The notes beneath the pieces are model-generated. The model worked only from the letters and a program-made list of their open reading frames with translations. It had not been told where the DNA came from and searched no databases. 64,000 nucleotides of DNA from Isurus oxyrinchus (taxonomy: Eukaryota). The stretch covers positions 248,001 to 312,000 of the forward strand of contig JANJGN010000105.1 in assembly GCA_026770705.1 (NCBI GenBank), in the 5' to 3' direction. A program made the position numbers and the translations under genes. Shown here piece after piece: positions 1 to 64,000 of the stretch; positions within the stretch are counted from its first letter, which is position 1, and each line of letters opens with the position of its first letter.

Positions 1-419
1 GTTCGCAGTGTGGCGCCTCTGTGTGTACAAGGAGCTACATATATCAATACCAGAGCAGTGTTCTTTGCAGCCAGAAAGAACTTGTACACATAATGCTCCT
101 GTTTCAGTGAAACAAAATAAGTAATAGCCATTCCTTCCTTCTTTCCTCGGTGCAATGCCTTGGTGAATTGCAAGCTGCATTGTTTAAAATTTGAAAAAAT
201 GCAGTAGCCATCGACAGGTGCTTTCTCCATGACAACACCTCTATCAATCAGAGTCCACTTGCCAGTGACTGAGCACTCTCTCATCCGATAATATAAAGTT
301 GTTACTTCCCTGACTTTGCTAGTCTTGTGATTGTCATTTTCATTCTCATTTTAAGGCAAGGATCTTTGATAACATGCTTTTTTTCAGCATTAACCAATTT
401 ATGAACACATACAACAAAG

Positions 420-1000
420 ACTGTCTGTCCCCACACACCCTTCAGAGTTGTACACTTTATTTTATAATGACCTTCGATTTTCTTCCTACAAAAATTAATC
501 ACTTCACATCATTTTGTATTAAACTTCATCTGCCTCTAGTCCGGCCATTCCACCAACTTGTCGACGTCCCTTTGATGTTCTACACTATCCTCCACACATT
601 TTGGAATACCTCTAGGGTTTATATCTCTGCAAGGATTAACATTTTGTGCTATACTCAAGGGTCTCGCTCATTAATGCATCTCGGGAAAGCACGTGTCTCA
701 ACACTGATCCCTGGGGAACTCCAGTTCAAAGGTACATCCAGCACGAAAAGAAATCTATTCAGGAAAACTTTCCATTTCTTTTCGCTCAGGGAGTTCCGTC
801 TCCACCTTGTTACTGTTCCATTTCTTGCACGAGCTGCAAACTTGGTCACAAGTCTGTTGTGTTACATTGTGTCAAATGGTTTTTGGAAGACCATGGAGAC
901 CATATCAAAAGTCGTGCCCTTATCAAACGTCTCTGTTAGCTCTTTGAAAGAATCTACAGCAATTTCGTGGAACAAGATTTTCCATTAACGAATTCATACA
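420..1000 (-). mobile_element. CR1-type LINE reverse-transcriptase fragment (decayed)
   Basis: Minus-strand translation pieces resemble CR1 RT (KWKVFLNRF..., V..WSSPGISV ~ SGVPQGSVL, '...IND'); stops and frameshifts present. Confidence 0.7.
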
Positions 1001-1379
1001 TGCTAAGTGAAACAAGAGATTACAGTCCCCGTTCACTATAAGACAATGTAAAACAGTGGAGGAGGATGGCTTGGTCAACGCCATCTGCTGACAGACCCAG
1101 CAGTGCCCACATCCCAAGAGTGAATAAATAAAGTCACTTGATCTTACGCGCTGATAAAATAATGGAGCAGCGAAAATCATAGGGAGCAAATCGAATCTCA
1201 CAATATGCCGACCAGCAGTCCCCCTTACCGGCGAGGTGGACTCCTAAATTTCCCGTGTATGTTCATCAAATGATCCCGCTGGACAATTGTCAAAGCAAGG
1301 AGGAAATTCTCATTCTGTTACATAATCATTAAAATTGAGATATTCAACAGCTATCAGACAGCAGGAAATACTGACTTAC

Positions 1380-1449
1380 CAGGAGTACCAATGGCTACAA
1401 GCGCAGGATAGAAAATATCCTTGATCTGTAGAATTATAGGCCGTTCCAT
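1380..1449 (-). CDS. First coding exon of a GPR139-like class A GPCR (rest of gene lies left of the window)
   Basis: ATG at 1449 gives MERPIILQIKDIFYPALVAIGTP+G followed by a perfect donor GTAAGT at 1379 (phase 1). This matches the short N-terminus/TM1-start exon of GPR139/142-like receptors (..I.YP.L...G.P|AN). Confidence 0.8.
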
Positions 1450-1524
1450 TCTTTTGAAGAATCTTCGCCTCCTGTCCTGTTTTGCAGTTCAATTTGGAAT
1501 GTATCTGAGTTCCTTAAGACATCC

Positions 1525-1532
1525 CTTTTATA
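1525..1532 (-). promoter_or_regulatory. TATA box (TATAAAAG) of the GPR139-like gene
   Basis: Consensus TATAAAAG on the minus strand about 75 nt upstream of the ATG at 1449. Confidence 0.55.
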
Positions 1533-2479
1533 GCACAATCCGTGCCCAGTTGAGAAAAGCAGCTTGCATAACATTTGATGTTAGTTCCAGTCCCTTAACA
1601 AACAAAAAGCGCTTCCGCTTCAGTGAATTCAGAACGGCAAAGGCAAAGTTGAGCATCTCAGTCCACCAAAGGCCTGCCATTGAAATTGATCACCAGAATG
1701 AAATCCCAATGGAAATGTGCCTCAACGTATTCATGATAATGTAGTGGATCAGCATTTCAACGACTCAACAAAGGCTCTGGATCTAGATTAGAACCCTTTT
1801 AGATCTAGTAGTGTGCAATGAGGGCGGTTTAATTAATAATCTTATAAAACGCGATTTCTAAGGCAGACTGAAAATAATAAGGTAGAAGTTTAGATTTTGT
1901 TTTTGTAAATGACTTGTTATACGCTGGATCTCGGATAATGACTCTCAAAATAGCAAACAAATAGCTTTTGAATGCGAGCTGTCAAATGTAGGTTGGGTCA
2001 CCATTGTTAAAGATATGATTGTGGACAAACAATGGTACTCATTAAAATAATTATTGTACAATTTTAAACACGTATACATACATTTAAGTTGTATCAGCCC
2101 CAAGACAAAAGAAGAACAGCGCAGCTGTTACGAACAAGAGTGGTTAAATATACCATAGTAAAAAAACCGCGGGAATGGAAAGCTTTTAGATTTCAGCCAA
2201 ATAGGATCTACAATTTACAAGGAATCAGTAAAGCGAATATGATACTACACCAACTGCTAACTTTTAAAAAAAAGTTTGTAAACATTTCTATAAATTATGC
2301 AGATGAGAAAAAAATAATCGTGAGAGTAAACATTGACCCTTTGGACTCAGAGAAAGGTGGAATTATGATTGGGAATGGGGATCTGGCTCCAAAAGGATTC
2401 AGAATAAACCTGAAACCAAATATCAAGTGAATATATTGAACTTGTGTAAATCTGTACCAGAAAAGAAACATTTCTAGAG

Positions 2480-3131
2480 ACATTCTTGGGGCTAGGTTGC
2501 AAGTAATCTCCTAGACCTTTCCACTTACAACATGGAGTTTTACAGCAGAGGTAGCTGCAAAGATAGCAGATGTATTGGACTCGATCTTTCAGAATTACTT
2601 AGAATCCAGAACAGTTACCAAGGATTGGAAGGTAACGAACCCCGATAGTTAGGAAGGGAGCAAGAAAGAAAGCGGGGACCTATGAGCTTAACATCACTGC
2701 TGGGCAAAATGATATTTTCTTTTCTTTTCGGGATGTGCTAATAGAACACTTGGAAAATCTCAATGTAATTCAATAACTCAACACAATTTGTGCAGGGGAA
2801 ATTGATTACGGCAATCTTATCAGTGTCTTTGAGGATGTAACTGTGAGGAGGATAAAGGGAACACAATTGAATGCACTAAATTTGGATTTTCAGAAAGCAT
2901 CCATTAAAGTATCCTTAGAGGTTCTTACGCAAACTTAGAAATTATGGGATTTGGCGTCAATACTGGCATGGAAAATGCATCCGTAAATGGACAGACAACA
3001 GAAAGTAGGAAGAAAAGTGACATTTTCACCTTGGCAGGGTATAATTAGTAGGGTGCTGGATGGATGAATACATCGGGCTCAGCTATGTACATTCTATAGT
3101 AATGGCTGAGATGATGGAACTGAATTCAAAG
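2480..3131 (+). mobile_element. CR1 LINE RT fragment, cut at its 3' side by a Gypsy LTR
   Basis: Decayed CR1 motifs (DWKV.N, LTS..GK, LDFQKA.., W.....RQQKV, TSGV); ends abruptly at 3131. Confidence 0.7.
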
Positions 3132-4650
3132 TGTAGGGTCAGGCTGTTTCCCACAGCAAGAGTTCATGTGAGACTGGAAAAGACCACCATCACATTGTGA
3201 TATAAAGAGTCACATAACATAAACCTGGGATAGGAAGGTTCGGACATCAGAAAGACATGAACTAGAGGCTCGTGTAGAAAACGGCATGAAGGTAGCTCTT
3301 AGTCTGGGCTATACTGGTGCTTATGTATATCAGCGTGTGTTACCAATAAACAGTGACTGCTCAACAGTTGAACTTTCTTTGTAAGACCAATGGACAGAAC
3401 CCTTACAAATTGGTGACAAATAATGACCGAACCAAGAACTCAAGACAAGCTGGGGAAAGACCCCAAAATCTAAAAAACTAAAGGAACCATATCCTGACCT
3501 GACAAATTCACCAAACCTGAAGAGCACAGCTGGAGATCGCCTAAAAAGAAACCCCATTACAGAACTGGAGGCTCAAGGGCGGAAGAGAATTCCACTGTGT
3601 AGCTGAAGGACTCCAGCAGAGCACGTCGCAGACATTGTGAATCCCCATCCAATACAGAGTCAAATAATCTAGGCAGATCGCAACGGTGAGCAAGCTAATA
3701 ATATTTCAAAAACCGGTCCAAAAGCCGAACGGGTATTTAAAATCTTGAGGGCATTAATCAGACAGTACAGTCTACTTCCTCAGTCACCGTGCCCAGCCAA
3801 AGTCCAGAGTCAGCGGCCTAGAACTGTTGAAATAAAAACGTTTGATGCCTCAGTGAAAGCCGGAAAACACCTTTGATCAATTGAATACTATACTCTCGGA
3901 AATTCGCGAGAAGACCCAAACGTTCGATTCAATACCTTGCTGCAAAGAAAATAGATCATTTTGAGGTTGGGTGCGACATCGCCACTGGAGCCCGCCAAAA
4001 CCCAAAAGCGCGGGATGAAGTGAACTAAACGGTTACTGCAGAGCCATCTTTAAAAGTGCAAAAGCAATTAAATCAGAAAACCCTTCTGCTGAAAGAAAAA
4101 CAGCCATGGATAATAAATCAGATCTGCCAGGTCGATCTTTGCTGACCCAAGGAGCAAATCAGGCACAGAATTGGTGGCATTGGCGGACATTTTTAAAAGA
4201 TTTACGATAGCTTTAGGGTTAGATAAGGAGACACAGACTGAAGAACTGAAAACACTGTTATAATCAGAAGGTCCGATAACCGATGACGTCATTGTGAGCC
4301 AAGGAATACATGAATCTCCGGGTAAATTTGAAGCTGTTCTGAAATCTTTCGATACCTATTTTAACTTAAGAAGGATTATAAATTTATCCTGAGGAAAGGT
4401 CAACAACAAGTCCAACAACCTGGAGAGCCCATTGGCCTCCTGGACCTCGTGCTTCCGATAACGGCCCGCAATTCACTAGTGAAGACTTCACTCAGTTCCC
4501 ATCCATTATGGATTTCAACAACTTAACTGCTCCCCAAATTTCCCACAATCAAATGGTGAGGTGGAAAGAGGCGGCGCACCGTTAAACCTCCTTGTGAGAT
4601 ATAGAAAGTATCTCCCATAGACGCTTTGAACATTGAGATCAAACTTGCTT
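3132..4650 (+). mobile_element. Internally deleted Gypsy LTR retrotransposon: 5' LTR (3132-3407), PBS-like TGGTGAC (3411), gag relic (~4100-4430), integrase relic (~4440-4620)
   Basis: LTR bounded by TGTAGGG...CCCTTACA with internal TATAAA and AATAAA. Gag-like FKRFTIALGLDKETQTEELKTLL...KFEAVLKSFDTYFNLRR; integrase SDNGPQFTSEDF...YGF...SPNFPQSNGEVER. Confidence 0.8.
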
Positions 4651-4959
4651 CAGTGCAACAGGTAGGAGCAGAACAATGTACCGCATGATCTTAGTAGAAC
4701 TTATTTCTCCTAGTTTCTGTTACCAATCTGAAACTGTTTACGTTTTGGCATATTGTATTCCACCTGCCTTGTTCTTTCCCATACACTCAGCCCATCCATC
4801 TCTCAGCAAATTTTCTGCATTATCTCCAATACGCACTTTCCCGCCATTTTTCATCGTCAGTTAACTTGGATTCCTTGTGCTGTAAGAGTTCTTTTCAGTA
4901 GGTGTTCAGACGCTTGCAATGTTGAACAATAACCGTTTGTTGGCAACACATAACTGAAC

Positions 4960-5025
4960 TGTGCATGTGTGTGTGTGCGCGCGTGTGTATGTGCGCTTAC
5001 TTGCATGTGTGTGTGTTTCTGTGTG
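4960..5025. repeat. (TG)n/(CG)n microsatellite
   Basis: gtgcatgtgtgtgtgtgcgcgcgtgtgtatgtgcg...tgtgtgtgtgt. Confidence 0.85.
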
Positions 5026-5639
5026 GTTCTGTACAAACTGTAGCCCAGATAAGAGCTATCTCCACGCTGAAATCTACTCAGGTCTCCTGACCATGCCTGT
5101 CCCATGCTCTAACCTGTCTATCTTAGGCATACTGTCATGTCACTCTTTCTATCAAGCTGTGAGCAGTACTGCTTTCCAGCCTCACATTAACTCTTGCTAT
5201 GCCAAACATACTCGCAGTACCTTTCTCTCCACACTTAACCCAACAGAATTGGAGTACAATATTTTTTACAGCTGCACTTTCTCCTTGTTCAAGCCGATGA
5301 CTTTATAGGTTCAGACAGTCAGGAGACCTGACAATTCTTCCAGATCCCATTCTGGTCACATCTGGAGTGTTATAAGCCCAGTTGTTTTGCGCCAGGTTTG
5401 TTGGTTTGGAGTTGAAAAATCAGAGTATCCTTTGTCTCTGGCACATTGTTTTATACATTCATGGGATGTGGCAGCCGTCTGCCTAGGCCAGTGTGTATTA
5501 CCCATCACCAATTGCCCTTGATAAGGTGGTGCTGAGCTGCTTTATTGAACCGCATCAATTAATGTGATGCAGGTAAATCCACTTGATTGTACCTGATTAG
5601 TTTAAAAGTATGGTAGGAGGTTCTCCTCAATGGTTGAGG

Positions 5640-5960
5640 AGGAGAATCCTGTTCCGGCGCATTGTACCTTCTGGAGTATATAACAGTAATTATCTAGTTT
5701 AATCTTCTTCTCCCCAGGATATGATGCCCGGTCTTTCCGGGTTCCTGGTCCGAACCTTGTCATTTCTGCTTAATTGGAGCAGTATCTTGGTGCAGTATTT
5801 CATACTGTAGGCAGAACAGTGCATGTTCATAGGACGATTCTCGGTCCTGAACTTCCTTCTGGTCCCTGACTTCCAGAATAACATAGAGATCCAACCTGCC
5901 AGGATTTCTGTCTCCTTACCTAAGGAAGGGCAGCTTTCCCTCACAGAAAGGACAATGCAT
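5640..5960 (-). mobile_element. Gypsy pol C-terminal (post-integrase) fragment
   Basis: Minus translation ...LLQLSRNDKVRTRNPERPGII...LLYTPEGTMRRNRILL resembles the Gypsy 'L..G..V.....PRSY.V.T..G..RRNR.HL' tail. Confidence 0.55.
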
Positions 5961-6759
5961 CATCATTAGACTGGTTCATGGGAGGAGATGATTTTGTGCA
6001 AAGAGGGACTGATTAAGCTAGACCTGTACTCAGTTGACCGGCCTGCTTTGAAAACTTTATTTTCTGTAAGATTTAAATCTCAGGCCACTCCAGCTTAGAG
6101 AATTGCGGGAGATCCCAGAGTCAGGAGATGCGAAAAGAGCTCCATCATCTCAGTGCTGACCAGTAGCTCCATCTGCCAACTATATAACAGCAGCAGATTT
6201 AACAAAGACTATTCTAGCTTCCACTCCATCGACTGCTGGTAACGCACTTAGCGTCAGATAGCTCCTGATTAAGAATTTACTGGCAGATCATAGACTCACA
6301 ATAGCATAAGATATCGGCAGGGGTGCTCCAGAGTCGCCTGAGTTATGGATGGTCGTGATATCTTCCTGTGATAACGCTGCAAATATAAGTTATTCAACAG
6401 CGGGCAGAGATGACAATAACCTCACAAACAACCCTTATTACAGCTCTGGTGAGGAAGTTCGGGGCATGATTTATGTTTCTAACTATTCAAAAAGATACGA
6501 TGACACTTCATCTATTGCCGCCATCTTATTCTTGCTCCAGGAGTTCTGTTTATTCATCTGCCAAAGTGATTTTTACTGACATGACCCCAGAATTTTATCT
6601 GCTTTCATTTTATGAAGGAGCACAGTTTGATGTTGAACTGAATGAGTCACAGGCATCAACCAATATTCTCCGGGTTATCCGCTTCTCACTCCACAGGGCC
6701 AAGCCACTTCTAGCGTCACGGGTGAATGGATAAAATGAAAAGCAAACATCTCTGCATTA

Positions 6760-6935
6760 ACCTCTGTCTCTTCTCCAGCTCTCTCTCCCTCGATATCCCT
6801 CTATCTCTCTCTTTCCATTTTTCTCCCTCTGGCTCTCTATGTGACTCTCCCTCTCAACACCCAACATCCTCGCGCCCCTACAACCCGTCTCTCTCTCTCA
6901 CACACACACAAACACAGACACAAACACAAAGACAA
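6760..6935. repeat. CT-rich plus (CA)n low-complexity tract
   Basis: ctctctccctc...ctctctctcacacacacacaaacacagaca. Confidence 0.7.
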
Positions 6936-7149
6936 ATTGATGCTAACACACTTTTTTCCCTATTCTGGCCCAAGCGAATTGAAATGAAATATTTTCAGAA
7001 AGCCGAAGTGACTGCCTTTAAAGAGATTGTCTGGGTCAAGTCCTGGTTCCTTGCCACGATTGGGAAAATATGGCCAGACAAAACCAAAGATTTTCGACGA
7101 GGAAATATGTATCAAGAAGAATAATAGAAGTAAAGGCTGTCAGATTGTT

Positions 7150-8140
7150 TGCTTTTTATTCCTCCACGTGATAAGGGCTAGCTGGCTGGGCCAGCCTATA
7201 TTGCCCAACCTAATTGTCAATGAGCAGTTGATTGTGTGCTCCCTTCATGATCCGCCGCACTTCCTGTGGTGTAGGTACACGCACAGTTCTGTTAGGGATG
7301 GAGCTGCAGGATTCTGACCACGTGACAGTCAAGGAAATGCAATATATTTCCGAGTCAGGATGGTGAGTGACTTGGACCGGAACGTCCAGGTGGAATTGCT
7401 TCCATTGGAGGTGCTTCCATTTATCTGCTGCCCTTCTCCTTCTAGATGGTAGTGGTCGTGGGTTTGGAAGTTGCTGCCTTCAGGAGCCTTGCTGAATCCT
7501 TGCAGTGCATCCTGTAGATGGTAGACACTGCTTATGTCATCCGTCAGTGGCGGAGGGAGTGAATGTGTGTGTGTGTTGTCTCTCAAGCAGGCTGCGTGGA
7601 ACTGGACCGTGTCAAATTACTTGAGTGTTGTGGGATATGCACTCATCCAGTCAAGTGGGTATTGTCCCATCATACTTCTGACTTGTGCCTTGTAGATTAC
7701 AGACAGGCTCTCAGGAGGCATGGAGTGAGTTACTCGTCTCTGGATCCACAGCCTCTGACCTGCTCTTGTAGGCACAGTATTTATATAGCTAGTCCAGTTC
7801 AGTTTCTGGTCAATGTTAACCCTAGATTGTTGATTCTGGGGATTCACTGAAGTGCAGTCGGATGTCAAGGGGCGATGGTTAGATTATCTCTTGGTGGAGA
7901 TTATCATCATCTGTCACTTATGTGCTGTAAATGTTACTTTCCATTTGTCAGCCCAAGCCTGGATATTGTCCAGGTCTTGTTGCATTTGGCCATGGACTGC
8001 TTCAGTATCCGAGGAGTCAGGAATGGTGCTGAAAATTTTGCAATCATCAGCGAACATCTCCACTTCTGACCTTATGATGGACGGAAGATCATTGTTGAAA
8101 CAACTGATGATGGTTTGGCCGAGCACATGACCCTGAGGAC
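7150..8140 (-). mobile_element. CR1-clade LINE, RT C-terminus to 3' UTR
   Basis: ORF 7914-8126 LG.TIISCFNNDLPSIIRSEVEMFADDCKIF...QQDLDNIQAWADKWKVTF (FADD motif); ORF 7617-7868 IDQKLNWTSYIN...IYKAQVRS. Confidence 0.9.
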
Positions 8141-8289
8141 ACTACACCGCAAGTGAAAACCATGGAAAATAATAGAAAATTAATTGGGGAAGTGAAGAAT
8201 AAATACAGGTAGAAAAGAGCGACTGGGAGAATAGCAGTTTTTTTCTCTATGGATATAAATAAAAAAGTTGTGAAAACAGGAACGGGCAA

Positions 8290-9080
8290 TATAAACTGGT
8301 TTTAATTAAATGTTGATAATTCACAGGATTGGTTTAGGGGCAAGGTGATGAGGAAAATAAGTTTGGAAATTGTGGAGGGCATTGGGCTGCAAATTTCCAA
8401 TCCTGCTTAGTTATAACGGATGATGCTAGAGGATTGTAGAATTACAATTATTATAGCATTGTTCACAAAATGTAACTAATTATTATTTTGTAAATCACAC
8501 ACGCACCAGTTTAACCTCAAGTGGTGGAAGAGCTTTTGGAAATGATATTAAGAGACAAAATGCATTACCACATAGATAAGTGCGGATTCTTCAAGGAAAA
8601 CATATCTCAATGTGTTAAAAGCAGAATGCATTCAGTTAACTTGATTGTTTTGGGAAGAAGGCAGTCAGTGGAGCATGGGCACCAGGTCCGCTGAATGATA
8701 GGAAACAAAGAGCTGCGGTGATTTGCTATATAATAGGATTCTCCAGCCATCAGCAGTATAATCAATGCTGATTTTCTCCAACATAGGACGGAGGCGTCAA
8801 CGTGGAGGGCATCATTTCATAATTTGTGGATGACACAAAACTCAAAAGTGTTGTGAAATTCAGAGGAGCATAATCATAAACTTCCAGAGGACAGAGGTAG
8901 GCTGAAGAGACAGATGCCATGAAGTGAAATTTAATGCGGAGAAGAGTGAAGCTGTACATTATTTCAGGGAGAGCGAGGAAATGCGATATAATGTACACTA
9001 GTCAACGCTAAATGAGATACAGGAGCCGAGGGCGCTGGAGAAATGGCTGCACCAACCATTGAAGTTGAAAGGGCATGTCG
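8290..9080 (+). mobile_element. CR1 LINE fragment (heavily decayed)
   Basis: LTS.VG.LLE.IL, 'FVDDTKL' (FADDTK), KFNAEKS...HF motifs. Confidence 0.65.
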
Positions 9081-9129
9081 GGACGTTAACTAAATTCAGC
9101 GTAAAATCAACTGGGTCCACCGACTCTGC

Positions 9130-9640
9130 GTTGGATTTTCAATTCACTCCGAGCATTCGGCGGAGTTGCAAGGAGAGGGAACTGGAAGATCTTTCTACCT
9201 GGATTTCAGTAAGAGATTTGTTGTGTTTATAGCAAATATGGTAACAACTAAACAGCACGAAAAATAATCCAACTACAGTCGTCATGTATGCGTTGATCTC
9301 AGGGACAGTCGGCTCGCAGCACCGCTTGACAGAAGAGAAGGCAACTCTTTGGAGAGTTCTCACTGCTTTCCGCTAGTATTTGCGCTGTGCTGAGTGTTCT
9401 TCATAAGAAGGGAAACCGAGTTAAATTTAATTCCAAAATGTTGTACGGCGAATGCGTTCGTAACTCAGTTCGTGAATTATGTGTCGCCGACAATTATCTG
9501 GGCTATGAAGTACATTTTGCAATAAAGGTTTTTTGTTCCATTCGGACGTGGTTTAAAGTAATTAGCAAGAAATTATTACCCTCTTGTACGACGCTTGTAA
9601 AGCACATAGAAGCAAATGATTTTAGTGCCTCCAGCTGAAC
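9130..9640 (-). repeat. Inverted copy of the module at ~13400-13900 / ~30985-31262
   Basis: Reverse complement aligns by eye to 13500-13890; ORF 9139-9363 is homologous to ORF 13646-13894. Confidence 0.65.
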
Positions 9641-11029
9641 AGTCGATGTAGAGACAGTCATTAAGGATGTGGAGAGTACACAAGGAGCAGATCATTCAGG
9701 AATCCAGCGAGCAATCGGCGTTTTTTCTAGGTGGTGAGAAACCGGGGACCGTAGAGAAGCAAAAGGATTTCGATCTACAGGTACAGAGCTCACTAATCGC
9801 CAATGCACATGCGCAAACAATCATTTTAAGATCTGAACTTCCAGGCTGTCATATCCGAGGTGCCACTCATTCCAATAGATTGTCTTAAATTTGCAGATCT
9901 ATGTAACAGACGGAGTGGCATACAAGCTAGAAGCGAGTTTTGTAATGGAATATTGCGAATTGCATCCTAATATTTTGCTGTGAACATGATTTTGGGGGCC
10001 GCAAATGCATTAGGAATTCTTTATCTGTGATGGTGCTGCATGATGGCGCAAATTGAAGCAGCTTCTCGCTATTTAATCTAACACTAGAGTATAACAAGAT
10101 AGAAACCTCGATCAATCTACCCTTCATTCTTCTTTTCTCAAGATATTAGAAACAGTTAGAAGCCCTGAAAACGAAACAAAGTTGCAGGGAACTTCGAGGG
10201 ATTGACACGAGGTGAATGTCCCCTTCAGAGAACCAGCACAGAACGGACTGGAGGAACATAAGAAATATCAGGCAGTTTTATAATGTACTTCTACTTCTCT
10301 ATAATTCACGAACTTACTGGATGATCTGCTGCCTCAATTACACCATTCTGAGACTCGGGTATCCGGCCTCCATTGACCATATTTCCCATAGCTGTCTAAC
10401 TAGAGTCATTACAGCGTCTATTTTTTCCATTTCCTTCTTTGTATTTCACCCCCTACAACGCGTTTCCCTGACAGAAAGACCGGCAGCCTCCCTTTGGCTT
10501 GATTTCACAAATCTTCCAACTTGCATCAACTATTCGCTCCTAACCAGTGGCTTGTGTATCAGGATTGTTGTTATTCTGGTATGTGCATTAGACCTTCAAA
10601 GCTTTGAAGAGTGTGTTTATTTCAGGGAGCTATTAAGTTGCAGAAATTGTAGTGGGAAGCTCTAAAGTCACAGGAATGGTTTTCACGAGTGGGTAAATGA
10701 TTTCTAATGGTGTTTGTTGTAGCAATGTGTAATATCATCCCCTTGAAATGAAGACAGCTCATTCGGAGTAATGTTTTAATTGCGTGAATCACTAAGTGTA
10801 GGTTTCTAAATCGATCTGCAAGCCGGGGAGCATGATTAAAAAGATCCACCATGCGCCCCTCCCCATTCTTTCCTGCATAACGTGTGGTAACATAGACCAG
10901 TCAACCTCTTCCCTTGCTCTGCAAAACCCGTAATAAATCAAAGTGCTTCCTTAAGTAAACACCTCCAAAGGTAATATTGGTCCATTCGGGCTTCATAATA
11001 TTGGCATAGAAACGAAAATGCTTTTTTCG

Positions 11030-11480
11030 GGCTTTGTTATTTTGATGTAAACTTCATAACATCTGCCTCCATGTGATGTTTTGCTGGGTTTTACTGATTT
11101 AGTTTTATCACTTTCCTATCTTTATTCCTTCATGTTACTTTCGGACGGTTGCTATGCAGCCATTCACAGCCCCATGTGGCCATATCTTTTGTTTCTTTAC
11201 CATGCCCATTACAATTATCTGTGGTTTTTGCATCAAGAACCCTTTTCCCTCCTGCCCTCCACTCTCACAGATATTCGCTTTGTACATCCCGACCCTTCCA
11301 CCTCTCCACATGATTAACATTTACTATATTTATATCTTTCTTCAACTCTGATGAAAAGTCATCGACCTGAACAGTTCACTCTGTTGCCTCCACAGGTGTT
11401 CCCTGATCGGCTGAGTATCTCCAGGATGTTTTTGTTTAATATTTCCAGCAATCGCTCTGCTTTGCCTTACTGTCTGAAAA
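11030..11480 (+). mobile_element. Penelope-like element 3' end with degenerate hammerhead core (11348-11376)
   Basis: CTGATGA-AAAGTC-ATC-GACCT-GAACAGTT followed by the same tail (ctccacagg..ctgagtatctccagga..tt) as the GIY-YIG-bearing copy at 50005-50685. Confidence 0.6.
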
Positions 11481-12829
11481 GATGGTGGAATCATATTGAA
11501 TCTAGATTCAAAGAGAAGTAATTTGCAGTGTGATGGAGGAACCTGGGTTGTGGAATATAATTGACAGCTCCTTCCAAGAACAGGCACAGAGTAGATGGGC
11601 CGACAGGCCTCCTTCTGAACTGCAGGATTTGATAAATCAGGATTTTAATTTCTGCGTTGACTGGGAGATTAGAAAATCGCTGAAGACGTGAAGACGATGA
11701 TCAAATGGTTCCAGGTAAATGCCTGATGTTTTGTACCGAACAAGTAATACATGTAACAAGATTCCATGCATAACACAGGTCTACAAATCACTACTATGGT
11801 AACTCCTAAAACCCCTAATTAATTTGGCTTCCACTTACAGCCCCGTTAAGGCATCAGTAAAAACCAGTATATTTAATCAGATCCCAGAAAGTCGACACAA
11901 TACCCCGGGCAGAAGTATTCAAAGTGGCTTTCCCAACCGTCGGTCTGTGTAGACAGTAGGTTTGATGCACAAATATTGAAGACTGTTTGCACTTCCAGCC
12001 GGTCATAGAATGCCTCACCCTAGCAAAATTCTCCTTTATAAATGTTTGTCCCTTTTAATGTAAGCCCCGTTGTTCCCATATGTCATTGGAACTTCACATT
12101 TCTCATAATATGAATCATTCCATAGTGCGAATATTATCAGGAACTAATGGGGAAAAAAAAAAACCAAGTCTACCTTCGGTGGCTATATGTAACAGGCTAC
12201 GATCTCTTTGAAATTCAAGCTACCTTAACTGATTTAAAACTGCAAATTCTCCTCACGTCACATTCTAAGAATTCAGCCACATTTTCACAATTTTCATTTC
12301 AAATCTGGCGTCTTTTGATGAGTCAAACCCTCCAGACCAGCTGGCTCCTATTCAAGTTAATCTCATACACACACAGGAAAACTAATCAAACCGTATTATG
12401 AGCGACTTTTACAATAAATTATGATAATGTTATGAGAACTATTGTGCTTCCATGACACCTGGAAATCTCTCCCTTAACCTCTTTCCTCCATTACCTCTCT
12501 CTTATTCTTTCAAATACTCGTTCAAATCTAACTATTTGAGCGGACAACTGCGCATTTCCCCAAATACCTCCTTGTGAAATGTGGTTTTAAATCTTGATAT
12601 ATAACGCTCCTTTCAAACGCCTTAGCAAGGGGAGGGGTGGGGGGCGAGGGTGCTATTTTGTGAAATGCAACAGATACATTCAAGATTCTGCTGTGTTGTT
12701 CAGCTGAGTGGACTTCAACACTTAATTGTGTGGATCCGTTAAAAGTGATTTTTGATCTTTGTTCAGAGCTCGCAGTGTGGAAAATTGATGAAGGTCACTG
12801 CTGAATTTAGGATGACGAGAATTAGCTAT

Positions 12830-13250
12830 AGCGGCAGATAGCACAGGCTATCCACGTTCATCATGCTGGACTTCCACCATCGATTTCCTAACGAATGATT
12901 GACACAGTTCCAGCATAACCTCCCTGCAAGTATGTTCTAAGCCTTGGCTTATAAACGAATGGATTCCACATGACTTCTTAAACACCTTATCGTCCTGTCT
13001 TGTAACATTCAAGGATTTGTGGAGATTCACTCCAATGTCCTTCACTTCCTCTACACCTCCTAATATTCGATTAATTAATTGTGTAATCCCTGCGACTTGT
13101 TTGAGCTGCATTACATCGCTCTCCTCCGCGTTCAATTCCATTTGGCATTTTTCTGTCCATCTAACCAGTCAATTAACAACTTCCCGCTATCAAACCTCCT
13201 CACTATCAAACAAAGCCAACTTTCACATTGCTTGAAAAATCCCTGATGTT
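12830..13250 (-). mobile_element. CR1 LINE fragment
   Basis: ORF 12848-13141 ILGGVEEVKDIGVNLHKSLNVTRQDDKV.KK..GI..FISQGLE..REVMLEL..SFVR. Confidence 0.8.
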
Positions 13251-13639
13251 TCCCTTATATGGACGTCCAAATAATTACGGTGTATCACGAAAAGCACGGC
13301 TGATCATGCATGGGTATTTTTTCCAGAAGAGAAATCTGATTGGTACAAATCCATCTCCCCAACACCATACAAGCTGATGTTTTCAGGATTCATGTCAGTG
13401 CTTGGGCGCTGTTTTAAATGTATGTTCACCATTCTCCAAACAGCCTGATAAACAACTCCTAGTGATGTTTGCAGCAAAACATTGAAGCTGATTTGAAAAC
13501 TTTGCATTATAACTGTGCACCGTTGAATGGTGACACATAACTTCCTTGGCTTAGAAATCAATGTCACCCCTCTGTAATTCCAAACAATTTCGAACGCTTC
13601 GTTATGAAGGCAGCCAGAAGAGGGTAAAAGCGAGGCAAA

Positions 13640-14760
13640 ACAAGAGTGAGCTCCCCCCACAAAGTTGTTCTTCGGCCTGTGAAGCAGCGCCTTCGTATGA
13701 ATGTTAATCAGATGAATACATCAATCACAGCGGCAGTTGGCCTGTTTTTATCCCCTTTCCCAACTTGCTCTGATCACCTCATGCAATCGATTGAGGGCCA
13801 TGTGGAAATATATTTCAGGTCCCTGACATTGAAACTCCCCCGAATGATAGTACCAAATGTAAATTTCAACAGGCATTTGATAATTTCTCGTTGAAGCCCC
13901 CGTCGTGAGTTTGTCCCACTGTGAGCACCTTCCTTCTAATTCACCATGAAATCCATACGCTTTAATTCCAACATCCTTGAGATATGATAACATTTCAACA
14001 CTATTTTTACTTCAATTTTTGAAGTGCTTATACTTATTAAATTTAACATCCTTCCGAAGGTAATTGTGAATGTGCAACTTGCACTGGTCATGAGTGGCAT
14101 GCCCACATCCCATGAAATAAATAGAAAATAGATTGCATAGATATCAGCCTATTGATGACGGGTGTTTTTGCAGCTTAAGGATTGTTTTTGACAGGTTATT
14201 TTGATTATTGAGAAGAAGGAGAACGTATCTGTTGTTGAACAGCTTTGTGAAGGTCACATCATTCAACAGCTCTGGGAAAACACATACAGTCAGAGCTCGC
14301 TGGTAAGCTGATGTTTTAACTGGGCAAATACAAGAATTCCAGACTGCGTGCGATCAATGAGCAAGGAAGAATGCTGAATTATCCACACAGTGCCAGGTCT
14401 ATTTGAAAACCATATGATCATACTCGGACAATTGCGCCAGGTGGTTTGTTTGCTCAGATGGTTAGAGCGTTCCACTAATGGCGCAAAGGTCGCTGGCTTG
14501 AACCTCCTACTGAACATTTTATTCCCCTTAGAACTAATTATGGCCCATACTGCATTCAGTTGGAATTGCTGTCGGGAGAGGGTTCTGAAAGGTTCTTCTG
14601 CAGCTTCACGGGATGTGTTTTATTTTTCCTTCCGTGCTAATTGGCATCTGGAAAATTTCTGCCTCTAGTTTTAACGAATTCGTCCTCCTTTTACACTTCT
14701 GTGCAACAAATCTGTGGGATTTATGACAATGAAGCTTTGCTACTGTACAACGGAGCACTT
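13640..14760 (+). repeat. Segmental duplication module, paralogous to ~31010-32125 (includes tRNA-Ile)
   Basis: Colinear similarity, e.g. gagaagaaggagaacgtatctgttg and atttgaaaaccatatgatcatac in both copies. Confidence 0.85.
14443..14516 (+). pseudogene. tRNA-Ile(AAT) pseudogene
   Basis: GGTTTGTTTGCTCAGATGGTTAGAGCGTTCCACTAATGGCGCAAAGGTCGCTGGCTTGAACCTCCTACTGAACA; 74 nt, colinear with Ile-AAT, stems and B box broken. Confidence 0.75.
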
Positions 14761-14958
14761 GCTAACACCTCTTTGTTCAGCAGGTCTGAGACAAACATTT
14801 CCTTGCAGCTCCCTGGTAATCTGAAGATTTGTCTCGCCAAACACCAGAATTCCAACCTGCGCGTGATCAATCAGGCAAGGAGAAATGTTGAATTCTCCAC
14901 GCACTGCTATAGTGAATTTGAAAAGCATTTGATCAAACTAAGGAACGTGCAGCCTGGC

Positions 14959-15172
14959 AACCAGTTAGCTCCTAGGTAAAGGCAGAATACTGCGGATGCT
15001 GGGAATCTGAAACAAAAACAAAAATTGCTGGAAAAACCTCTGCAGATTCATACAGACTCGAATCGTTAATGCTGAGGTTCCAGCATTTTCTGTTTTTGAC
15101 TGTTTAGCTTGGATTGGTAAAGAGTAATTCTAATATCATTAAAGATCGGGGGTTCAATCCAAGACATGGGAG
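14959..15172 (+). pseudogene. tRNA-Ile(AAT) relic split by a ~130-bp Penelope-like end fragment
   Basis: Flanks match the Ile module; AACCAGTTAGCTC | insert | TTAGCTTGGATTGGTAAAGAG..CTAATA..GGGGTTCAATCC, with TTAGCT on both sides of the insert. Confidence 0.55.
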
Positions 15173-16067
15173 ATGTACGTCATGTATGTCCCTCGTTCAG
15201 TTGTAGTCCTTCTGCAATTACGATGTTAGAGGTTCAGTTTTAATTCCAATACTGTCACATCGGAAGTGAATTTTGAATCGGACTGTATTCTCCAGTGGCA
15301 TCGCAGATTGTGTTTTTTTCCTTTTCTTCCATACTTCTTGCCTCTGGAATATTACTGCCTCTTGTTCTGACAAATCCGTCCTTCTTTTAACACTTCTGTG
15401 CCACAAATCTGTCAGAATCATGGATCAAATATTTTCTCCTGTACAGAGAAGCACTTGCAAAAGAGCAGAGATATCACTGTATACTCTAATTGTGAAAAGT
15501 GCTTCCTGACTTTTCCCTTGGTTGGATTCTATCGCTGTGGATTAGTGGGAAAAATGTATCAGGATTCAACCGCTTTCTTACCGGCGGGAGAAGCAGTTTC
15601 TCGGTGTTTAACCTCACAATTCACTTTAGCAGGATAAGCTAGATCAGGACAACCTTCATCCTTTTACAATCAAGGGAATATAAAAGTTTAGAAGCCCTGA
15701 CAAGGCGGGAAAATGTGCAGGAATCAGGGAAAACGCGAAGGATTGGCACTGGGTGAATATCTCTTTCCGAAAGCCAGCAGAATCGGGATGGGCCAAATGG
15801 CCTTCTCCTGTCATGTGCCCATTCTATGATGGTGTATCGATCAGTATGTAGGAGATGAGTTTGAGGTCACTATGGGATTCTTTCAACTGAGAATGTGGCA
15901 CGAACCCAGGGTAAGGTTGCAATGAGGTTCGAAATGCATCAGCAGCTTTCACTATTATTCGTCCTTGAAAGTGAGCTTCGCTGGTAAGGTGTTCATTTAT
16001 TTGTGGAGCCCTCTTCTCCAGCTAGTTGGTTACTTGCCCACCACCATTCACTAATGTATAGACGATG

Positions 16068-16420
16068 TGACATAGAAGCAGAAATTAGGCCATTCGGCCC
16101 ATCGAGTCTACTCCGCCATTCAATCATGGCTGATAAGTTTCTCAACCATATTTGCCCATCTTCAACCCATAACCGTTGATCCGCTTACCAATCAAGAACC
16201 TACCTCAGTCTTAAATACACTCAATGACCTGGCCTCCACAGCCTTCTGTGGCAATTAATTCCATAGATTCACACTCTCTGGCTAAAGAAGTTTCTCCTCA
16301 TCTCTGTTCTAAACGGTCTTCCCTCTACTCTGAGGCTGTGCCCTCGGTTCCAAGTCTCTCCTACTAATGGAAACATTTTGCCCACGTCCACTCTATCCAG
16401 GCCTTTCAGTATTCTGTAGC
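16068..16420 (-). mobile_element. Relatively young CR1 LINE 3' end
   Basis: Same family as 38170-38600 in opposite orientation (agaaattaggccattcggcccatcgag...). Confidence 0.85.
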
Positions 16421-16589
16421 GTGTATGTGGAAGCTCTGTACAGCTTAGATCTGATCATTTGGTTGTGGGATCACATCAAAAGCGATTGTTAGGACAGCGG
16501 GCAAACGTTTACACAGCACAAAAAACAAGAAGTATTATATTGGGAATGAGATAAACAAAATTTATTGAAGGCTGTAATTGCGACTTAAC

Positions 16590-17010
16590 TAGGGCATCCC
16601 GTCTGGTCCTGGGCGCTGCTCTTTAGGAAGGATGGAAAGATTTGAAGTATGTTGGAAAGAGGGCAGAAAAGATTCACGAGAATGGTTCCTGGAATGAGGA
16701 ACCTTGGTTATGATGTTAGATTGGAGAAGTTAGGACGGTTTTCCTGGGAGAAAAGAAGGCTGAGAGGAGATTTGATAGAGAGATTGAAAATCACGAGAGG
16801 TCTGGTCAGAGCCGACAGGGAGAAAGTGTTCCCGTTCGTGAAACTGTCAAGATTGAAAGAATAGAGATTTTAAATAGTTGGTTAAAAAAAGCAAAAGTGA
16901 CCAGAGGAAAATCTTTACTTTTTTTGCAAAAAATGATTAAGGTCTGGAATGCACTCCCCGATAGTGTGCTGGAGGCAGTTTCAAGCAAAACATTATAAAG
17001 GGGATTAGAT
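16590..17010 (+). mobile_element. CR1 LINE 3' coding fragment
   Basis: ORF 16649-16864 LERGQKRFTRMVPGMRNLGYDVRLEKLGRFSWEKRRLRGDLIE. Confidence 0.9.
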
Positions 17011-17079
17011 AGCGAAGTGGCTTCAATTCATCCCCCACCTAGGTTCCAAGTCAGTGTAAATAGTTTAAGGCTTACAATA

Positions 17080-17960
17080 CCTGTTCAAAGTTACAAAAAA
17101 TATGTATCTAATCCCTCATGAAATCATGAGTAAGGGCGTCAGTAAACGGACAGTCAGTGGATAAAACGTAGTGACTGAGCTGTAGTATAGTGTCGGGTAT
17201 CGAAGGGGGCAAGGACGGAGTTCAAGAGGCAAACAGTTCCAGAGGAAGAAAACTGAAAGGTTGGTGAGGAGGAATAGGGCAGAATGTGAATGGCGTTCAC
17301 CATCTTTCAAGTTTTACTCAATGAAGGATCGAAAGGGAAAGTCATCTCTGTGCCAAGGAGCTGCTGATCAGTGCAGTGGCCAGAAAATAGAACTGGAATT
17401 AGCACAGTCATGGTGTTTACTGAGGCAAAGGTAACGGGTTAAGTAGCGAAACAAAAGGTGGGGGATGAATGACAGGATCCTGTCAGAAAGCAAATGAAAT
17501 GAAGGGAAAAAAATAAATTTAAAAAACGAACAAAATGGCGGCAAGGATTGCAATGCATGTTAATCTGTCATTTTACGGTCAGTGTTTACAAGATCAACGT
17601 TAATGAATTCTGCGTCGATACTCATTACCAGAAGGAGCATAGCCAGTTTCTTTTGCTTTTAAAGTATCTTTTTTTCTGCAAACTGTCTCGGATTCAAACC
17701 ACTGATTTCACAGAAATTCTGATTCGGCCCAGTTGAGGTGAAAGAGCCAGTTTATGCGTTAACGCGCACACGGAAATGTCGCCTGATTGTGTGGATGAAG
17801 GAGCCTCCCTGTCATGGTGCTCTCATATCCCGGGATCTCTGAAAAGAGCTCCTGTTCCTGACTCTGACTGCGGCTGTCACACGATCTTTATCTGCCTCTG
17901 TCTCCCACATATCAACCAATTTCAAATCTATTTCCAATGATTTCTTTGTTTAAATTGTAG
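17080..17960 (+). repeat. Unclassified ~0.9-kb module next to tRNA-Asp; copies at ~24600-25480, ~36810-37680, ~47390-48285, partial at ~46400-46610 and inverted at ~19050-19260
   Basis: Shared core gagttcaagagacaa..agaggaagaaaactgaaagattggcgaggaggaagag..gaatggcgttca and ctctgtgccaaggagctgctgat. Confidence 0.85.
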
Positions 17961-17963
17961 CTA

Positions 17964-18042
17964 CTCCCCGTTGAGGAGATGAACCCCAATCTCACGTATG
18001 ACAAGCGAGACCACTACGCTACAATGACTACACTGACGGAGA
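17964..18042 (-). pseudogene. tRNA-Asp(GTC) pseudogene, degenerate
   Basis: Reverse complement ...CTCGCTTGTCATACGTGAGATTGGGGTTCATCTCCTCAACGGGGAG; same position in the module as the Asp copy at 25488. Confidence 0.6.
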
Positions 18043-18565
18043 ATTCGTAAATCTATTCGGACAGCGGTGCGGCTTACAGGCTTAGATCTTCCATGCATCT
18101 GACCTGCGTATACAAACTCGTTTACAGCGCAGCACAAGCAATGATCATTGAACTGTTACAGTGGAAATTCTGTCTAACTGACCTAAAGGAGAATGATTAC
18201 CGTCTTGTGTAAAACGATCTATAATATATAAAGCCACAAAATGCAGTTGTGAACATGTGTGTGAGACAGAGATGGGGAGATAATGATAGAGAGGAGGAGA
18301 GAAAGAGTGAAAGAGAGAGACCCAGAAAATTGAAGGATTGAGAAAAAAGTCGCCTTTGGGAATCTTTTTAGTTGAATTTCTCCCGCGTGTGTTTTCGGAA
18401 CAAAATCTCACTGAAATGGATCAAATTCATCTCCGAGCTTGGAGTTTCTGATTTGAGTGGTTTAAAAGTAAAAATAATAAAAACAGAAAATGCTCAACAG
18501 GTCTGACAGCGTCTGTGGAGAAAGGAAGTGAGTTAACGTTTCAAATCGGCATGATTTCCTCAAAT

Positions 18566-18637
18566 TGAGGAAGGTGGGAATTGAACAAAAATCAATTGCG
18601 TGGAAGACAGATACATTCCTCACGACACCACCAACGC
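18566..18637 (-). pseudogene. tRNA-Gly(TCC) pseudogene; 3' end replaced by a Penelope-like end (18470-18565)
   Basis: Reverse complement GCGTTGGTGGTGTCGTGAGGAATGTATCTGTCTTCCACGCAATTGATTTTTGTTCAATTCCC. Confidence 0.6.
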
Positions 18638-20709
18638 TGATCAGAGAAAAATGTCAAGGCATTTAGCAAGGGCGTTAGCATTAAAAAAAATAATACGGAA
18701 TGTTGCTATACAGCCATTCACAATCTCATCTGGACACATTTTTTTTTTACGAGGACCATTAGAATTCTCTTCAGCTTTTGCACCATTAAAGGTTTTCCCT
18801 CCTCCATTCCAGCACCGCCCAACCAAACACCCTCACACACCTATTTTTGTTAATCCTGCGCCCTCCCGCTCTCCAATGGTATAGAACCAGTTATCTTTCT
18901 CCCTTTTGTTTTATTCTGATGAAAAGTCATTGAACTGAACAATTAACTCTGTCTTCACTGATGCTCCATGACCTGCTGAGCATTTTGGGATTTTTTTTGG
19001 GAGGAGGGGGGTTTGTTTTTCACTTTTCCAGTATCAACACTATTTTCCTTTTCAATTTGAAAGATTTGCAAAAAAGGTGCGAACGGTATTTACATTCCTC
19101 GCTCTTGCTCCTTGCCAATGTGCCGGTTTTCTTCCTCCACAACTCTGTTTATCTCTTGAACTGCCTCCTAACGCTCCTCAATTCCTGAAACTAAACCACA
19201 GCTCAGTCCCGATGCTGAAGCCACTGACTGCCGCTGGAATGACGTCTCTCTTCCTGATTTGTGCAATGATTTGACACGTACATTCGATATGTTAAGGGAA
19301 AAAGATCAGTCAATCGCTGAGTCTATTCCTATTAGTTGGTTAGATCGCTGTCAAAATGTTAAAACCAGAGATTTCAGCATGGAAATTAGGAAGTAATTCT
19401 ACACATAAAATGTGCTAGAACTCCAGGGCTCCCTTCTGTACATGGAATCTATTGATTGATCGATTGTTGTATTTTCAGTCTGAGACTTATCGAGTTTTGT
19501 TAAAAAGGGATATTAAGGAATATGAGGCAAAGGCGATCAGATGAAATTAGTCACCAATTATATGCAACAGCATTCAACATATTCTAGGGACTAAATATCC
19601 TCATCAACAGCAAACTTCCAGGGAAACAACTCACCTCAGCCTTCTGGAAACAAAATTGAGTTCAACAAATTTAGATCACAACACTGCCCCATGTCAATTA
19701 TTGTGCCAATTTTTTTTTTCTGGTTTGGTTTTATCACAGTTCTATCTTTTTCTTTTATGCTACATTTAGACGGATGATAGGCTGCCATTCACAACCTCAT
19801 CTGGACACATTTTCTAATTATTTGCTATCCACACGGAAATACATAAAAGTTACAGCGCAGCAGAAGTACATTCAGCCCATCCTATCTGCACCATCTCTCC
19901 AAATGAGACAGCCCCTGTCTTCTCCCCTATCCTTGCACATTCCTCCTTTTGAGATAACAGGCTAAGTAAATATTTAATGTTTCAATTGAACCTGCCTCCA
20001 CCAATCCCAGACAATGCATCGCAGAACTGAACCACATTCATCAAGAAGCATTTTTTTTCCCCTCATGTCACTTCATATCCTTTTAACAACTTGTTTCAAC
20101 TTGTGTCGTCTCGATGTCGATCATTTCATGGGTGGAAACACTTTCTCTCTATGTACACTAGCCAAACCCCTCATGGATTTTAATACCTCTATCAAATCTG
20201 ATCTCAATCTCCTCTCCTCCAAGAAAAAAAAAACTTCTCCAATCTATCGCCATAAATGAAGTTTCTGATTTCGTGAATATTCTCTGCCCTGTTTCCAAAA
20301 TCCTTCACATCGTCAAAATACTTCCTCAAGTGCAGCGCCCAGATCCAGACGGGATACACGAGCTGAGGCTGAACTCGTGCCTCATCCAAATCCCATTTAT
20401 CTCATACCCATTACAACACTCTATGTGCCATGAAAAATGTTCTCTCCTGTCTTCGCAGGCAATACCTTTCAAAGCGACCCCACAACCAATGGATCAGATC
20501 TAAGCTCTGCAGTCCTGCCACATCGAGTCATGAATGGTGTTGGACAATTAAACAACTAAGTGGAAGAGGAAGCTGCGTGATAAAATGAAGGCCTGTTCAC
20601 ACAGCATTCTAAATGCTTCCTCCCTACTTGCACATGCCTTGCTTGGTTTGGGTGCATCAACATTTGGCGTTGTACTTGAAACCTTTAAGCTTCATTGAAC
20701 TACGAAGAT

Positions 20710-21194
20710 CACTTCACACTTATGCCCATCCTTAAGTAGCTCATTGATGCTAATTGTTTTCGTCTTGTCTATCAGTTCTTGCAGGAATGTTTATTTGAAA
20801 TTAACAACTGAACCATTCTGCCGGTTATTCCTGTACCTGAAAAATCGTAGGTTGGACCACATTCTCTGCAGCTGCTGATGAATTTGTCCATGGGTTCTCT
20901 CGGCTATTATGGAAATGAAGACTTGTTGATGATTATTACTGAAGTTTAGCGTGATTCTGAACCGGTCTTCCAACTTAATCCATATCTTTGCGGCTCCTTT
21001 AGCTCTTCTGCTGTTAATCCTGACATTTTCAGCCTGCATGAACCTTTATTCACAATTGCTAGGCCAATTTGTATGGCTTACTTGTCTGGCACAGGCACAC
21101 CTGAGTCAAGAAACCATAGTTCTGTTTCAATTTTTTTGAATTCGGGTGCTAGGACAGCTGCATCCAAATTCAATCTGTGGAATTTTATGGCCAT
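20710..21194 (-). mobile_element. Gypsy-type gag relic
   Basis: MAIKFHRLNLDAAVLAPEFKKIETELWFLDSG..DK*AIQIGLAI..KG..RLKMSGLTAEELKEP / KIWIKLEDRFRITLNF / PREPMDKFISSCRE..; stops and frameshifts. Confidence 0.7.
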
Positions 21195-21807
21195 TTTGTC
21201 AAAGTCCCTTTGACTTTCCTTCTTCTGTAGTACCTGGAATGACTGTCACTGTGGCTGCCTTTGCTGACTTTTCCCAAGTTGTGCCAATATAATCACAGCC
21301 TTCTCCGGCCTGATTTTTATGCAGTTTATTTTATTTATTTTTTCATTTAATTGACTATCCCTCTTTCATAATCATTCTGGCCCACATTCTGGTAACTCGA
21401 CTTTCCTGACTAAGCTAAATTGGTGCTGGTCCTCTTGAAACTCTCTCCCACTCCTAAGTGAACTGACATGCTATGCACTGTAGTATAACCATGAGGGTTC
21501 CACCTGCTCCCCTGCTCTTTACTTTAATACTACATGGCACTGTCTCACCAGCTTTCCTGGACAGTCAGCACGCTGCCTTCTCAATGCTCTCCGATCTGCG
21601 GCTTTCTAGCGGTCTGATCAAAGCATCAAGCCATTTAACACAACCTGATGCTGTTCACCAATCGTATCTCTGGTTAATGCTACCGCCAGGCTGTCTAACC
21701 ACCGCTAAACACCATTTTCTGTTGTCATAGTATGGAGGCACCAAACACTATTAAGATGTTGTGTAAAAGCTTTGAGATATCTTGCCCCGTTCAGGAAGTC
21801 ATCATCA

Positions 21808-21879
21808 AAGATGGTGGGAAAGTGATGAGCATAGCTGCCTTCCAATCAGTTGACCTGGGTTCGGTTTCCATCCGTTATA
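21808..21879 (+). pseudogene. tRNA-Gly(TCC) pseudogene
   Basis: ..ATGGTGGGAAAGTGATGAGCATAGCTGCCTTCCAATCAGTTGACCTGGGTTCGGTTTCC; core matches Gly-TCC, acceptor stem lost. Confidence 0.8.
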
Positions 21880-22968
21880 GCTTGCTTATATCATGCTTCT
21901 GAGCTCAGGATTCTCAAACAAAGAGTTGGTTTTGATCTTCTCCGATGAGATTTTGCTCCGAAAATAAACGCGGGTGTCATTCAAGCAAAGCGATTTCCAA
22001 GCTCCACTTACATAAGGGAGATCCCATTGTGGGATTTGAAAGTGAGGATGAAGATTTAATAACTGAGGCATTGCCTGTTTAGGAACTAGTTTGCTAGTCA
22101 GCAAACAGGGGAGTGCTGGTGCGATTTCATATATTTAGATTAGGGACATGGAAATATTTATCCAGGGACAGAAAGGTTGAAAGCATCCCAGCTGTGCCTT
22201 GTTCTGCTCACAGGCAAGAGTGAAACTAAGTCAGGATTGCACGGCCCATTTCCCTTCTAGTGAGTCATGCTGCTGTCCCTCAAAGGCAAATTACAAAACC
22301 CATTTACATTTTACCTTAGAATAAGTAGGATTTCAGTCTGATTTTTCAGGATATGATTTACATTACTTCAGATAAAACATAAATACACACGGAGCTGAGC
22401 ACAGCATTTAACGTTTCAGAGCAAATATTGAGATGGGAAACAGATGAAATACTGAATGGATTAATTTTAAAAAAAGAAGAAATGCTGAAAAAATCGGCAG
22501 TTCTGACAGTTTCGGTTAGCGGGACTATTATTTAAACCTTCTATAGACCAGAAATATGAATCTACCCTTCCTCTGTGGGATCTGATTGCAGCAACTTCTA
22601 TTCTTATTTTAGATTCAGAGCATGAGCAGTATGTCTCTTTCTGAACAATGAAACAATCTGTGCTGGAATCGATATTCAAAAAAAGAATTGGGAAGCAGCA
22701 GAGGGAAACATTTTTAGAGAATCAGTAAATATTCCTGAACCCGAGTAGTTCTATCCTGGCTCCACGCTTATATTCCGGGGAAACCTTCATTTTCAGCAAT
22801 GAGGAACACGGCTGAATGACATTCTAAATGGAAGACAAGTGGAGATTGTAAATCTTTTTATCTGAATTGCATCTGCGTGTATTTTCCGTGCAAGACCTCA
22901 CCGAAACTGATCAAATAAAGCTCCGAGTGTGGGGTTTCGATTTGAATGGTTTTAAAAAATCAGCAAAC

Positions 22969-23041
22969 TGTGATGTCTGGGAATTGAATGAGACTCAGCT
23001 GCTTGGAAAAGCAAGGCCGCTCACCACGATACCACCATCGC
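22969..23041 (-). pseudogene. tRNA-Gly(TCC) pseudogene
   Basis: Reverse complement GCGATGGTGGTATCGTGGTGAGCGGCCTTGCTTTTCCAAGCAGCTGAGTCTCATTCAATTCCCAGACATCACA. Confidence 0.7.
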
Positions 23042-23049
23042 TGAATTCG

Positions 23050-23660
23050 ATACTTTCACAACAGCAAACTTTCCCAAGGCGCTTGAGAAGAACGTTATCA
23101 TTAAAAATATAGCTGACGCTCAGCCACGAAAGGACAAAATTAGCGAGGTGACAAAAGCGGTAGATTTTGAGCAGATTTCTAAAGATGAGAAAGAGCTAGA
23201 GAAGTGGAGGGGTTTAGGGAGGGTGTCCCGAATTTTAGACTAGGACAGCTGAATGCACGGTTGTCAATGACGTAGAGATTAAAACCCGGAACTTACAAGA
23301 TAACACAAGAGCAGGAACCTGGAAGTTTTTTTGGGCTGGAGGAGGTTAAGGAGAAATTAAGGGGTGAAGTCAGGGAGAGATTTTAAAGTAAGAATGAGGG
23401 TTTTAACATTGAGACTTTGCCGGGGACGGAGCCAGTGTCGGTCAACAAAGACGGGGGTGATTGGTGAACTGGACTTGATTCAGGTGAAGTTCCTGACAGC
23501 AGAATTTTGGATGAGCACAGGTATGTGTGGGGTGGAAGATGGGAGGCCGGCCAGAGGAACACTGGAATAGTCAAGCCTAGAGTTAACAAAGGAATGAATG
23601 AGGGTTCCAGCAGCAGATGAGCTGAGGCAGGGTTGGGGTTGGCCGATGTTTAGTATGTGC
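23050..23660 (-). mobile_element. L2 LINE 3' fragment (related pieces at ~35270-35870, ~44600-44810, ~56440-56690, ~59330-59700)
   Basis: ORF 23480-23677 AAGTLIHSFVNSRLDYSSVPLAGLPSST..LIQNSAVR (L2 'HAFVTSRLDY.N.LL.GLP' motif). Confidence 0.85.
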
Positions 23661-25487
23661 AAGTACAGTGTGTTCATCTGATAAACATGCTGTCAGTCTC
23701 TCTAATATCATGCAGTTTTATGAGAGATATTGGGCGTAAAATGGATACAGTGTCAGACATTATTGTTCAATATTAGGATTGCTACTGTATCTGTATCTCT
23801 GGAACATGATGTCTGTGCAGGATTTTTCACATTTGGCTGTAATCAGAAGCTGAACAAAATGTCCCAATCTGTGGTCAAGGAATGAAACCCTTTAAAGCTG
23901 AAATTTGCCCCTTTAAGTAGCCAAATTGGGATCACTCCCTGCATGATATTCGCTGTCATGAACCATTCATGTCAATCTCTTCTGGCACGGGGTTCACTGA
24001 GACGGATGAAGAGTCAGTGAATAGAGAGGAGTGTCACACTTGTTCTGTTCCTGACTCTCCAGTCCCGGTCTTTTATTGAGAACTCTGTCACCCAGAGAAT
24101 GTGTTTTCCCCCGATTCACGTCTTTGAATACTGAGAGAGCTGACAGCTGTCAGTAACTCCAGTATCTAGATCCAGGTGAGGTCATTGTGGTTCCCTGTTA
24201 AAACAACACAATAACAAGCAAAGTTCATAGAAACTATCATGACTCAGATTCAGGAGGGAATCAGACACGGTGGCAATGTGCGCTCTCTACCTTCTGATTC
24301 AGGGTCCTGAACGTTACGGAAAAAGACATGATATCTGTTGCATTGTTGTTGTTGTGGTCGTATGACCCAATAGCTGAATCGTTTTACTTCCCTGTGTCTG
24401 CAAGGTTATCAGAAGATTGTCGGTTGGAGTCCTGCAATTTGTCTTCTGGTGGTTTCACGCAGATAGTTTGCCATGTACAGGAGTTCCAGCACACTCTGTG
24501 TGTAGAATTCTTTTTTACAATTCCCGCGGTAAAATATCTGGCTTTAATTGTTTTACGGTGGCACTGGGTCCTGGGATCCCAGTCAGCAGGAATAGGTTTG
24601 GGCTGATCTTAACTGTTCAACGTTTCAAAACAATGTATCGAATGCCTCCTGCAATCATGAGGAAAGACCTCGGTAAAGGGAAAGTCAGTGGGTTAAATAT
24701 AGGGACCGAGTTGTGTCGGGAATTGGAGAGGGCTAGGAGTGAGTTCAAGAGACAAGCAGAGTTACAGAGGAAGAAAACTGGAAGATTGGCCAGGAGGAAG
24801 AGAGAGGAATATGAGTGGCGTTTATCATCTTTCAAATTTTACTCAATGAAAGACCAAAACAGAAAAATATCCTCTGTGCCAAGGAGCTGCTGATAGTGCA
24901 GAGACCCAAAAATAGAACTGGAATTAGGAAAATCATCGTGTTCACTGAGGGAGAGGCAATGGGATTAGAAAAAAAAAAGTTACGAGGGGGCCGGAGATGA
25001 AAAGGCAGGATCCTGAATAACTGCTGTTCGAAAGCAAAGTAAATAAAGAGAAAAAATAAATTTTAATAATTAACAAACTGGTGGCAGAAATTGGAATGTA
25101 AATTACTCAGTCATGTTAGTCACTGTTTACAAGATGCAGTTTACTGTCGGAATATTTCTGATTCTGACTCGTTATTCATTACTAAATCGAGTGTGGCCGT
25201 TTCCTCTCGGTTTGAAAATACCTTCTTTCAGCAAGCTGTTCTGCTTTCAAGCTACCAATTCACTGGTTTCACGGAAATTCCGATTTAGCCGAGTTCAATG
25301 AAATTGGTTTCGGACACATACAGAACTGTCGGCTGACTGGTGGCATGAAGGGCCGGTCGTCTCAAGGAACTCTAATATTCCAGGATCTCGGAAAAGAGAC
25401 GCGTTTCCTCAATCTCCCTGTCGCTGATACCAAAACTTTATCTGCACCGTCTCCTAGATATGAATTTTAAGAAATATTTCCAAGTCG

Positions 25488-25560
25488 CTCCTCGTCGGGG
25501 AAGGTGAACCCCGGTCTTCCGCGTGACAGGCAGTGATACTGACCACTATACTAACGAGGA
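25488..25560 (-). tRNA. tRNA-Asp(GTC), best-preserved copy but probably a pseudogene
   Basis: Reverse complement TCCTCGTTAGTATAGTGGTCAGTATCACTGCCTGTCACGCGGAAGACCGGGGTTCACCTTCCCCGACGAGGAG; near-canonical, but the T-loop/B box is altered (TTCACCTT). Confidence 0.85.
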
Positions 25561-26242
25561 TATATTTCTTAATCAGGCTGTAGCGAGGCTTATGGCTAAC
25601 TTTACTCAGTACCAGCTGAAAATGCTGAAGTAGCATAATGTGGGAATGGAGGGGTTGCGGGCTTCCTTCAGTTGTCTCATAGACGAGGATGACAGGATAC
25701 CTTTTCTGATTGAACTCGCTGTTCTTCAATTGAAATCATGAATTTATGGCGCTTAATAACCCAGAAATCCACAAACATGTTGAATAAAATAAATTGATTT
25801 GTCCTACGATCAGCACATTCATATCGTGAAGGATTCCTCATTAGGAGAGATCCTAGATTTATCAATGAGAAAATGTTGCCGCCAGTGAGATCTGAGGATA
25901 CAATACTCACACCAAACTTCCAGGGAAGTTGCCAATATGGGGAATTGTCAGTGAATATGCGGCACACGCCTGTGCACAATAACGCACACGACTGACGAAA
26001 ACATGTAAATCCTGCACCTGCAGTTAAAGTCTAGGAGAGTTCGGAGACAATGAAAATGTCATCAATTCAGGCTAAATGTTTTGTGGCAAATCCTGGCAAA
26101 ATAACACTTCTTCTGACCCCAATTTGGGATTTTGTTTTTAAACGGATAAGAATTTATCTTTCCTGTTGAAACATTTCTCGACCAGGAACATAATGAGGGA
26201 AAAAAACCCAAATGTTAAAATGAAAGGTGAATATATTTATGT

Positions 26243-27680
26243 TCACTCTGCAGTGACGGGGGAATCCCCGACCCCCCGCATTATTGTGTCCAGCCTCCTG
26301 CTGAGCCACCATCTTGCATTTCTGCAGCAGCTGTTTATTATTGATCCATCATAAAGAGCGAGTCAATGTGTGATCGTTGCGATTTCTCATTTAAATTCTC
26401 AACCTGGTGACAAGAATCATTCATTGGCATCGATCGACCTCAAAACTTCTAGGTTGAACTAGATAGGCCACTATATGCCTTACAGAGCGGTAGAGTAAGG
26501 TCTTTCTTCATTCTCTCAAACGTAACATCCCTGACAAAACTGGCATCGCCATCCCTTGATAATGGTAAAGTGTGGACCACAATTCTGCAGGCCAGACTGG
26601 GCAAGGACTGCAGATTTCCATTCTAAAGTAAATTTGTGGGCTTGATATTCCTTTTCGAAAATCTATGATAGTCTAATGTGGGTCAGCATTATTCAAATTA
26701 GGTTTATATCCCAGAATTTCTCAACCGATTTTAAATTCGATCAGTGCCATAGTTGGATTTGAACCCGTGTCCCCTGCGCATTAGCCTCTCTGGATTACTA
26801 ATCTACTGACATGACCAGAGAAAGAGGCCAGTAAATTGGTATAGGTCCCGTTCCCTCTGATCCATTTCTTGTGAGTATATTCTTGGGAAAGACGAGGTGA
26901 CACCATGATGTGAACTGTGAGTGTCACCTAAATAGACGTAATGGAAGAAGGATTCCACAAGCACTCACCCACTTTTCATCTTCTGAAATGCTGCCAATTT
27001 CCACTGTCATTGCTCTCCAAGGGACCAGAAATGACCCACATGAGCTGTAGCTTTCCAGGATTCATATCTTCAATGGGAAGAGAAAAAGCGCAGATTACTT
27101 TATCTTGCTTCCCAGAGGAATGCAAGGGCTATAAATTCATAAGTCGTGGAGAGAGCGGAGGGGCGGGGCCGTGTGAGGATGATCCATGTTCATTTCACTA
27201 TATACAATTTCAGAGACTTTATTCACACAACTCTGTTTTCAAGTGCCTCAAACAGTTCATCATAATGTGCAGGGACCGGGCAATCACACACTGTAGTGTA
27301 AGCTGCTGATTTGTGGGGGCAGTATGGAAAAGAGAATTCTTACCCAGCTTGTCACACAGAGGGCATGCTCGTACCTTGGCCCAGCTGTTCAATTAGGCCA
27401 GCGGTCTCTCGTTACCTAAACACAGGATACCATTCTCCACACTTAGCACTTCCATTTCAGTCTGTCACACTCGCTGTTTGACCATTGGAATGTATGGATC
27501 TGGGTAAAGTGGTGTTCGAGCGGGGATGCTCGACTGTGCATGTCCATTACACACCAACGTGAGTTTAGCTGTTACCAAGTGAAGCACAGGAGAATATGGC
27601 TGTGAATGCAGCTGGTGAGGGGCTCTGTGTCTCATTGGCCTGATCTGGCTGTTTTCATTCTGACTGGAGTCCAATTTCTA
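26243..27680 (-). pseudogene. Coiled-coil/CxxC/BEN-like gene relic, copy 1 (3' exons only)
   Basis: Exon ..QTEMEVLSVENGILCLGNERPLA*LNSWAKVRACPLCDKL+G|GTAAG (27344); acceptor TATAG|27128; LVFPKNILTRNGSEGTG; last exon CCAG|26403 with GSIINSCCRNARWWLSRRL..* (26243). Confidence 0.5.
26500..26820 (-). mobile_element. tRNA-derived SINE (paralogous copy at ~39005-39310)
   Basis: ggatttgaacccgtgtcccc..gcattagcc..tggattacta = reverse complement of a B-box-bearing SINE head, with a CR1-like tail. Confidence 0.65.
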
Positions 27681-28623
27681 GCCCAGGATGCAACATGCAG
27701 GCTGGCTCAGCACAGGCTCAAGTGTTGCATTACTAGCGGTCTCAACATGTGGAGGAGGTTTCAAACTGCAGTAGCCCTGTGCCCCATCTCCCTAAAGATC
27801 ACATTCCAAAAAAAAAGCGGAGAATTCTCATAATATTGCTGCCCTTACATTCTGAAAGCTCAGATTAAAGGGTCATTCATTACCCAGAAGATCCGTAAAT
27901 AAATCAGGATAGTAGTTTTCAGCCATTTCCTCCCCCACCTCACTTCATTTTGTTTACAGAACAAGACAGCAAAGAGAGAGAGAGGGCGGAGTGAGAGACA
28001 GGCCGCAGTGAGACACGGTCGGTCAGACAAAGTATCTGTTCCAGAAAACATTGTAACGTCAAGTTTTACCGAGAAGATTCATTTCGAGAATTAAAAGATG
28101 CAGTCTCATCTCTTACTGATATTTTACCAGAGAAAAAGTTTATATTAATCTCACACTCAAGGGCAGTGCCTGCGAGTGTTCCAACGTATCATATTTAACC
28201 CACTGTTCCTTTTTGTAATGTTTGCAGCTTAAGGGCTCAGGGTCACTGGGTATTGCTCCCTGTAACCAAGTGTCTCACTTCGATTAAATGAATCTAGGAG
28301 TCCCCCTGTCAAATATTAACTATTGCATGGTCCCAAAAAAGTCATTTACTCCTTCGCTCCTCCCATATTTCTGCAGGTTTGCTTTATTAAGATGGACTCG
28401 GGAACAGCAAATCCCTGCAGGGAATAATCCCAAATTAGGGTCTTTAAAGACACAAGGCCCGACTTTTCAATGAACTCTGACCTTTCCCCTATCTGCAGTA
28501 TTTTTTTGCTCAAAAACTGATCAAAGTGAATTGCAACAAAAATATAGATTTTAGTTGCTGATTTATTGCAGAAATGCATGCATGAGGTATTTGGACCCAC
28601 CCCGAACGCAGCTTGTTCGTGAG

Positions 28624-29245
28624 TCAGAGGCTGACAGAGACAGAATCAATCCCACACTCACATATAGTCCCATTGGCTGATATTTACAGAATCAATCCAA
28701 CACTGACAGATAGTACCAGAGACTGATATTTACAGAATCAATCTGACACTCACAAATAGTGCCAGAGACTGATATTCAGCGAATCAACCTCACAATCACA
28801 GATAGTGCCAGAGACTGATATGCACCGAATCAAACCCACAATCACAGATAATGCCAGAGATATTTATCGAATCAATCCCACAATCAAAGGAAGAACCAGA
28901 GACTGATATTTACAGAATCAATCTCACACTCACAAATAGTGCCAGAGGCTGATATTCACCGAATCAAATCCACACTTACAGAGAGTACCAGAGACTGTTA
29001 TTTATAGAATCAATCCCACAATCACAGATAGTACCAGAGACGATATTTACAGAATTAATCTCACACTCACAAATAATGCCAGAGCCTGATACTCACCGAA
29101 TCAACACCACAAATAATGATAGTGCCAAGGACTGATATTTACCGAATCAATTCCACAACCACAGATAGTAACCGAGACTGTTATTTATAGAATCAATTCC
29201 ACAATCACAGTTCGTACGAGGAACTGTCATTTTTAGAATCAATCC
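28624..29245. repeat. 46-bp minisatellite, about 13 units
   Basis: Unit cagagactgatatttacagaatcaatcccacactcacagatagtac; agaatcaat recurs at 28642, 28688, 28734 and onward. Confidence 0.95.
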
Positions 29246-30348
29246 ATATTTACATGAATGGGAAAACATTGCAGGGTTGTGGCAAGTGGCAATGGAAGAA
29301 TTGTCTCTTCAGAGGGCTAGCACAGATTGGACAGCCAGAATACTCTCTTTCTCTGTTGTACCAATCCCATTATTTTGATGGAAAATACTGGAAGAGCTGA
29401 ATAGCTCTGGCAATTTGGGAGTTTCGAAAGCGGGTCTGTTCGTTAAACCATCTATCAACCGGATATGTAAATCCCCACTTCCTGTCTCCACAGCTGCTGC
29501 TGACCCTGCTGAGTGTTTCCAGCACCTTTTGTTATTATTTCGGATTCCCAGGGTGAGCAATATCTCACTTTTTGAACAATAAAACACGTCTTGCGCAGGC
29601 ATCCATATTCAAATAAGAAATTGTTGGCAGCAGAAAGAAAATATTCAGATCATTGGTGAAATTTACTAAATCCGAATAATTCTATCTAGTTTTCTGGGGG
29701 GTGGTGGCACTGATGAGTTGGAGTGTTGGATGTGGTGCTCAGCTCAAATATGTCGATTAATCTCTGATTTGGATAAAGTCTTACCCAGAGTAGCATTCAC
29801 AGCGCAAGTACCAAGGCCAGTTCCCTGCATCTGACCCCCAAGTCTCTGACACTGAGCTCAGGGTAGGAGACATTGACAGCGAGTCCAGGATAACGTAAAT
29901 CAGCCAATCAGAAATTGGAACTTATGGGGAAATTTCAGCGCGCTCGCACGTGCCAGGGCGTCCGCAGTCTTTGGTATGCACAACAGCAACTTAAATTCAC
30001 TGCTGAGTACGCTGGAAGTCTTGGCGACTTAGCTGTTATTGAACTAGCGCTTCTCATTGCAGTAATTGCCATGCAAGGGACATAAGGCCAACGCACCGCT
30101 GTTGGAACATGTTAATGACTGTTTCCTATGAACCCAGAGTGGCAAATGTTCCGCCATAGCAAGAAACAATTATAAACCCTGTGGAAAGCCAGCAGGCATA
30201 AAACGCACGATGCAAAGCGGGACAATGTTTTTTGATACATTTAAAAATAAACACGTTGTCTTTGCAGCAGAAAGGCCAACATTCCAAACTGGAACATTGG
30301 CTACAATTGAACTATAGTCAGAACTGGAATAGTTGGTTTCATTTTGCA

Positions 30349-30985
30349 TTATTTTATCATGATGAGGATTATAGTCCAAGGACTTTTCAGTATCTTCTTC
30401 AGCTCTTCCCTGAATTTTGTTTGCGCAGCTGCATAAATAATCGTATTTCTGCAGGAACTCAAATACATGAGCATTTGTCCAGTTTGAGTGGCGATGTATG
30501 CAGGAGCTGGATAATCAGGTCGTACATGAATGGCCATACCACTGACTAACGACCAAACGACTGCTGCCAGCCACAATAATATCAACGTGCCCGATACAGT
30601 CAACAGTAAAATAATCGATTCCTGGATCACTCTTTTTCTTGCTGCTGTGACCCCGCAGCTCCTTACGGGCTCGACTGGCAAGTAAAATCCGTCTGATTGT
30701 CAAGCAACTGAACCATAATATCAAAGTGAAAGGAATCCATGTCACTAAAATAATTTGTTGCCAAATTAATATTACACCAAAAGGAAATGTATAAAAATCC
30801 AGACTGGACCGGAAACCCCATTGAATATTGTCAATTGTTCGCTCAGGTTCAAATGCAAACCAATTTGGTATGTTTTGTAAAAGCGAGAGGACACAGACTG
30901 ATGTTCGAACTGTAGCTGCAGTTCTCACTGTGCAATACCTTGTCTTAAACTTGTGGCTACATATACACACAACTCTGTCATTCAT
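30349..30985 (-). pseudogene. GPR139-like GPCR pseudogene fragment (end of TM3 to C-terminus), 5'-truncated and frameshifted
   Basis: DRVVCICSHKFKTRYCTVRTAA...NIP...PFTLILWFSCLTIRRILLASRARKELRGHS..SDP, a frameshifting deletion at ~30620, then SIILLLTVSG..ILLW...LMYLSSCRNTIIYAAAQTKFREELK*. Confidence 0.9.
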
Positions 30986-31795
30986 CAGAGGGCAAACGCA
31001 AGGCAAAATAAGAGTGAGCTCCCCCCGCAATGTTGCCTTGTCGCCTGTGCAGTGGCGCTGCTGTATGACTGTTACTCAGATAAATACATCAATCACAACG
31101 GCAGTTAGCCTGTTATATGCCGCTTTCCCAACTTGCTCTAAACGCCGAATGCAATTGATTGAGGGCCGGGCGGAAATATATTTCAGTTCCCTGCCCTTGC
31201 AACTCCCCCGAATTATTGTACCGAATTTAAATTTTAGCAGGCACTGGGTAATTCCTCGTTGAAGCCCGCATCGTGAGTTTGCGCGACCTTCCTTCTAATT
31301 CGCCATGAAAAGCCATACGCTTCAATGCAACATCCTTGAGATACAGCACCATTTAGACATTGTTTTTACTTCAATGTTTGCAGTGCTTATACTCAGAATT
31401 TATCATCCTTCTGAAGGCAACTGTGAATGAGTAACTTGCACTGATCATGCGCAACATCCCCACATCCGAAATAAATGGAAAGAAGAGATTGCCTGAGATG
31501 TCAGTCTTCTGATGACGAGAACTTGTGCAGCTTGAGGTTTGCTTTCGACAGGATATTTTCAACGTTGAGAAGAAGGAGAACGTATCTGTTGCTGAACAGC
31601 ATTTTGAAGATCGTATCATTCAGCAGCTCTGGGACAAACATATCCTTAGGTCTCTCTGGAAACCTGAAGCTTTGACTCTGCAAATACGAGAATTCCAGCC
31701 TCTGCGATCAGTCATCAAGGAAGACTGCTGAATTCTCCACTCACTGCCAGTTGAATTTGAAAACCATATGATCATACCAATCAGTTGACCCCTCT

Positions 31796-31869
31796 GGGCT
31801 GTTAGCTCAGATGGTTAGAGCGTCGTGCTAATAGTACCAAGGTCGTGGGTTCGATCCCCGTACTGACCA
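31796..31869 (+). tRNA. tRNA-Ile(AAT), intact A/B boxes, stem mismatches (likely pseudogene)
   Basis: GGGCTGTTAGCTCAGATGGTTAGAGCGTCGTGCTAATAGTACCAAGGTCGTGGGTTCGATCCCCGTACTGACCA; 2 acceptor-stem and 1 anticodon-stem mismatches. Confidence 0.85.
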
Positions 31870-32964
31870 ATACAGCACTACCTGTTCTTGAACAACAGTC
31901 ACCCACGCTGCGTCCGATTATAATTCAAAAGTTATCACATCGGACGAACACTTCTACTACGACGTCGTTAATTTATAGCGTTGCCGGTTGTTTTTGGTTT
32001 TCTTTCCCACTTCTTGAGTCTGGAAAATTCCTCCATCTTTTTCTGACAAATTCGTTATTCTTTTAGTATTTCTGTGCCACAGGTCTGTTGCTAACATGAC
32101 AACAAACCTTTGCTACTGTACAGCAGCCCATTGTGTCTGCTCTAGCTCTCCATAAGAGACATCCGCTGCCTTCTCCCCCTAGCCCTTTACATTGTTCTTT
32201 TTGAGATAATAGGCTCCCTCAATTTTTAATGTTTCAATTGAACCTGCCTCCACCAATCTCAGGGAGTGCATCCCAGGCCGTAACCACTTTCAACGAGAAA
32301 AAAGTATTTTCCGTCATGTCATTTTAGATTATTTTACCAATTAGTTTCAACCTGTGCCCTTTCTATTTAGATCCTTTCGCAGATGGGAACACGTCCTCCT
32401 TATGCACACGGCCCAAACCCCTCATGATTTTCAATACCTCTATCATATCAGCTGCCAACCATCTCTTCTCCAATGAAAACAGGGCTAAATTATCCAATCT
32501 ATCTTCATAACTGAAGTTGCTCATCCCAGAAACCATTCTTGTGATTCTTCTCCGCATTCTTTCCAACATCCTTAACATCTTCACATCCTTCCTCAAGTGC
32601 AGCGCCCGGAAAAAGAGGGGATACACCAACAGAGGCTGAAATAGTGCCTCATATAAATCTCATTTGCCCTATTTCCATTACAACGCTCTTTGAGCCATGA
32701 CAAATGTTGTCTGCTGCCGTCACAGGCAATCGCTTTCGACGCAACCCCACAACCAATGGAACAGGTCTAAGCTCTGAAGTTTTTCCACATCGAGTCATGA
32801 ATGGTGATGGGTAATTAAACAACTAACTGGAAGGGGAAGCTGCGCGAATAAATGAAGGCCCGTTCACACAGCATCCTAAATGCTTGCTTAACCAAGCCTT
32901 GCTTGGTTTGAGTGCATCAACAGTCGGTGTTGCACTTGGAACCGTTAAGCTTTGTCGACCAGGG

Positions 32965-33391
32965 ACGAACATTTCACGCTTATGTCCATCCTTAAGTACC
33001 TCTTTTATGCTATTTATTGTGGGCATGTCTAGCAGGTCTTTCTGGGATGTTTTTATGTGATTAACAACTGAACAATTTTGCCGGCTATTTCTGCACTTGA
33101 AAAGTCATTGGATGGACGCCTTTCTCTGCATCAGCTGATGAAGTTGTCCATGGATTCTCAAAGTTGGTCAAAATTGTCCATATGTTTGCGGATCCTTTAG
33201 TTCTTTTGCTGTTAATCCTGACATGTTCAGCCTGTGTAGACCTTCATTCACAATTGCTAGGCGAATTTTAATGGCTTGCTTGTCTGGCTCAGCGGCACGT
33301 GAATCAAGAAACCGTAGCTCTGTTTAAACTTATTGAATTGGGGTTCTAGGTCATCTGCATCCTAATTCAATCTGGGGAATTTTGTAGACAT
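32965..33391 (-). mobile_element. Gypsy-type gag relic (duplicate of 20710-21194)
   Basis: MSTKFPRLN*DADDLEPQFNKFKQ...SIKEVLKDGHKREM. Confidence 0.7.
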
Positions 33392-34012
33392 TTTGACAAA
33401 GTCCCTTTGACCTTCCTTCTTCTGTAGTACGTGGAGTGACTGTCACTGTGGCTGCTTTTGCTGTCTTTTCCAAAGCTGTGCCAATATAATTGCAGCCTTC
33501 TCTGGCCTGATTTTTATGCGGTTTGCTTTATTGTTTTCTCTTTCTTTGACTCTCCCTCGCTCTATGTCAATCCGGTCCACACCCTGGTCAGTCCCCTTTC
33601 TTGACTGACCTAATCTGGTGCTGGTGCTGGTTCTTTTGACACCCTCTTCCGCTCACTGAACTGAAAGGCCATGCATTGGAATAAGGCAATGAGAGATATG
33701 CCTGCTTCCCTGCGCTTCATTTGCACACTATCCGACTCTGCCTTACAGCCTTGTCTGTACAGTCAGCACGCTGCTTTCTCAACGCTCTCCGATCTGCGAC
33801 TCTCTTTACGTCTGATCAAAACGTCAAGAATCACCTCATGCCATGTAACACAACCTACACTGTTCACCAATCGTATATGTAGTTGATCTTATTACCAGGC
33901 TGTCTAACCATCGCTGACCACCATTTTGTGCTATTATAATAATTGATAATCGCCATTAAGATGTTGGGTAAATGCTTTGAGACATTTTGCCCCATGCAAT
34001 TGTAAGTTATCA

Positions 34013-34084
34013 GCGATGGTGGTACGATGGTGAGCAGAGCTGCTTTCCACGCAATTGATCTGGTTTCTTTTCTCAGCAATCGCT
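34013..34084 (+). pseudogene. tRNA-Gly(TCC) pseudogene
   Basis: GCGATGGTGGTACGATGGTGAGCAGAGCTGCTTTCCACGCAATTGATCTGGTTTCTTTTCTCAGCAATCGCT. Confidence 0.75.
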
Positions 34085-35179
34085 GTTTGTGCATTTTAGA
34101 TTTCTGAGTTCAAGAGCCCCAGGCAGGATTTGATCCTGAAGAGATGTAATTTTGCTCTGAAAATGCACGCGGCTGTAATTCAAGCAGTGATTTCTCATCT
34201 CCATTTATATAAGGGAGGAACGACGTCATGGAGGGATTTGAAAGTGAGGATCAGAATTTTATTATTTTAGGCATTGCGATGTCAGGAGCTAGTTTCCTAG
34301 GTCAGCAAACACGGTGGTGATTTGTGCGGATTCATATATTAGGATTAGGGACATATAAATATTTGTCCAGATGTAGAAAGCTCGAAGGCATCATAGCTGT
34401 GCCTTGTTCTGCTCACAGGCAGCAGTGAAACTAAGTCAGGATTGCACAGACCATTTCCCTTCGAGTTACTTGTGTTGCTTTCCCTTAAAGGCAGATTACA
34501 AAACCCATACACATTTTACCCTAGAATAAGCAGTATTTCAGTCTAACTTATCAGGATATGATCTATTTTACTTCAGATAAAACATAAATACGCAAGGAAT
34601 TGAAGACAGCATTGAAAGTTTCAAAGGAAACATTGAGATAGGAAAGAGATGAAATATTGACATAATTAATCTCAAAAAACGGAAAAATGCGGGAGAAACT
34701 CAGCTGCTCTGACAGTTTCGGTTAGAGGGTCAATTATTTAAACCTTCTATAGAACTGAAATATTGATCTACCCTTCCTCTGTCGGAGCTGATTGCAGCAC
34801 CTTCTGTCCTTATTTCAGATTCCCAGCGTGAGCAGCCTGTTGCCTTTTGAATAATCGAACAATCTCTGTGCGGGAATCAATATTCAAATAAAGAAATTGG
34901 AAGCATCAGCGGGAAACGATTCAGAGAATTAATGAATTTTACTGAATCCGAGTAAACCTATCCCAGCTCCACACTAAATTTCAGGGAAAACCTGCATTAT
35001 CAGCAATGAGGAACAAGCCTGAGTTACATTATCAATGGAAGATAAGTGGAGGTTGTAAATCATTTTATTTCAATTACACCTGCGTGTTCTTTCCATGCAA
35101 GATATCTGACCGAAACAGATCAAGTACAGCTCCGATTGTGGGGTTTCTGATTTGAGAAGCATAAAAAAAATCAACAAAC

Positions 35180-35251
35180 TGCGATGTGGGGAAATTGAAC
35201 CAGAGTTAGTTGCTTGGAAAGAAAGGTCACTTACCACTATCCTGCCATCGC
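35180..35251 (-). pseudogene. tRNA-Gly(TCC) pseudogene
   Basis: Reverse complement GCGATGGCAGGATAGTGGTAAGTGACCTTTCTTTCCAAGCAACTAACTCTGGTTCAATTTCCCCACATCGCA. Confidence 0.65.
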
Positions 35252-37854
35252 TGAATTCGGTAAAATCACACCAGCAAACTGTCCCAAGGACTTAAGAAAA
35301 AAGTTATCATTAACAATAAAGCTGACGCTCAGCCATGCAAGGAGAAATTGGGTCAGGTGACAAAAGCTTTCACAAAGAGGTAGATTTTAAAGAGCTTCCT
35401 ATGAATTAGAGAAGTGGAGGGGTTTAGAGAGGGAGTCCAGAATTTTATACCAGGTCAGCTGAGTGCACGGTTGTCAATGCTGTAGTGATTAAAACCCGGA
35501 ATGTACAAGCTGGCAGAAAAGCAGAAATCTGCACGTTGTCTTGGGCTGGAGGAGGTTACAGAGAAAATGAGGGGGAAGTCATGGGGAGATTTAAAAGGAA
35601 GGATGAGGGTTTTAAAATTGAGGCAATTCCAGGCCAGGAGCCAGTGTCGGTCAACAATGACTGTGCTGATTGGTGAACTGGACTTGGTTCAGGTGAAGTA
35701 CCAGGAAGCAGAATTTTCGATGAGCACAGTTATCTGTGGGGTGGAACATGTGATGCTGGCTAGGGGGACACTGGAAGAGTCAAGTCTAGAGTGAACAAAG
35801 ATCTGGAAGAGGGTTTCAGCAGCTGGTTAGCTGAGGCACGGTCAGATTTGACCGATGTTTAGGCTGTGCAAGTACAATGTGTTCAACTGATAACGTTCTC
35901 TCAGTCTGTCTAATGTCAATCAGTTTTATCAGGGATAATGGGGGTAAAATGGATCCAGCTTCAGGCATTATTTTTCAATATTAAGGATGTAACTGTATCT
36001 ATCTCTGGATAATGTTGTCAGTGCGGGAGTTTTCACATTTCACTGTGATCAGAAGCTGAACAAAGTATCCCAGACTGAGAGAAAAGACTGAGACACTTTA
36101 AAGCTGACAATTGCCCTTCAAGTGGCCCAGTTGGGATCATTTCCTGCAGGATTTTTGCTGTCCATGAACCATTAACATCAATAATTCCTGGCACTGGGTT
36201 CACTGTGAGGGATGAAGAGTCAGTGAGCAGAGTGGAGTGTCACAGTAGTTCCGTTCGTGACTCTCCCCATCCCGGAAGTTTAGTGAGGATCGGTCTCTCT
36301 GGGAATGTCCCAAATTCCGCCTGATTACCATCCTTCAACCCTGAGACAACTGACAGCTGTCAGTTACTCCAGTATCGGGATCCCGGGGAGTTCATTGTGG
36401 TTCCCTGTTTAAACAACGCAATAACAAACAAGGTTCATAGAAAATATCATAACTCAGATTCAGAAGTAGATGAGGACATGGGGGCAATGTGCGCAGTCGA
36501 CCTTCTGTTTCAAGTTCCTTAACGATATGGAAAACTCAATGATATTTGTTGCATTGTTGCTGTTTGGTCGTGTGGCCTACTAAATAATGCTTTCTACTTC
36601 CATATGTCGTGCAAGGTTATCAGAAGTTTTTTTATGGAATCATGCAATTTGTCTTATGATCGCTTCACGCAGATAAATTGCTGTGTACAGATTGTCTAGC
36701 ACACCTTGTGTGTAGAATTTTTTTCTAATTCCCGTGGTAAACACTCTGGGTTTAGTTCTTTGACGGTGGCACTGGTTCCTAGATTCCCAGTCAGCGGAAA
36801 TAGTTTTGGGCTGATCTTACCTGTTCAAAGTTACAATAAATGTAACTAATCCCTCCTTCTATCATCAGGAATGACCTCGGGAAAGGGAAAATCAGTTGGT
36901 TAAGTGCTGGGACTGAGTTGTGGCTTGGTGTCAGGGAGTGAAGAGGATGAGGAAGGAGCTTAAGAGACAAAGAGAGTTACAGAGGAAGAAAGCTGAAAGA
37001 TTGGCGAGGAGGAAGAGAGAAGAATATGAATGGCGTTCATCATTTTTCAAATTTTATTCCATGAAACATCAAAAGAGAAAATAACCTCTGTGCCAAGGAG
37101 CTGCTGATGGTGCAGAGACCAGAAAATATAACTGGAATTAAGAGAATAATCGTGTTCACTGAGGGAGAGGCAATGGGATTAGAAAATAAAAGTTACGAGG
37201 GGGCCGGAAATGAAAGGCAGGATCCAGAAAGCTGCTGTCTGAACGCAAAGTAAATAAAGGGAACAAATACACTTAACAAATAAACAAAATGGTGGCAGAG
37301 GTTGTAATGTAAGTTATTCTGTCATGTTACAGTCACTGTTTACAAGATGCGCATTTACTCTCAAATTATTAATGAATTCTGCCGAATTAGTCATTACTAA
37401 ATCGAGTGCAGCCGGTTCATCTAGTTTTTAATATATGGTATTTTAGCAAGATTTCCTGGTTTGAAGCTACCAATTCACTGATTTCACTGAAATTTCGATT
37501 CAGCCCAGTTTAAATGAAAAGCCAGCATGGGTGCCGGGACACATACGGGACGTGGGCTGACTATTGATGTGAAGGGTCGTTCCTCTCAAGGAACAGTATT
37601 ATTCCAGGACTCTGAAATCAACCACAGTTCCTGAATCTCTCCCGTCACTGGCTCCCAATCCTGTCGATGGTGCTATCTCATGAACTCCAAGAAGGTAACG
37701 CATTCGCTCATTAAAATCACAAGCATGACTCTTTTACTGAAACATTTGGTCTCAGGCAGAGAGCTTAGTTCACCACCAACACCTCCTGGGAATTACATGC
37801 AATGCATTCACTTGCTTAATAAATGCCTGGTTACTGGTTGATATATGCACACAC

Positions 37855-38080
37855 CCTTGTCAGCCTCAATGGCCTTCAAGAGTAAAGGCTTCCTCTCATC
37901 TGGTTTAGAAGATGCGCCCCTGCAGTTTGCGTTCAGAAGGACATCACTAGTGAAGACTGCATGCACCAGGCGGTTTATAACCAGGATTCTCTTTTCTAAA
38001 TATTTCAGAGTCTGCAATTTTTCAGGTGCTATAAAAAATATTTGACGATGATGCAGTTCCACCTTCTCTTGCCCGCAGTT
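37855..38080 (-). CDS. Open internal exon encoding the N-terminal two-thirds of a BEN-like domain (functional status unknown)
   Basis: TTTCAG|NCGQEKVELHHRQIFFIAPEKLQTLKYLEKRILVINRLVHAVFTSDVLLNANCRGASSKPDERKPLLLKAIEADK+G|GTGTGT; 226 nt, no stop; resembles the BEN pattern 'L..+F+.+.L.....G....KP.L...+.AIK'. Confidence 0.55.
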
Positions 38081-38169
38081 CTGAAAGCTAGGGAATTAAT
38101 TTGAGACCCTGATAGTCCGATGGCTGCAAGTGGGTGTTGCTGCTACACCACGATGGGATGTGAAAACGT

Positions 38170-38600
38170 TTGAGGACTCTGGGTCTATACTCAATGGAGT
38201 TTAGAAGAATAAGGGGTGGATTTGATTGGAACTTACAGGATACTCACAAACCTGGATAGGGTGGACGTGGGGAAGATGTTTGCATTAGCGGGAGAGACTA
38301 GGAACCGATGGCACATCCTCAGAGTAAAGGGAAGACCTTTTTGAACAGAGTTGAGGGGAAACTTCGTTAGCCAGAGAGTGCTGAATCCATTGCCACAGAA
38401 GGCTATGGAGGCCAGGTCGTTGAATGTATTTAAGACTGAGATAGATAGGTTCTTGATTGGTAAGGTGATCAAAGGTTACTTGGAGAAGGGGGGGAAATGA
38501 GGTTGAGAAACTTATCAGCGATGATTGAATGGTGGAGCAGGCTCGATGAGCCGAATGGCCTAATTTCTGCTCGTATGTCTTATGGTCGTATGGTCTTATG
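38170..38600 (+). mobile_element. Relatively young CR1 LINE 3' end
   Basis: LRTLGLYSMEFRRIRG.LI.TYRIL..LDRVDVGKMF; 3' tail ctcgtatgtcttatggtcgtatggtcttatg. Confidence 0.9.
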
Positions 38601-38849
38601 AAAATAGACAATATGCTTTCATTTCATTTTCAATTGTAATTGTGTCATGCCTCCTTTCCCACTCCCATTCTTTAATCCTGCCTCCAGGCGGTATTCTTTA
38701 TGAAAAAATGGATTCTCAAGGAACTATGTAATTTCGGCATGCATTGGTGGTTGATTGGCAGTTGCCCCCTGAGGTCTGCCATAATTCTGGTAAGAACTGC
38801 TGGTCTTTATGCAAAAGATTTAAAAAATTGTTTCAATGATGGACATCGT

Positions 38850-41800
38850 ATCATCGTAAAGAACGAGTCAAAGCTTGATCGCTGTGATTTCTCACTTAAA
38901 TTCCCAGCGTGGTGACAAAAAACACTCATTAGCATTGATCAACCTCAAAGCTGCAAGGCTCAACTAGGCAGGCCACTATATGCCTTAGAGTGCGGTAGAG
39001 CAAGGTTTTTCTTCATTCTCTCCAATGTAACGTCCCTGACAAGGTGGGCATCCTCATCCCTTGAGAATGGTTAAGAGGCAACCACATTTCTGCAGGCAAG
39101 ACTGGGTAAGGGCAGCAGATTTCCATCCCTAAAGGACATTTATGAATCTGATTTTTTTACATCAACCAATGATAGTCTAATGTGAGTCAACATTATTTAA
39201 ATCAGATTTATATCCCAGAATTTCTCAACTGATTTGAAATTCGATCAGCTGCCATAGTTGGATTTGAACCTGTGTCCCCTGAGTATTAACCTCCCTGGAT
39301 TACATGACCAATAAAAAAGGCCTGTCAATTGAGGTAAGCCCCATTCTCTCTAATCCATTGCCTGTGAGCAGATTCTTGGGAAATTCGAGGGGGAGAACAT
39401 GATGTGAACTCTCAGCATGACCTAAGTTCACATAATGGAGAGATAGTTCCACAAGCACTCACACACTTTTCATCTTCAGACCTGCTGTCAACTGCCATTG
39501 TCCATGCCCTCCAAGGGACCAAAAACGTCCCACATGAGCTTTCAAGGTTTCATAGCTTCAATGGAAAGAGGAAACTCGCAGATACTTTATCTTGCTCCCC
39601 AGAGGAATCCAAGGGCTATAAATTCAGAAGCCGTTGGGGGGACGCAGGGGCGGGGGTTGCATGGGGATTATCCACGTGCATTTCATTACATTCAATGGCA
39701 GAATCTCTATCCGCACAACTCTGTTTTCAGGTGCCTCAAACTATTCATCATAATGTGCAGGGACCCGGCAATCACACACTGTAGAGGTAGCAGCTGATCA
39801 GCTTAGTGCAGCATGGAACAGACAATTATTTCCCAGGTTTGTGACACAGAATACATGCTCGTACGTGGGCATAGCTGTTCAACTGAGTGCACAGCCTATC
39901 GTACTCTGCACACAGGATACCATTCTTCTGTCTCACAGCTTTCCGTTCAGCCTGTTGCACTCGGTAGCAGAACTGTAGTATGCATGGAGGTGGATAAAGT
40001 GGTATTGGATCTGCAATGCTGGACAACGCATGTGCATTACCCACCCATGTAAATTCAGCTGTTACCAAAGGAAGGTCAGCAGAATGTGGCTGTGAATGCA
40101 GCTGGTGAGGGACTTTGTGTCTCATTGGCCTGATGTGGCTATTTTGTTTCTGACTGTGGGCTAAACGTTGACTCTCAGCCTCCTGCTGCCTTTCCTCCTT
40201 CCCTCTGGCTAGCTCACTCGGCTCCTTTCCACTGTCACTCTACAGAGTGTCCGTTTTCAACAATGCTGAGCACTGCTCGGTGCCACAGTTGGAGGTTGAC
40301 AGGTTCCTGGTGGTGGATGATTCCTCCTCGTACCCCACCTCCAGCCTGGCCATTGTGCCTGCAAAGAGCAGTCAGCTAGTCCCCAACCTATGCCCAGGTG
40401 AGGGAAACTGTTTTCGCTTTTTCTGTGGTGAGCAATCGCCATTGCCATGGAGTCAAGCGGCTGGAGGATGACACTGCCCTTGGTCTTCACTTTTTTCACC
40501 TTCTGTGTGCTCGCTCCTTCTGCACGGTCAGCAACAGCGTCCAGCTGCAGATCAACAGTGTGCTGTGCTCCTTCATTAACTCTGCAAATGTAATATTTGA
40601 ATGTCTCTGAAATCAGTCAATTCACAATAAATAGGATTGAATAAAAGTGTTCTTTGTTTATTGCAGCTAATATATCTGCCTCTGTAACAGTGCAATGATC
40701 ATTGCTTGTGCTGCGCTCTGCAGACAAGAACATAAGCCATTTACGTGAGTTCACTATTACACGCGGACTAGTTCATCCTGTGAGCAGAGATAGCTTGTAC
40801 CAAACAGATAGCCTGGAAGTCCACCGGCGGCAAAGCGCACAGGAAGCAGCTGGCCACCAAGGCAGCCCGGAAATGCGCCCCCTCCACTGGCGGAGTGAAG
40901 AAACCTCATCGCTGCAGGTGTGTTTTCAGACGTGCTCCGAGAAATCAGCCAATGACACAATTCCACCCCGTTGCTTATCCGCAAACTGTCCTTCCAGCAC
41001 CTGGTGAGGGAAATTGCCCAGTGCTTCGAAACTATCCTGAGGATCAGTCTGCGGTAATTGGAACATTGCAGGAAGCCAGAGTGGCCGACTTGGGTGGCCT
41101 CTTTGAGGATACCAACCTGTGTGCCACCCATGCCAAAAGAGTGACCGTAATGCCCAGAGACACCCAGCTGGCACGACGGCTCCTGGGGTAGTGTGCCTAA
41201 ACTCTTTGCTTCATTACATTTCCTCCAGACTATTTTGAAGTGACGTTTAAATATTTTCTGAAACATTATTGGACTGTTGGTTTGGCTTCTTGTGGAGGCT
41301 GGGCCTTTATTTTGTATTTTTGTTAGTTTGAGTATTGAGCGTGAATCAGTGTGGAAGCAGCGAAACATTTTGTAAACAGTCCTTCCGAACTCTTGGCTCA
41401 GGTTGCAAAATGAACATTAGTATGTTAAAAAAAAAATGAATTGGTCGAGTCTGACCTATACATGCACATCTAACAGGAAGTATTTCAGAAACGATTGTGC
41501 AGAGTGATTTTTTGAACAGTTTTCTGGTTACTCTTACACTCTATGTTGTTTGCCATGACCCCAGGCCTATTCAATAACCTAGATTTTCACTGTCAAAAGC
41601 GCTGATCTTCACTGCGGCCTTCTCTATGTTACAGTAGTAGAAAATAAAGGAGAAATCTTACCACTTATTCTCAAAATTTCGCCAAGAAACTCCCTCCCCC
41701 CTTCTATTTCACAGGGCCCGTCCCCCCTCCCTCCCTATCCTACTTGTCGCTCGCGGCAGACAGCGGTTCAATCCTGGTCAGCAGCTCCACGTTCCAGAAA

Positions 41801-41880
41801 ACCAGCCATAACTTTCGAGTCGTTACAGTGTCCATATGGTCGATAGGGATGGTAATAAGACTGGACAAACCCTAGTAGGA
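38850..41880 (-). pseudogene. Coiled-coil/CxxC/BEN-like gene relic, copy 2 (exon 1 ends 41662; exon 2 40581-~39833; exon 3 starts 39615)
   Basis: ..REFLGEILRIS+G|GTAAG (41661); TTGCAG|AG-LMKE (phase 1 matches). Frame 40353-39826 has a single stop over 176 codons and ends NGILCAEYDRLCTQLNSYAHVRACILCHK. Confidence 0.55.
40790..41200 (+). pseudogene. Intronless histone H3.3-type pseudogene
   Basis: 411 nt; (ATA)[40 protein letters not shown]...[11 protein letters not shown]...[29 protein letters not shown]31 and I89-G90 are H3.3-diagnostic; start codon lost, frameshifts, premature stop. Confidence 0.95.
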
Positions 41881-42246
41881 ACCTGCTGAGGGAGTGATAT
41901 GGTCAATGGTCAGAATGGCAGCAGTGGTCAGAAAAGATTGAAAATTAGTGGCGGGAAGCAAAAAGATCTGGGAACACGTTATGACAAGGATTGATGACTA
42001 CACCAATCTAGAGATTTATTTGAAATCTATTGGAATGCAAATGTTCCTAGAGCATTTCAACTGGGGGTAGTTATTAAACCTCAAGTGGACATTTTGTCCA
42101 CTCCAAACTAAGTTGAAGAAAACCGCTCCTTGTATGCGGGGAAGGCACTGATAAAGAGTGGAAACTGAAACATTGTCTGAATAAAGCACGAGCGGCAGAT
42201 GAAGAGACTTCCGCGGTTCAGATAAACATGTAACAAAGATCATCCC

Positions 42247-42400
42247 CTGAATGTGCTGGAGGTTTTGGAGATACCCTTGTGGTGAGGACTGCCTGCGGTC
42301 ATTGTTTCTCTGCTCTACATCCAGAGAGCAGGGAGTGTAATTTCTCGCCGAAGATGCACCATGCCGACTGGCTCAGCACAGGGCCGAGTGCTGCATAACT
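42247..42400 (+). pseudogene. Degenerate C3HC4 RING-finger-like relic
   Basis: Frameshifted pieces LEVLEIP / VRTACGHCF / ..C.(M)CRL; the 3' part recurs at 27680-27830. Confidence 0.35.
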
Positions 42401-44515
42401 AGCGGCCTCATCATGTGGAGGAGGTTTCAAACTGCAGCAGCCATGTGCCCCGTCTCCCTAAAGATCACATTCGGAGGATGAAGCGGAGAATTGTCACAGC
42501 CCTATGCGGAAATATTTGATTAACTGGACATTTATTTCAAAGAATATCGGAAAAAAAATCATTGTAGATGTTTCAATCCAGTTCTTCCCCTCTCTCACCC
42601 GCCTCTCCCACTAAAATAAACTCCAGGCTGGTCTTGTTTCCCTCCACCCACCCTCTATCACCATGCCGTTCTGGCTCCCCCTCCCTAGTCTACATGCTCT
42701 CCTGACTCCCCCCTTACCCTTACCCAAGAACAAAATAATTGTTTGCAGTCGCATCCCCTCTCTAGGGATCTACATGGTTCCGGACTTGCCCTTCACCCAC
42801 GCCAGATTTGAAAACATTTGGCCTCTCCCAGCTCGGGTCTAAGGCTCGAACCTCTCGCATTCTCGCTCGTGCTCAGTCCTGATCCACACGGACCTTCTTC
42901 AGTTACCGATCTCAAACAGAAAGGGGCACCCTGGGAGCGGCAGGTACTGGGGGAGTGGCCTCTGGACCACACGAAGGGTTTTTAATGTGACCACTTCTGT
43001 GTGTCTGGGAGGAGCAGAGGCGAATCCTCTAATACTGACCATCCCAGGCAAAGGCTGCATTCCGACTTCCTGTCCCACAGCAAGAGGGTTTAGATGATGT
43101 TTGGAGAACTAACAATGTGCGGGGTTGTGGGGTGAAGGCAGGTGAATTACATCAGGTGAAATATTCATGCTGTAAAATCCTCTATAAATTGTGGTTCGTT
43201 CTGCTATCGCTTTCAAAAATTACCGGCGGGAATAACTCCTCGTTCACAACAATCTAAAAGTGACAAATGAAACTTGAACATGCAGCAAGGCTGTAAAGTA
43301 GGCACGACACAAATGTAAGTCGGAAAGTAAGTTGTGAAGAGGGCGTGAGACTCTCAATATGTTACGTGATTGGACAAAGACTTAGCAAATGGAGTAGAAT
43401 GTCGTAAAACGTCAGGTTGTCCATTTTGATTGGATGGACAAAAAAGAGGCAGATAATCCAACTGGTGAGAAATTGCAGAGCTCTGAGATGCAAAGGAGAC
43501 TGGGTATCCTACTGCATGAATCATTTTGTTTCCGTGCACTGCTAAACTCTCCAATACCATTGAAAATCGAACAGTCCAGAGTCCCATGGGAGATCCTTAC
43601 TTTCTCCGAGACCAGGATGGGTGCTTTTGAAAAGTTGTCATTCGCTGAAAAAGCCTCAGTTTCGACTTAAACCTATTTTATTGCTGCAGAGATCGCGCTC
43701 TCTCACCCATTCGCTAATATGTTCTCTACTTTCCTACTGAAGTCATAAAATCAACTAAATATTTCCGTTTAATTCTCACTCAGAGGTGTGTAAGTATTAA
43801 CTTTTGCACGGTCCCAGCAAACTCGCTATCCCCTTCACTCTTCCCACGTTTCTGCTGGATTGTTTTGTGAAGATGTGCTCAAAAATAGCAAATGGCCTGT
43901 GGGGAATGAGCCCAAACTGTGCTTCCTAAAAGGACAAGTCCGATTTTTCATTGTTCTCTGACCTATTCCCTATCTCCAGTTCTTATGTTCAGATGCGGAA
44001 CAAAGTGAGTTGCAGAAAATGTTCATTTCACTTGCTGATTTGCAGTGGAAAACCGTGCATGAGGTATTTAGTTCCAAACTGAACGCAGCTTATTCATGAG
44101 TCGGAGACTGATAGATACAGAATCAATCCCACACTCACAGCTAGTAACAGAGATTGATATTTACAGAATCAATCTAACATCCATCCGTGGTGCCAAAGAC
44201 TGATATTCGTGCGCAGGAATCGATATTCAAATAAAAAATTGGATGCAGCAGATGGAAAGTATTCAGAGAATCACTGAATGTGACAAATCTGAGTAATTCT
44301 ATCCCGGCTCCACACTACAGCTCAGGGAAAGCCTTTATTATCATCAAGAAGGTATACATCTGAGTTACATTTTAAATGGAAGATACGTGGAGGTGGGAAA
44401 TAATTATATTTCTATTAAACCCGCCCGTGTGTTCGGAGCACAATCTCACCGAAATGGATCAATTTCAGCTTCAAGCTAGGGGTTTCTGGTTTGAGAGGTT
44501 TAACAACCAAGAAAC

Positions 44516-44587
44516 TGTGCTGGCTGGGAACAGAAACCGGATCAACTGCTTAGAAGGTAGCGACGCTCCCCACTATAACACCATCGA
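44516..44587 (-). pseudogene. tRNA-Gly(TCC)-derived pseudogene (anticodon now TCT)
   Basis: Reverse complement TCGATGGTGTTATAGTGGGGAGCGTCGCTACCTTCTAAGCAGTTGATCCGGTTTCTGTTCCCAGCCAGCACA. Confidence 0.7.
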
Positions 44588-45269
44588 TAAGTGCTAGCAT
44601 TGATGCTTAACAATAAGTCACAAAATTCTTAAGAAGAGGGTTATAATTACAAGTGAAGCAAAAATGATGCTGAGCCACAGAAGAACACATTAAATCAGAC
44701 GACAAAAGCTTGCTCAAAGCAGAAGCTTTTAAATAATATCTTAAACATCAGAAGGAGCGGGAGAAGTGGCGTATTTTAGGGAGGGAATGCAGAATTTTAG
44801 ACCAGGTCAGCATCAACTACAATTTATTTGATTAAATTCAGTTCCTCTGTTTCATGCCAACTGGAAACTGTCCTTGACATGAATCTCTTGTGGTATCTGT
44901 CAATGTGTCAGAGAAGCGGATTGGGCCCCTATGGAACCCTTTCAACAGTGACTGCAATAGGACCCCTGGGTAGGGTTGCTGCAATTCCCGGAATACATTG
45001 ACAGCTTTTTTTTTATTATTGCTTCGTGGATGTGAAAACCGCTGGTAAGGCCATCATTTATTTATGCAGTTTCTTTCTCCTGTCAGTGTTTAATTGTCCA
45101 CCACTATTCACAACTGGATGTGGAAGGCCTGCAGTGCTTTGGTCTGATCCGATGCTTATGGCGTCACTTCGAAAGTGATTGTCTCAGAGGGCAGAAGACA
45201 ATGGTTTTCAGGGTACCAAAACCAAAGAGTGCTGTAATGGGAATAAGATAACCAAGATATGTAGAAGGC

Positions 45270-45820
45270 GCTGGTTCATCCTCAGCTGGTGTATCCCGCC
45301 CCGATCAGGGCGCTTCTCTTTTCGAAGTCAGTGAAAATGTGAAGGATGTTGGAAGGAGGGCAGAAAATGTTCATGAGAATGTTTTCTAGGATGAGGAGAT
45401 TCAGTTGTGAGAAGTTAGGGCTGATTTCCTGGGAGAAAGGAAGGTTGAGAGCAGGTTTGTTAGAGGGATTGAAAATCACGAAAGTTCTGGAGAAGTTGGA
45501 TGGGAAGCAAATGTTCCAATCCGTAAAATGATCAATTTCGAGCTAGCGCAGCTTTAAAGTAATTGTTTGAAAAAGAACAAAAGTGACACGACGAAAAAAA
45601 TATACTTTTGTTCTCGTGGAAAGTGGTTAAGTTCTGGAATGCACCGCCTGACATTATGGTGAAGGTAGGTTCGAGGGAAGCAAAAAGAAGGGAGTTAGAC
45701 TGTTTTCTCGAAATCAAAACCGTCCATAAAGGGAGAAAGTGGGGAATGTGACTAAGTGAATTGCTCATTCAGACACGATGGGTCGAATGACCTTCTCCTG
45801 CGCTGTAACATTTCTGAGTT
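45270..45820 (+). mobile_element. CR1 LINE 3' fragment (paralogue of 16590-17010)
   Basis: ORF 45346-45531 LEGGQKMFMRMFSRMRRFSCEKLGLISWEKGRLRAGLLE. Confidence 0.8.
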
Positions 45821-46629
45821 TCTGTGATTCTCTGAGTATAATAAGGAAAGAAAAGATGTGTCCAGATGAGGTTGTGAATGGCAGCACAGCAACCGCCCGA
45901 ATGTAACATGGACAATAAAGATAAAAACGTGACAAACCAAACAGGCAAGAAGAAAAACAATACACGCTGGAAACAACATAAAGGCAGATGCGTGGATCTA
46001 AATTAGTTGAACTCAATTTTGAGTCCAGAAGGCTGCAGTTGGAAGATGAGGTGTTCTCCTTCGAAGTTTGCTGTTGTTGACGCCATTTAGTCCCTAGCTC
46101 ACGTTCAGTGACGTTGTGTCTGATTGGAGAAGAGCTGCATATGCTCGCCTTTGCCTCATATTCCCTCATACCCTCTATTAAAACTCTAGGACTCTTAGAT
46201 TGAAAATATAACAATCGATCAAGCATGAGTTTCTGCATACAGAGGGAGATCTGAGGTTTAAGCACACTTTCCGTGTAGAATTGTTTCACAATTTCCATTC
46301 TGGCTTTAGATTTTGACTGGCCCTTAGTCCCAGATTCCCAGGAAACGGAAATACATTCAGGCACTGATCTAATGTTGGCATCCAGAATTCCTGGATCAAA
46401 TCAGTACATGCATCACGGGGGGATTTCGTTCCAGGGAAAGTCAGCGTCTTCCAGGGGCTGAGCTGTGATTTACTGTCCGGAATTGAGGAACATGAGGAGG
46501 GAGTTCAAGAAGCAAACGATGATGCACAACAAGAAAGCTGAAAGATTGGCGATGAGCGAGAGCGAGGAATAAGAATGGCGATTAGGATTTTTTTCCAAAA
46601 TGCCTTCAGACAGAAAAGGAAAGCTGTAG

Positions 46630-47060
46630 AGAAACTGGAAATTGAAAGAAAAATAAACAGAACATTCTGGAAATATTCAGCAGCTCATAGAGCATGTATG
46701 TAGACAAAAAGTTAACTGTTTAGGTCGATGGCTTCTCATCAAACTGGAAGAAAGATGTGAATATAACAGTGTTTAAACCAGTGGTGTGCGGGAGTAGGTG
46801 GGATGTACATAAGAGAATGTCAATGAGGATGGAGGGCAGGGGGAATGGTTTCATGGTTACAAAAAATATGTAATGGCTGTAGGAAAGAAAGCAAGACAAT
46901 GTGGCTCCATATAAGGTTGTGAATGGACACTTAACAACAGTCCGAATGTAACATGAAAGAATAAAGAGAGAAACTTGACCAAACGATGTTGAAGCAAGTG
47001 CTCTGATCTAAAATTGTTGAACTCAGTGTTCAGTCCAGAAGGCTCTATCCCACCCAATTG
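46630..47060 (-). mobile_element. Penelope-like 3' end
   Basis: ORF 46857-47057 begins IEPSGLNTEFNNFRS (GIY-YIG tail 'P.GLN'); degenerate hammerhead core at ~46710-46742. Confidence 0.65.
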
Positions 47061-48287
47061 ATTGACCAGGGGCAGTTCCTCGAGCTTTGCTCTTGTTGAG
47101 ATCCGTTATTTGCTGGAACGTGTTCTGTTATTCTAAGATCCTGGTTGTTCGGTGACTACCTCCATATGTTCATTTTTCACTCATATTCCTTTAACTCCTC
47201 TGTTAAGAAAACTCTTCGAAACTCTGATCTATAATAAAGCAATGGGTTAAACATTAATTACCGTAATCAGAAGCTCCAGCGTCATTTGTGTGTAGAATTA
47301 TTTTCTAATTCCCATGTTAAAATCTTTGGCTTTAATTCTTTGACTGTGACCTGGGTCCTTGATTCCCAGTCAGCGGAAGTAGTTTATCGGCCGATCTTAT
47401 CCGTTCAACGCTACAAACGAAATTGATAAATCCCTCCTGCAAACAAGAGGAAGGATTTCGGTAAAGGGACAGTCAATGGGTTAATTGTAGGGACTGAGCT
47501 GTTGTTTAGTGTCGAGAATTGAAGAGAGTTAGGAGCGAGTTCATGAGACAGATTTACAGAGGAAGAAAACTGAAAGATTGGCGAGGAGGAAGAGCGAAGG
47601 ATATGAATGACGTTCAACATCTTTCAAATGTTGCTCAATGAAAGACCGAAAGAGAAATTAATCTCTGAGCCAAGGAGCTGCTGATCCGTGCAGTGACCAT
47701 AAAATCGAATTGAAATTTGTAGAATCATGGTTTTTACTGGGGGAGATGTAATGGGACAAGCAAAGAAATAAAAATGGTGAATGATTGGGAGCATAATAAA
47801 AAGCTGCTGTCCGGAAACAAAAATAGGAGCGGAAAAGTAAATCTTTTAATCCGAAAAAATGGTGGCAGGGATTAAAATGTAAGTCACACTGTCATGTTAG
47901 TGTTGCCCTTTTGAAGATGCACTTTTGCTATCAGATTATTAATGAATTCTGGCTCGTTACTCATTACTAAGTTCAGCATGGCCTGTTCCTGTCGGTTTCA
48001 TAGTGTCTTGTTTCAGCAAGCTAATCTAGATTGAAGCTACCGATTCACCGATTTTCCGGATATTCCGATTCAAGCCAGTTTAGGTGAAAACACAGTTTTT
48101 ATGCTAAAACACACCCAGGAATGTCGTCCAACTATAGACACTCATTTTCTCACACTCTCACACACGTCGGAAAACAACCGCTGTTCCTTTATTGGCACGA
48201 AATGTCAACTTTATATCAACCATTTTCCAATTCTGAAGCCGATTCCAATTTTGTTTGCTTTCTTTGTGTTAATTTGTAATAAAATGC

Positions 48288-48344
48288 CTCCCCATCGGGG
48301 AGTCGAAACCCTGCCTCCCGCCTGACAGGCGGGGTTACTGACCA
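48288..48344 (-). pseudogene. 5'-truncated tRNA-Asp(GTC) pseudogene
   Basis: Reverse complement TGGTCAGTAACCCCGCCTGTCAGGCGGGAGGCAGGGTTTCGACTCCCCGATGGGGAG. Confidence 0.8.
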
Positions 48345-50004
48345 AACAAAAATAATGCGAAGTAAAGGAACCTGGGGTTAGCTGCATACTGTAATAAATG
48401 AAATTGAAGAGGTGGTCTAATGTGGGGCTTCAGGGTGTGCCTGCTTCCTTCAGTGATCCCAGAGAGAAGGATGGCAGGATAACTTCTCTAAGTGAAGTCA
48501 CGGTGTCTGAATTCCAATCTGCAATGAGAAAGGCAGAGTTAACTTTTATAATCAATAGCGTCAAACGGACTTGAAACGTTAACTCTGCCTTTGTCTCCAC
48601 AGATGCTGTCAGTGGTGTTGAGTTTATCCAGAAGTTTTTTGTTTGTTTCAGATTTCCAGCATTCGCAATATTTTGCCTTTAGCCTGGACTTCATAATGCT
48701 GAATAATCCACAGATTGACAAAATTATTGAACAATAGAAATTGAGTTGCCCTATGGTCAGTACAGTTATATCATGAAGAATTCCTTGTGAGTGTAGAGTC
48801 TCCATTTCTCAATGAGAACATGCGGCCGACAGTGAGACCAACGCATGTAATACTCACATCAGATTTCCAGGAAAGTTGCCAATTTCTGCAATCGCCACAC
48901 TTCCGATTTTATTTATTAATTTTAATTTATTTATTTCAAGGTTTTTTTGTTTGTCAAAGATTCCCCGCCACTTACTGATCTATAATAGGCAGGTTGACTT
49001 CCTCCCCTTTTTTGAATATGGATGGAACATTTTCAATCTTCCAGTCCTCTGGCACCAATGGATGACTCTCTCTCTCTCTCTCTTTCTCACCACAGCACTA
49101 TCGCTACTTCCCCTTCTCCCAAGTATTTTCATAATTGCAGTTTGCGGTTTTATATATACTTGATTGTCTTGATAACAAACGATAATTATTCTCGTTTGGG
49201 TGAGTCAGATATATGAGAACACACTCTACAATATGAATACGTTCAATAATTACTGATTATAATCATGTAGATGAATATTGCTTACAATATTACAAATGTG
49301 ATTAATTCTGAGGTCGATATGTGTGGTGGGGGTACAGAAAACATTTGTATGGTGGGCTGTTAGTGAGCTCCAGTCCATTGTTTGTGGTAGAAACTGTTTG
49401 TTGGAATTTCAGTCTGGCTAGAATTGATTAGATGAGTAGATTACAAATGATTGATTCGATTAAGAATCCAATGTTTTGCAAGAGAGAGAAAGAGAGACAC
49501 GCTATCAAATTGGCATAAGGCCTGTTCTCTATGATCCACTGCTTGTGGGCACGTTCACGGGAAAGTCGAGGGTGAGGGCATGATGCAACCTCTCAGTGAG
49601 AACTGACTTCACATAATGGAGAGAGGGTCCTGCAAGTACTCACCAAATTTTCATCTTCATTCCTGCTGTCAGTGCCACCATTGATCTTAAAGAGAGCAAC
49701 AATGCTCCTCATGAAATGCAGCTCTCCATGATTCACAGCTTCAATGGGGAGAGGAAAATCACAGGTTACTTTCTCTGGCTACCGGAGGAATCCAAAGGCT
49801 GCAATTGCAGCAGGCATGAGATGAGGATGGATGGGGAGGTGGCGGGGATGATATACATATATTGCATGACATCCAATTGCAAAACCTGCACCAGGATTAG
49901 AGGTGGCCAATTCTAAATTCACACAACACCGGGTCAGGTGTCTCAGACAACATATGCAGGGACACAAAAACCACACACTGTGGTGTCGTGTCCTTGTCCA
50001 AAAT

Positions 50005-50685
50005 GTTCAATTTCAATAACACAGACCTCCCTGTCACTTGCCATTTTCAAACTCCACCCTGGTCCCTTGCCCACCTGTCTGTCCTTGGCTTGCTGCATTG
50101 TTGCAGCGAAGCTCAACGCAAACTGGAGCAACAGCACCTCATCTTCCGGCTAGGCACTTTGCAGCCTTCCAGACTGAATATTGAGTTCAAAAACATTAGG
50201 TCTTGAGCTTCTTCATCCATCCCGACCCCCTTTCCGTTTCTTCCCCCTCCCGTTTGTTTTTTTCAATAATTTATATAGATTTTTCTTTTCTCACCTATTT
50301 CCATTATTTTTAAATCCATACGTTTTATGCCCTTTTAATTTTATTTCACTCCATCCCCACTAGAACTATTTGTACATTGCGTGTCCTGCCATGCAGTCCT
50401 AATTAGCACATTATTTTAGATAATATCACCACCTTCAACTCCTCTTTGTTCTTTTTTCTGTGACATCTTTAGATTATCTGCTCCTATCACTGCTTGGTTG
50501 TCTCTACAACCACCACCACAACTTCTCTCCCACACCCCCACTTTAAACCAGCTTATATTTCACCCCTCTCCTATTTTTACTTAGTTCTGTTGACGGGTCA
50601 CGAGGACTTGAAACATCAACTTTGTTCTTCTCTGCCGATGCTGCCAGACCTGCTGAGTAGTTCCAGGTATTTCTGTTGTTGTACT
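50005..50685 (+). mobile_element. Penelope-like retroelement 3' portion (GIY-YIG C-terminus, 3' UTR, hammerhead-like core)
   Basis: ORF 49988-50206 DLPVTCHF..PPWSLAHLSVLGLLHCCSEAQRKLEQQHLIFRLGTLQPSRLNIEF; CTGTTGA-CGGGTC..GACTT-GAAACATC at 50587-50617. Confidence 0.9.
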
Positions 50686-51618
50686 CTAATCTCTTTTTCT
50701 CTGCACGCAGAACTCCATTCTCCTGCGTCAGCACTTCCATTTCACCCAGAATCTCTCGTAGGCCAGAGTGTGCTTGTCCACCGAAAACATCTGGGTGTAT
50801 CACCCCTGCTATTTAATGATATGGGTAAAGTGGTGTTGGACCTGTGATACTGGCCAGTCCATGTCCATTCCCCACCCATGTAGGTTCAGCTGCTGACAAG
50901 TGAAGCTCAGCCGGATGTGGCTGTGAAAGCAGCTGCTGAGGGGCTCTGTGTCTCATTGGCTTCTTGTGTGACTGTTTTCATTCTGACTGGCGGAAAAACG
51001 TTAACCCTTCTCCTCACGTTTCCTTGCCACCAACTCTCTGGATGGCTCACTTGGCACCTTTCAGCTGCCACTGTATGGACTGTCTATTTTCATCAATGCT
51101 GACCGCTGATCGGTGCCACTGCTGGAGGTTGACACAATCCTGATGGGAGGCAGTTCCACCTCTCCCTCCTCATCCTCCAGTTGCCCACTATCCCTGGACA
51201 CAGCAGCCAGCTAGCCTCCAAACTAGGCCCGTGCGAATGACAGTATTTGACTTTGTTGCCATGGTGAGCCACATCCATTGCCAAGTAGACAAGCGGTAGG
51301 AGGTTGCACACTGACCTTGGTCTTCACTTCATTCATCTACTGTGTGCTCGCTCAGCTGCACATCAACAGTGTGCTGGGCGATCTTGAGCTCTTTCCTTAA
51401 CTCTGCAAAAGTAACATTGGAATGTCTGAGAAATCAGCCAGTTCACAATGAACAGGATTAACGAGAAGGATTATTTGTTCATCACTTTTCGCAGCTTTTC
51501 TTATGTGCCTCTGTAACAAAGCAATGATCATTGCTTGTGCTGCACTCCACAGTCAAGAAGATAAACCATGCATCCGAGTTCACAATTGCTGGCGGACACG
51601 TCCATCCTTTGAGAGGAG

Positions 51619-52030
51619 ATGGCTCGTACCAAACAGGTCACCCACAAATCCACCGGCGATAATGAGACCAGGAAGCAGCTGGCTACTAAGGCAGCCAGGA
51701 AATGTGCCACCTCCACTGGCGAAGTGAAAAAAAAACCTCATCGCTACAGGCCAGTTACTGTCACGCTCCGAGAAATCCACTGATGCCAGAATTGCACAGA
51801 GTTGCTTATCCGCAAACTGTCCGTGCAGCGCCTGGTGAGGGAAATTGCCCAGGGCTTCGAAACTGACCTGAGGTTTCTGAAAGCTGCAATTGGAACTTTG
51901 CAGGAAGCCAGTGAGGCCTACTTGGTTGGCCTGTTTAAGGAGACCAACCTGTTGCATCCATGTAAAAAAAAATTATGTAACACCCAAAGACACCCAGCTG
52001 GCATGACGGATCCCGGGAGAACGTGCTTAA
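51619..52030 (+). pseudogene. Intronless histone H3.3-type pseudogene (duplicate)
   Basis: [54 protein letters not shown]...[50 protein letters not shown]; the AAIG motif marks H3.3. Confidence 0.95.
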
Positions 52031-54829
52031 ACGCTTTGCTTGATTATATTTTCTCCAGACGATTATGAAGTGACATTTAAACAATTTCTAAAGCATTATT
52101 GGACTGTAATATTGGCTTCTTTTAGAGGCTGGGTCTTTATTTTATATCTTTGTTATTGTTGAGTATGACCATGTCTTATTGTGGAAGTAGCAAAATATTT
52201 TGCAAACATTCCTTCGAACTCTTGGCTCAGTTTGAAAAATAAAGCACTTTTATCTTTAACAAATAATACAAGAAAATTGTCGAGTTTGACGTATACAAGC
52301 ACGTCCAAACGGACACGTCAAAGAAACAATTGTGAACAGTTATTTTTTTAAACAGTTTTCTGGCCATTTATACACTCTACGATGCTTGGCATGACCCGAA
52401 GCTTAGTTAATAATCTAGCTTTTCCCTTTCAAATACGCTCAACTTCAGTGTGGTCTTCCCTATGTTACAGTCAGAGAAAGTAAAGAACAAATCTTCCAAC
52501 CTAGTCTCAAAATTTTCCTTAAGTACTTCCCTCACCCCTTTTATTTGACTTCTTCCATCCCCTATTCCTCTGGATCCTTCTGCTGCCTCATCGGAGACAG
52601 CAGCTCAATCCTGGTCAGCAGCTCCGCGATGCAGAACATCAGACAGAACTTTCGGGTCACGACAGCTGGATCTGCCGGGGGTGCCGAGTGCTCGGCAGCA
52701 ATAAGGTCACTTATGTCCAGATCGCTCATAGGGAAATGAATAATAGTGGACAAAGCCAGATTTTAACTTGCTGAGGAAGTGAGAACGGTCAATGGTCAGA
52801 ATGACAGCAATGGTCAGAAAAGACTGAAAATTAGTGGCGGGAAGCTAAAAGATATGGGAATACTTTATGACAAGAATTGGAGTGACTATACCTATTGACA
52901 TGCAGGTGTTTCTAGACCATTTTCAAACGTGTGTAATTCTCAAACTTCAAGCGGGTGCAAACACTCTGTCCTCTTTAAACTAAGTTGAAGAAAACATATC
53001 TCTATATCTGGGGATGGGACTGAGAAAGACTACAAACAAATAATGCTTCATTTAAACAAGAACAGCAGATGAAGAGACTGCCACAGTTGATATAAAAACA
53101 TGAGCATCATTTTTTGGCGAAAAATCAGTGCAGATGTCTCAAGCCAGTTCCTATCTCCTCTCACCCGCCTCCCCCACTAAAAACAAATTCATACCGGTGT
53201 TGCTTCCCTCCTCCCACCCTCTAACGCCATTCTGTCCTGGCTTCCCCTACCCAGTCTCGGTGCTGGCCTGACTCCCCCCTACCCTTCCGTAATATCACAA
53301 TAATTGTTTGTATTCGCCACTCCTCCCTCTCTTGGGATCCACATCGTTCTGGCCTCGCACTTCACCCACAGCCAATTTAAAACTTTGTGGCCTCTCCCGG
53401 CTCGGGACTGAGGCTGCAATCTCTTGCATTCTCGGTCCCACTCACTGCTGATCCACATGGAGCTGTTTCAATTACCGATAACAAAGAGAGAAGGGGCACC
53501 GACCAGCACAGAATGTGGAAATGCTCCTGGGAGCAGCAGGCTCTGGGGGAGTGGCCTCTGCACCACACAAAGGGTTTTTAATGTTCACTCCTTTGTCTGG
53601 CTGGGAGGAGCAGAGGCCAATCCTATAATGCTGAATGTTCCAGGAACAGGCTGCATTTCCACTTCCTGTCCCGGAGCAGGAGGGGATTAGACGATGGTTG
53701 GAAAACAAAGAATGAGCAGGGTTATGGGGAGAAGGTAGCAGAATGACACCAGGTGAAATGTTCATGTTTTAAAATTCTGTATTAATTGTTGTTTGTTCTG
53801 CTATCGTTTTCAAACTTTACCGGGCGGGAATAACTCCCTGTTCACAACATGCTGTAAGTGACAACTGAGTCTTGTACATTTGGAGAGGTGGGGAGCAAAG
53901 TGAGTATGATACAAATGTAGGTCGTAAAATAAGGTGTGAAGGGGACGTAATGATATAGATAGGTTATGTGATTAGACAAACACCTGGCAAATGGGGTATA
54001 CAGTAGTAAAACGTGAGGTTGCCCATTTTGGCAGGATGAACAAAAAAGAGGCAGATAATCCAAACACTGAGAGATGGCAGAACCATGAGTTCAGAGGCAT
54101 CTGGTTGTCCTAGTGCATGAATTATTTTTGTTTAGTTCTGCTGCAAAACTCTCGAATACCATTGAAATTCGAATGGTCCTGAGTCTCAGGCCAAATTCTT
54201 CCTTTCTCTGAGGCCAGAATGGTTGCTTTGCAAAAGGCCTCATTCTCTAAAAAAAAAGCCTCCGTTTCGAATTAAACATTTTTTTTTATTGATGCACCGA
54301 TCGTGCTGTCTCGCCCATTCGCTGACATGTTCTCTACCTTTCTTTTGAAATCTTAAAATCAGTTCAATCTTTCCGTTTAATTCTCACTTCAAAGCTGAGT
54401 AAGGCAGCAGGGTGATCTGTGACAGGGAAATCATTTCGTTTTACGCAAGAGGGACTCAGAAATCATGCGATGAGAGCGGACTCAGAAACAGAGGAGAATT
54501 ATTCTAACCCACCAGCCCCTTTCACACTCTTTCTGACACAATGTTGAAGTCTGCACATTCACAGGACAAATTGTTCCCAGATTGACAGATCCCATGTTAG
54601 GCTTCCCCCTCCACACGGCCTGTTCTGTGGATTCTCAGGGGTTAGCTGTAGTTTCCCAGCTCTGCTCACAGTGCCTGTTCTCCAGGTTCAGGGCTGAAAC
54701 TAATCGCACCTCTGTTTGGATTATCACAGACCGAATTTTATGTTATTAAATTGTTCACAAGCAAAGATATATTTGATTAACATGAAAAACAAAATGTATG
54801 TTCTGGCCCTCCCTTAAGCTTATCCCACC

Positions 54830-56100
54830 TTGTTTTGCAGTACAAGTTATAAAAGAGAGAGGGCGGAGTGATAGACAGAAACACGGTAAGTTCAGGCAGT
54901 GAGACACAGACGGTCAAACAAAGTAACTGTTCCAGGAAACATTGTGCAGTCTAGTTTAACATAGAAAGCTTCAACTGGAGAGGTAGAAGATTTAGTCTCA
55001 TCTGTCACTTATACTGTACCAGAAACAAAGACAGTATTAATCTCACACTCGGGGTAGTGCCAGCGAGTGAACCAAAGTCGTATATTTAACACTCGCTTCC
55101 ATGCTGAAATCTCTGCCGTCTTGCATGTCAGGGTCGCTAGGTGTTGCTCTCAGTAACCGAGTGTTTCCCTCCGGCTAAATGAATCTGGGAGTCCCACTGT
55201 CAGATATTAACTATTGCTCGAACCCAGCAAACTTATTAACTCCATCACTCATCCCATATTTCTGCAGGTATGCTCTGTGAAGATGAGCTGGTGAACACCA
55301 AATCCCTGCAGGGAATAATCCCAAATTGAGCTTCTTAAATGGACAATCTCCCAATTTTCATTGTTCTCTGACCTTTTCCATATCTCTAGTTCTTTTGTTT
55401 ATGTATTGGTCAATGTGAATTATAAAATATGTTGATTTTAGTTACTGATTTAATGCGGAAATCCACACATGAGGTATTTAGTCCCAAATCAAACGCCAAT
55501 TGCTTGTGAGTCAGAGACTGATGAATACAGAATCAATCCCACACTCACGGATAGTGACAGAGATTGATATTGATAGAATCAATTCCACAATCATAGACAG
55601 TACCAGAGACTGATATATATAGGATCAATTCCAAAATGGCAGATAGTACGAGAGACTGTTATTGATAGAATCAATCTGCACTTACATGAATAGTAAAACA
55701 TTGCAGGGTTATGGGGAGTGGCAGGGCGTGAATTGTTTCTTTAGAGGGCCAGCATGGATTGGACAGCCGAATAGCCCCTTTCTTTCACGTAGCCATTCTA
55801 TGATTCTAATGGAAAATTCTTGAAGAACTGAGTAGCTCTGGTAGTTTCGAAGCTTCGATAGCGAGTCTATTTATTAAAACTTCTGTCAACCACACGTCCT
55901 GTCTCCACAGATACTGCCGGACCTGCTGAGTGTGTCCAGCATCTTCTGTTATTATTTCAGAATACCAGAGTGAGCAGTATCTCACTTTTTGAACAATAAA
56001 ACAATCTCTGTGCTGGAATCGATATTCAAATAAGAAATGGGAAGCGGCAGAGTGAAAAGAGAATCGGTGAATTTTATTAAATCCGAATAATTCTGTCCTG
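54830..56100 (+). repeat. Segmental duplication paralogous to ~27930-29690; contains about 4 units of the 46-bp minisatellite (55510-55680)
   Basis: Colinear, e.g. gagagagggcggagtga..gcagtgagacac, aaatccctgcagggaataatcccaaatt, cttacatgaat..aaaacattgcagggtt. Confidence 0.88.
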
Positions 56101-56288
56101 GCTACAGCTCGGGGAAAACCTTCATTATCAGCAACAAAGAACAAATCTGAGTTATGTGTTAAATGGAACATAACTAGAGATTGGAAATCATTTTCTTTGC
56201 ATTAAACCCGGCCGTGTTTTCAGAGAAAAATCTCACTGCAGCTAATCAAACCCAGCACTGAGCTTGAGATTTCAATTTGATAGGTTTT

Positions 56289-56427
56289 GAAACCAAGTAA
56301 CTGCGATGGCTGGGAATTAAACCCGAAACCAAGTCACTGCGATGGCTGAGAACTAAACCCGAGTCAATTGCTTGGTAACCAGCCATTGCTTGGTAACCAG
56401 CTATACTCACCACAATAACACATTTGC
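56289..56427 (-). pseudogene. tRNA-Gly relic with two internal tandem duplications (36 bp and 18 bp)
   Basis: gaaaccaagt.actgcgatggctg.gaa.taaaccc x2 (56289-56360); attgcttggtaaccagc. x2 (56367-56402); same position in the module as the Gly copy at 44516. Confidence 0.65.
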
Positions 56428-56689
56428 TTTGCACCACAATGCAACTATAGCAAAATGCCTCCAGTTTCTTCACAAGCACATTATCATTATAAGTAAAAGA
56501 AAGTTGATGCTGAACCACAGAAAGAAATATTCGGTCAGATGGCAAAAGCTTGGTGAAAGATGTTTTAAATAACATCTTATAGAGCAGAGGGTGCTAGTGA
56601 AGTGGAGATATTTAGGGAGGAGAAGCAGAGTTTTGGACTAGGTCAGCTGAAAGCATGGTTGTCAATGCTGTAGAGATTAAAATCCGATC

Positions 56690-57620
56690 ACTAGTTGCCC
56701 TTGACAAGGTGGTGGTGAGCTGCCTCGTTCATTCCACGTGGCGCAGGTACACACACAGTGCGCTTAGATGTGGGGTGGAGGGATTTTTTAGGGTGTTCAT
56801 CCAGGGGCAGTGAAAGAATGGCGAAGTATTTCCAAGTCAAAATGGTGTGAGGGTTGGAGGGGTACTTCCAAGCAGCGGTGCTCCCGTGCAAATGCTGCTT
56901 CTGTGCTTCGAGGTGGTAGCTTTCATGTGTTTGGAACTTGCTGTCCAAGGAGCCTTGGTGAGATCGTAAAGTGCATCTTCTGGATGATGGACACTGCTGG
57001 TACTGTACGCTAATGTTGGCAGGATGTTGGGTGGATGGGGTGCCAACCCAAGTGTGTAACCTTGCCCTTGATCATCTGAAGCCTCTGGAGGGTCGTTGTG
57101 GCACTCATCAAGGCCAGGAGAGTATTGCATCACAATATTGACTTGTGCCATATAGCTGGTGGCCAGACTTTGGGGATTCATCAGATGCGTTAATCACCTC
57201 AGGGTTCCTCACCTCTGACCTGGTCTGGCAGCCACTGCATTTATATATCTAGCCCAGTTCAGTTTCTGGTTAATAGTATCCCAGGATTTTGATAGTGAGG
57301 GATTCAGTAATGACAATGCCATTGGACTAAATGAGCAAGGTCTAGATTCTCTGTTGTTGGAGATGGTCATTGCCTGACGCTTGTGTAGCAGGAATGCAAC
57401 TTGCCACTTGTCAACCCAAGCCTGGATATTGTCCAGGTGTTGATGCATTTGGACGTGGAATACTTCAGTATGTGAGGATTCTCCACTGTGCTTATCATTG
57501 TGCCATCATCATTGAACATCGCACTTCTGACATTATGATGGACAGAAAGTTATTTGTGAAGCTGCTGAAGCTGCTTAGGCCGAGGACACTAACCTGAGAA
57601 ACTCCAGCGTCATGTGGTAA
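56690..57620 (-). mobile_element. CR1-clade LINE fragment (same family as 7150-8140)
   Basis: ORF 57209-57448 MHQHLDNIQAWVDKWQVAF...INQKLNWARYINAVAARPGQR. Confidence 0.88.
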
Positions 57621-57639
57621 GGGCTGATGGAGCGGTGCA

Positions 57640-58690
57640 ATCTCAGGGGGTCAGGAATGGCGAACGTTGCATTGTCCAAGGGTGCCACTGATCGAGTGCT
57701 GCACTGTCAGAGGTTTAGACATGAGGGAGCTCTCCTTTGTCAGAGGATCATGAATCCCAGAGTGCTGCACTGTCAAAGGGTCAGGGCTGAGGGGACACTG
57801 CACTGTCAAAGATACAGGGCTGAGGGAGGGCTGCATTGTCAGGGGTTATGGCTGAGGGAGAGCTGTATTGTCGGTGGATCAGCACGGAGGGAGCACTTCA
57901 TTGTCAGAGGGTGCAGATTGTGGGAGCGCTGAACCGTCATATAGTGGTAGCTCTGCAGTGTTAGAGTGGTAGGATGAAGGATAACTGCACTGCCGAGCAT
58001 CAGGACTGAAGGAGCACTTCAATCTCAAAGCTTCAGTGCTTACAATGCGTTGCACTGTCAGACGGTTTGGGCTGAGAGAATGTTGCACACATAGAGGGTT
58101 AGGATTGAGAGAGTGCTGCACTGTAATAGGGTCAGGACTGAGGGAGAGCTGTACTGTCGGAAGATGAGGTCTGAGGCTGTTGCACTATCAGAGTCGAAAG
58201 AATAAAGGAGAGTTGTCAGTCAGTGGGTAAGCACGCAGAGAGCGCTGCACTGTCAGAGGGTCAGGACTGATAGGCACTGCACTGTCAGAGGGTCAGGAAT
58301 GATTGAGCGCTGCACTGTCAAAGGGTCAGGACATATCGAGCGCTGCACTGTCAGAGGGTCACGGCTGATGGAGTGCTGCATTGTCAGAGGGTAAGGGATA
58401 AGGGAGCAAAATGCTTTCAGATGTTCAAAACAGAGGGAGAGCAGCACTCTCATTGGGTCAGAAATGAGGGACCGCTGCGCTTTCAAAGCATCAGGAAAAC
58501 TGAAGCGCTGCACAGTCAGTGGGTCAGGAATGAGAGAGCGCTTTTCTGTCAGAGTTTCGGGAACGATGGAGCACCGCACAGTCAGAGGGTCAGGAATGAG
58601 GGAGCGCTTCACTGTCTGAGTTTTGGGAATGAGGGAGATGCGCATAGTCAGTGGGGAAGGACTGTGAGGGCTGCACTGTCAGAGGGGAGC
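57640..58690. repeat. 33-bp minisatellite, about 30 diverged units
   Basis: Unit ctgcactgtcagagggtcaggaatgagggagcg; ctgcac at 58277, 58310, 58343; produces 11-aa repeat pseudo-ORFs. Confidence 0.92.
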
Positions 58691-60006
58691 TGAGCCCTGG
58701 ACTAAGCTCTCAAACCGACCCTGTTCAACTCTGTTATAATCCCATTCCGAATTGGAACACTGCCAGCATTTTTTGGTAATAAGAGGATTAGCCAGTGGAC
58801 ATTTCAGAAACTAGATTCAGACAGAGAGAGAGTGAGACAGAGAGAGAGAAGTTGCGAGGGAGAGGGAAGTGCCTAAATTGAGCAATTGGAAGGAAGTAGA
58901 AAGCTTTGCTGAAGTGCAAGTAGACTATGTCAAATGCGTTGCTCTCATCTACAGACGTCAACAGGAGGGATACTCGCAGAGAGTGAGCCAATGGAAGGAC
59001 ATGATTACATGGTCAATTGATAGCGGAACTGTTCTGTTGAAGCGGATGGGCAAGGAACTAGACTTTGCTGTAAGAAATTTGAAACTTTCGGTGACAGAGT
59101 CACGGCTCCCCTACCAATGCGGCAGACAGTATTCTCTCGATTCATCCTTGTGATGAAATATGTGCTTTCAATGCTTGCTTTATTTTTTGAGGCAGATCCA
59201 AATTGAAAATGGAAACAAGTGAAGGAAATTAACCCTCCCAGTTTCTAAGGAGGCAAAAGCTCAATCTGAAATGATCCCGGATAATTACCTAATGCTCTGT
59301 ACCAGCCAGTTTATGGACATAACAAGGCTGCATTTTTCCAACTGTGGTGACCGAAATGTTGAATATTTGTTGGGCTGGAGGACGTTCCAGAGAAAGGGAG
59401 GGGCGAGGTCATCGAGTGAATTGAATGTAAGGATGAAAATTCTTAAGTTGAGGTACTTGACATGCCAGGAGCCAGTGTTGGTCATCAAACACCGTGTGAT
59501 TGGGGAACTGAACTATCTTCAGGTGAAGTTTCGGGCAGCAGAATTTTTGTTGAGAACAGGAATATGTAGGGTGGAAAATGGGAGACCGGCCAGGGGAACC
59601 CTGGAATAGCCAAGCCTAGAATGAACAAAGAGGTAGATGAGGGATTCAGCAGCAGATGAGCTGAGGGAGGGTCGGAGTTGGACAATGTTTCAGATGTGGA
59701 ATAACAGTGCATTCAGCTGATAACATTCTGTCATCTTATCCAATATCATATAGTTTAGTCAAGGATATTGGGGGTGAAATGCATACAGTGGTAGCCATTA
59801 TTGTCTAATATATCTTTGAAAAATGACTCTATCCAATTTAGTTCTGTTGGAGAGTCATATTCTACTCAAAGCATGAACTCTGTTTTTTCTTTCCACAGAT
59901 ACGGTCAGAAGAGTTTGCAGCATTTTCTGGTTTTCAGCAGAATCAGCAGTGTTTTTTTTTAAATATTACTTTCAATTTTGTGGCTCTTTTAATTATAGCA
60001 AATCTT

Positions 60007-60078
60007 GCCCCTTTCCGGAATTGAACTTCCGTCTTCGGTCTGATAGGCGGGGAATACTAACCACTCTACCATCGAGGA
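60007..60078 (-). pseudogene. tRNA-Asp(GTC)-derived pseudogene
   Basis: Reverse complement TCCTCGATGGTAGAGTGGTTAGTATTCCCCGCCTATCAGACCGAAGACGGAAGTTCAATTCCGGAAAGGGG. Confidence 0.7.
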
Positions 60079-60630
60079 CGACCTTGACGCTGTGACCCGT
60101 ATGATTGTGGTATAATTCAATTTCTATAATTCAACAAATCTGTCAATATGTTCTTTAATATGCATCATAAATTCCAGAAAGGACTTTCAGTCCCCTTAGA
60201 GAGTATATCCGTCTAGTAAATTCCTGGTAGGATTGGGCTACCCTCTCATTTCCATACGGATCATTTACTGCCTGAAGTGAAATCTCCGTTTGGTATTTCC
60301 AACATTCCTCATTGATTTAATGGTCAATTTCCTTATTTATTACGCGTGTCACCGGGGTTCATTTTCCTGATGAGCAACAATTTCATTCAAAATAAAAAAA
60401 TAGACTACATAGAATTGGATGTGGAGTTTAGAATTGGAAATTGTTTGACATGTGGGAGACAGTGAGTACAGATAAAGATTATAAGTCAGGAACAGCATTT
60501 TTGTTTCCGAGATCCTTGGTGCTGTGTGCATTGCACATTTGTTGCTAATGGTTGAATAAAAAACAAGTACCAACAGGGAACGGTTCACTATCAAAATCCA
60601 GAGTGACACTGTGTACTTAGGTCGCAGTCA

Positions 60631-60702
60631 GCGATGGTAGTGGAGTGGTGTGCTTGGCTGTTTCCCCAGCAGTTAACCTGCATTCGCTTCCCGCCCATCG
60701 CA
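60631..60702 (+). pseudogene. tRNA-Gly pseudogene with intact acceptor stem
   Basis: GCGATGGTAGTGGAGTGGTGTGCTTGGCTGTTTCCCCAGCAGTTAACCTGCATTCGCTTCCCGCCCATCGCA; GCGATGG pairs with CCATCGC. Confidence 0.75.
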
Positions 60703-61019
60703 ATCTTTCACCTTCAAAGCCGTCAGCAGTTGTTGGGCATGTAAGAGTTATACAACGCAGAAACAGGCCCTTTGTGTCTTTGCAGGCCATTAAGAACTGA
60801 TCAATTCTAATCCCATGTTCTAGCACATGGCACGGTAAATTAAACCGGTGTGCTATGGCGTTTCAAGTGCTCATCTTAATTTCACTTTACTTTCAAAGGT
60901 ACACGGGTGTATTTCAAATAAAAATACGCTCCAGCTTTATTTAAATTTTTACTCACGTTTGAACCTCATTGGTTTATAACTATGATTTTCCGTGAAATCG
61001 GAATGGAATTACTGGGTTT

Positions 61020-61200
61020 AAAAAAAATGCTGGAAAAACTAAGCAGCTTTGGCAGCTTCTGTGGAGAAAAAAACAAACACAGATAAAGTTTCGAGCCCAG
61101 TATGACTCTTCTTCGGACCCAGGGAGAGATAGAAATGTGATGGGCTTTATGTTGTTGACTAAAGTGGAGAGGAGCAGGTGGTGCAGAATAGATATGGTTT
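61020..61200 (-). mobile_element. Penelope-like end with hammerhead-like core (61084-61116)
   Basis: Reverse complement CCGAAGA-AGAGTC-ATACTG-GGCTC-GAAACTTTA, followed by the family tail ctccacagaagctgcc..tttttccagcatttt. Confidence 0.6.
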
Positions 61201-61479
61201 CGATTGTCTGTTAAGGCACTTCCAGGTTGCCCAGTTGCAATTAGTTCTTGGGGGTGGGTGGGGGTGGGGGGGAGAGGGGGTGGTGGGGTGGGTTGGGGGA
61301 GGGTGGGTGGGTGGAGGGGTGTTGTGGGTGATTGGGGCAAGCATTCATCTGGTAAAATTTCCATCGCTGGGAGTTGTTTCAGACTGGCGAGCTGGTCTTT
61401 CCACAAGGTGATGCGGGCTTCCGATGGGGTTGATTGTAATGTTTATGAAGCTATTCCTTGACTTGAGGTGGCTGGGTGT

Positions 61480-63050
61480 AGGTGTATGACCATGTAGAGT
61501 GTGCTTCTCATCTGATATTTAACGCAGTCGCTCTTTCTTGCTGGCCACCATTCTTCTTATATCATGGGGAGGGATACTCGCCAGGATTTATGGGCTGTTG
61601 GGGTTTGTCGGTTTTAAAAAACCTGTGATAAGTTGGCAGCTTGCATTCAGAACGGGATCCAACTTCTTAACATGAGTAGATCTTTCCCATAGAGGCCAGG
61701 TTCATTCGGCAGTGGAATAACAAAGAGCAAGTGTCCTCACTTTTGCCTTTGTCTTTTTGATATGGTTCTTGAAGGTGTGGCATCTGTCAAGGGTTACTCC
61801 TAAGTAGATAGGGTGCTCGCAATGCGTCAGTGTTGCTCCACACCAGGTTACTTTAAGCTGGCGTTTGGCTTCATGGTTCCAGAAGTGGAATGCACAAACT
61901 TGCATTTTTGATGGGTTTACACGGAGGTAGTTTTCTTCATAGTAGGATGTCATTCCTTTCAAGGCCTCAGAAAGCGTTTTCTCCGTGGTGTTAAAATCAG
62001 TGCTTTGGGCAGGTACACATAAGTCATTAACATATATAAAACGACGTGTGGCACCGTCTATAGGTTGGTCATTCGAGAAGATGTTGTATAGCAGTGGTGC
62101 AAACACACTTCCCTGAAGAAGACCACTCTTCTGAATACATCACCTGCTGCGCTTCCCACTCAGTTCAATATAGAACGGGCCATTCTGATGCATGCTTTCT
62201 AATAGCTCTGTTAAGTGAATATATTTTTGTCATCAAAAGGATCTTGCAGAAGAGCCGTCTATGTTTCACTGTATTGTATGCTGCTGACAGCACCTGTTAC
62301 CATCCCTTGCTCAAAACCATCTTCGATATGTTGTGTAAGGTTGAGCAGTTGGCTTGTTGTTGATTGGCCGACGCAGAAACCTGTTTGCTCTGGAATGATC
62401 TTCCCATCTGAAGGTGTTGCTATCCTATTGAGTATCAGGCATTAAAATAGCTTATTGGTTTGGCAAAGCAGTGAAATAGACCGAAAACCGTTAAGATCTG
62501 AGGTATCATTTCCGGCCTTTAATATGGCTATTAGATGTGCCTTCTGCCAAATAATAGGCAGCTTGTGAATTGCCAGACAGTAGCTGAACAATTGTTGGAA
62601 CGATTTATTTGCTTGCTGTCCAAAATGCTTTATCTGCTCCTTTCCTATGTTGTCAGGACCAATTGCTTTCCTGTGTTTTAGACTAGATATACCAGTTCCC
62701 AGCTCTTCCATGGTGAATGGTCCAGTGAGGCCAGGTTCATCACTGTACATCTTCCTATCTAATTGTGCTTTTGATTGTTTCTTGTCGATTTTTCTATATA
62801 GGAGCAACTGGCTTGCAACTTGGTTAGCAGACAAATTTGGATGTTGGGCAGCTTTCTTAGGATCGCTTCCAAGTTTGTGTATGACAGACCATGCCTTCAT
62901 GGTATTTTTTGTATGACCTGTTGTCCCTATCAAGGTGTCCTAAGTGTTTTTGACGCTCTTGAGAGATACTTAACAACACCCTCTCAACGGTAGATATTGT
63001 TTACTCTGAGGAGGGGTCAGATTCAAACATTGAAACATACTCTCATAGAG
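61480..63050 (-). mobile_element. RTE/RTE-X-like LINE RT region (decayed)
   Basis: ORFs 62442-62933 (PFTMEEL..ISSLK.RKAIGPDNI..EQIKH..W.KA..IAILKAGND....FRSISLL) and 61702-62106 (APLLYNIFSNDQP...FIYVNDLC...YLGVTLDR). Confidence 0.88.
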
Positions 63051-63119
63051 GAACAGGGGGACACAGTAATCGACATCAGTGAGGAGGGCTGTGAAATTTT
63101 CTATGAAATTAACAAATAG

Positions 63120-64000
63120 AGAGAGGAGGGATTAGGTGGTTCGCGGGATTTAGAAATGGAGCAATGAACAATAAGGGTGAAATTTATCTCCCGCTGTTGA
63201 GGGAGACAATGGAAGTTAAATCAGGGGCTCTGGGAATAACTTGCAAATCCTCATTCGTCACAGGTGAGATATCAGAGAACTGGAGGGATGTCAACGGTGT
63301 CCCATTATTTAAAAGAAACATGAGGACAGCACCGATCAGCAGTCAGACTAAGCTAGGTGGTGGGTCATTACCATGAAGGATTTTTAGCGACATAATAAAT
63401 CAGCATTTGGACGGACAAGGGCTAATCACCGGGATGGTCAGCATGGCTTTATTAAGGTAAAGTCATCTTTGAAATACATGATCGAATTTTCTGAAGAGGT
63501 TACCAGGAGTGTTGATCAGTGTAATGCATTTTATGCGTTCTACATGGGCTTTTGTAAGGCTTTTGAAAGATCCTTCATGGCCGACCCGTCAATAAAATAA
63601 ATACACATGGGATCCAAGGCAAAGTGTCAACGCTGGATCCTAAATTAGCTGAGAGACAGAAAGCAGCATGTGATGGTAAAGGGATGTTTATATGACTGTT
63701 AGCCTGTTTCCAGTGGGGTTACGCAGGGCTCGGTGCTGGTGACTTTACTGCTTAGGATGTGCATATATGATTTGGAATTTAATGTAGGGGGGTATAATCA
63801 AGAAGATTCCGGATGACACTAAAATTGTAGGGTGCTAAATAGTGAGATGAATAGCCGTATACTAGAAGAGTGTATCAATGGACTTGGCAGTTGGGCAGAG
63901 TCGTGACAAATGGAATTCAACCTGGAAAAGGGTGAGGTAAGGCACTTGCTGATGGCACAACAGGCAAGAGATTGCACTATGATGAGTAGGGCCCTGCAAA
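63120..64000 (+). mobile_element. CR1 LINE RT region running off the window
   Basis: ENWRDVNGVPLFK, QHGFIKVKS, SGVTQGSVL, K.PDDTKI motifs. Confidence 0.88.

Follow-up and report, generated by a model that had tools for sequence, protein, structure and literature searches.

Broken BEN genes in a shark receptor array as probable remnants of a CACTA/EnSpm-type transposon

A 64,000-nucleotide stretch of the Isurus oxyrinchus genome (contig JANJGN010000105.1, positions 248,001 to 312,000; here called the window) contains three broken copies of what a preliminary description read as a hidden multi-exon gene with a C-terminal BEN domain, perhaps an undescribed, lineage-specific BEN family of the host. 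The locus raises the question of what kind of gene this is and how its copies came to lie here. Judged by its sequence, the gene is the cargo of an old cut-and-paste transposon of CACTA/EnSpm type and not a host family. The window copies are very probably the broken second (BEN) gene of that element, multiplied with a GPCR array after their founder was damaged.

Gene structure in the window

The three copies, all on the minus strand, align at 72 to 79% identity across exons, introns, and flanks, far above chance. That they derive from a spliced, multi-exon gene is real: dispersed copies keep three of its boundaries, and its BEN junctions recur in a gene model of the basking shark and in RNA-like contigs. 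The exon 1 donor of copy 2 (41662), the exon 2 acceptors (40581 and 51402), and the exon 2 donor of copy 1 (27344) are present as first described, and we consider these three sites real because alignment finds them retained in distant dispersed copies. The exon 3 acceptor had been misplaced: AG does occur at 27128, 39615, and 49798, but in copies 1 and 2 a stop follows it, and the acceptor common to the dispersed copies lies about 60 nt further downstream.

Copy 2 retains an exon 1 remnant with its phase-1 donor (41662 to 41840); exon 2, frameshifted and with its donor lost (39835 to 40581), which is of low complexity and has the heptad-like end attributed to it; and exon 3 with the corrected acceptor and a 7-nt deletion (39463 to 39555). 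Near 38670 follows the 3′ part of a short exon, EWEW, whose donor is lost (38640 to 38700), and after it a SINE (38168 to 38599). The BEN core is exon A, 226 nt long with phases 0 and 1, which had gone unnoticed and survives in the window only in copy 2 (38080 to 37855). Downstream, at 37686, the last exon, B, is present as a truncated start without its acceptor (37636 to 37686). Copy 3 consists of exon 1 with its donor lost (52500 to 52729), a broken exon 2 interrupted by a later insertion (50700 to 51402), and exon 3 with the corrected acceptor (49644 to 49738). In copy 1, a deletion joins upstream element DNA (27666 to 27943) to the interior of exon 2, whose 3′ part keeps its donor (27344 to 27666); exon 3 with the corrected acceptor (26969 to 27067) and the end of exon B, encoding the recognition helix, plus 3′ element DNA without a right inverted end (26020 to 26345) complete the copy. 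The SIINSCCRNAR motif at 26344 was rightly placed in the last exon, as the end of exon B, but in copy 1 a deletion near 26345 has fused it to upstream DNA.

Two further motifs do not define the family. LVFPKNILT at 26896, with its NG..G continuation, is present but is neither BEN core nor a family feature, and the second cysteine of the CxxC motif, although present in array copies, is missing from all four aligned dispersed copies. Conservation among the three window copies is 0.67 to 0.82 in exons versus 0.76 to 0.82 in introns; exons are not better kept. On the opposite, plus strand, a processed histone H3.3 copy sits within intron 1 of both copy 2 (40758 to 41435, with a poly(A) tail and absent from loci L007 and L017) and copy 3 (51590 to 52273). 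A broken rhodopsin-family GPCR gene, a member of the array, lies at 30349 to 31075 on the minus strand. Rfam gave only two tRNA-like matches.

The BEN domain and a host relative

The gene encodes a predicted BEN-type DNA-binding helper protein, and the domain was correctly named in the preliminary description. A read-through of exons A and B aligned colinearly to NACC1 in two stretches adjoining at the intron (E = 0.43); once spliced, as in the basking-shark model, the gene matched NACC1 BEN at E = 3e-8, and a 10-row exon profile matched only NACC1 BEN structures (E = 1.3e-10), every other chain having E ≥ 0.6. The Pfam BEN profile proposed as a check, PF10523, scored 12.9 to 13.7 bits, far below its curated cutoff of 23.2. 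Fold searches with two low-confidence structure models (pLDDT 48 and 58) gave nothing significant; NACC1 ranked third in the first (E = 0.7).

The best sequence match is thus the NACC1 BEN domain (PDB 8yzs, 7bv9). Its recognition helix uses T465, N466, R468, and R469 (PMC11472053), all with counterparts in the CTNARR motif of the transposon gene; NACC1 D462 is replaced by Ser. NACC1 is a host gene, whereas the shark gene is transposon borne and dead, and no BTB/POZ domain like that of NACC1/NACC2 was seen upstream of the shark BEN exons, a comparison made for exon 1 (about 80 codons) by alignment alone. The shark gene is not filed as NACC.

A profile also matched an intact, single-BEN host gene on C13 (140.95 Mb; E = 3.5e-6), which we take to be BEND7. 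Within the region compared, its 226-nt exon and the site of the intron, this gene has an exon with the length and the phases (0 and 1) of exon A, and an intron splits its BEN domain at the corresponding position of the alignment, but it is only 26% identical to the transposon gene. At the upstream boundary the two exons are out of register by some four residues, and the equal length is therefore partly coincidence.

Dispersed copies and transposon ends

Eight gene-bearing dispersed copies lie on seven large contigs with unrelated flanks, and two further copies bring the number to ten. Comparison of many copies revealed family ends, which had escaped a repeat search run on old copies one by one: inverted repeats of about 22 bp beginning CCC. 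Kolobok (TTAA) and Helitron ends had been considered and were dropped once the CCC ends emerged. The right end is sharp in 25 of 30 loci, its inverse is the left end in 26 of 30, and the end of exon 1 is present in 16 of 30 right-end loci. Of 17 end pairs, 6 are flanked by exact 2-bp target duplications (P = 7e-4 against 0.07); the other 11 lack an exact one, one showing 3 bp, and two additional pairs, L243 and C24b, likewise do not match.

In three copies (C11, C10b, and C24b) a transposase remnant stands head-to-head with the BEN gene, and C24b combines remnant, BEN gene, and both inverted ends. In the layout of the element, the two inverted ends enclose the transposase remnant, on the left, and the BEN gene, on the right and on the opposite strand. 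CACTA/EnSpm elements are recognized by a DDE transposase whose motifs include C(2)C and H(3-4)H (PMC12730594). We read D, CxxC, D-x-x-H, H-x3-H, and E directly in C11 and nine related loci, all ten of which carry stops or frameshifts. No Pfam transposase family, including Transposase_21 (PF02992), matched these decayed remnants, so their class assignment rests on motifs and ends; a PF02992 search of the genome returned no match, with the control also silent, and a metagenome scan with the remnant found no relative. The place of the gene between the transposon ends, facing a transposase, argues against a lineage-specific host family. The window copies themselves have neither inverted ends nor transposase and are linked to the transposon through relatives about 62 to 73% identical. 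Upstream of array copies we saw no transposase-like frame by eye, and the listed matches to element-bounded loci were common repeats only.

Purifying selection acted on the BEN exons during the spread of the family. Across dispersed copies dN/dS was 0.41. None of 450 neutral simulations, which gave 0.66 to 0.76, went as low (minimum, 0.51); intron controls gave 0.60 to 0.63. Array copies look neutral, at 0.64 to 0.67 (five copies) and 0.50 (10 representatives), with simulated 95% ranges spanning 0.36 to 1.32; since 0.50 falls within the range of the five-copy simulations, toward its lower side, slight selection may have acted among them. These values come from 106 codons by simple counting with a star-shaped simulation; we dropped any codon containing a gap or stop and, from the array sets, 14 frameshifted codons.

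A published account of animal CACTA/EnSpm "TRC" elements (SmTRC1 of Schistosoma mansoni and elements of Aedes and Tribolium) describes, in its available part, CCC inverted ends, spliced internal genes, and many truncated copies, as in the shark family, and 2-bp duplications in 7 of 14 copies, compared with 6 of 17 pairs here (PMC1636069). That part describes no BEN gene in TRC elements, whereas the shark family has a separate one facing the transposase; Transposase_21, on the other hand, went undetected in the decayed shark remnants. The same portion of that source describes maize En/Spm as making a transposase and a second spliced DNA-binding product, TnpD and TnpA, from one transcript (PMC1636069); the shark element would have produced transposase and helper from two divergent genes, the helper being a BEN protein, unlike TnpA.

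Subterminal GATCA/TGATCA is enriched about 3- to 6-fold in the shark elements (GATCA, counted per end over related and not independent copies: left, 4.7 against 1.5; right, 6.4 against 1.5), and CATG, the motif of NACC1, is underrepresented at their ends. In maize, an En/Spm product binds subterminal repeats. By analogy, the shark BEN protein may have dimerized via its heptad stretch, bound GATCA-type repeats just inside both ends, and aided the transposase in pairing and cutting them, as TnpA serves TnpD; we think this role somewhat favored.

Damaged founder and alternative readings

The window copies belong to about 150 matches within the GPCR array. Among 5,158 GPCR candidates, the 150 scored lie mostly on the same scaffolds, and many have open frames of 300 to 370 aa; a search gave no name for the receptor, which may be GPR139-like. 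Lesions recur across the array: all five aligned copies have a common 1-nt deletion in exon A and no GT at the EWEW donor, 17 of 20 loci have a common stop in exon 2, and the exon B acceptor is missing from 54 of 58 distinct sequences. The window copies are likely fossils of one founder already damaged before its roughly hundredfold multiplication as a passenger of the array, and hence do not make up a new family of living genes. The dead fragment would probably have been copied, together with its neighbors, by unequal crossing-over among the receptor genes of the array.

Were the window copies instead pseudogenes beside intact members of a living, tandem-expanded host family, the size of the array, a young subfamily with exons A and B open, AG at exon B in 4 of the 58 sequences, and the existence of a basking-shark gene model would fit. 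The shared lesions and the exons kept no better than introns speak against this, as does the nesting of the four AG copies in a subfamily otherwise without AG. The intact paralogues foreseen by the preliminary description did not appear: none was full length among the loci fetched (part of about 200 candidates), no full-length protein occurred among 1.84 billion representatives, and homology search gave no protein of greater length, which by the search tool's own note is weak evidence. The host-family reading is largely refuted, and we hold a living family to be very improbable. A passenger role for the gene, captured from the host in Pack-CACTA-like fashion and idle in transposition, would account for the resemblance of exon A to the C13 exon in length, phases, and downstream intron site, and related elements also contain histone fragments; purifying selection across dispersed copies, a fixed position head-to-head with the transposase, and the lack of any host parent above 26% identity make it unlikely. 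A gene captured long ago and later put to use would also fit the transposon-helper explanation.

One dispersed copy outside the window, C15, might have been tamed to make a short functional BEN protein. Contigs of four probable RNA runs (two samples, two studies) show its predicted junctions, exon A to B in X1 to X3 and EWEW to A in X4, while a DNA run, X5, retains the intron. The runs were found with C15 as the query, and their RNA status is guessed, none of the matching runs being listed on record as RNA. C15 is nearly identical to XP_078415413.1 (Cetorhinus maximus uncharacterized LOC144691243), which has the same three last exons and junctions but, at 142 aa, models a single truncated dispersed copy and not the full-length gene. 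The assembly copy is two letters short at a point where X3 carries two more. Against taming, the assembly, X1, and X2 carry a frameshift; exons 1 to 3 are absent at the locus, the 5′ exons of X1 to X3, 43 and 16 kb upstream, being foreign, repeat derived, and not the element's own; and the basking-shark protein departs from C15 at about 12 of 113 residues, as expected of drift. We judge taming of C15 distinctly unlikely.

The shark gene, read as the helper of a CACTA/EnSpm-type transposon, warns that shark BEN "families" can be transposon fossils multiplied in receptor arrays. Searches of the open-access literature gave no account of CACTA/EnSpm elements with a BEN helper gene; new here are the NACC-like BEN type, the link to a transposase and ends, and the intron site in common with a host BEN gene. 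From the NACC-like sequence and that intron site comes a further, speculative reading, to which we give a small but real chance: the shark elements would preserve a mobile source of vertebrate NACC-/BEND7-type BEN domains, and C15, spliced and with open and broken frames segregating, would be domestication midway. With these two features, a transposon origin of vertebrate BEN regulators becomes testable by phylogeny.

Architecture and dispersal of the element

The three broken minus-strand copies in the window were proposed in the preliminary description to belong to an undescribed lineage-specific BEN family; the gene is instead transposon cargo, as judged from dispersed copies, ends that begin with CCC, and a head-to-head transposase remnant. 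A genome search with the main 226-nt BEN exon (exon A) gave 207 candidates, and all 150 that were scored matched. Four matches stand alone on large contigs, and further searching yielded four more; these eight dispersed copies have exons and introns in common, mostly at ∼60 to 75% identity, and lie in unrelated flanks. On the 3′ side they extend to a sharp terminus common to many other loci: this right terminus recurs in 25 of 30 loci. The left end consists of its inverse in 26 of 30 loci, and 16 of the 30 right-end loci retain the end of exon 1. A Myb/SANT-like Harbinger fragment, seen by eye directly after the left end in L211, L219, and L222, is carried by a subfamily.

Exact 2-bp duplications were found in 6 of 17 end pairs (P = 7e-4); the other 11 lack one (3 bp in one of these), as do two further pairs (L243 and C24b). 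In PMC1636069, animal CACTA elements also have CCC ends, and 7 of 14 copies there show 2-bp duplications, compared with our 6 of 17 end pairs. The copy on contig C11 carries a transposase remnant between the left end and the BEN gene, on the opposite strand; it contains C(2)C and H(3)H motifs, which are given for EnSpm and its kin in PMC12730594. This remnant has 30 matches across the genome, and two of nine fetched relatives (C10b and C24b) also bear a head-to-head BEN gene, C24b with both ends. No Pfam transposase family scored on the remnants. A BEN gene in CACTA/EnSpm elements was not described in the titles and abstract beginnings of the open-access literature searched.

Gene structure and affinities of the BEN domain

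The window spans G000:C105:248001-312000 in an animal genome of 5 Gb. All motifs and splice signals first quoted for the gene are present in it, where copies 1 to 3 are mutually 72 to 79% identical across exons, introns, and flanks, with exon conservation no higher than that of introns. Alignments to distant copies support the proposed exon-1 donor, exon-2 acceptor, and exon-2 donor, but the exon-3 acceptor had been misplaced: that of the dispersed copies lies ∼60 nt downstream. Two other proposals did not hold, because the second Cys of the exon-2 CxxC is absent in all four dispersed copies aligned, and the LVFPK stretch is not BEN core. Copy 1 lacks ∼830 bp present in copies elsewhere, comprising a short exon (the EWEW exon), exon A, and the start of the last exon (exon B); copy 2 retains all three (38700-37636).

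As for BEN identity, matches to Pfam BEN were weak (E = 0.07 to 0.14), but similarity to the NACC1 BEN domain bore it out, with E = 1.3e-10 for a 10-row profile and E = 3e-8 for a 142-aa basking-shark gene model. This model, the sole relative among 1.84 billion protein representatives, uses identical splice sites, and one dispersed relative matches the basking-shark record closely, which points to a shark-like source for the window. Read-through of exon A, intron, and exon B gives two colinear segments on NACC1 BEN that join at the intron. Structure prediction and fold search on the BEN product gave no usable model or fold match. The recognition-helix residues of NACC1 given in PMC11472053 include T465, N466, R468, R469, and D462; the element has equivalents of the first four, whereas D462 has none.

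At the sequence level, the element BEN is closest to that of NACC. On C13 the host carries an intact BEN gene, which we take to be BEND7; one of its exons is 226 nt long, like exon A, with identical phases and a downstream intron at the same site (E = 3.5e-6; 26% identity), and common descent of the two genes is likely. At L133-L136 (G000:C6:151.43 Mb), an intact single-exon frame, presumably BEND3, encodes 758 aa and contains four BEN domains.

Probable amplification of a damaged copy within a GPCR array

The remaining exon-A matches lie at C20:79.4-81.3 Mb, at C17:88.4 Mb, and on small scaffolds. A rhodopsin-family GPCR array (5158 candidates) is mostly on the same scaffolds, with open frames of 300 to 370 aa in many of the 150 candidates scored; we assume that its members are probably GPR139-like. 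This array is very large, spanning G000:C20:79.4-81.3 Mb and scaffolds C35, C47, C53, C55, C64, and others, and many members are intact. Flanking DNA is common to the window and five fetched array loci; a GPCR match lies near the BEN fossil in the window and in two of these five (C17 and C20), and in none of the eight dispersed regions.

Both element ends are absent from array copies. A 1-nt exon-A deletion and a lost EWEW donor are common to all five array copies aligned, the exon-B acceptor is missing in 54 of 58 distinct array sequences (nine groups at 95%), and the same exon-2 stop occurs in 17 of 20 array loci; thus, the founder was already damaged before amplification. Array copy number is uncertain because near-identical scaffolds may include uncollapsed haplotypes.

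Processed H3.3 copies with poly(A) tails lie on the plus strand in intron 1 of copy 2 (window 40758-41435) and copy 3 (window 51590-52273). This insertion, present in C17 and C64, absent from C203, C20, and C10, and lacking in L007 and L017, marks one array sub-lineage. Histone H2A-like fragments adjoining exon 1, seen by eye within element ends in the non-autonomous copies L211 and L215, represent another histone insertion within this element family. Tandem arrays of 46 and 33 bp occupy window positions 28640-29245, 55512-55676, and 58093-58686, the 46-bp array being found again in each array unit; tRNA-like matches (31796-31869, plus strand; 25489-25560, minus strand) were copied together with the unit.

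Transcripts, past selection, and a possible role for the BEN product

Contigs from four runs guessed to be RNA show splicing of the dispersed C15 copy (L140:6787-7277; G000:C15:35.49 Mb) at the sites predicted, confirming the junctions: X1 to X3, from one sample, contain the exon A-B splice and X4 the EWEW-A splice, and X5, from a DNA run, retains the intron. Upstream exons of X1 to X3 map 43 and 16 kb away from this copy and do not belong to the element. Exon A is frameshifted in the assembly, X1, and X2, and the two missing letters are present in X3, so that frameshifted and open forms occur within one sample. Our reading of these transcripts is that a fossil has been exonised; that the C15 copy has been domesticated is of low probability.

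Over 106 BEN codons, the eight dispersed copies gave a dN/dS of 0.41, below both neutral simulations (mean, 0.66 to 0.76; minimum, 0.51) and intron controls (0.60 to 0.63); the BEN gene was therefore useful during spread of the family. Array copies gave 0.64 to 0.67 (5 copies) and 0.50 (10 representatives), within simulated 95% ranges (0.36 to 1.32 overall), so they appear neutral, with room for slight selection.

GATCA-type subterminal repeats are ∼3- to 6-fold enriched, and CATG, the NACC1 motif, is depleted in subterminal regions. The architecture, dispersal, past selection, and decay of the element are established; we consider it somewhat more likely than not, by analogy with TnpA of maize En/Spm, that the BEN product acted as a helper, which would dimerise via its heptad stretch and bind the GATCA-type repeats.

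What the first reader, a model, noticed from the sequence alone, without database searches (positions are those of the whole stretch)
40582..41661. Intronless H3.3-type gene nested antisense in intron 1 of the BEN-like gene, with shared variant residues
Seen: H3 copies (40790-41200 and 51619-52030) lie inside the inferred 1.08-kb intron in both complete copies. They carry H3.3 residues (S31, I89-G90) but no coding introns, and I see no histone stem-loop after the stop. Established: vertebrate H3.3 genes contain introns, so this is a retrocopy. Both copies share S28C, A91T and I124T, so these changes predate duplication: either early decay or a real H3 variant lacking the S28 phospho-site next to K27. 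A histone variant nested in a putative chromatin-factor gene and amplified with it is unusual.
Basis: partly seen in the sequence, partly recalled or inferred. Interest (0 to 1): 0.7.

Follow-up and report, generated by a model that had tools for sequence, protein, structure and literature searches.

The report
Dead histone H3.3 copy, passively multiplied
A broken, intron-free copy of a histone H3.3 messenger RNA sits backwards inside an intron of a decayed BEN-domain gene and was likely multiplied to about 60 copies simply by riding along when that DNA block was duplicated, so it is an ordinary dead gene copy, not a new histone variant.

Summary
The retrocopy is real; the histone variant is not. 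Both window copies derive from one intron-bearing H3.3 gene on contig C15. They lack its coding introns and keep its 3' UTR up to the first polyadenylation signal, followed by an A-rich tract. Paralogous units with an empty site show an insertion of about 0.68 kb, antisense in an intron of a NACC1-like BEN gene.

Both window copies are broken. Copy 1 has lost its ATG and has two frameshifts and a stop; copy 2 stops at codon 53. Of 59 copies at this one insertion site, 0 are intact. dN/dS between the window copies is 1.05 (CI 0.67-1.86).

The 'shared variant' residues do not predate duplication. A clade of 11 copies at the same site mostly keeps S28 (9) and I124 (9). T91 occurs in only 11 of 56 copies, on separate branches. 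dN from the parent to the first split is -0.002, so the founder likely encoded plain H3.3. The host exon also evolves neutrally (dN/dS 1.08).

Verdict: a processed pseudogene spread by segmental and tandem duplication. Low interest.

The parts
40582..41661 (-). 1080-nt intron of the decayed BEN gene (GT donor at 41661, AG acceptor at 40582); about 400 nt without the insertion
   Evidence: Sequence. The acceptor is conserved across paralogues; in the distant relatives L096 and L150 similarity starts close to it. Splicing is inferred, not observed.
40754..41436 (+). Processed H3.3 retrocopy insertion, copy 1: short 5' UTR, CDS, about 225 nt of parental 3' UTR, decayed polyA signal (41409-41414) and A-tract (41427-41436); ends accurate to a few nt
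   Evidence: Matches three exons of the C15 parent joined without introns, 81-89% identity. Absent from empty-site paralogues L064, L067, L095, L101, L172, L180.
40790..41200 (+). Broken H3.3 coding sequence, copy 1: start codon lost, +1 and -1 frameshifts that put about residues 44-84 out of frame, premature TAG at 41189-41191
51403..52497 (-). Homologous intron in the second unit; the donor reads GG instead of GT
51619..52030 (+). Broken H3.3 coding sequence, copy 2: TGA at codon 53 (51781-51783), later frameshift and second stop; the ORF from the ATG is 54 aa
39834..40581 (-). Large host exon after the intron (about 250 codons: lysine-rich and acidic stretch, then a likely coiled coil), decayed; the 3' end is inferred from a donor in paralogues
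   Evidence: One frame is poor in stops: 47 of 3011 codons against 126 and 181 in the other frames. dN/dS is 1.08 among 13 diverged copies and none is open over the whole exon.
41662..41790 (-). Host exon upstream of the intron (5' extent approximate)
   Evidence: Conserved among paralogues up to the donor; the start of the gene was not determined.
37850..38083 (-). Host exon encoding the first part of a NACC1-like BEN domain
   Evidence: A profile of 9 copies hits the NACC1 BEN domain (PDB 8yzs, 7bv9) at E 1.8e-5 and 2.6e-5. Pfam BEN is weak, in 2 of 9 members (best E 0.066).

Best explanation
This is a processed pseudogene: a spliced copy of an H3.3 mRNA, now broken in every copy examined, lies antisense in an intron of a decayed BEN-domain gene and was likely multiplied passively as that 11-kb unit was duplicated. 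SHOWN: (1) the parent is an intron-bearing H3.3 gene on C15; (2) the copy lacks the parental introns and has the 3' UTR and an A-tract; (3) the same unit exists with and without the insertion, and all filled copies share both junctions; (4) no copy is intact, and copies diverge at dN = dS. INFERRED: (5) insertion by a LINE-type reverse transcriptase (no target-site duplication was recognised); (6) the founder encoded unmodified H3.3 and was duplicated almost at once; (7) S28C, Y54C, D77G, K79E and I124T arose by neutral drift on the stem of one of the two daughter clades, and A91T arose more than once later; (8) tandem duplication, then larger segmental duplications, produced about 60 copies, while the host gene decayed at the same pace.
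For: Parent and splice junctions. Empty versus filled sites. 0 of 56 aligned copies are intact, with at least 2 and on average 4.0 disabling lesions and 27-49 residue changes each; 3 further copies are also broken. dN/dS: window pair 1.05 (0.67-1.86), within clade A 0.97 (0.76-1.29), clade A vs B 1.20 (0.91-1.56). Parent-to-first-split dN -0.002, dS 0.083. The two window units are 75-79% identical in every segment, CDS no more than 3' UTR. Parental CpG sites changed about twice as often as other sites (13 of 52 vs 76 of 578). Host exon dN/dS 1.08.
Against: The copy census is a lower bound: searches scored 40 of 223-259 candidates. A 21-nt pattern scan gave 45 matches, of which 41 were unit copies already held. 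No lesion is shared by all of clade A, and its stem has dN 0.041 against dS 0.018 with overlapping intervals. Expression could not be examined. Some near-identical copies on small contigs may be alleles rather than paralogues.
Confidence: 0.9

Rival explanations
1. A short-lived H3.3 variant (S28C, Y54C, D77G, K79E, I124T) was translated in the ancestor of clade A, after the first duplication, and died later.
For: These five changes mark most of the 48 clade-A copies: position 28 is non-S in 47, C54 in 40, G77 in 40, E79 in 45, T124 in 43. Clade A has bootstrap 100. Stem dN 0.041 exceeds dS 0.018. No frameshift or stop is common to the whole clade.
Against: The intervals overlap (dN 0.016-0.069, dS -0.010-0.051), which fits neutrality. 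At the observed lesion rate, a stem of about 14 substitutions stays open by chance with P about 0.33. Position 28 kept drifting afterwards (Y 22, C 21, stop 4, S 1). Only about 20 nt of 5' UTR were copied, so no parental promoter came along.
Confidence: 0.05
2. The copies act as non-coding regulators: host-unit transcripts carry antisense H3.3 sequence, kept where the splice donor is lost, and would yield small or antisense RNAs against the parental H3.3 mRNA.
For: All copies sit antisense to the host, at 75-86% identity to the parental mRNA. The GT donor is lost in many filled copies, including window copy 2.
Against: No sign of constraint: the retrocopy diverges as fast as its flanks. The donor is also lost in some units without the insertion (L171, L172). 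The host is decayed.
Confidence: 0.04
3. The unit is a DNA transposon (CACTA/EnSpm type with a BEN accessory gene) that captured the retrocopy and spread it by transposition.
For: A dispersed relative of the host on C11 (L150) directly abuts tnp2-like transposase fragments (Pfam Transposase_21 E 0.035; a relative of it E 2e-4). The window's BEN exon has a weak DUF4806 match (E 0.045).
Against: No transposase match in the window or in any fetched unit locus. 0 of 6 other transposase loci had host sequence within the 10-20 kb fetched. Copies occur in head-to-tail runs about 11 kb apart and in larger blocks repeated across contigs, which fits tandem and segmental duplication. Terminal inverted repeats were not looked for.
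Confidence: 0.06

Closest known systems
Processed pseudogenes propagated by segmental duplication (human CICP/SEPTIN14P loci; PMC13015009, abstract seen)
   Same: One RNA-derived insertion multiplied secondarily by duplication of the surrounding block.
   Different: Here the passenger is H3.3, the carrier is a decayed BEN-gene unit, and empty-site paralogues survive in the same genome.
Segmentally duplicated LCORL retrocopies of equids (PMC10249811, abstract seen)
   Same: An old retrocopy amplified to tens of copies (17-35 there, about 60 here).
   Different: LCORL retrocopies supply most LCORL transcripts and are argued to be functional; these H3.3 copies are all disrupted and evolve neutrally.
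H3.5 (H3-5), hominid testis variant likely retroposed from H3-3B, and the human H3.3-derived loci H3P16 (H3.6) and H3P44 (H3.8), listed as pseudogenes (PMC9526256, passages seen)
   Same: Derived from an H3.3 gene, with changed residues; H3.5 is described as likely arising by retrotransposition.
   Different: H3.5 is an expressed gene encoding a distinct protein; this finding has no intact ORF in 59 copies and belongs with the pseudogene class.
NACC1/NACC2-type BEN domain (PDB 8yzs, 7bv9), for the host gene
   Same: The host exon at 37850-38083 aligns to the first part of the NACC1 BEN domain (E 1.8e-5).
   Different: The host is a multi-copy, decayed family with a different N-terminal region; no intact copy or named homologue was found.

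Membership tests
Processed pseudogene (retrocopy) | Identifiable intron-bearing parent gene | tested here: met
   H3.3 gene at G000:C15:63086705; 81-89% identity per exon, clearly above the other H3.3 and canonical H3 loci.
Processed pseudogene (retrocopy) | Parental introns precisely absent | tested here: met
   Both coding introns are absent. Similarity also starts at the exon-2 acceptor, and the upstream 20 nt resemble a candidate exon 1 and a second, independent retrocopy.
Processed pseudogene (retrocopy) | 3' UTR ending at a polyA signal followed by an A tail | tested here: met
   Similarity ends about 15 nt after the parental AATAAA; an A-rich tract follows in the unit copies.
Processed pseudogene (retrocopy) | Discrete insertion (empty site exists) | tested here: met
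   Six paralogous units join the two flanks directly.
Processed pseudogene (retrocopy) | Target-site duplication | tested here: inconclusive
   None recognisable in the junction alignments at 20-30% divergence.
Processed pseudogene (retrocopy) | Disabled ORF and neutral evolution | tested here: met
   0 of 59 intact; dN/dS 0.97-1.20 between copies.
Functional H3 variant (H3.5-like retrogene) | Intact ORF with a complete histone fold | tested here: not met
   0 of 59.
Functional H3 variant (H3.5-like retrogene) | Purifying selection; diagnostic residues fixed across copies | tested here: not met
   dN/dS about 1. Over 56 copies, position 28 is Y 22, C 21, S 7, stop 4, G 2, and position 91 is A 45, T 11.
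Functional H3 variant (H3.5-like retrogene) | Expressed as RNA and protein, deposited in chromatin | not testable with these tools
   No expression data could be brought to bear.
Replication-dependent (canonical) H3 gene | 3' stem-loop, A31 and S87-A-V-M90 | tested here: not met
   No stem-loop match in 2 of 2 window copies, against 4 of 4 canonical loci; S31, I89 and G90 are present.
BEN-domain gene (host) | BEN domain | tested here: met
   Profile hit to NACC1 BEN, E 1.8e-5. Below the Pfam cut-off for single copies and missed by a genome-wide Pfam BEN scan.
CACTA/EnSpm transposon (carrier unit) | Tnp2 transposase within the unit | tested here: not met
   No tblastn match in the window or unit loci; adjacency in only one dispersed relative.
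CACTA/EnSpm transposon (carrier unit) | Terminal inverted repeats and target-site duplications at unit ends | not tested
   Unit boundaries were not mapped.

The most novel reading that the evidence does not exclude
After the first duplication, one daughter copy was for a time an expressed H3.3 variant with C28, C54, G77, E79 and T124, co-amplified with an unnamed NACC-like BEN chromatin gene family; an intact member may survive in a related species, or the roughly 60 antisense copies may feed small RNAs against H3.3.
Probability: 0.07. Interest if true: 0.6.

Novelty: new member of a known kind. Interest (0 to 1): 0.14.

Why it matters
As a histone variant it does not matter: there is none. 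Its modest value is as a marker. A single insertion with surviving empty-site paralogues orders the duplication history of a large, decayed NACC-like BEN gene array in this genome. An independent retrocopy of the same parent on C16 provides a neutral control. It is also a clean caution: residues shared by two neighbouring copies reflect their shared branch, not function.

Tried and rejected
RNA: no RNA holder was listed for window 39300-42300; five runs with the same species label held next to none of its words. This says nothing about expression, and no reads or contigs were laid, so expression and the true exon structure stay open.

Host protein searches led nowhere: Pfam on 15 ORFs from host loci, three homologue searches (0 hits each), the ESM Atlas (best score 0.88, below the useful level) and a genome-wide Pfam BEN scan (5 hits, none in these units). 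Only the profile against PDB identified the BEN exon. No intact host copy turned up in three own-genome protein searches (longest open frame at a match 236, 222 and 262 aa, the exon needing about 250).

I first read the large host exon through to a stop at about 39700. I rejected this because distant relatives show a splice donor about 40 codons earlier.

The transposon reading was considered and given low weight.

Rows dropped: 7 short hits to a different, canonical-type H3 pseudogene were left out of the 57-row copy alignment. The C8 pattern match has no H3 sequence. A partial, broken H3.3 copy at C35:2.84 Mb without unit flanks (L264) is not counted among the 59.

Literature: 'shark' + 'histone H3.3' + 'pseudogene' gave 2 unrelated papers; 'BEN domain' + 'transposon' + 'EnSpm' gave 0. 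I did not find this locus described in these searches, which cover open-access papers only. No supplements were read.

Full report
OBSERVATION. Window 40790-41200 and 51619-52030 hold H3 sequence on the + strand. They lie in two copies of a unit spaced 10.8 kb apart, 73% identical over 2.3 kb. Neither copy is a readable gene. Copy 1 begins ATA, shifts +1 near 40920 and -1 near 41044, and stops at 41189. Copy 2 stops at codon 53, then shifts frame and stops again. They differ from H3.3 at 37 and 36 residues. S31 and I89-G90 are present. A recalled stem-loop motif matches 4 of 4 canonical H3 loci and 0 of 2 window copies. The copy-1 intron (40582-41661, - strand) has GT-AG ends; in copy 2 the donor reads GG.

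PARENT AND INSERTION. The genome is 4.98 Gb; earlier scan notes call it shark-like, which I did not test. A protein search returned several intron-bearing H3.3 genes and many canonical H3 genes. One H3.3 gene, at C15:63086705, matches the window copies exon by exon at 81-89%, including about 225 nt of 3' UTR. Similarity ends just after its first AATAAA, where the copies carry an A-rich tract. Six paralogous units join the two flanks directly, without the 0.68-kb insert (L064, L067, L095, L101, L172, L180). No target-site duplication could be recognised. A separate retrocopy of the same parent lies on C16, with unrelated flanks and a longer 3' UTR; it is also broken.

CENSUS. I aligned 56 copies that share both junctions and later added 3. 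A 21-nt pattern scan gave 45 matches: the parent, C16, 41 copies already held, one unrelated site and one partial copy. The set is therefore probably close to complete, though formally a lower bound. The copies sit on C17, C20 and many smaller contigs; some near-identical ones may be alleles. None of the 59 is intact. The 56 aligned copies carry at least 2 and on average 4.0 disabling lesions, and 27-49 residue changes.

ARE THE SHARED RESIDUES ANCESTRAL? No. The tree splits the copies into clade A (48 copies, including both window copies) and clade B (8, plus the 3 added later by similarity), each at bootstrap 100. Clade B keeps S28 in 9 of 11 and I124 in 9 of 11; among the first 8, Y54 is kept in 7 and D77 in all. 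In clade A, position 28 is Y in 22, C in 21, stop in 4 and S in 1. T91 occurs in 10 of 48 clade-A copies and 1 of 8 clade-B copies, on separate branches, as ACA in one window copy and ACT in the other. Estimated from pairwise distances, the path from parent to the A/B split has dN -0.002 (CI -0.007 to 0.004) and dS 0.083. The internal branch separating parent + C16 from A + B is about zero. So the founding insertion likely encoded ordinary H3.3 and was duplicated before it changed; S28C and I124T belong to the later stem of clade A.

SELECTION. dN/dS is 1.05 (0.67-1.86) between the window copies, 0.97 (0.76-1.29) across the two halves of clade A and 1.20 (0.91-1.56) between clades. Against the parent the ratios are 0.72-0.81, as expected when the living parent adds only silent changes. 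CDS, 3' UTR, intron and host exons of the two window units are all 75-79% identical. Against my reading: the clade-A stem has dN 0.041 and dS 0.018, and no lesion is common to all of clade A. The intervals overlap, however, and a stem of about 14 substitutions stays open by chance with P about 0.33.

HOST. An exon at 37850-38083, aligned over 9 copies, hits the NACC1 BEN domain at E 1.8e-5; single copies fall below Pfam's cut-off. The exon after the intron keeps traces of an old open frame (47 stops in 3011 codons against 126 and 181). Among 13 diverged copies its dN/dS is 1.08 and none is open throughout. The host was therefore likely decaying while the array expanded. Dispersed relatives lie on C7, C10, C11 and C23. 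One abuts CACTA-type transposase fragments, but the link was not repeated at 6 other transposase loci or in the units. An earlier scan note on a dead NACC-like BEN gene elsewhere in this genome (e1-9800383) led me to look for the BEN exon; whether it is the same family was not established (one search found no look-alike).

MECHANISM. Shown: spliced origin, one shared insertion site, empty-site paralogues, disruption of every copy examined, neutral divergence. Inferred: LINE-mediated reverse transcription of the proximally polyadenylated H3.3 mRNA; passive multiplication by tandem and segmental duplication of the unit. That antisense intronic insertions are tolerated better than sense ones is recalled knowledge, from no call.

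COMPARISON. This is the pattern described for processed pseudogenes spread by segmental duplication (PMC13015009, abstract). Amplified LCORL retrocopies in equids are similar in history but expressed (PMC10249811, abstract). H3.5 shows that an H3.3 retrocopy can become a variant (PMC9526256, passages), but the features that define such a variant, an intact ORF and constraint, were tested here and not met. PMC2584115 (passages) documents antisense retrocopy insertions in host genes.

VERDICT. A real but ordinary feature: a new member of a known kind. Interest 0.14. The boldest reading left open is a transient variant on the clade-A stem or an antisense RNA role, at about 7%.

Noticed in passing
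window 37850-42200 and paralogues on C17, C20, C23, C35, C47 and many small contigs: A large multi-copy family of decayed NACC-like BEN genes (lysine-rich and acidic region, likely coiled coil, BEN domain) with no intact copy or named homologue found; this family is more interesting than the H3 passenger.
   Followed up: partly
L168, L167, L173, L156, L162, L179, L177 (about 5 kb from clade-B copies): A second, different H3 pseudogene of canonical type (about 80% identical to clustered H3 genes, with the 3' region) travels with clade-B units, so these units carry two unrelated dead H3 sequences.
   Followed up: partly
L163, G000:C16:42992849: Independent H3.3 retrocopy of the same parent, ending at the distal polyA site, broken.
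   Followed up: yes
L002, L003 (C188, C136), close paralogues of window copy 1: Compensating +1/-1 frameshifts leave a 133-codon ORF from ATG: H3 tail, about 41 scrambled residues, then the C-terminal half of the fold. Probably chance.
   Followed up: no
L150:3100-3930 (C11): CACTA/EnSpm-type tnp2 transposase remnant on the opposite strand, ending about 30 nt before the acceptor of a host-gene relative; 6 other remnants of the family were found in the genome.
   Followed up: partly
window 25487-25560 (-) and 31795-31870 (+): tRNA-Asp(GTC) and tRNA-Ile(AAT) genes predicted by ARAGORN inside the duplicated region.
   Followed up: no
window 28640-29245, 55512-55676 and 57765-58686: A 46-nt tandem repeat (13 copies) carried by the unit, and a 33-nt tandem array (18 copies).
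   Followed up: no
L037 (C8:167.1 Mb): A canonical-type H3 sequence interrupted by an inserted repeat of about 540 nt.
   Followed up: no
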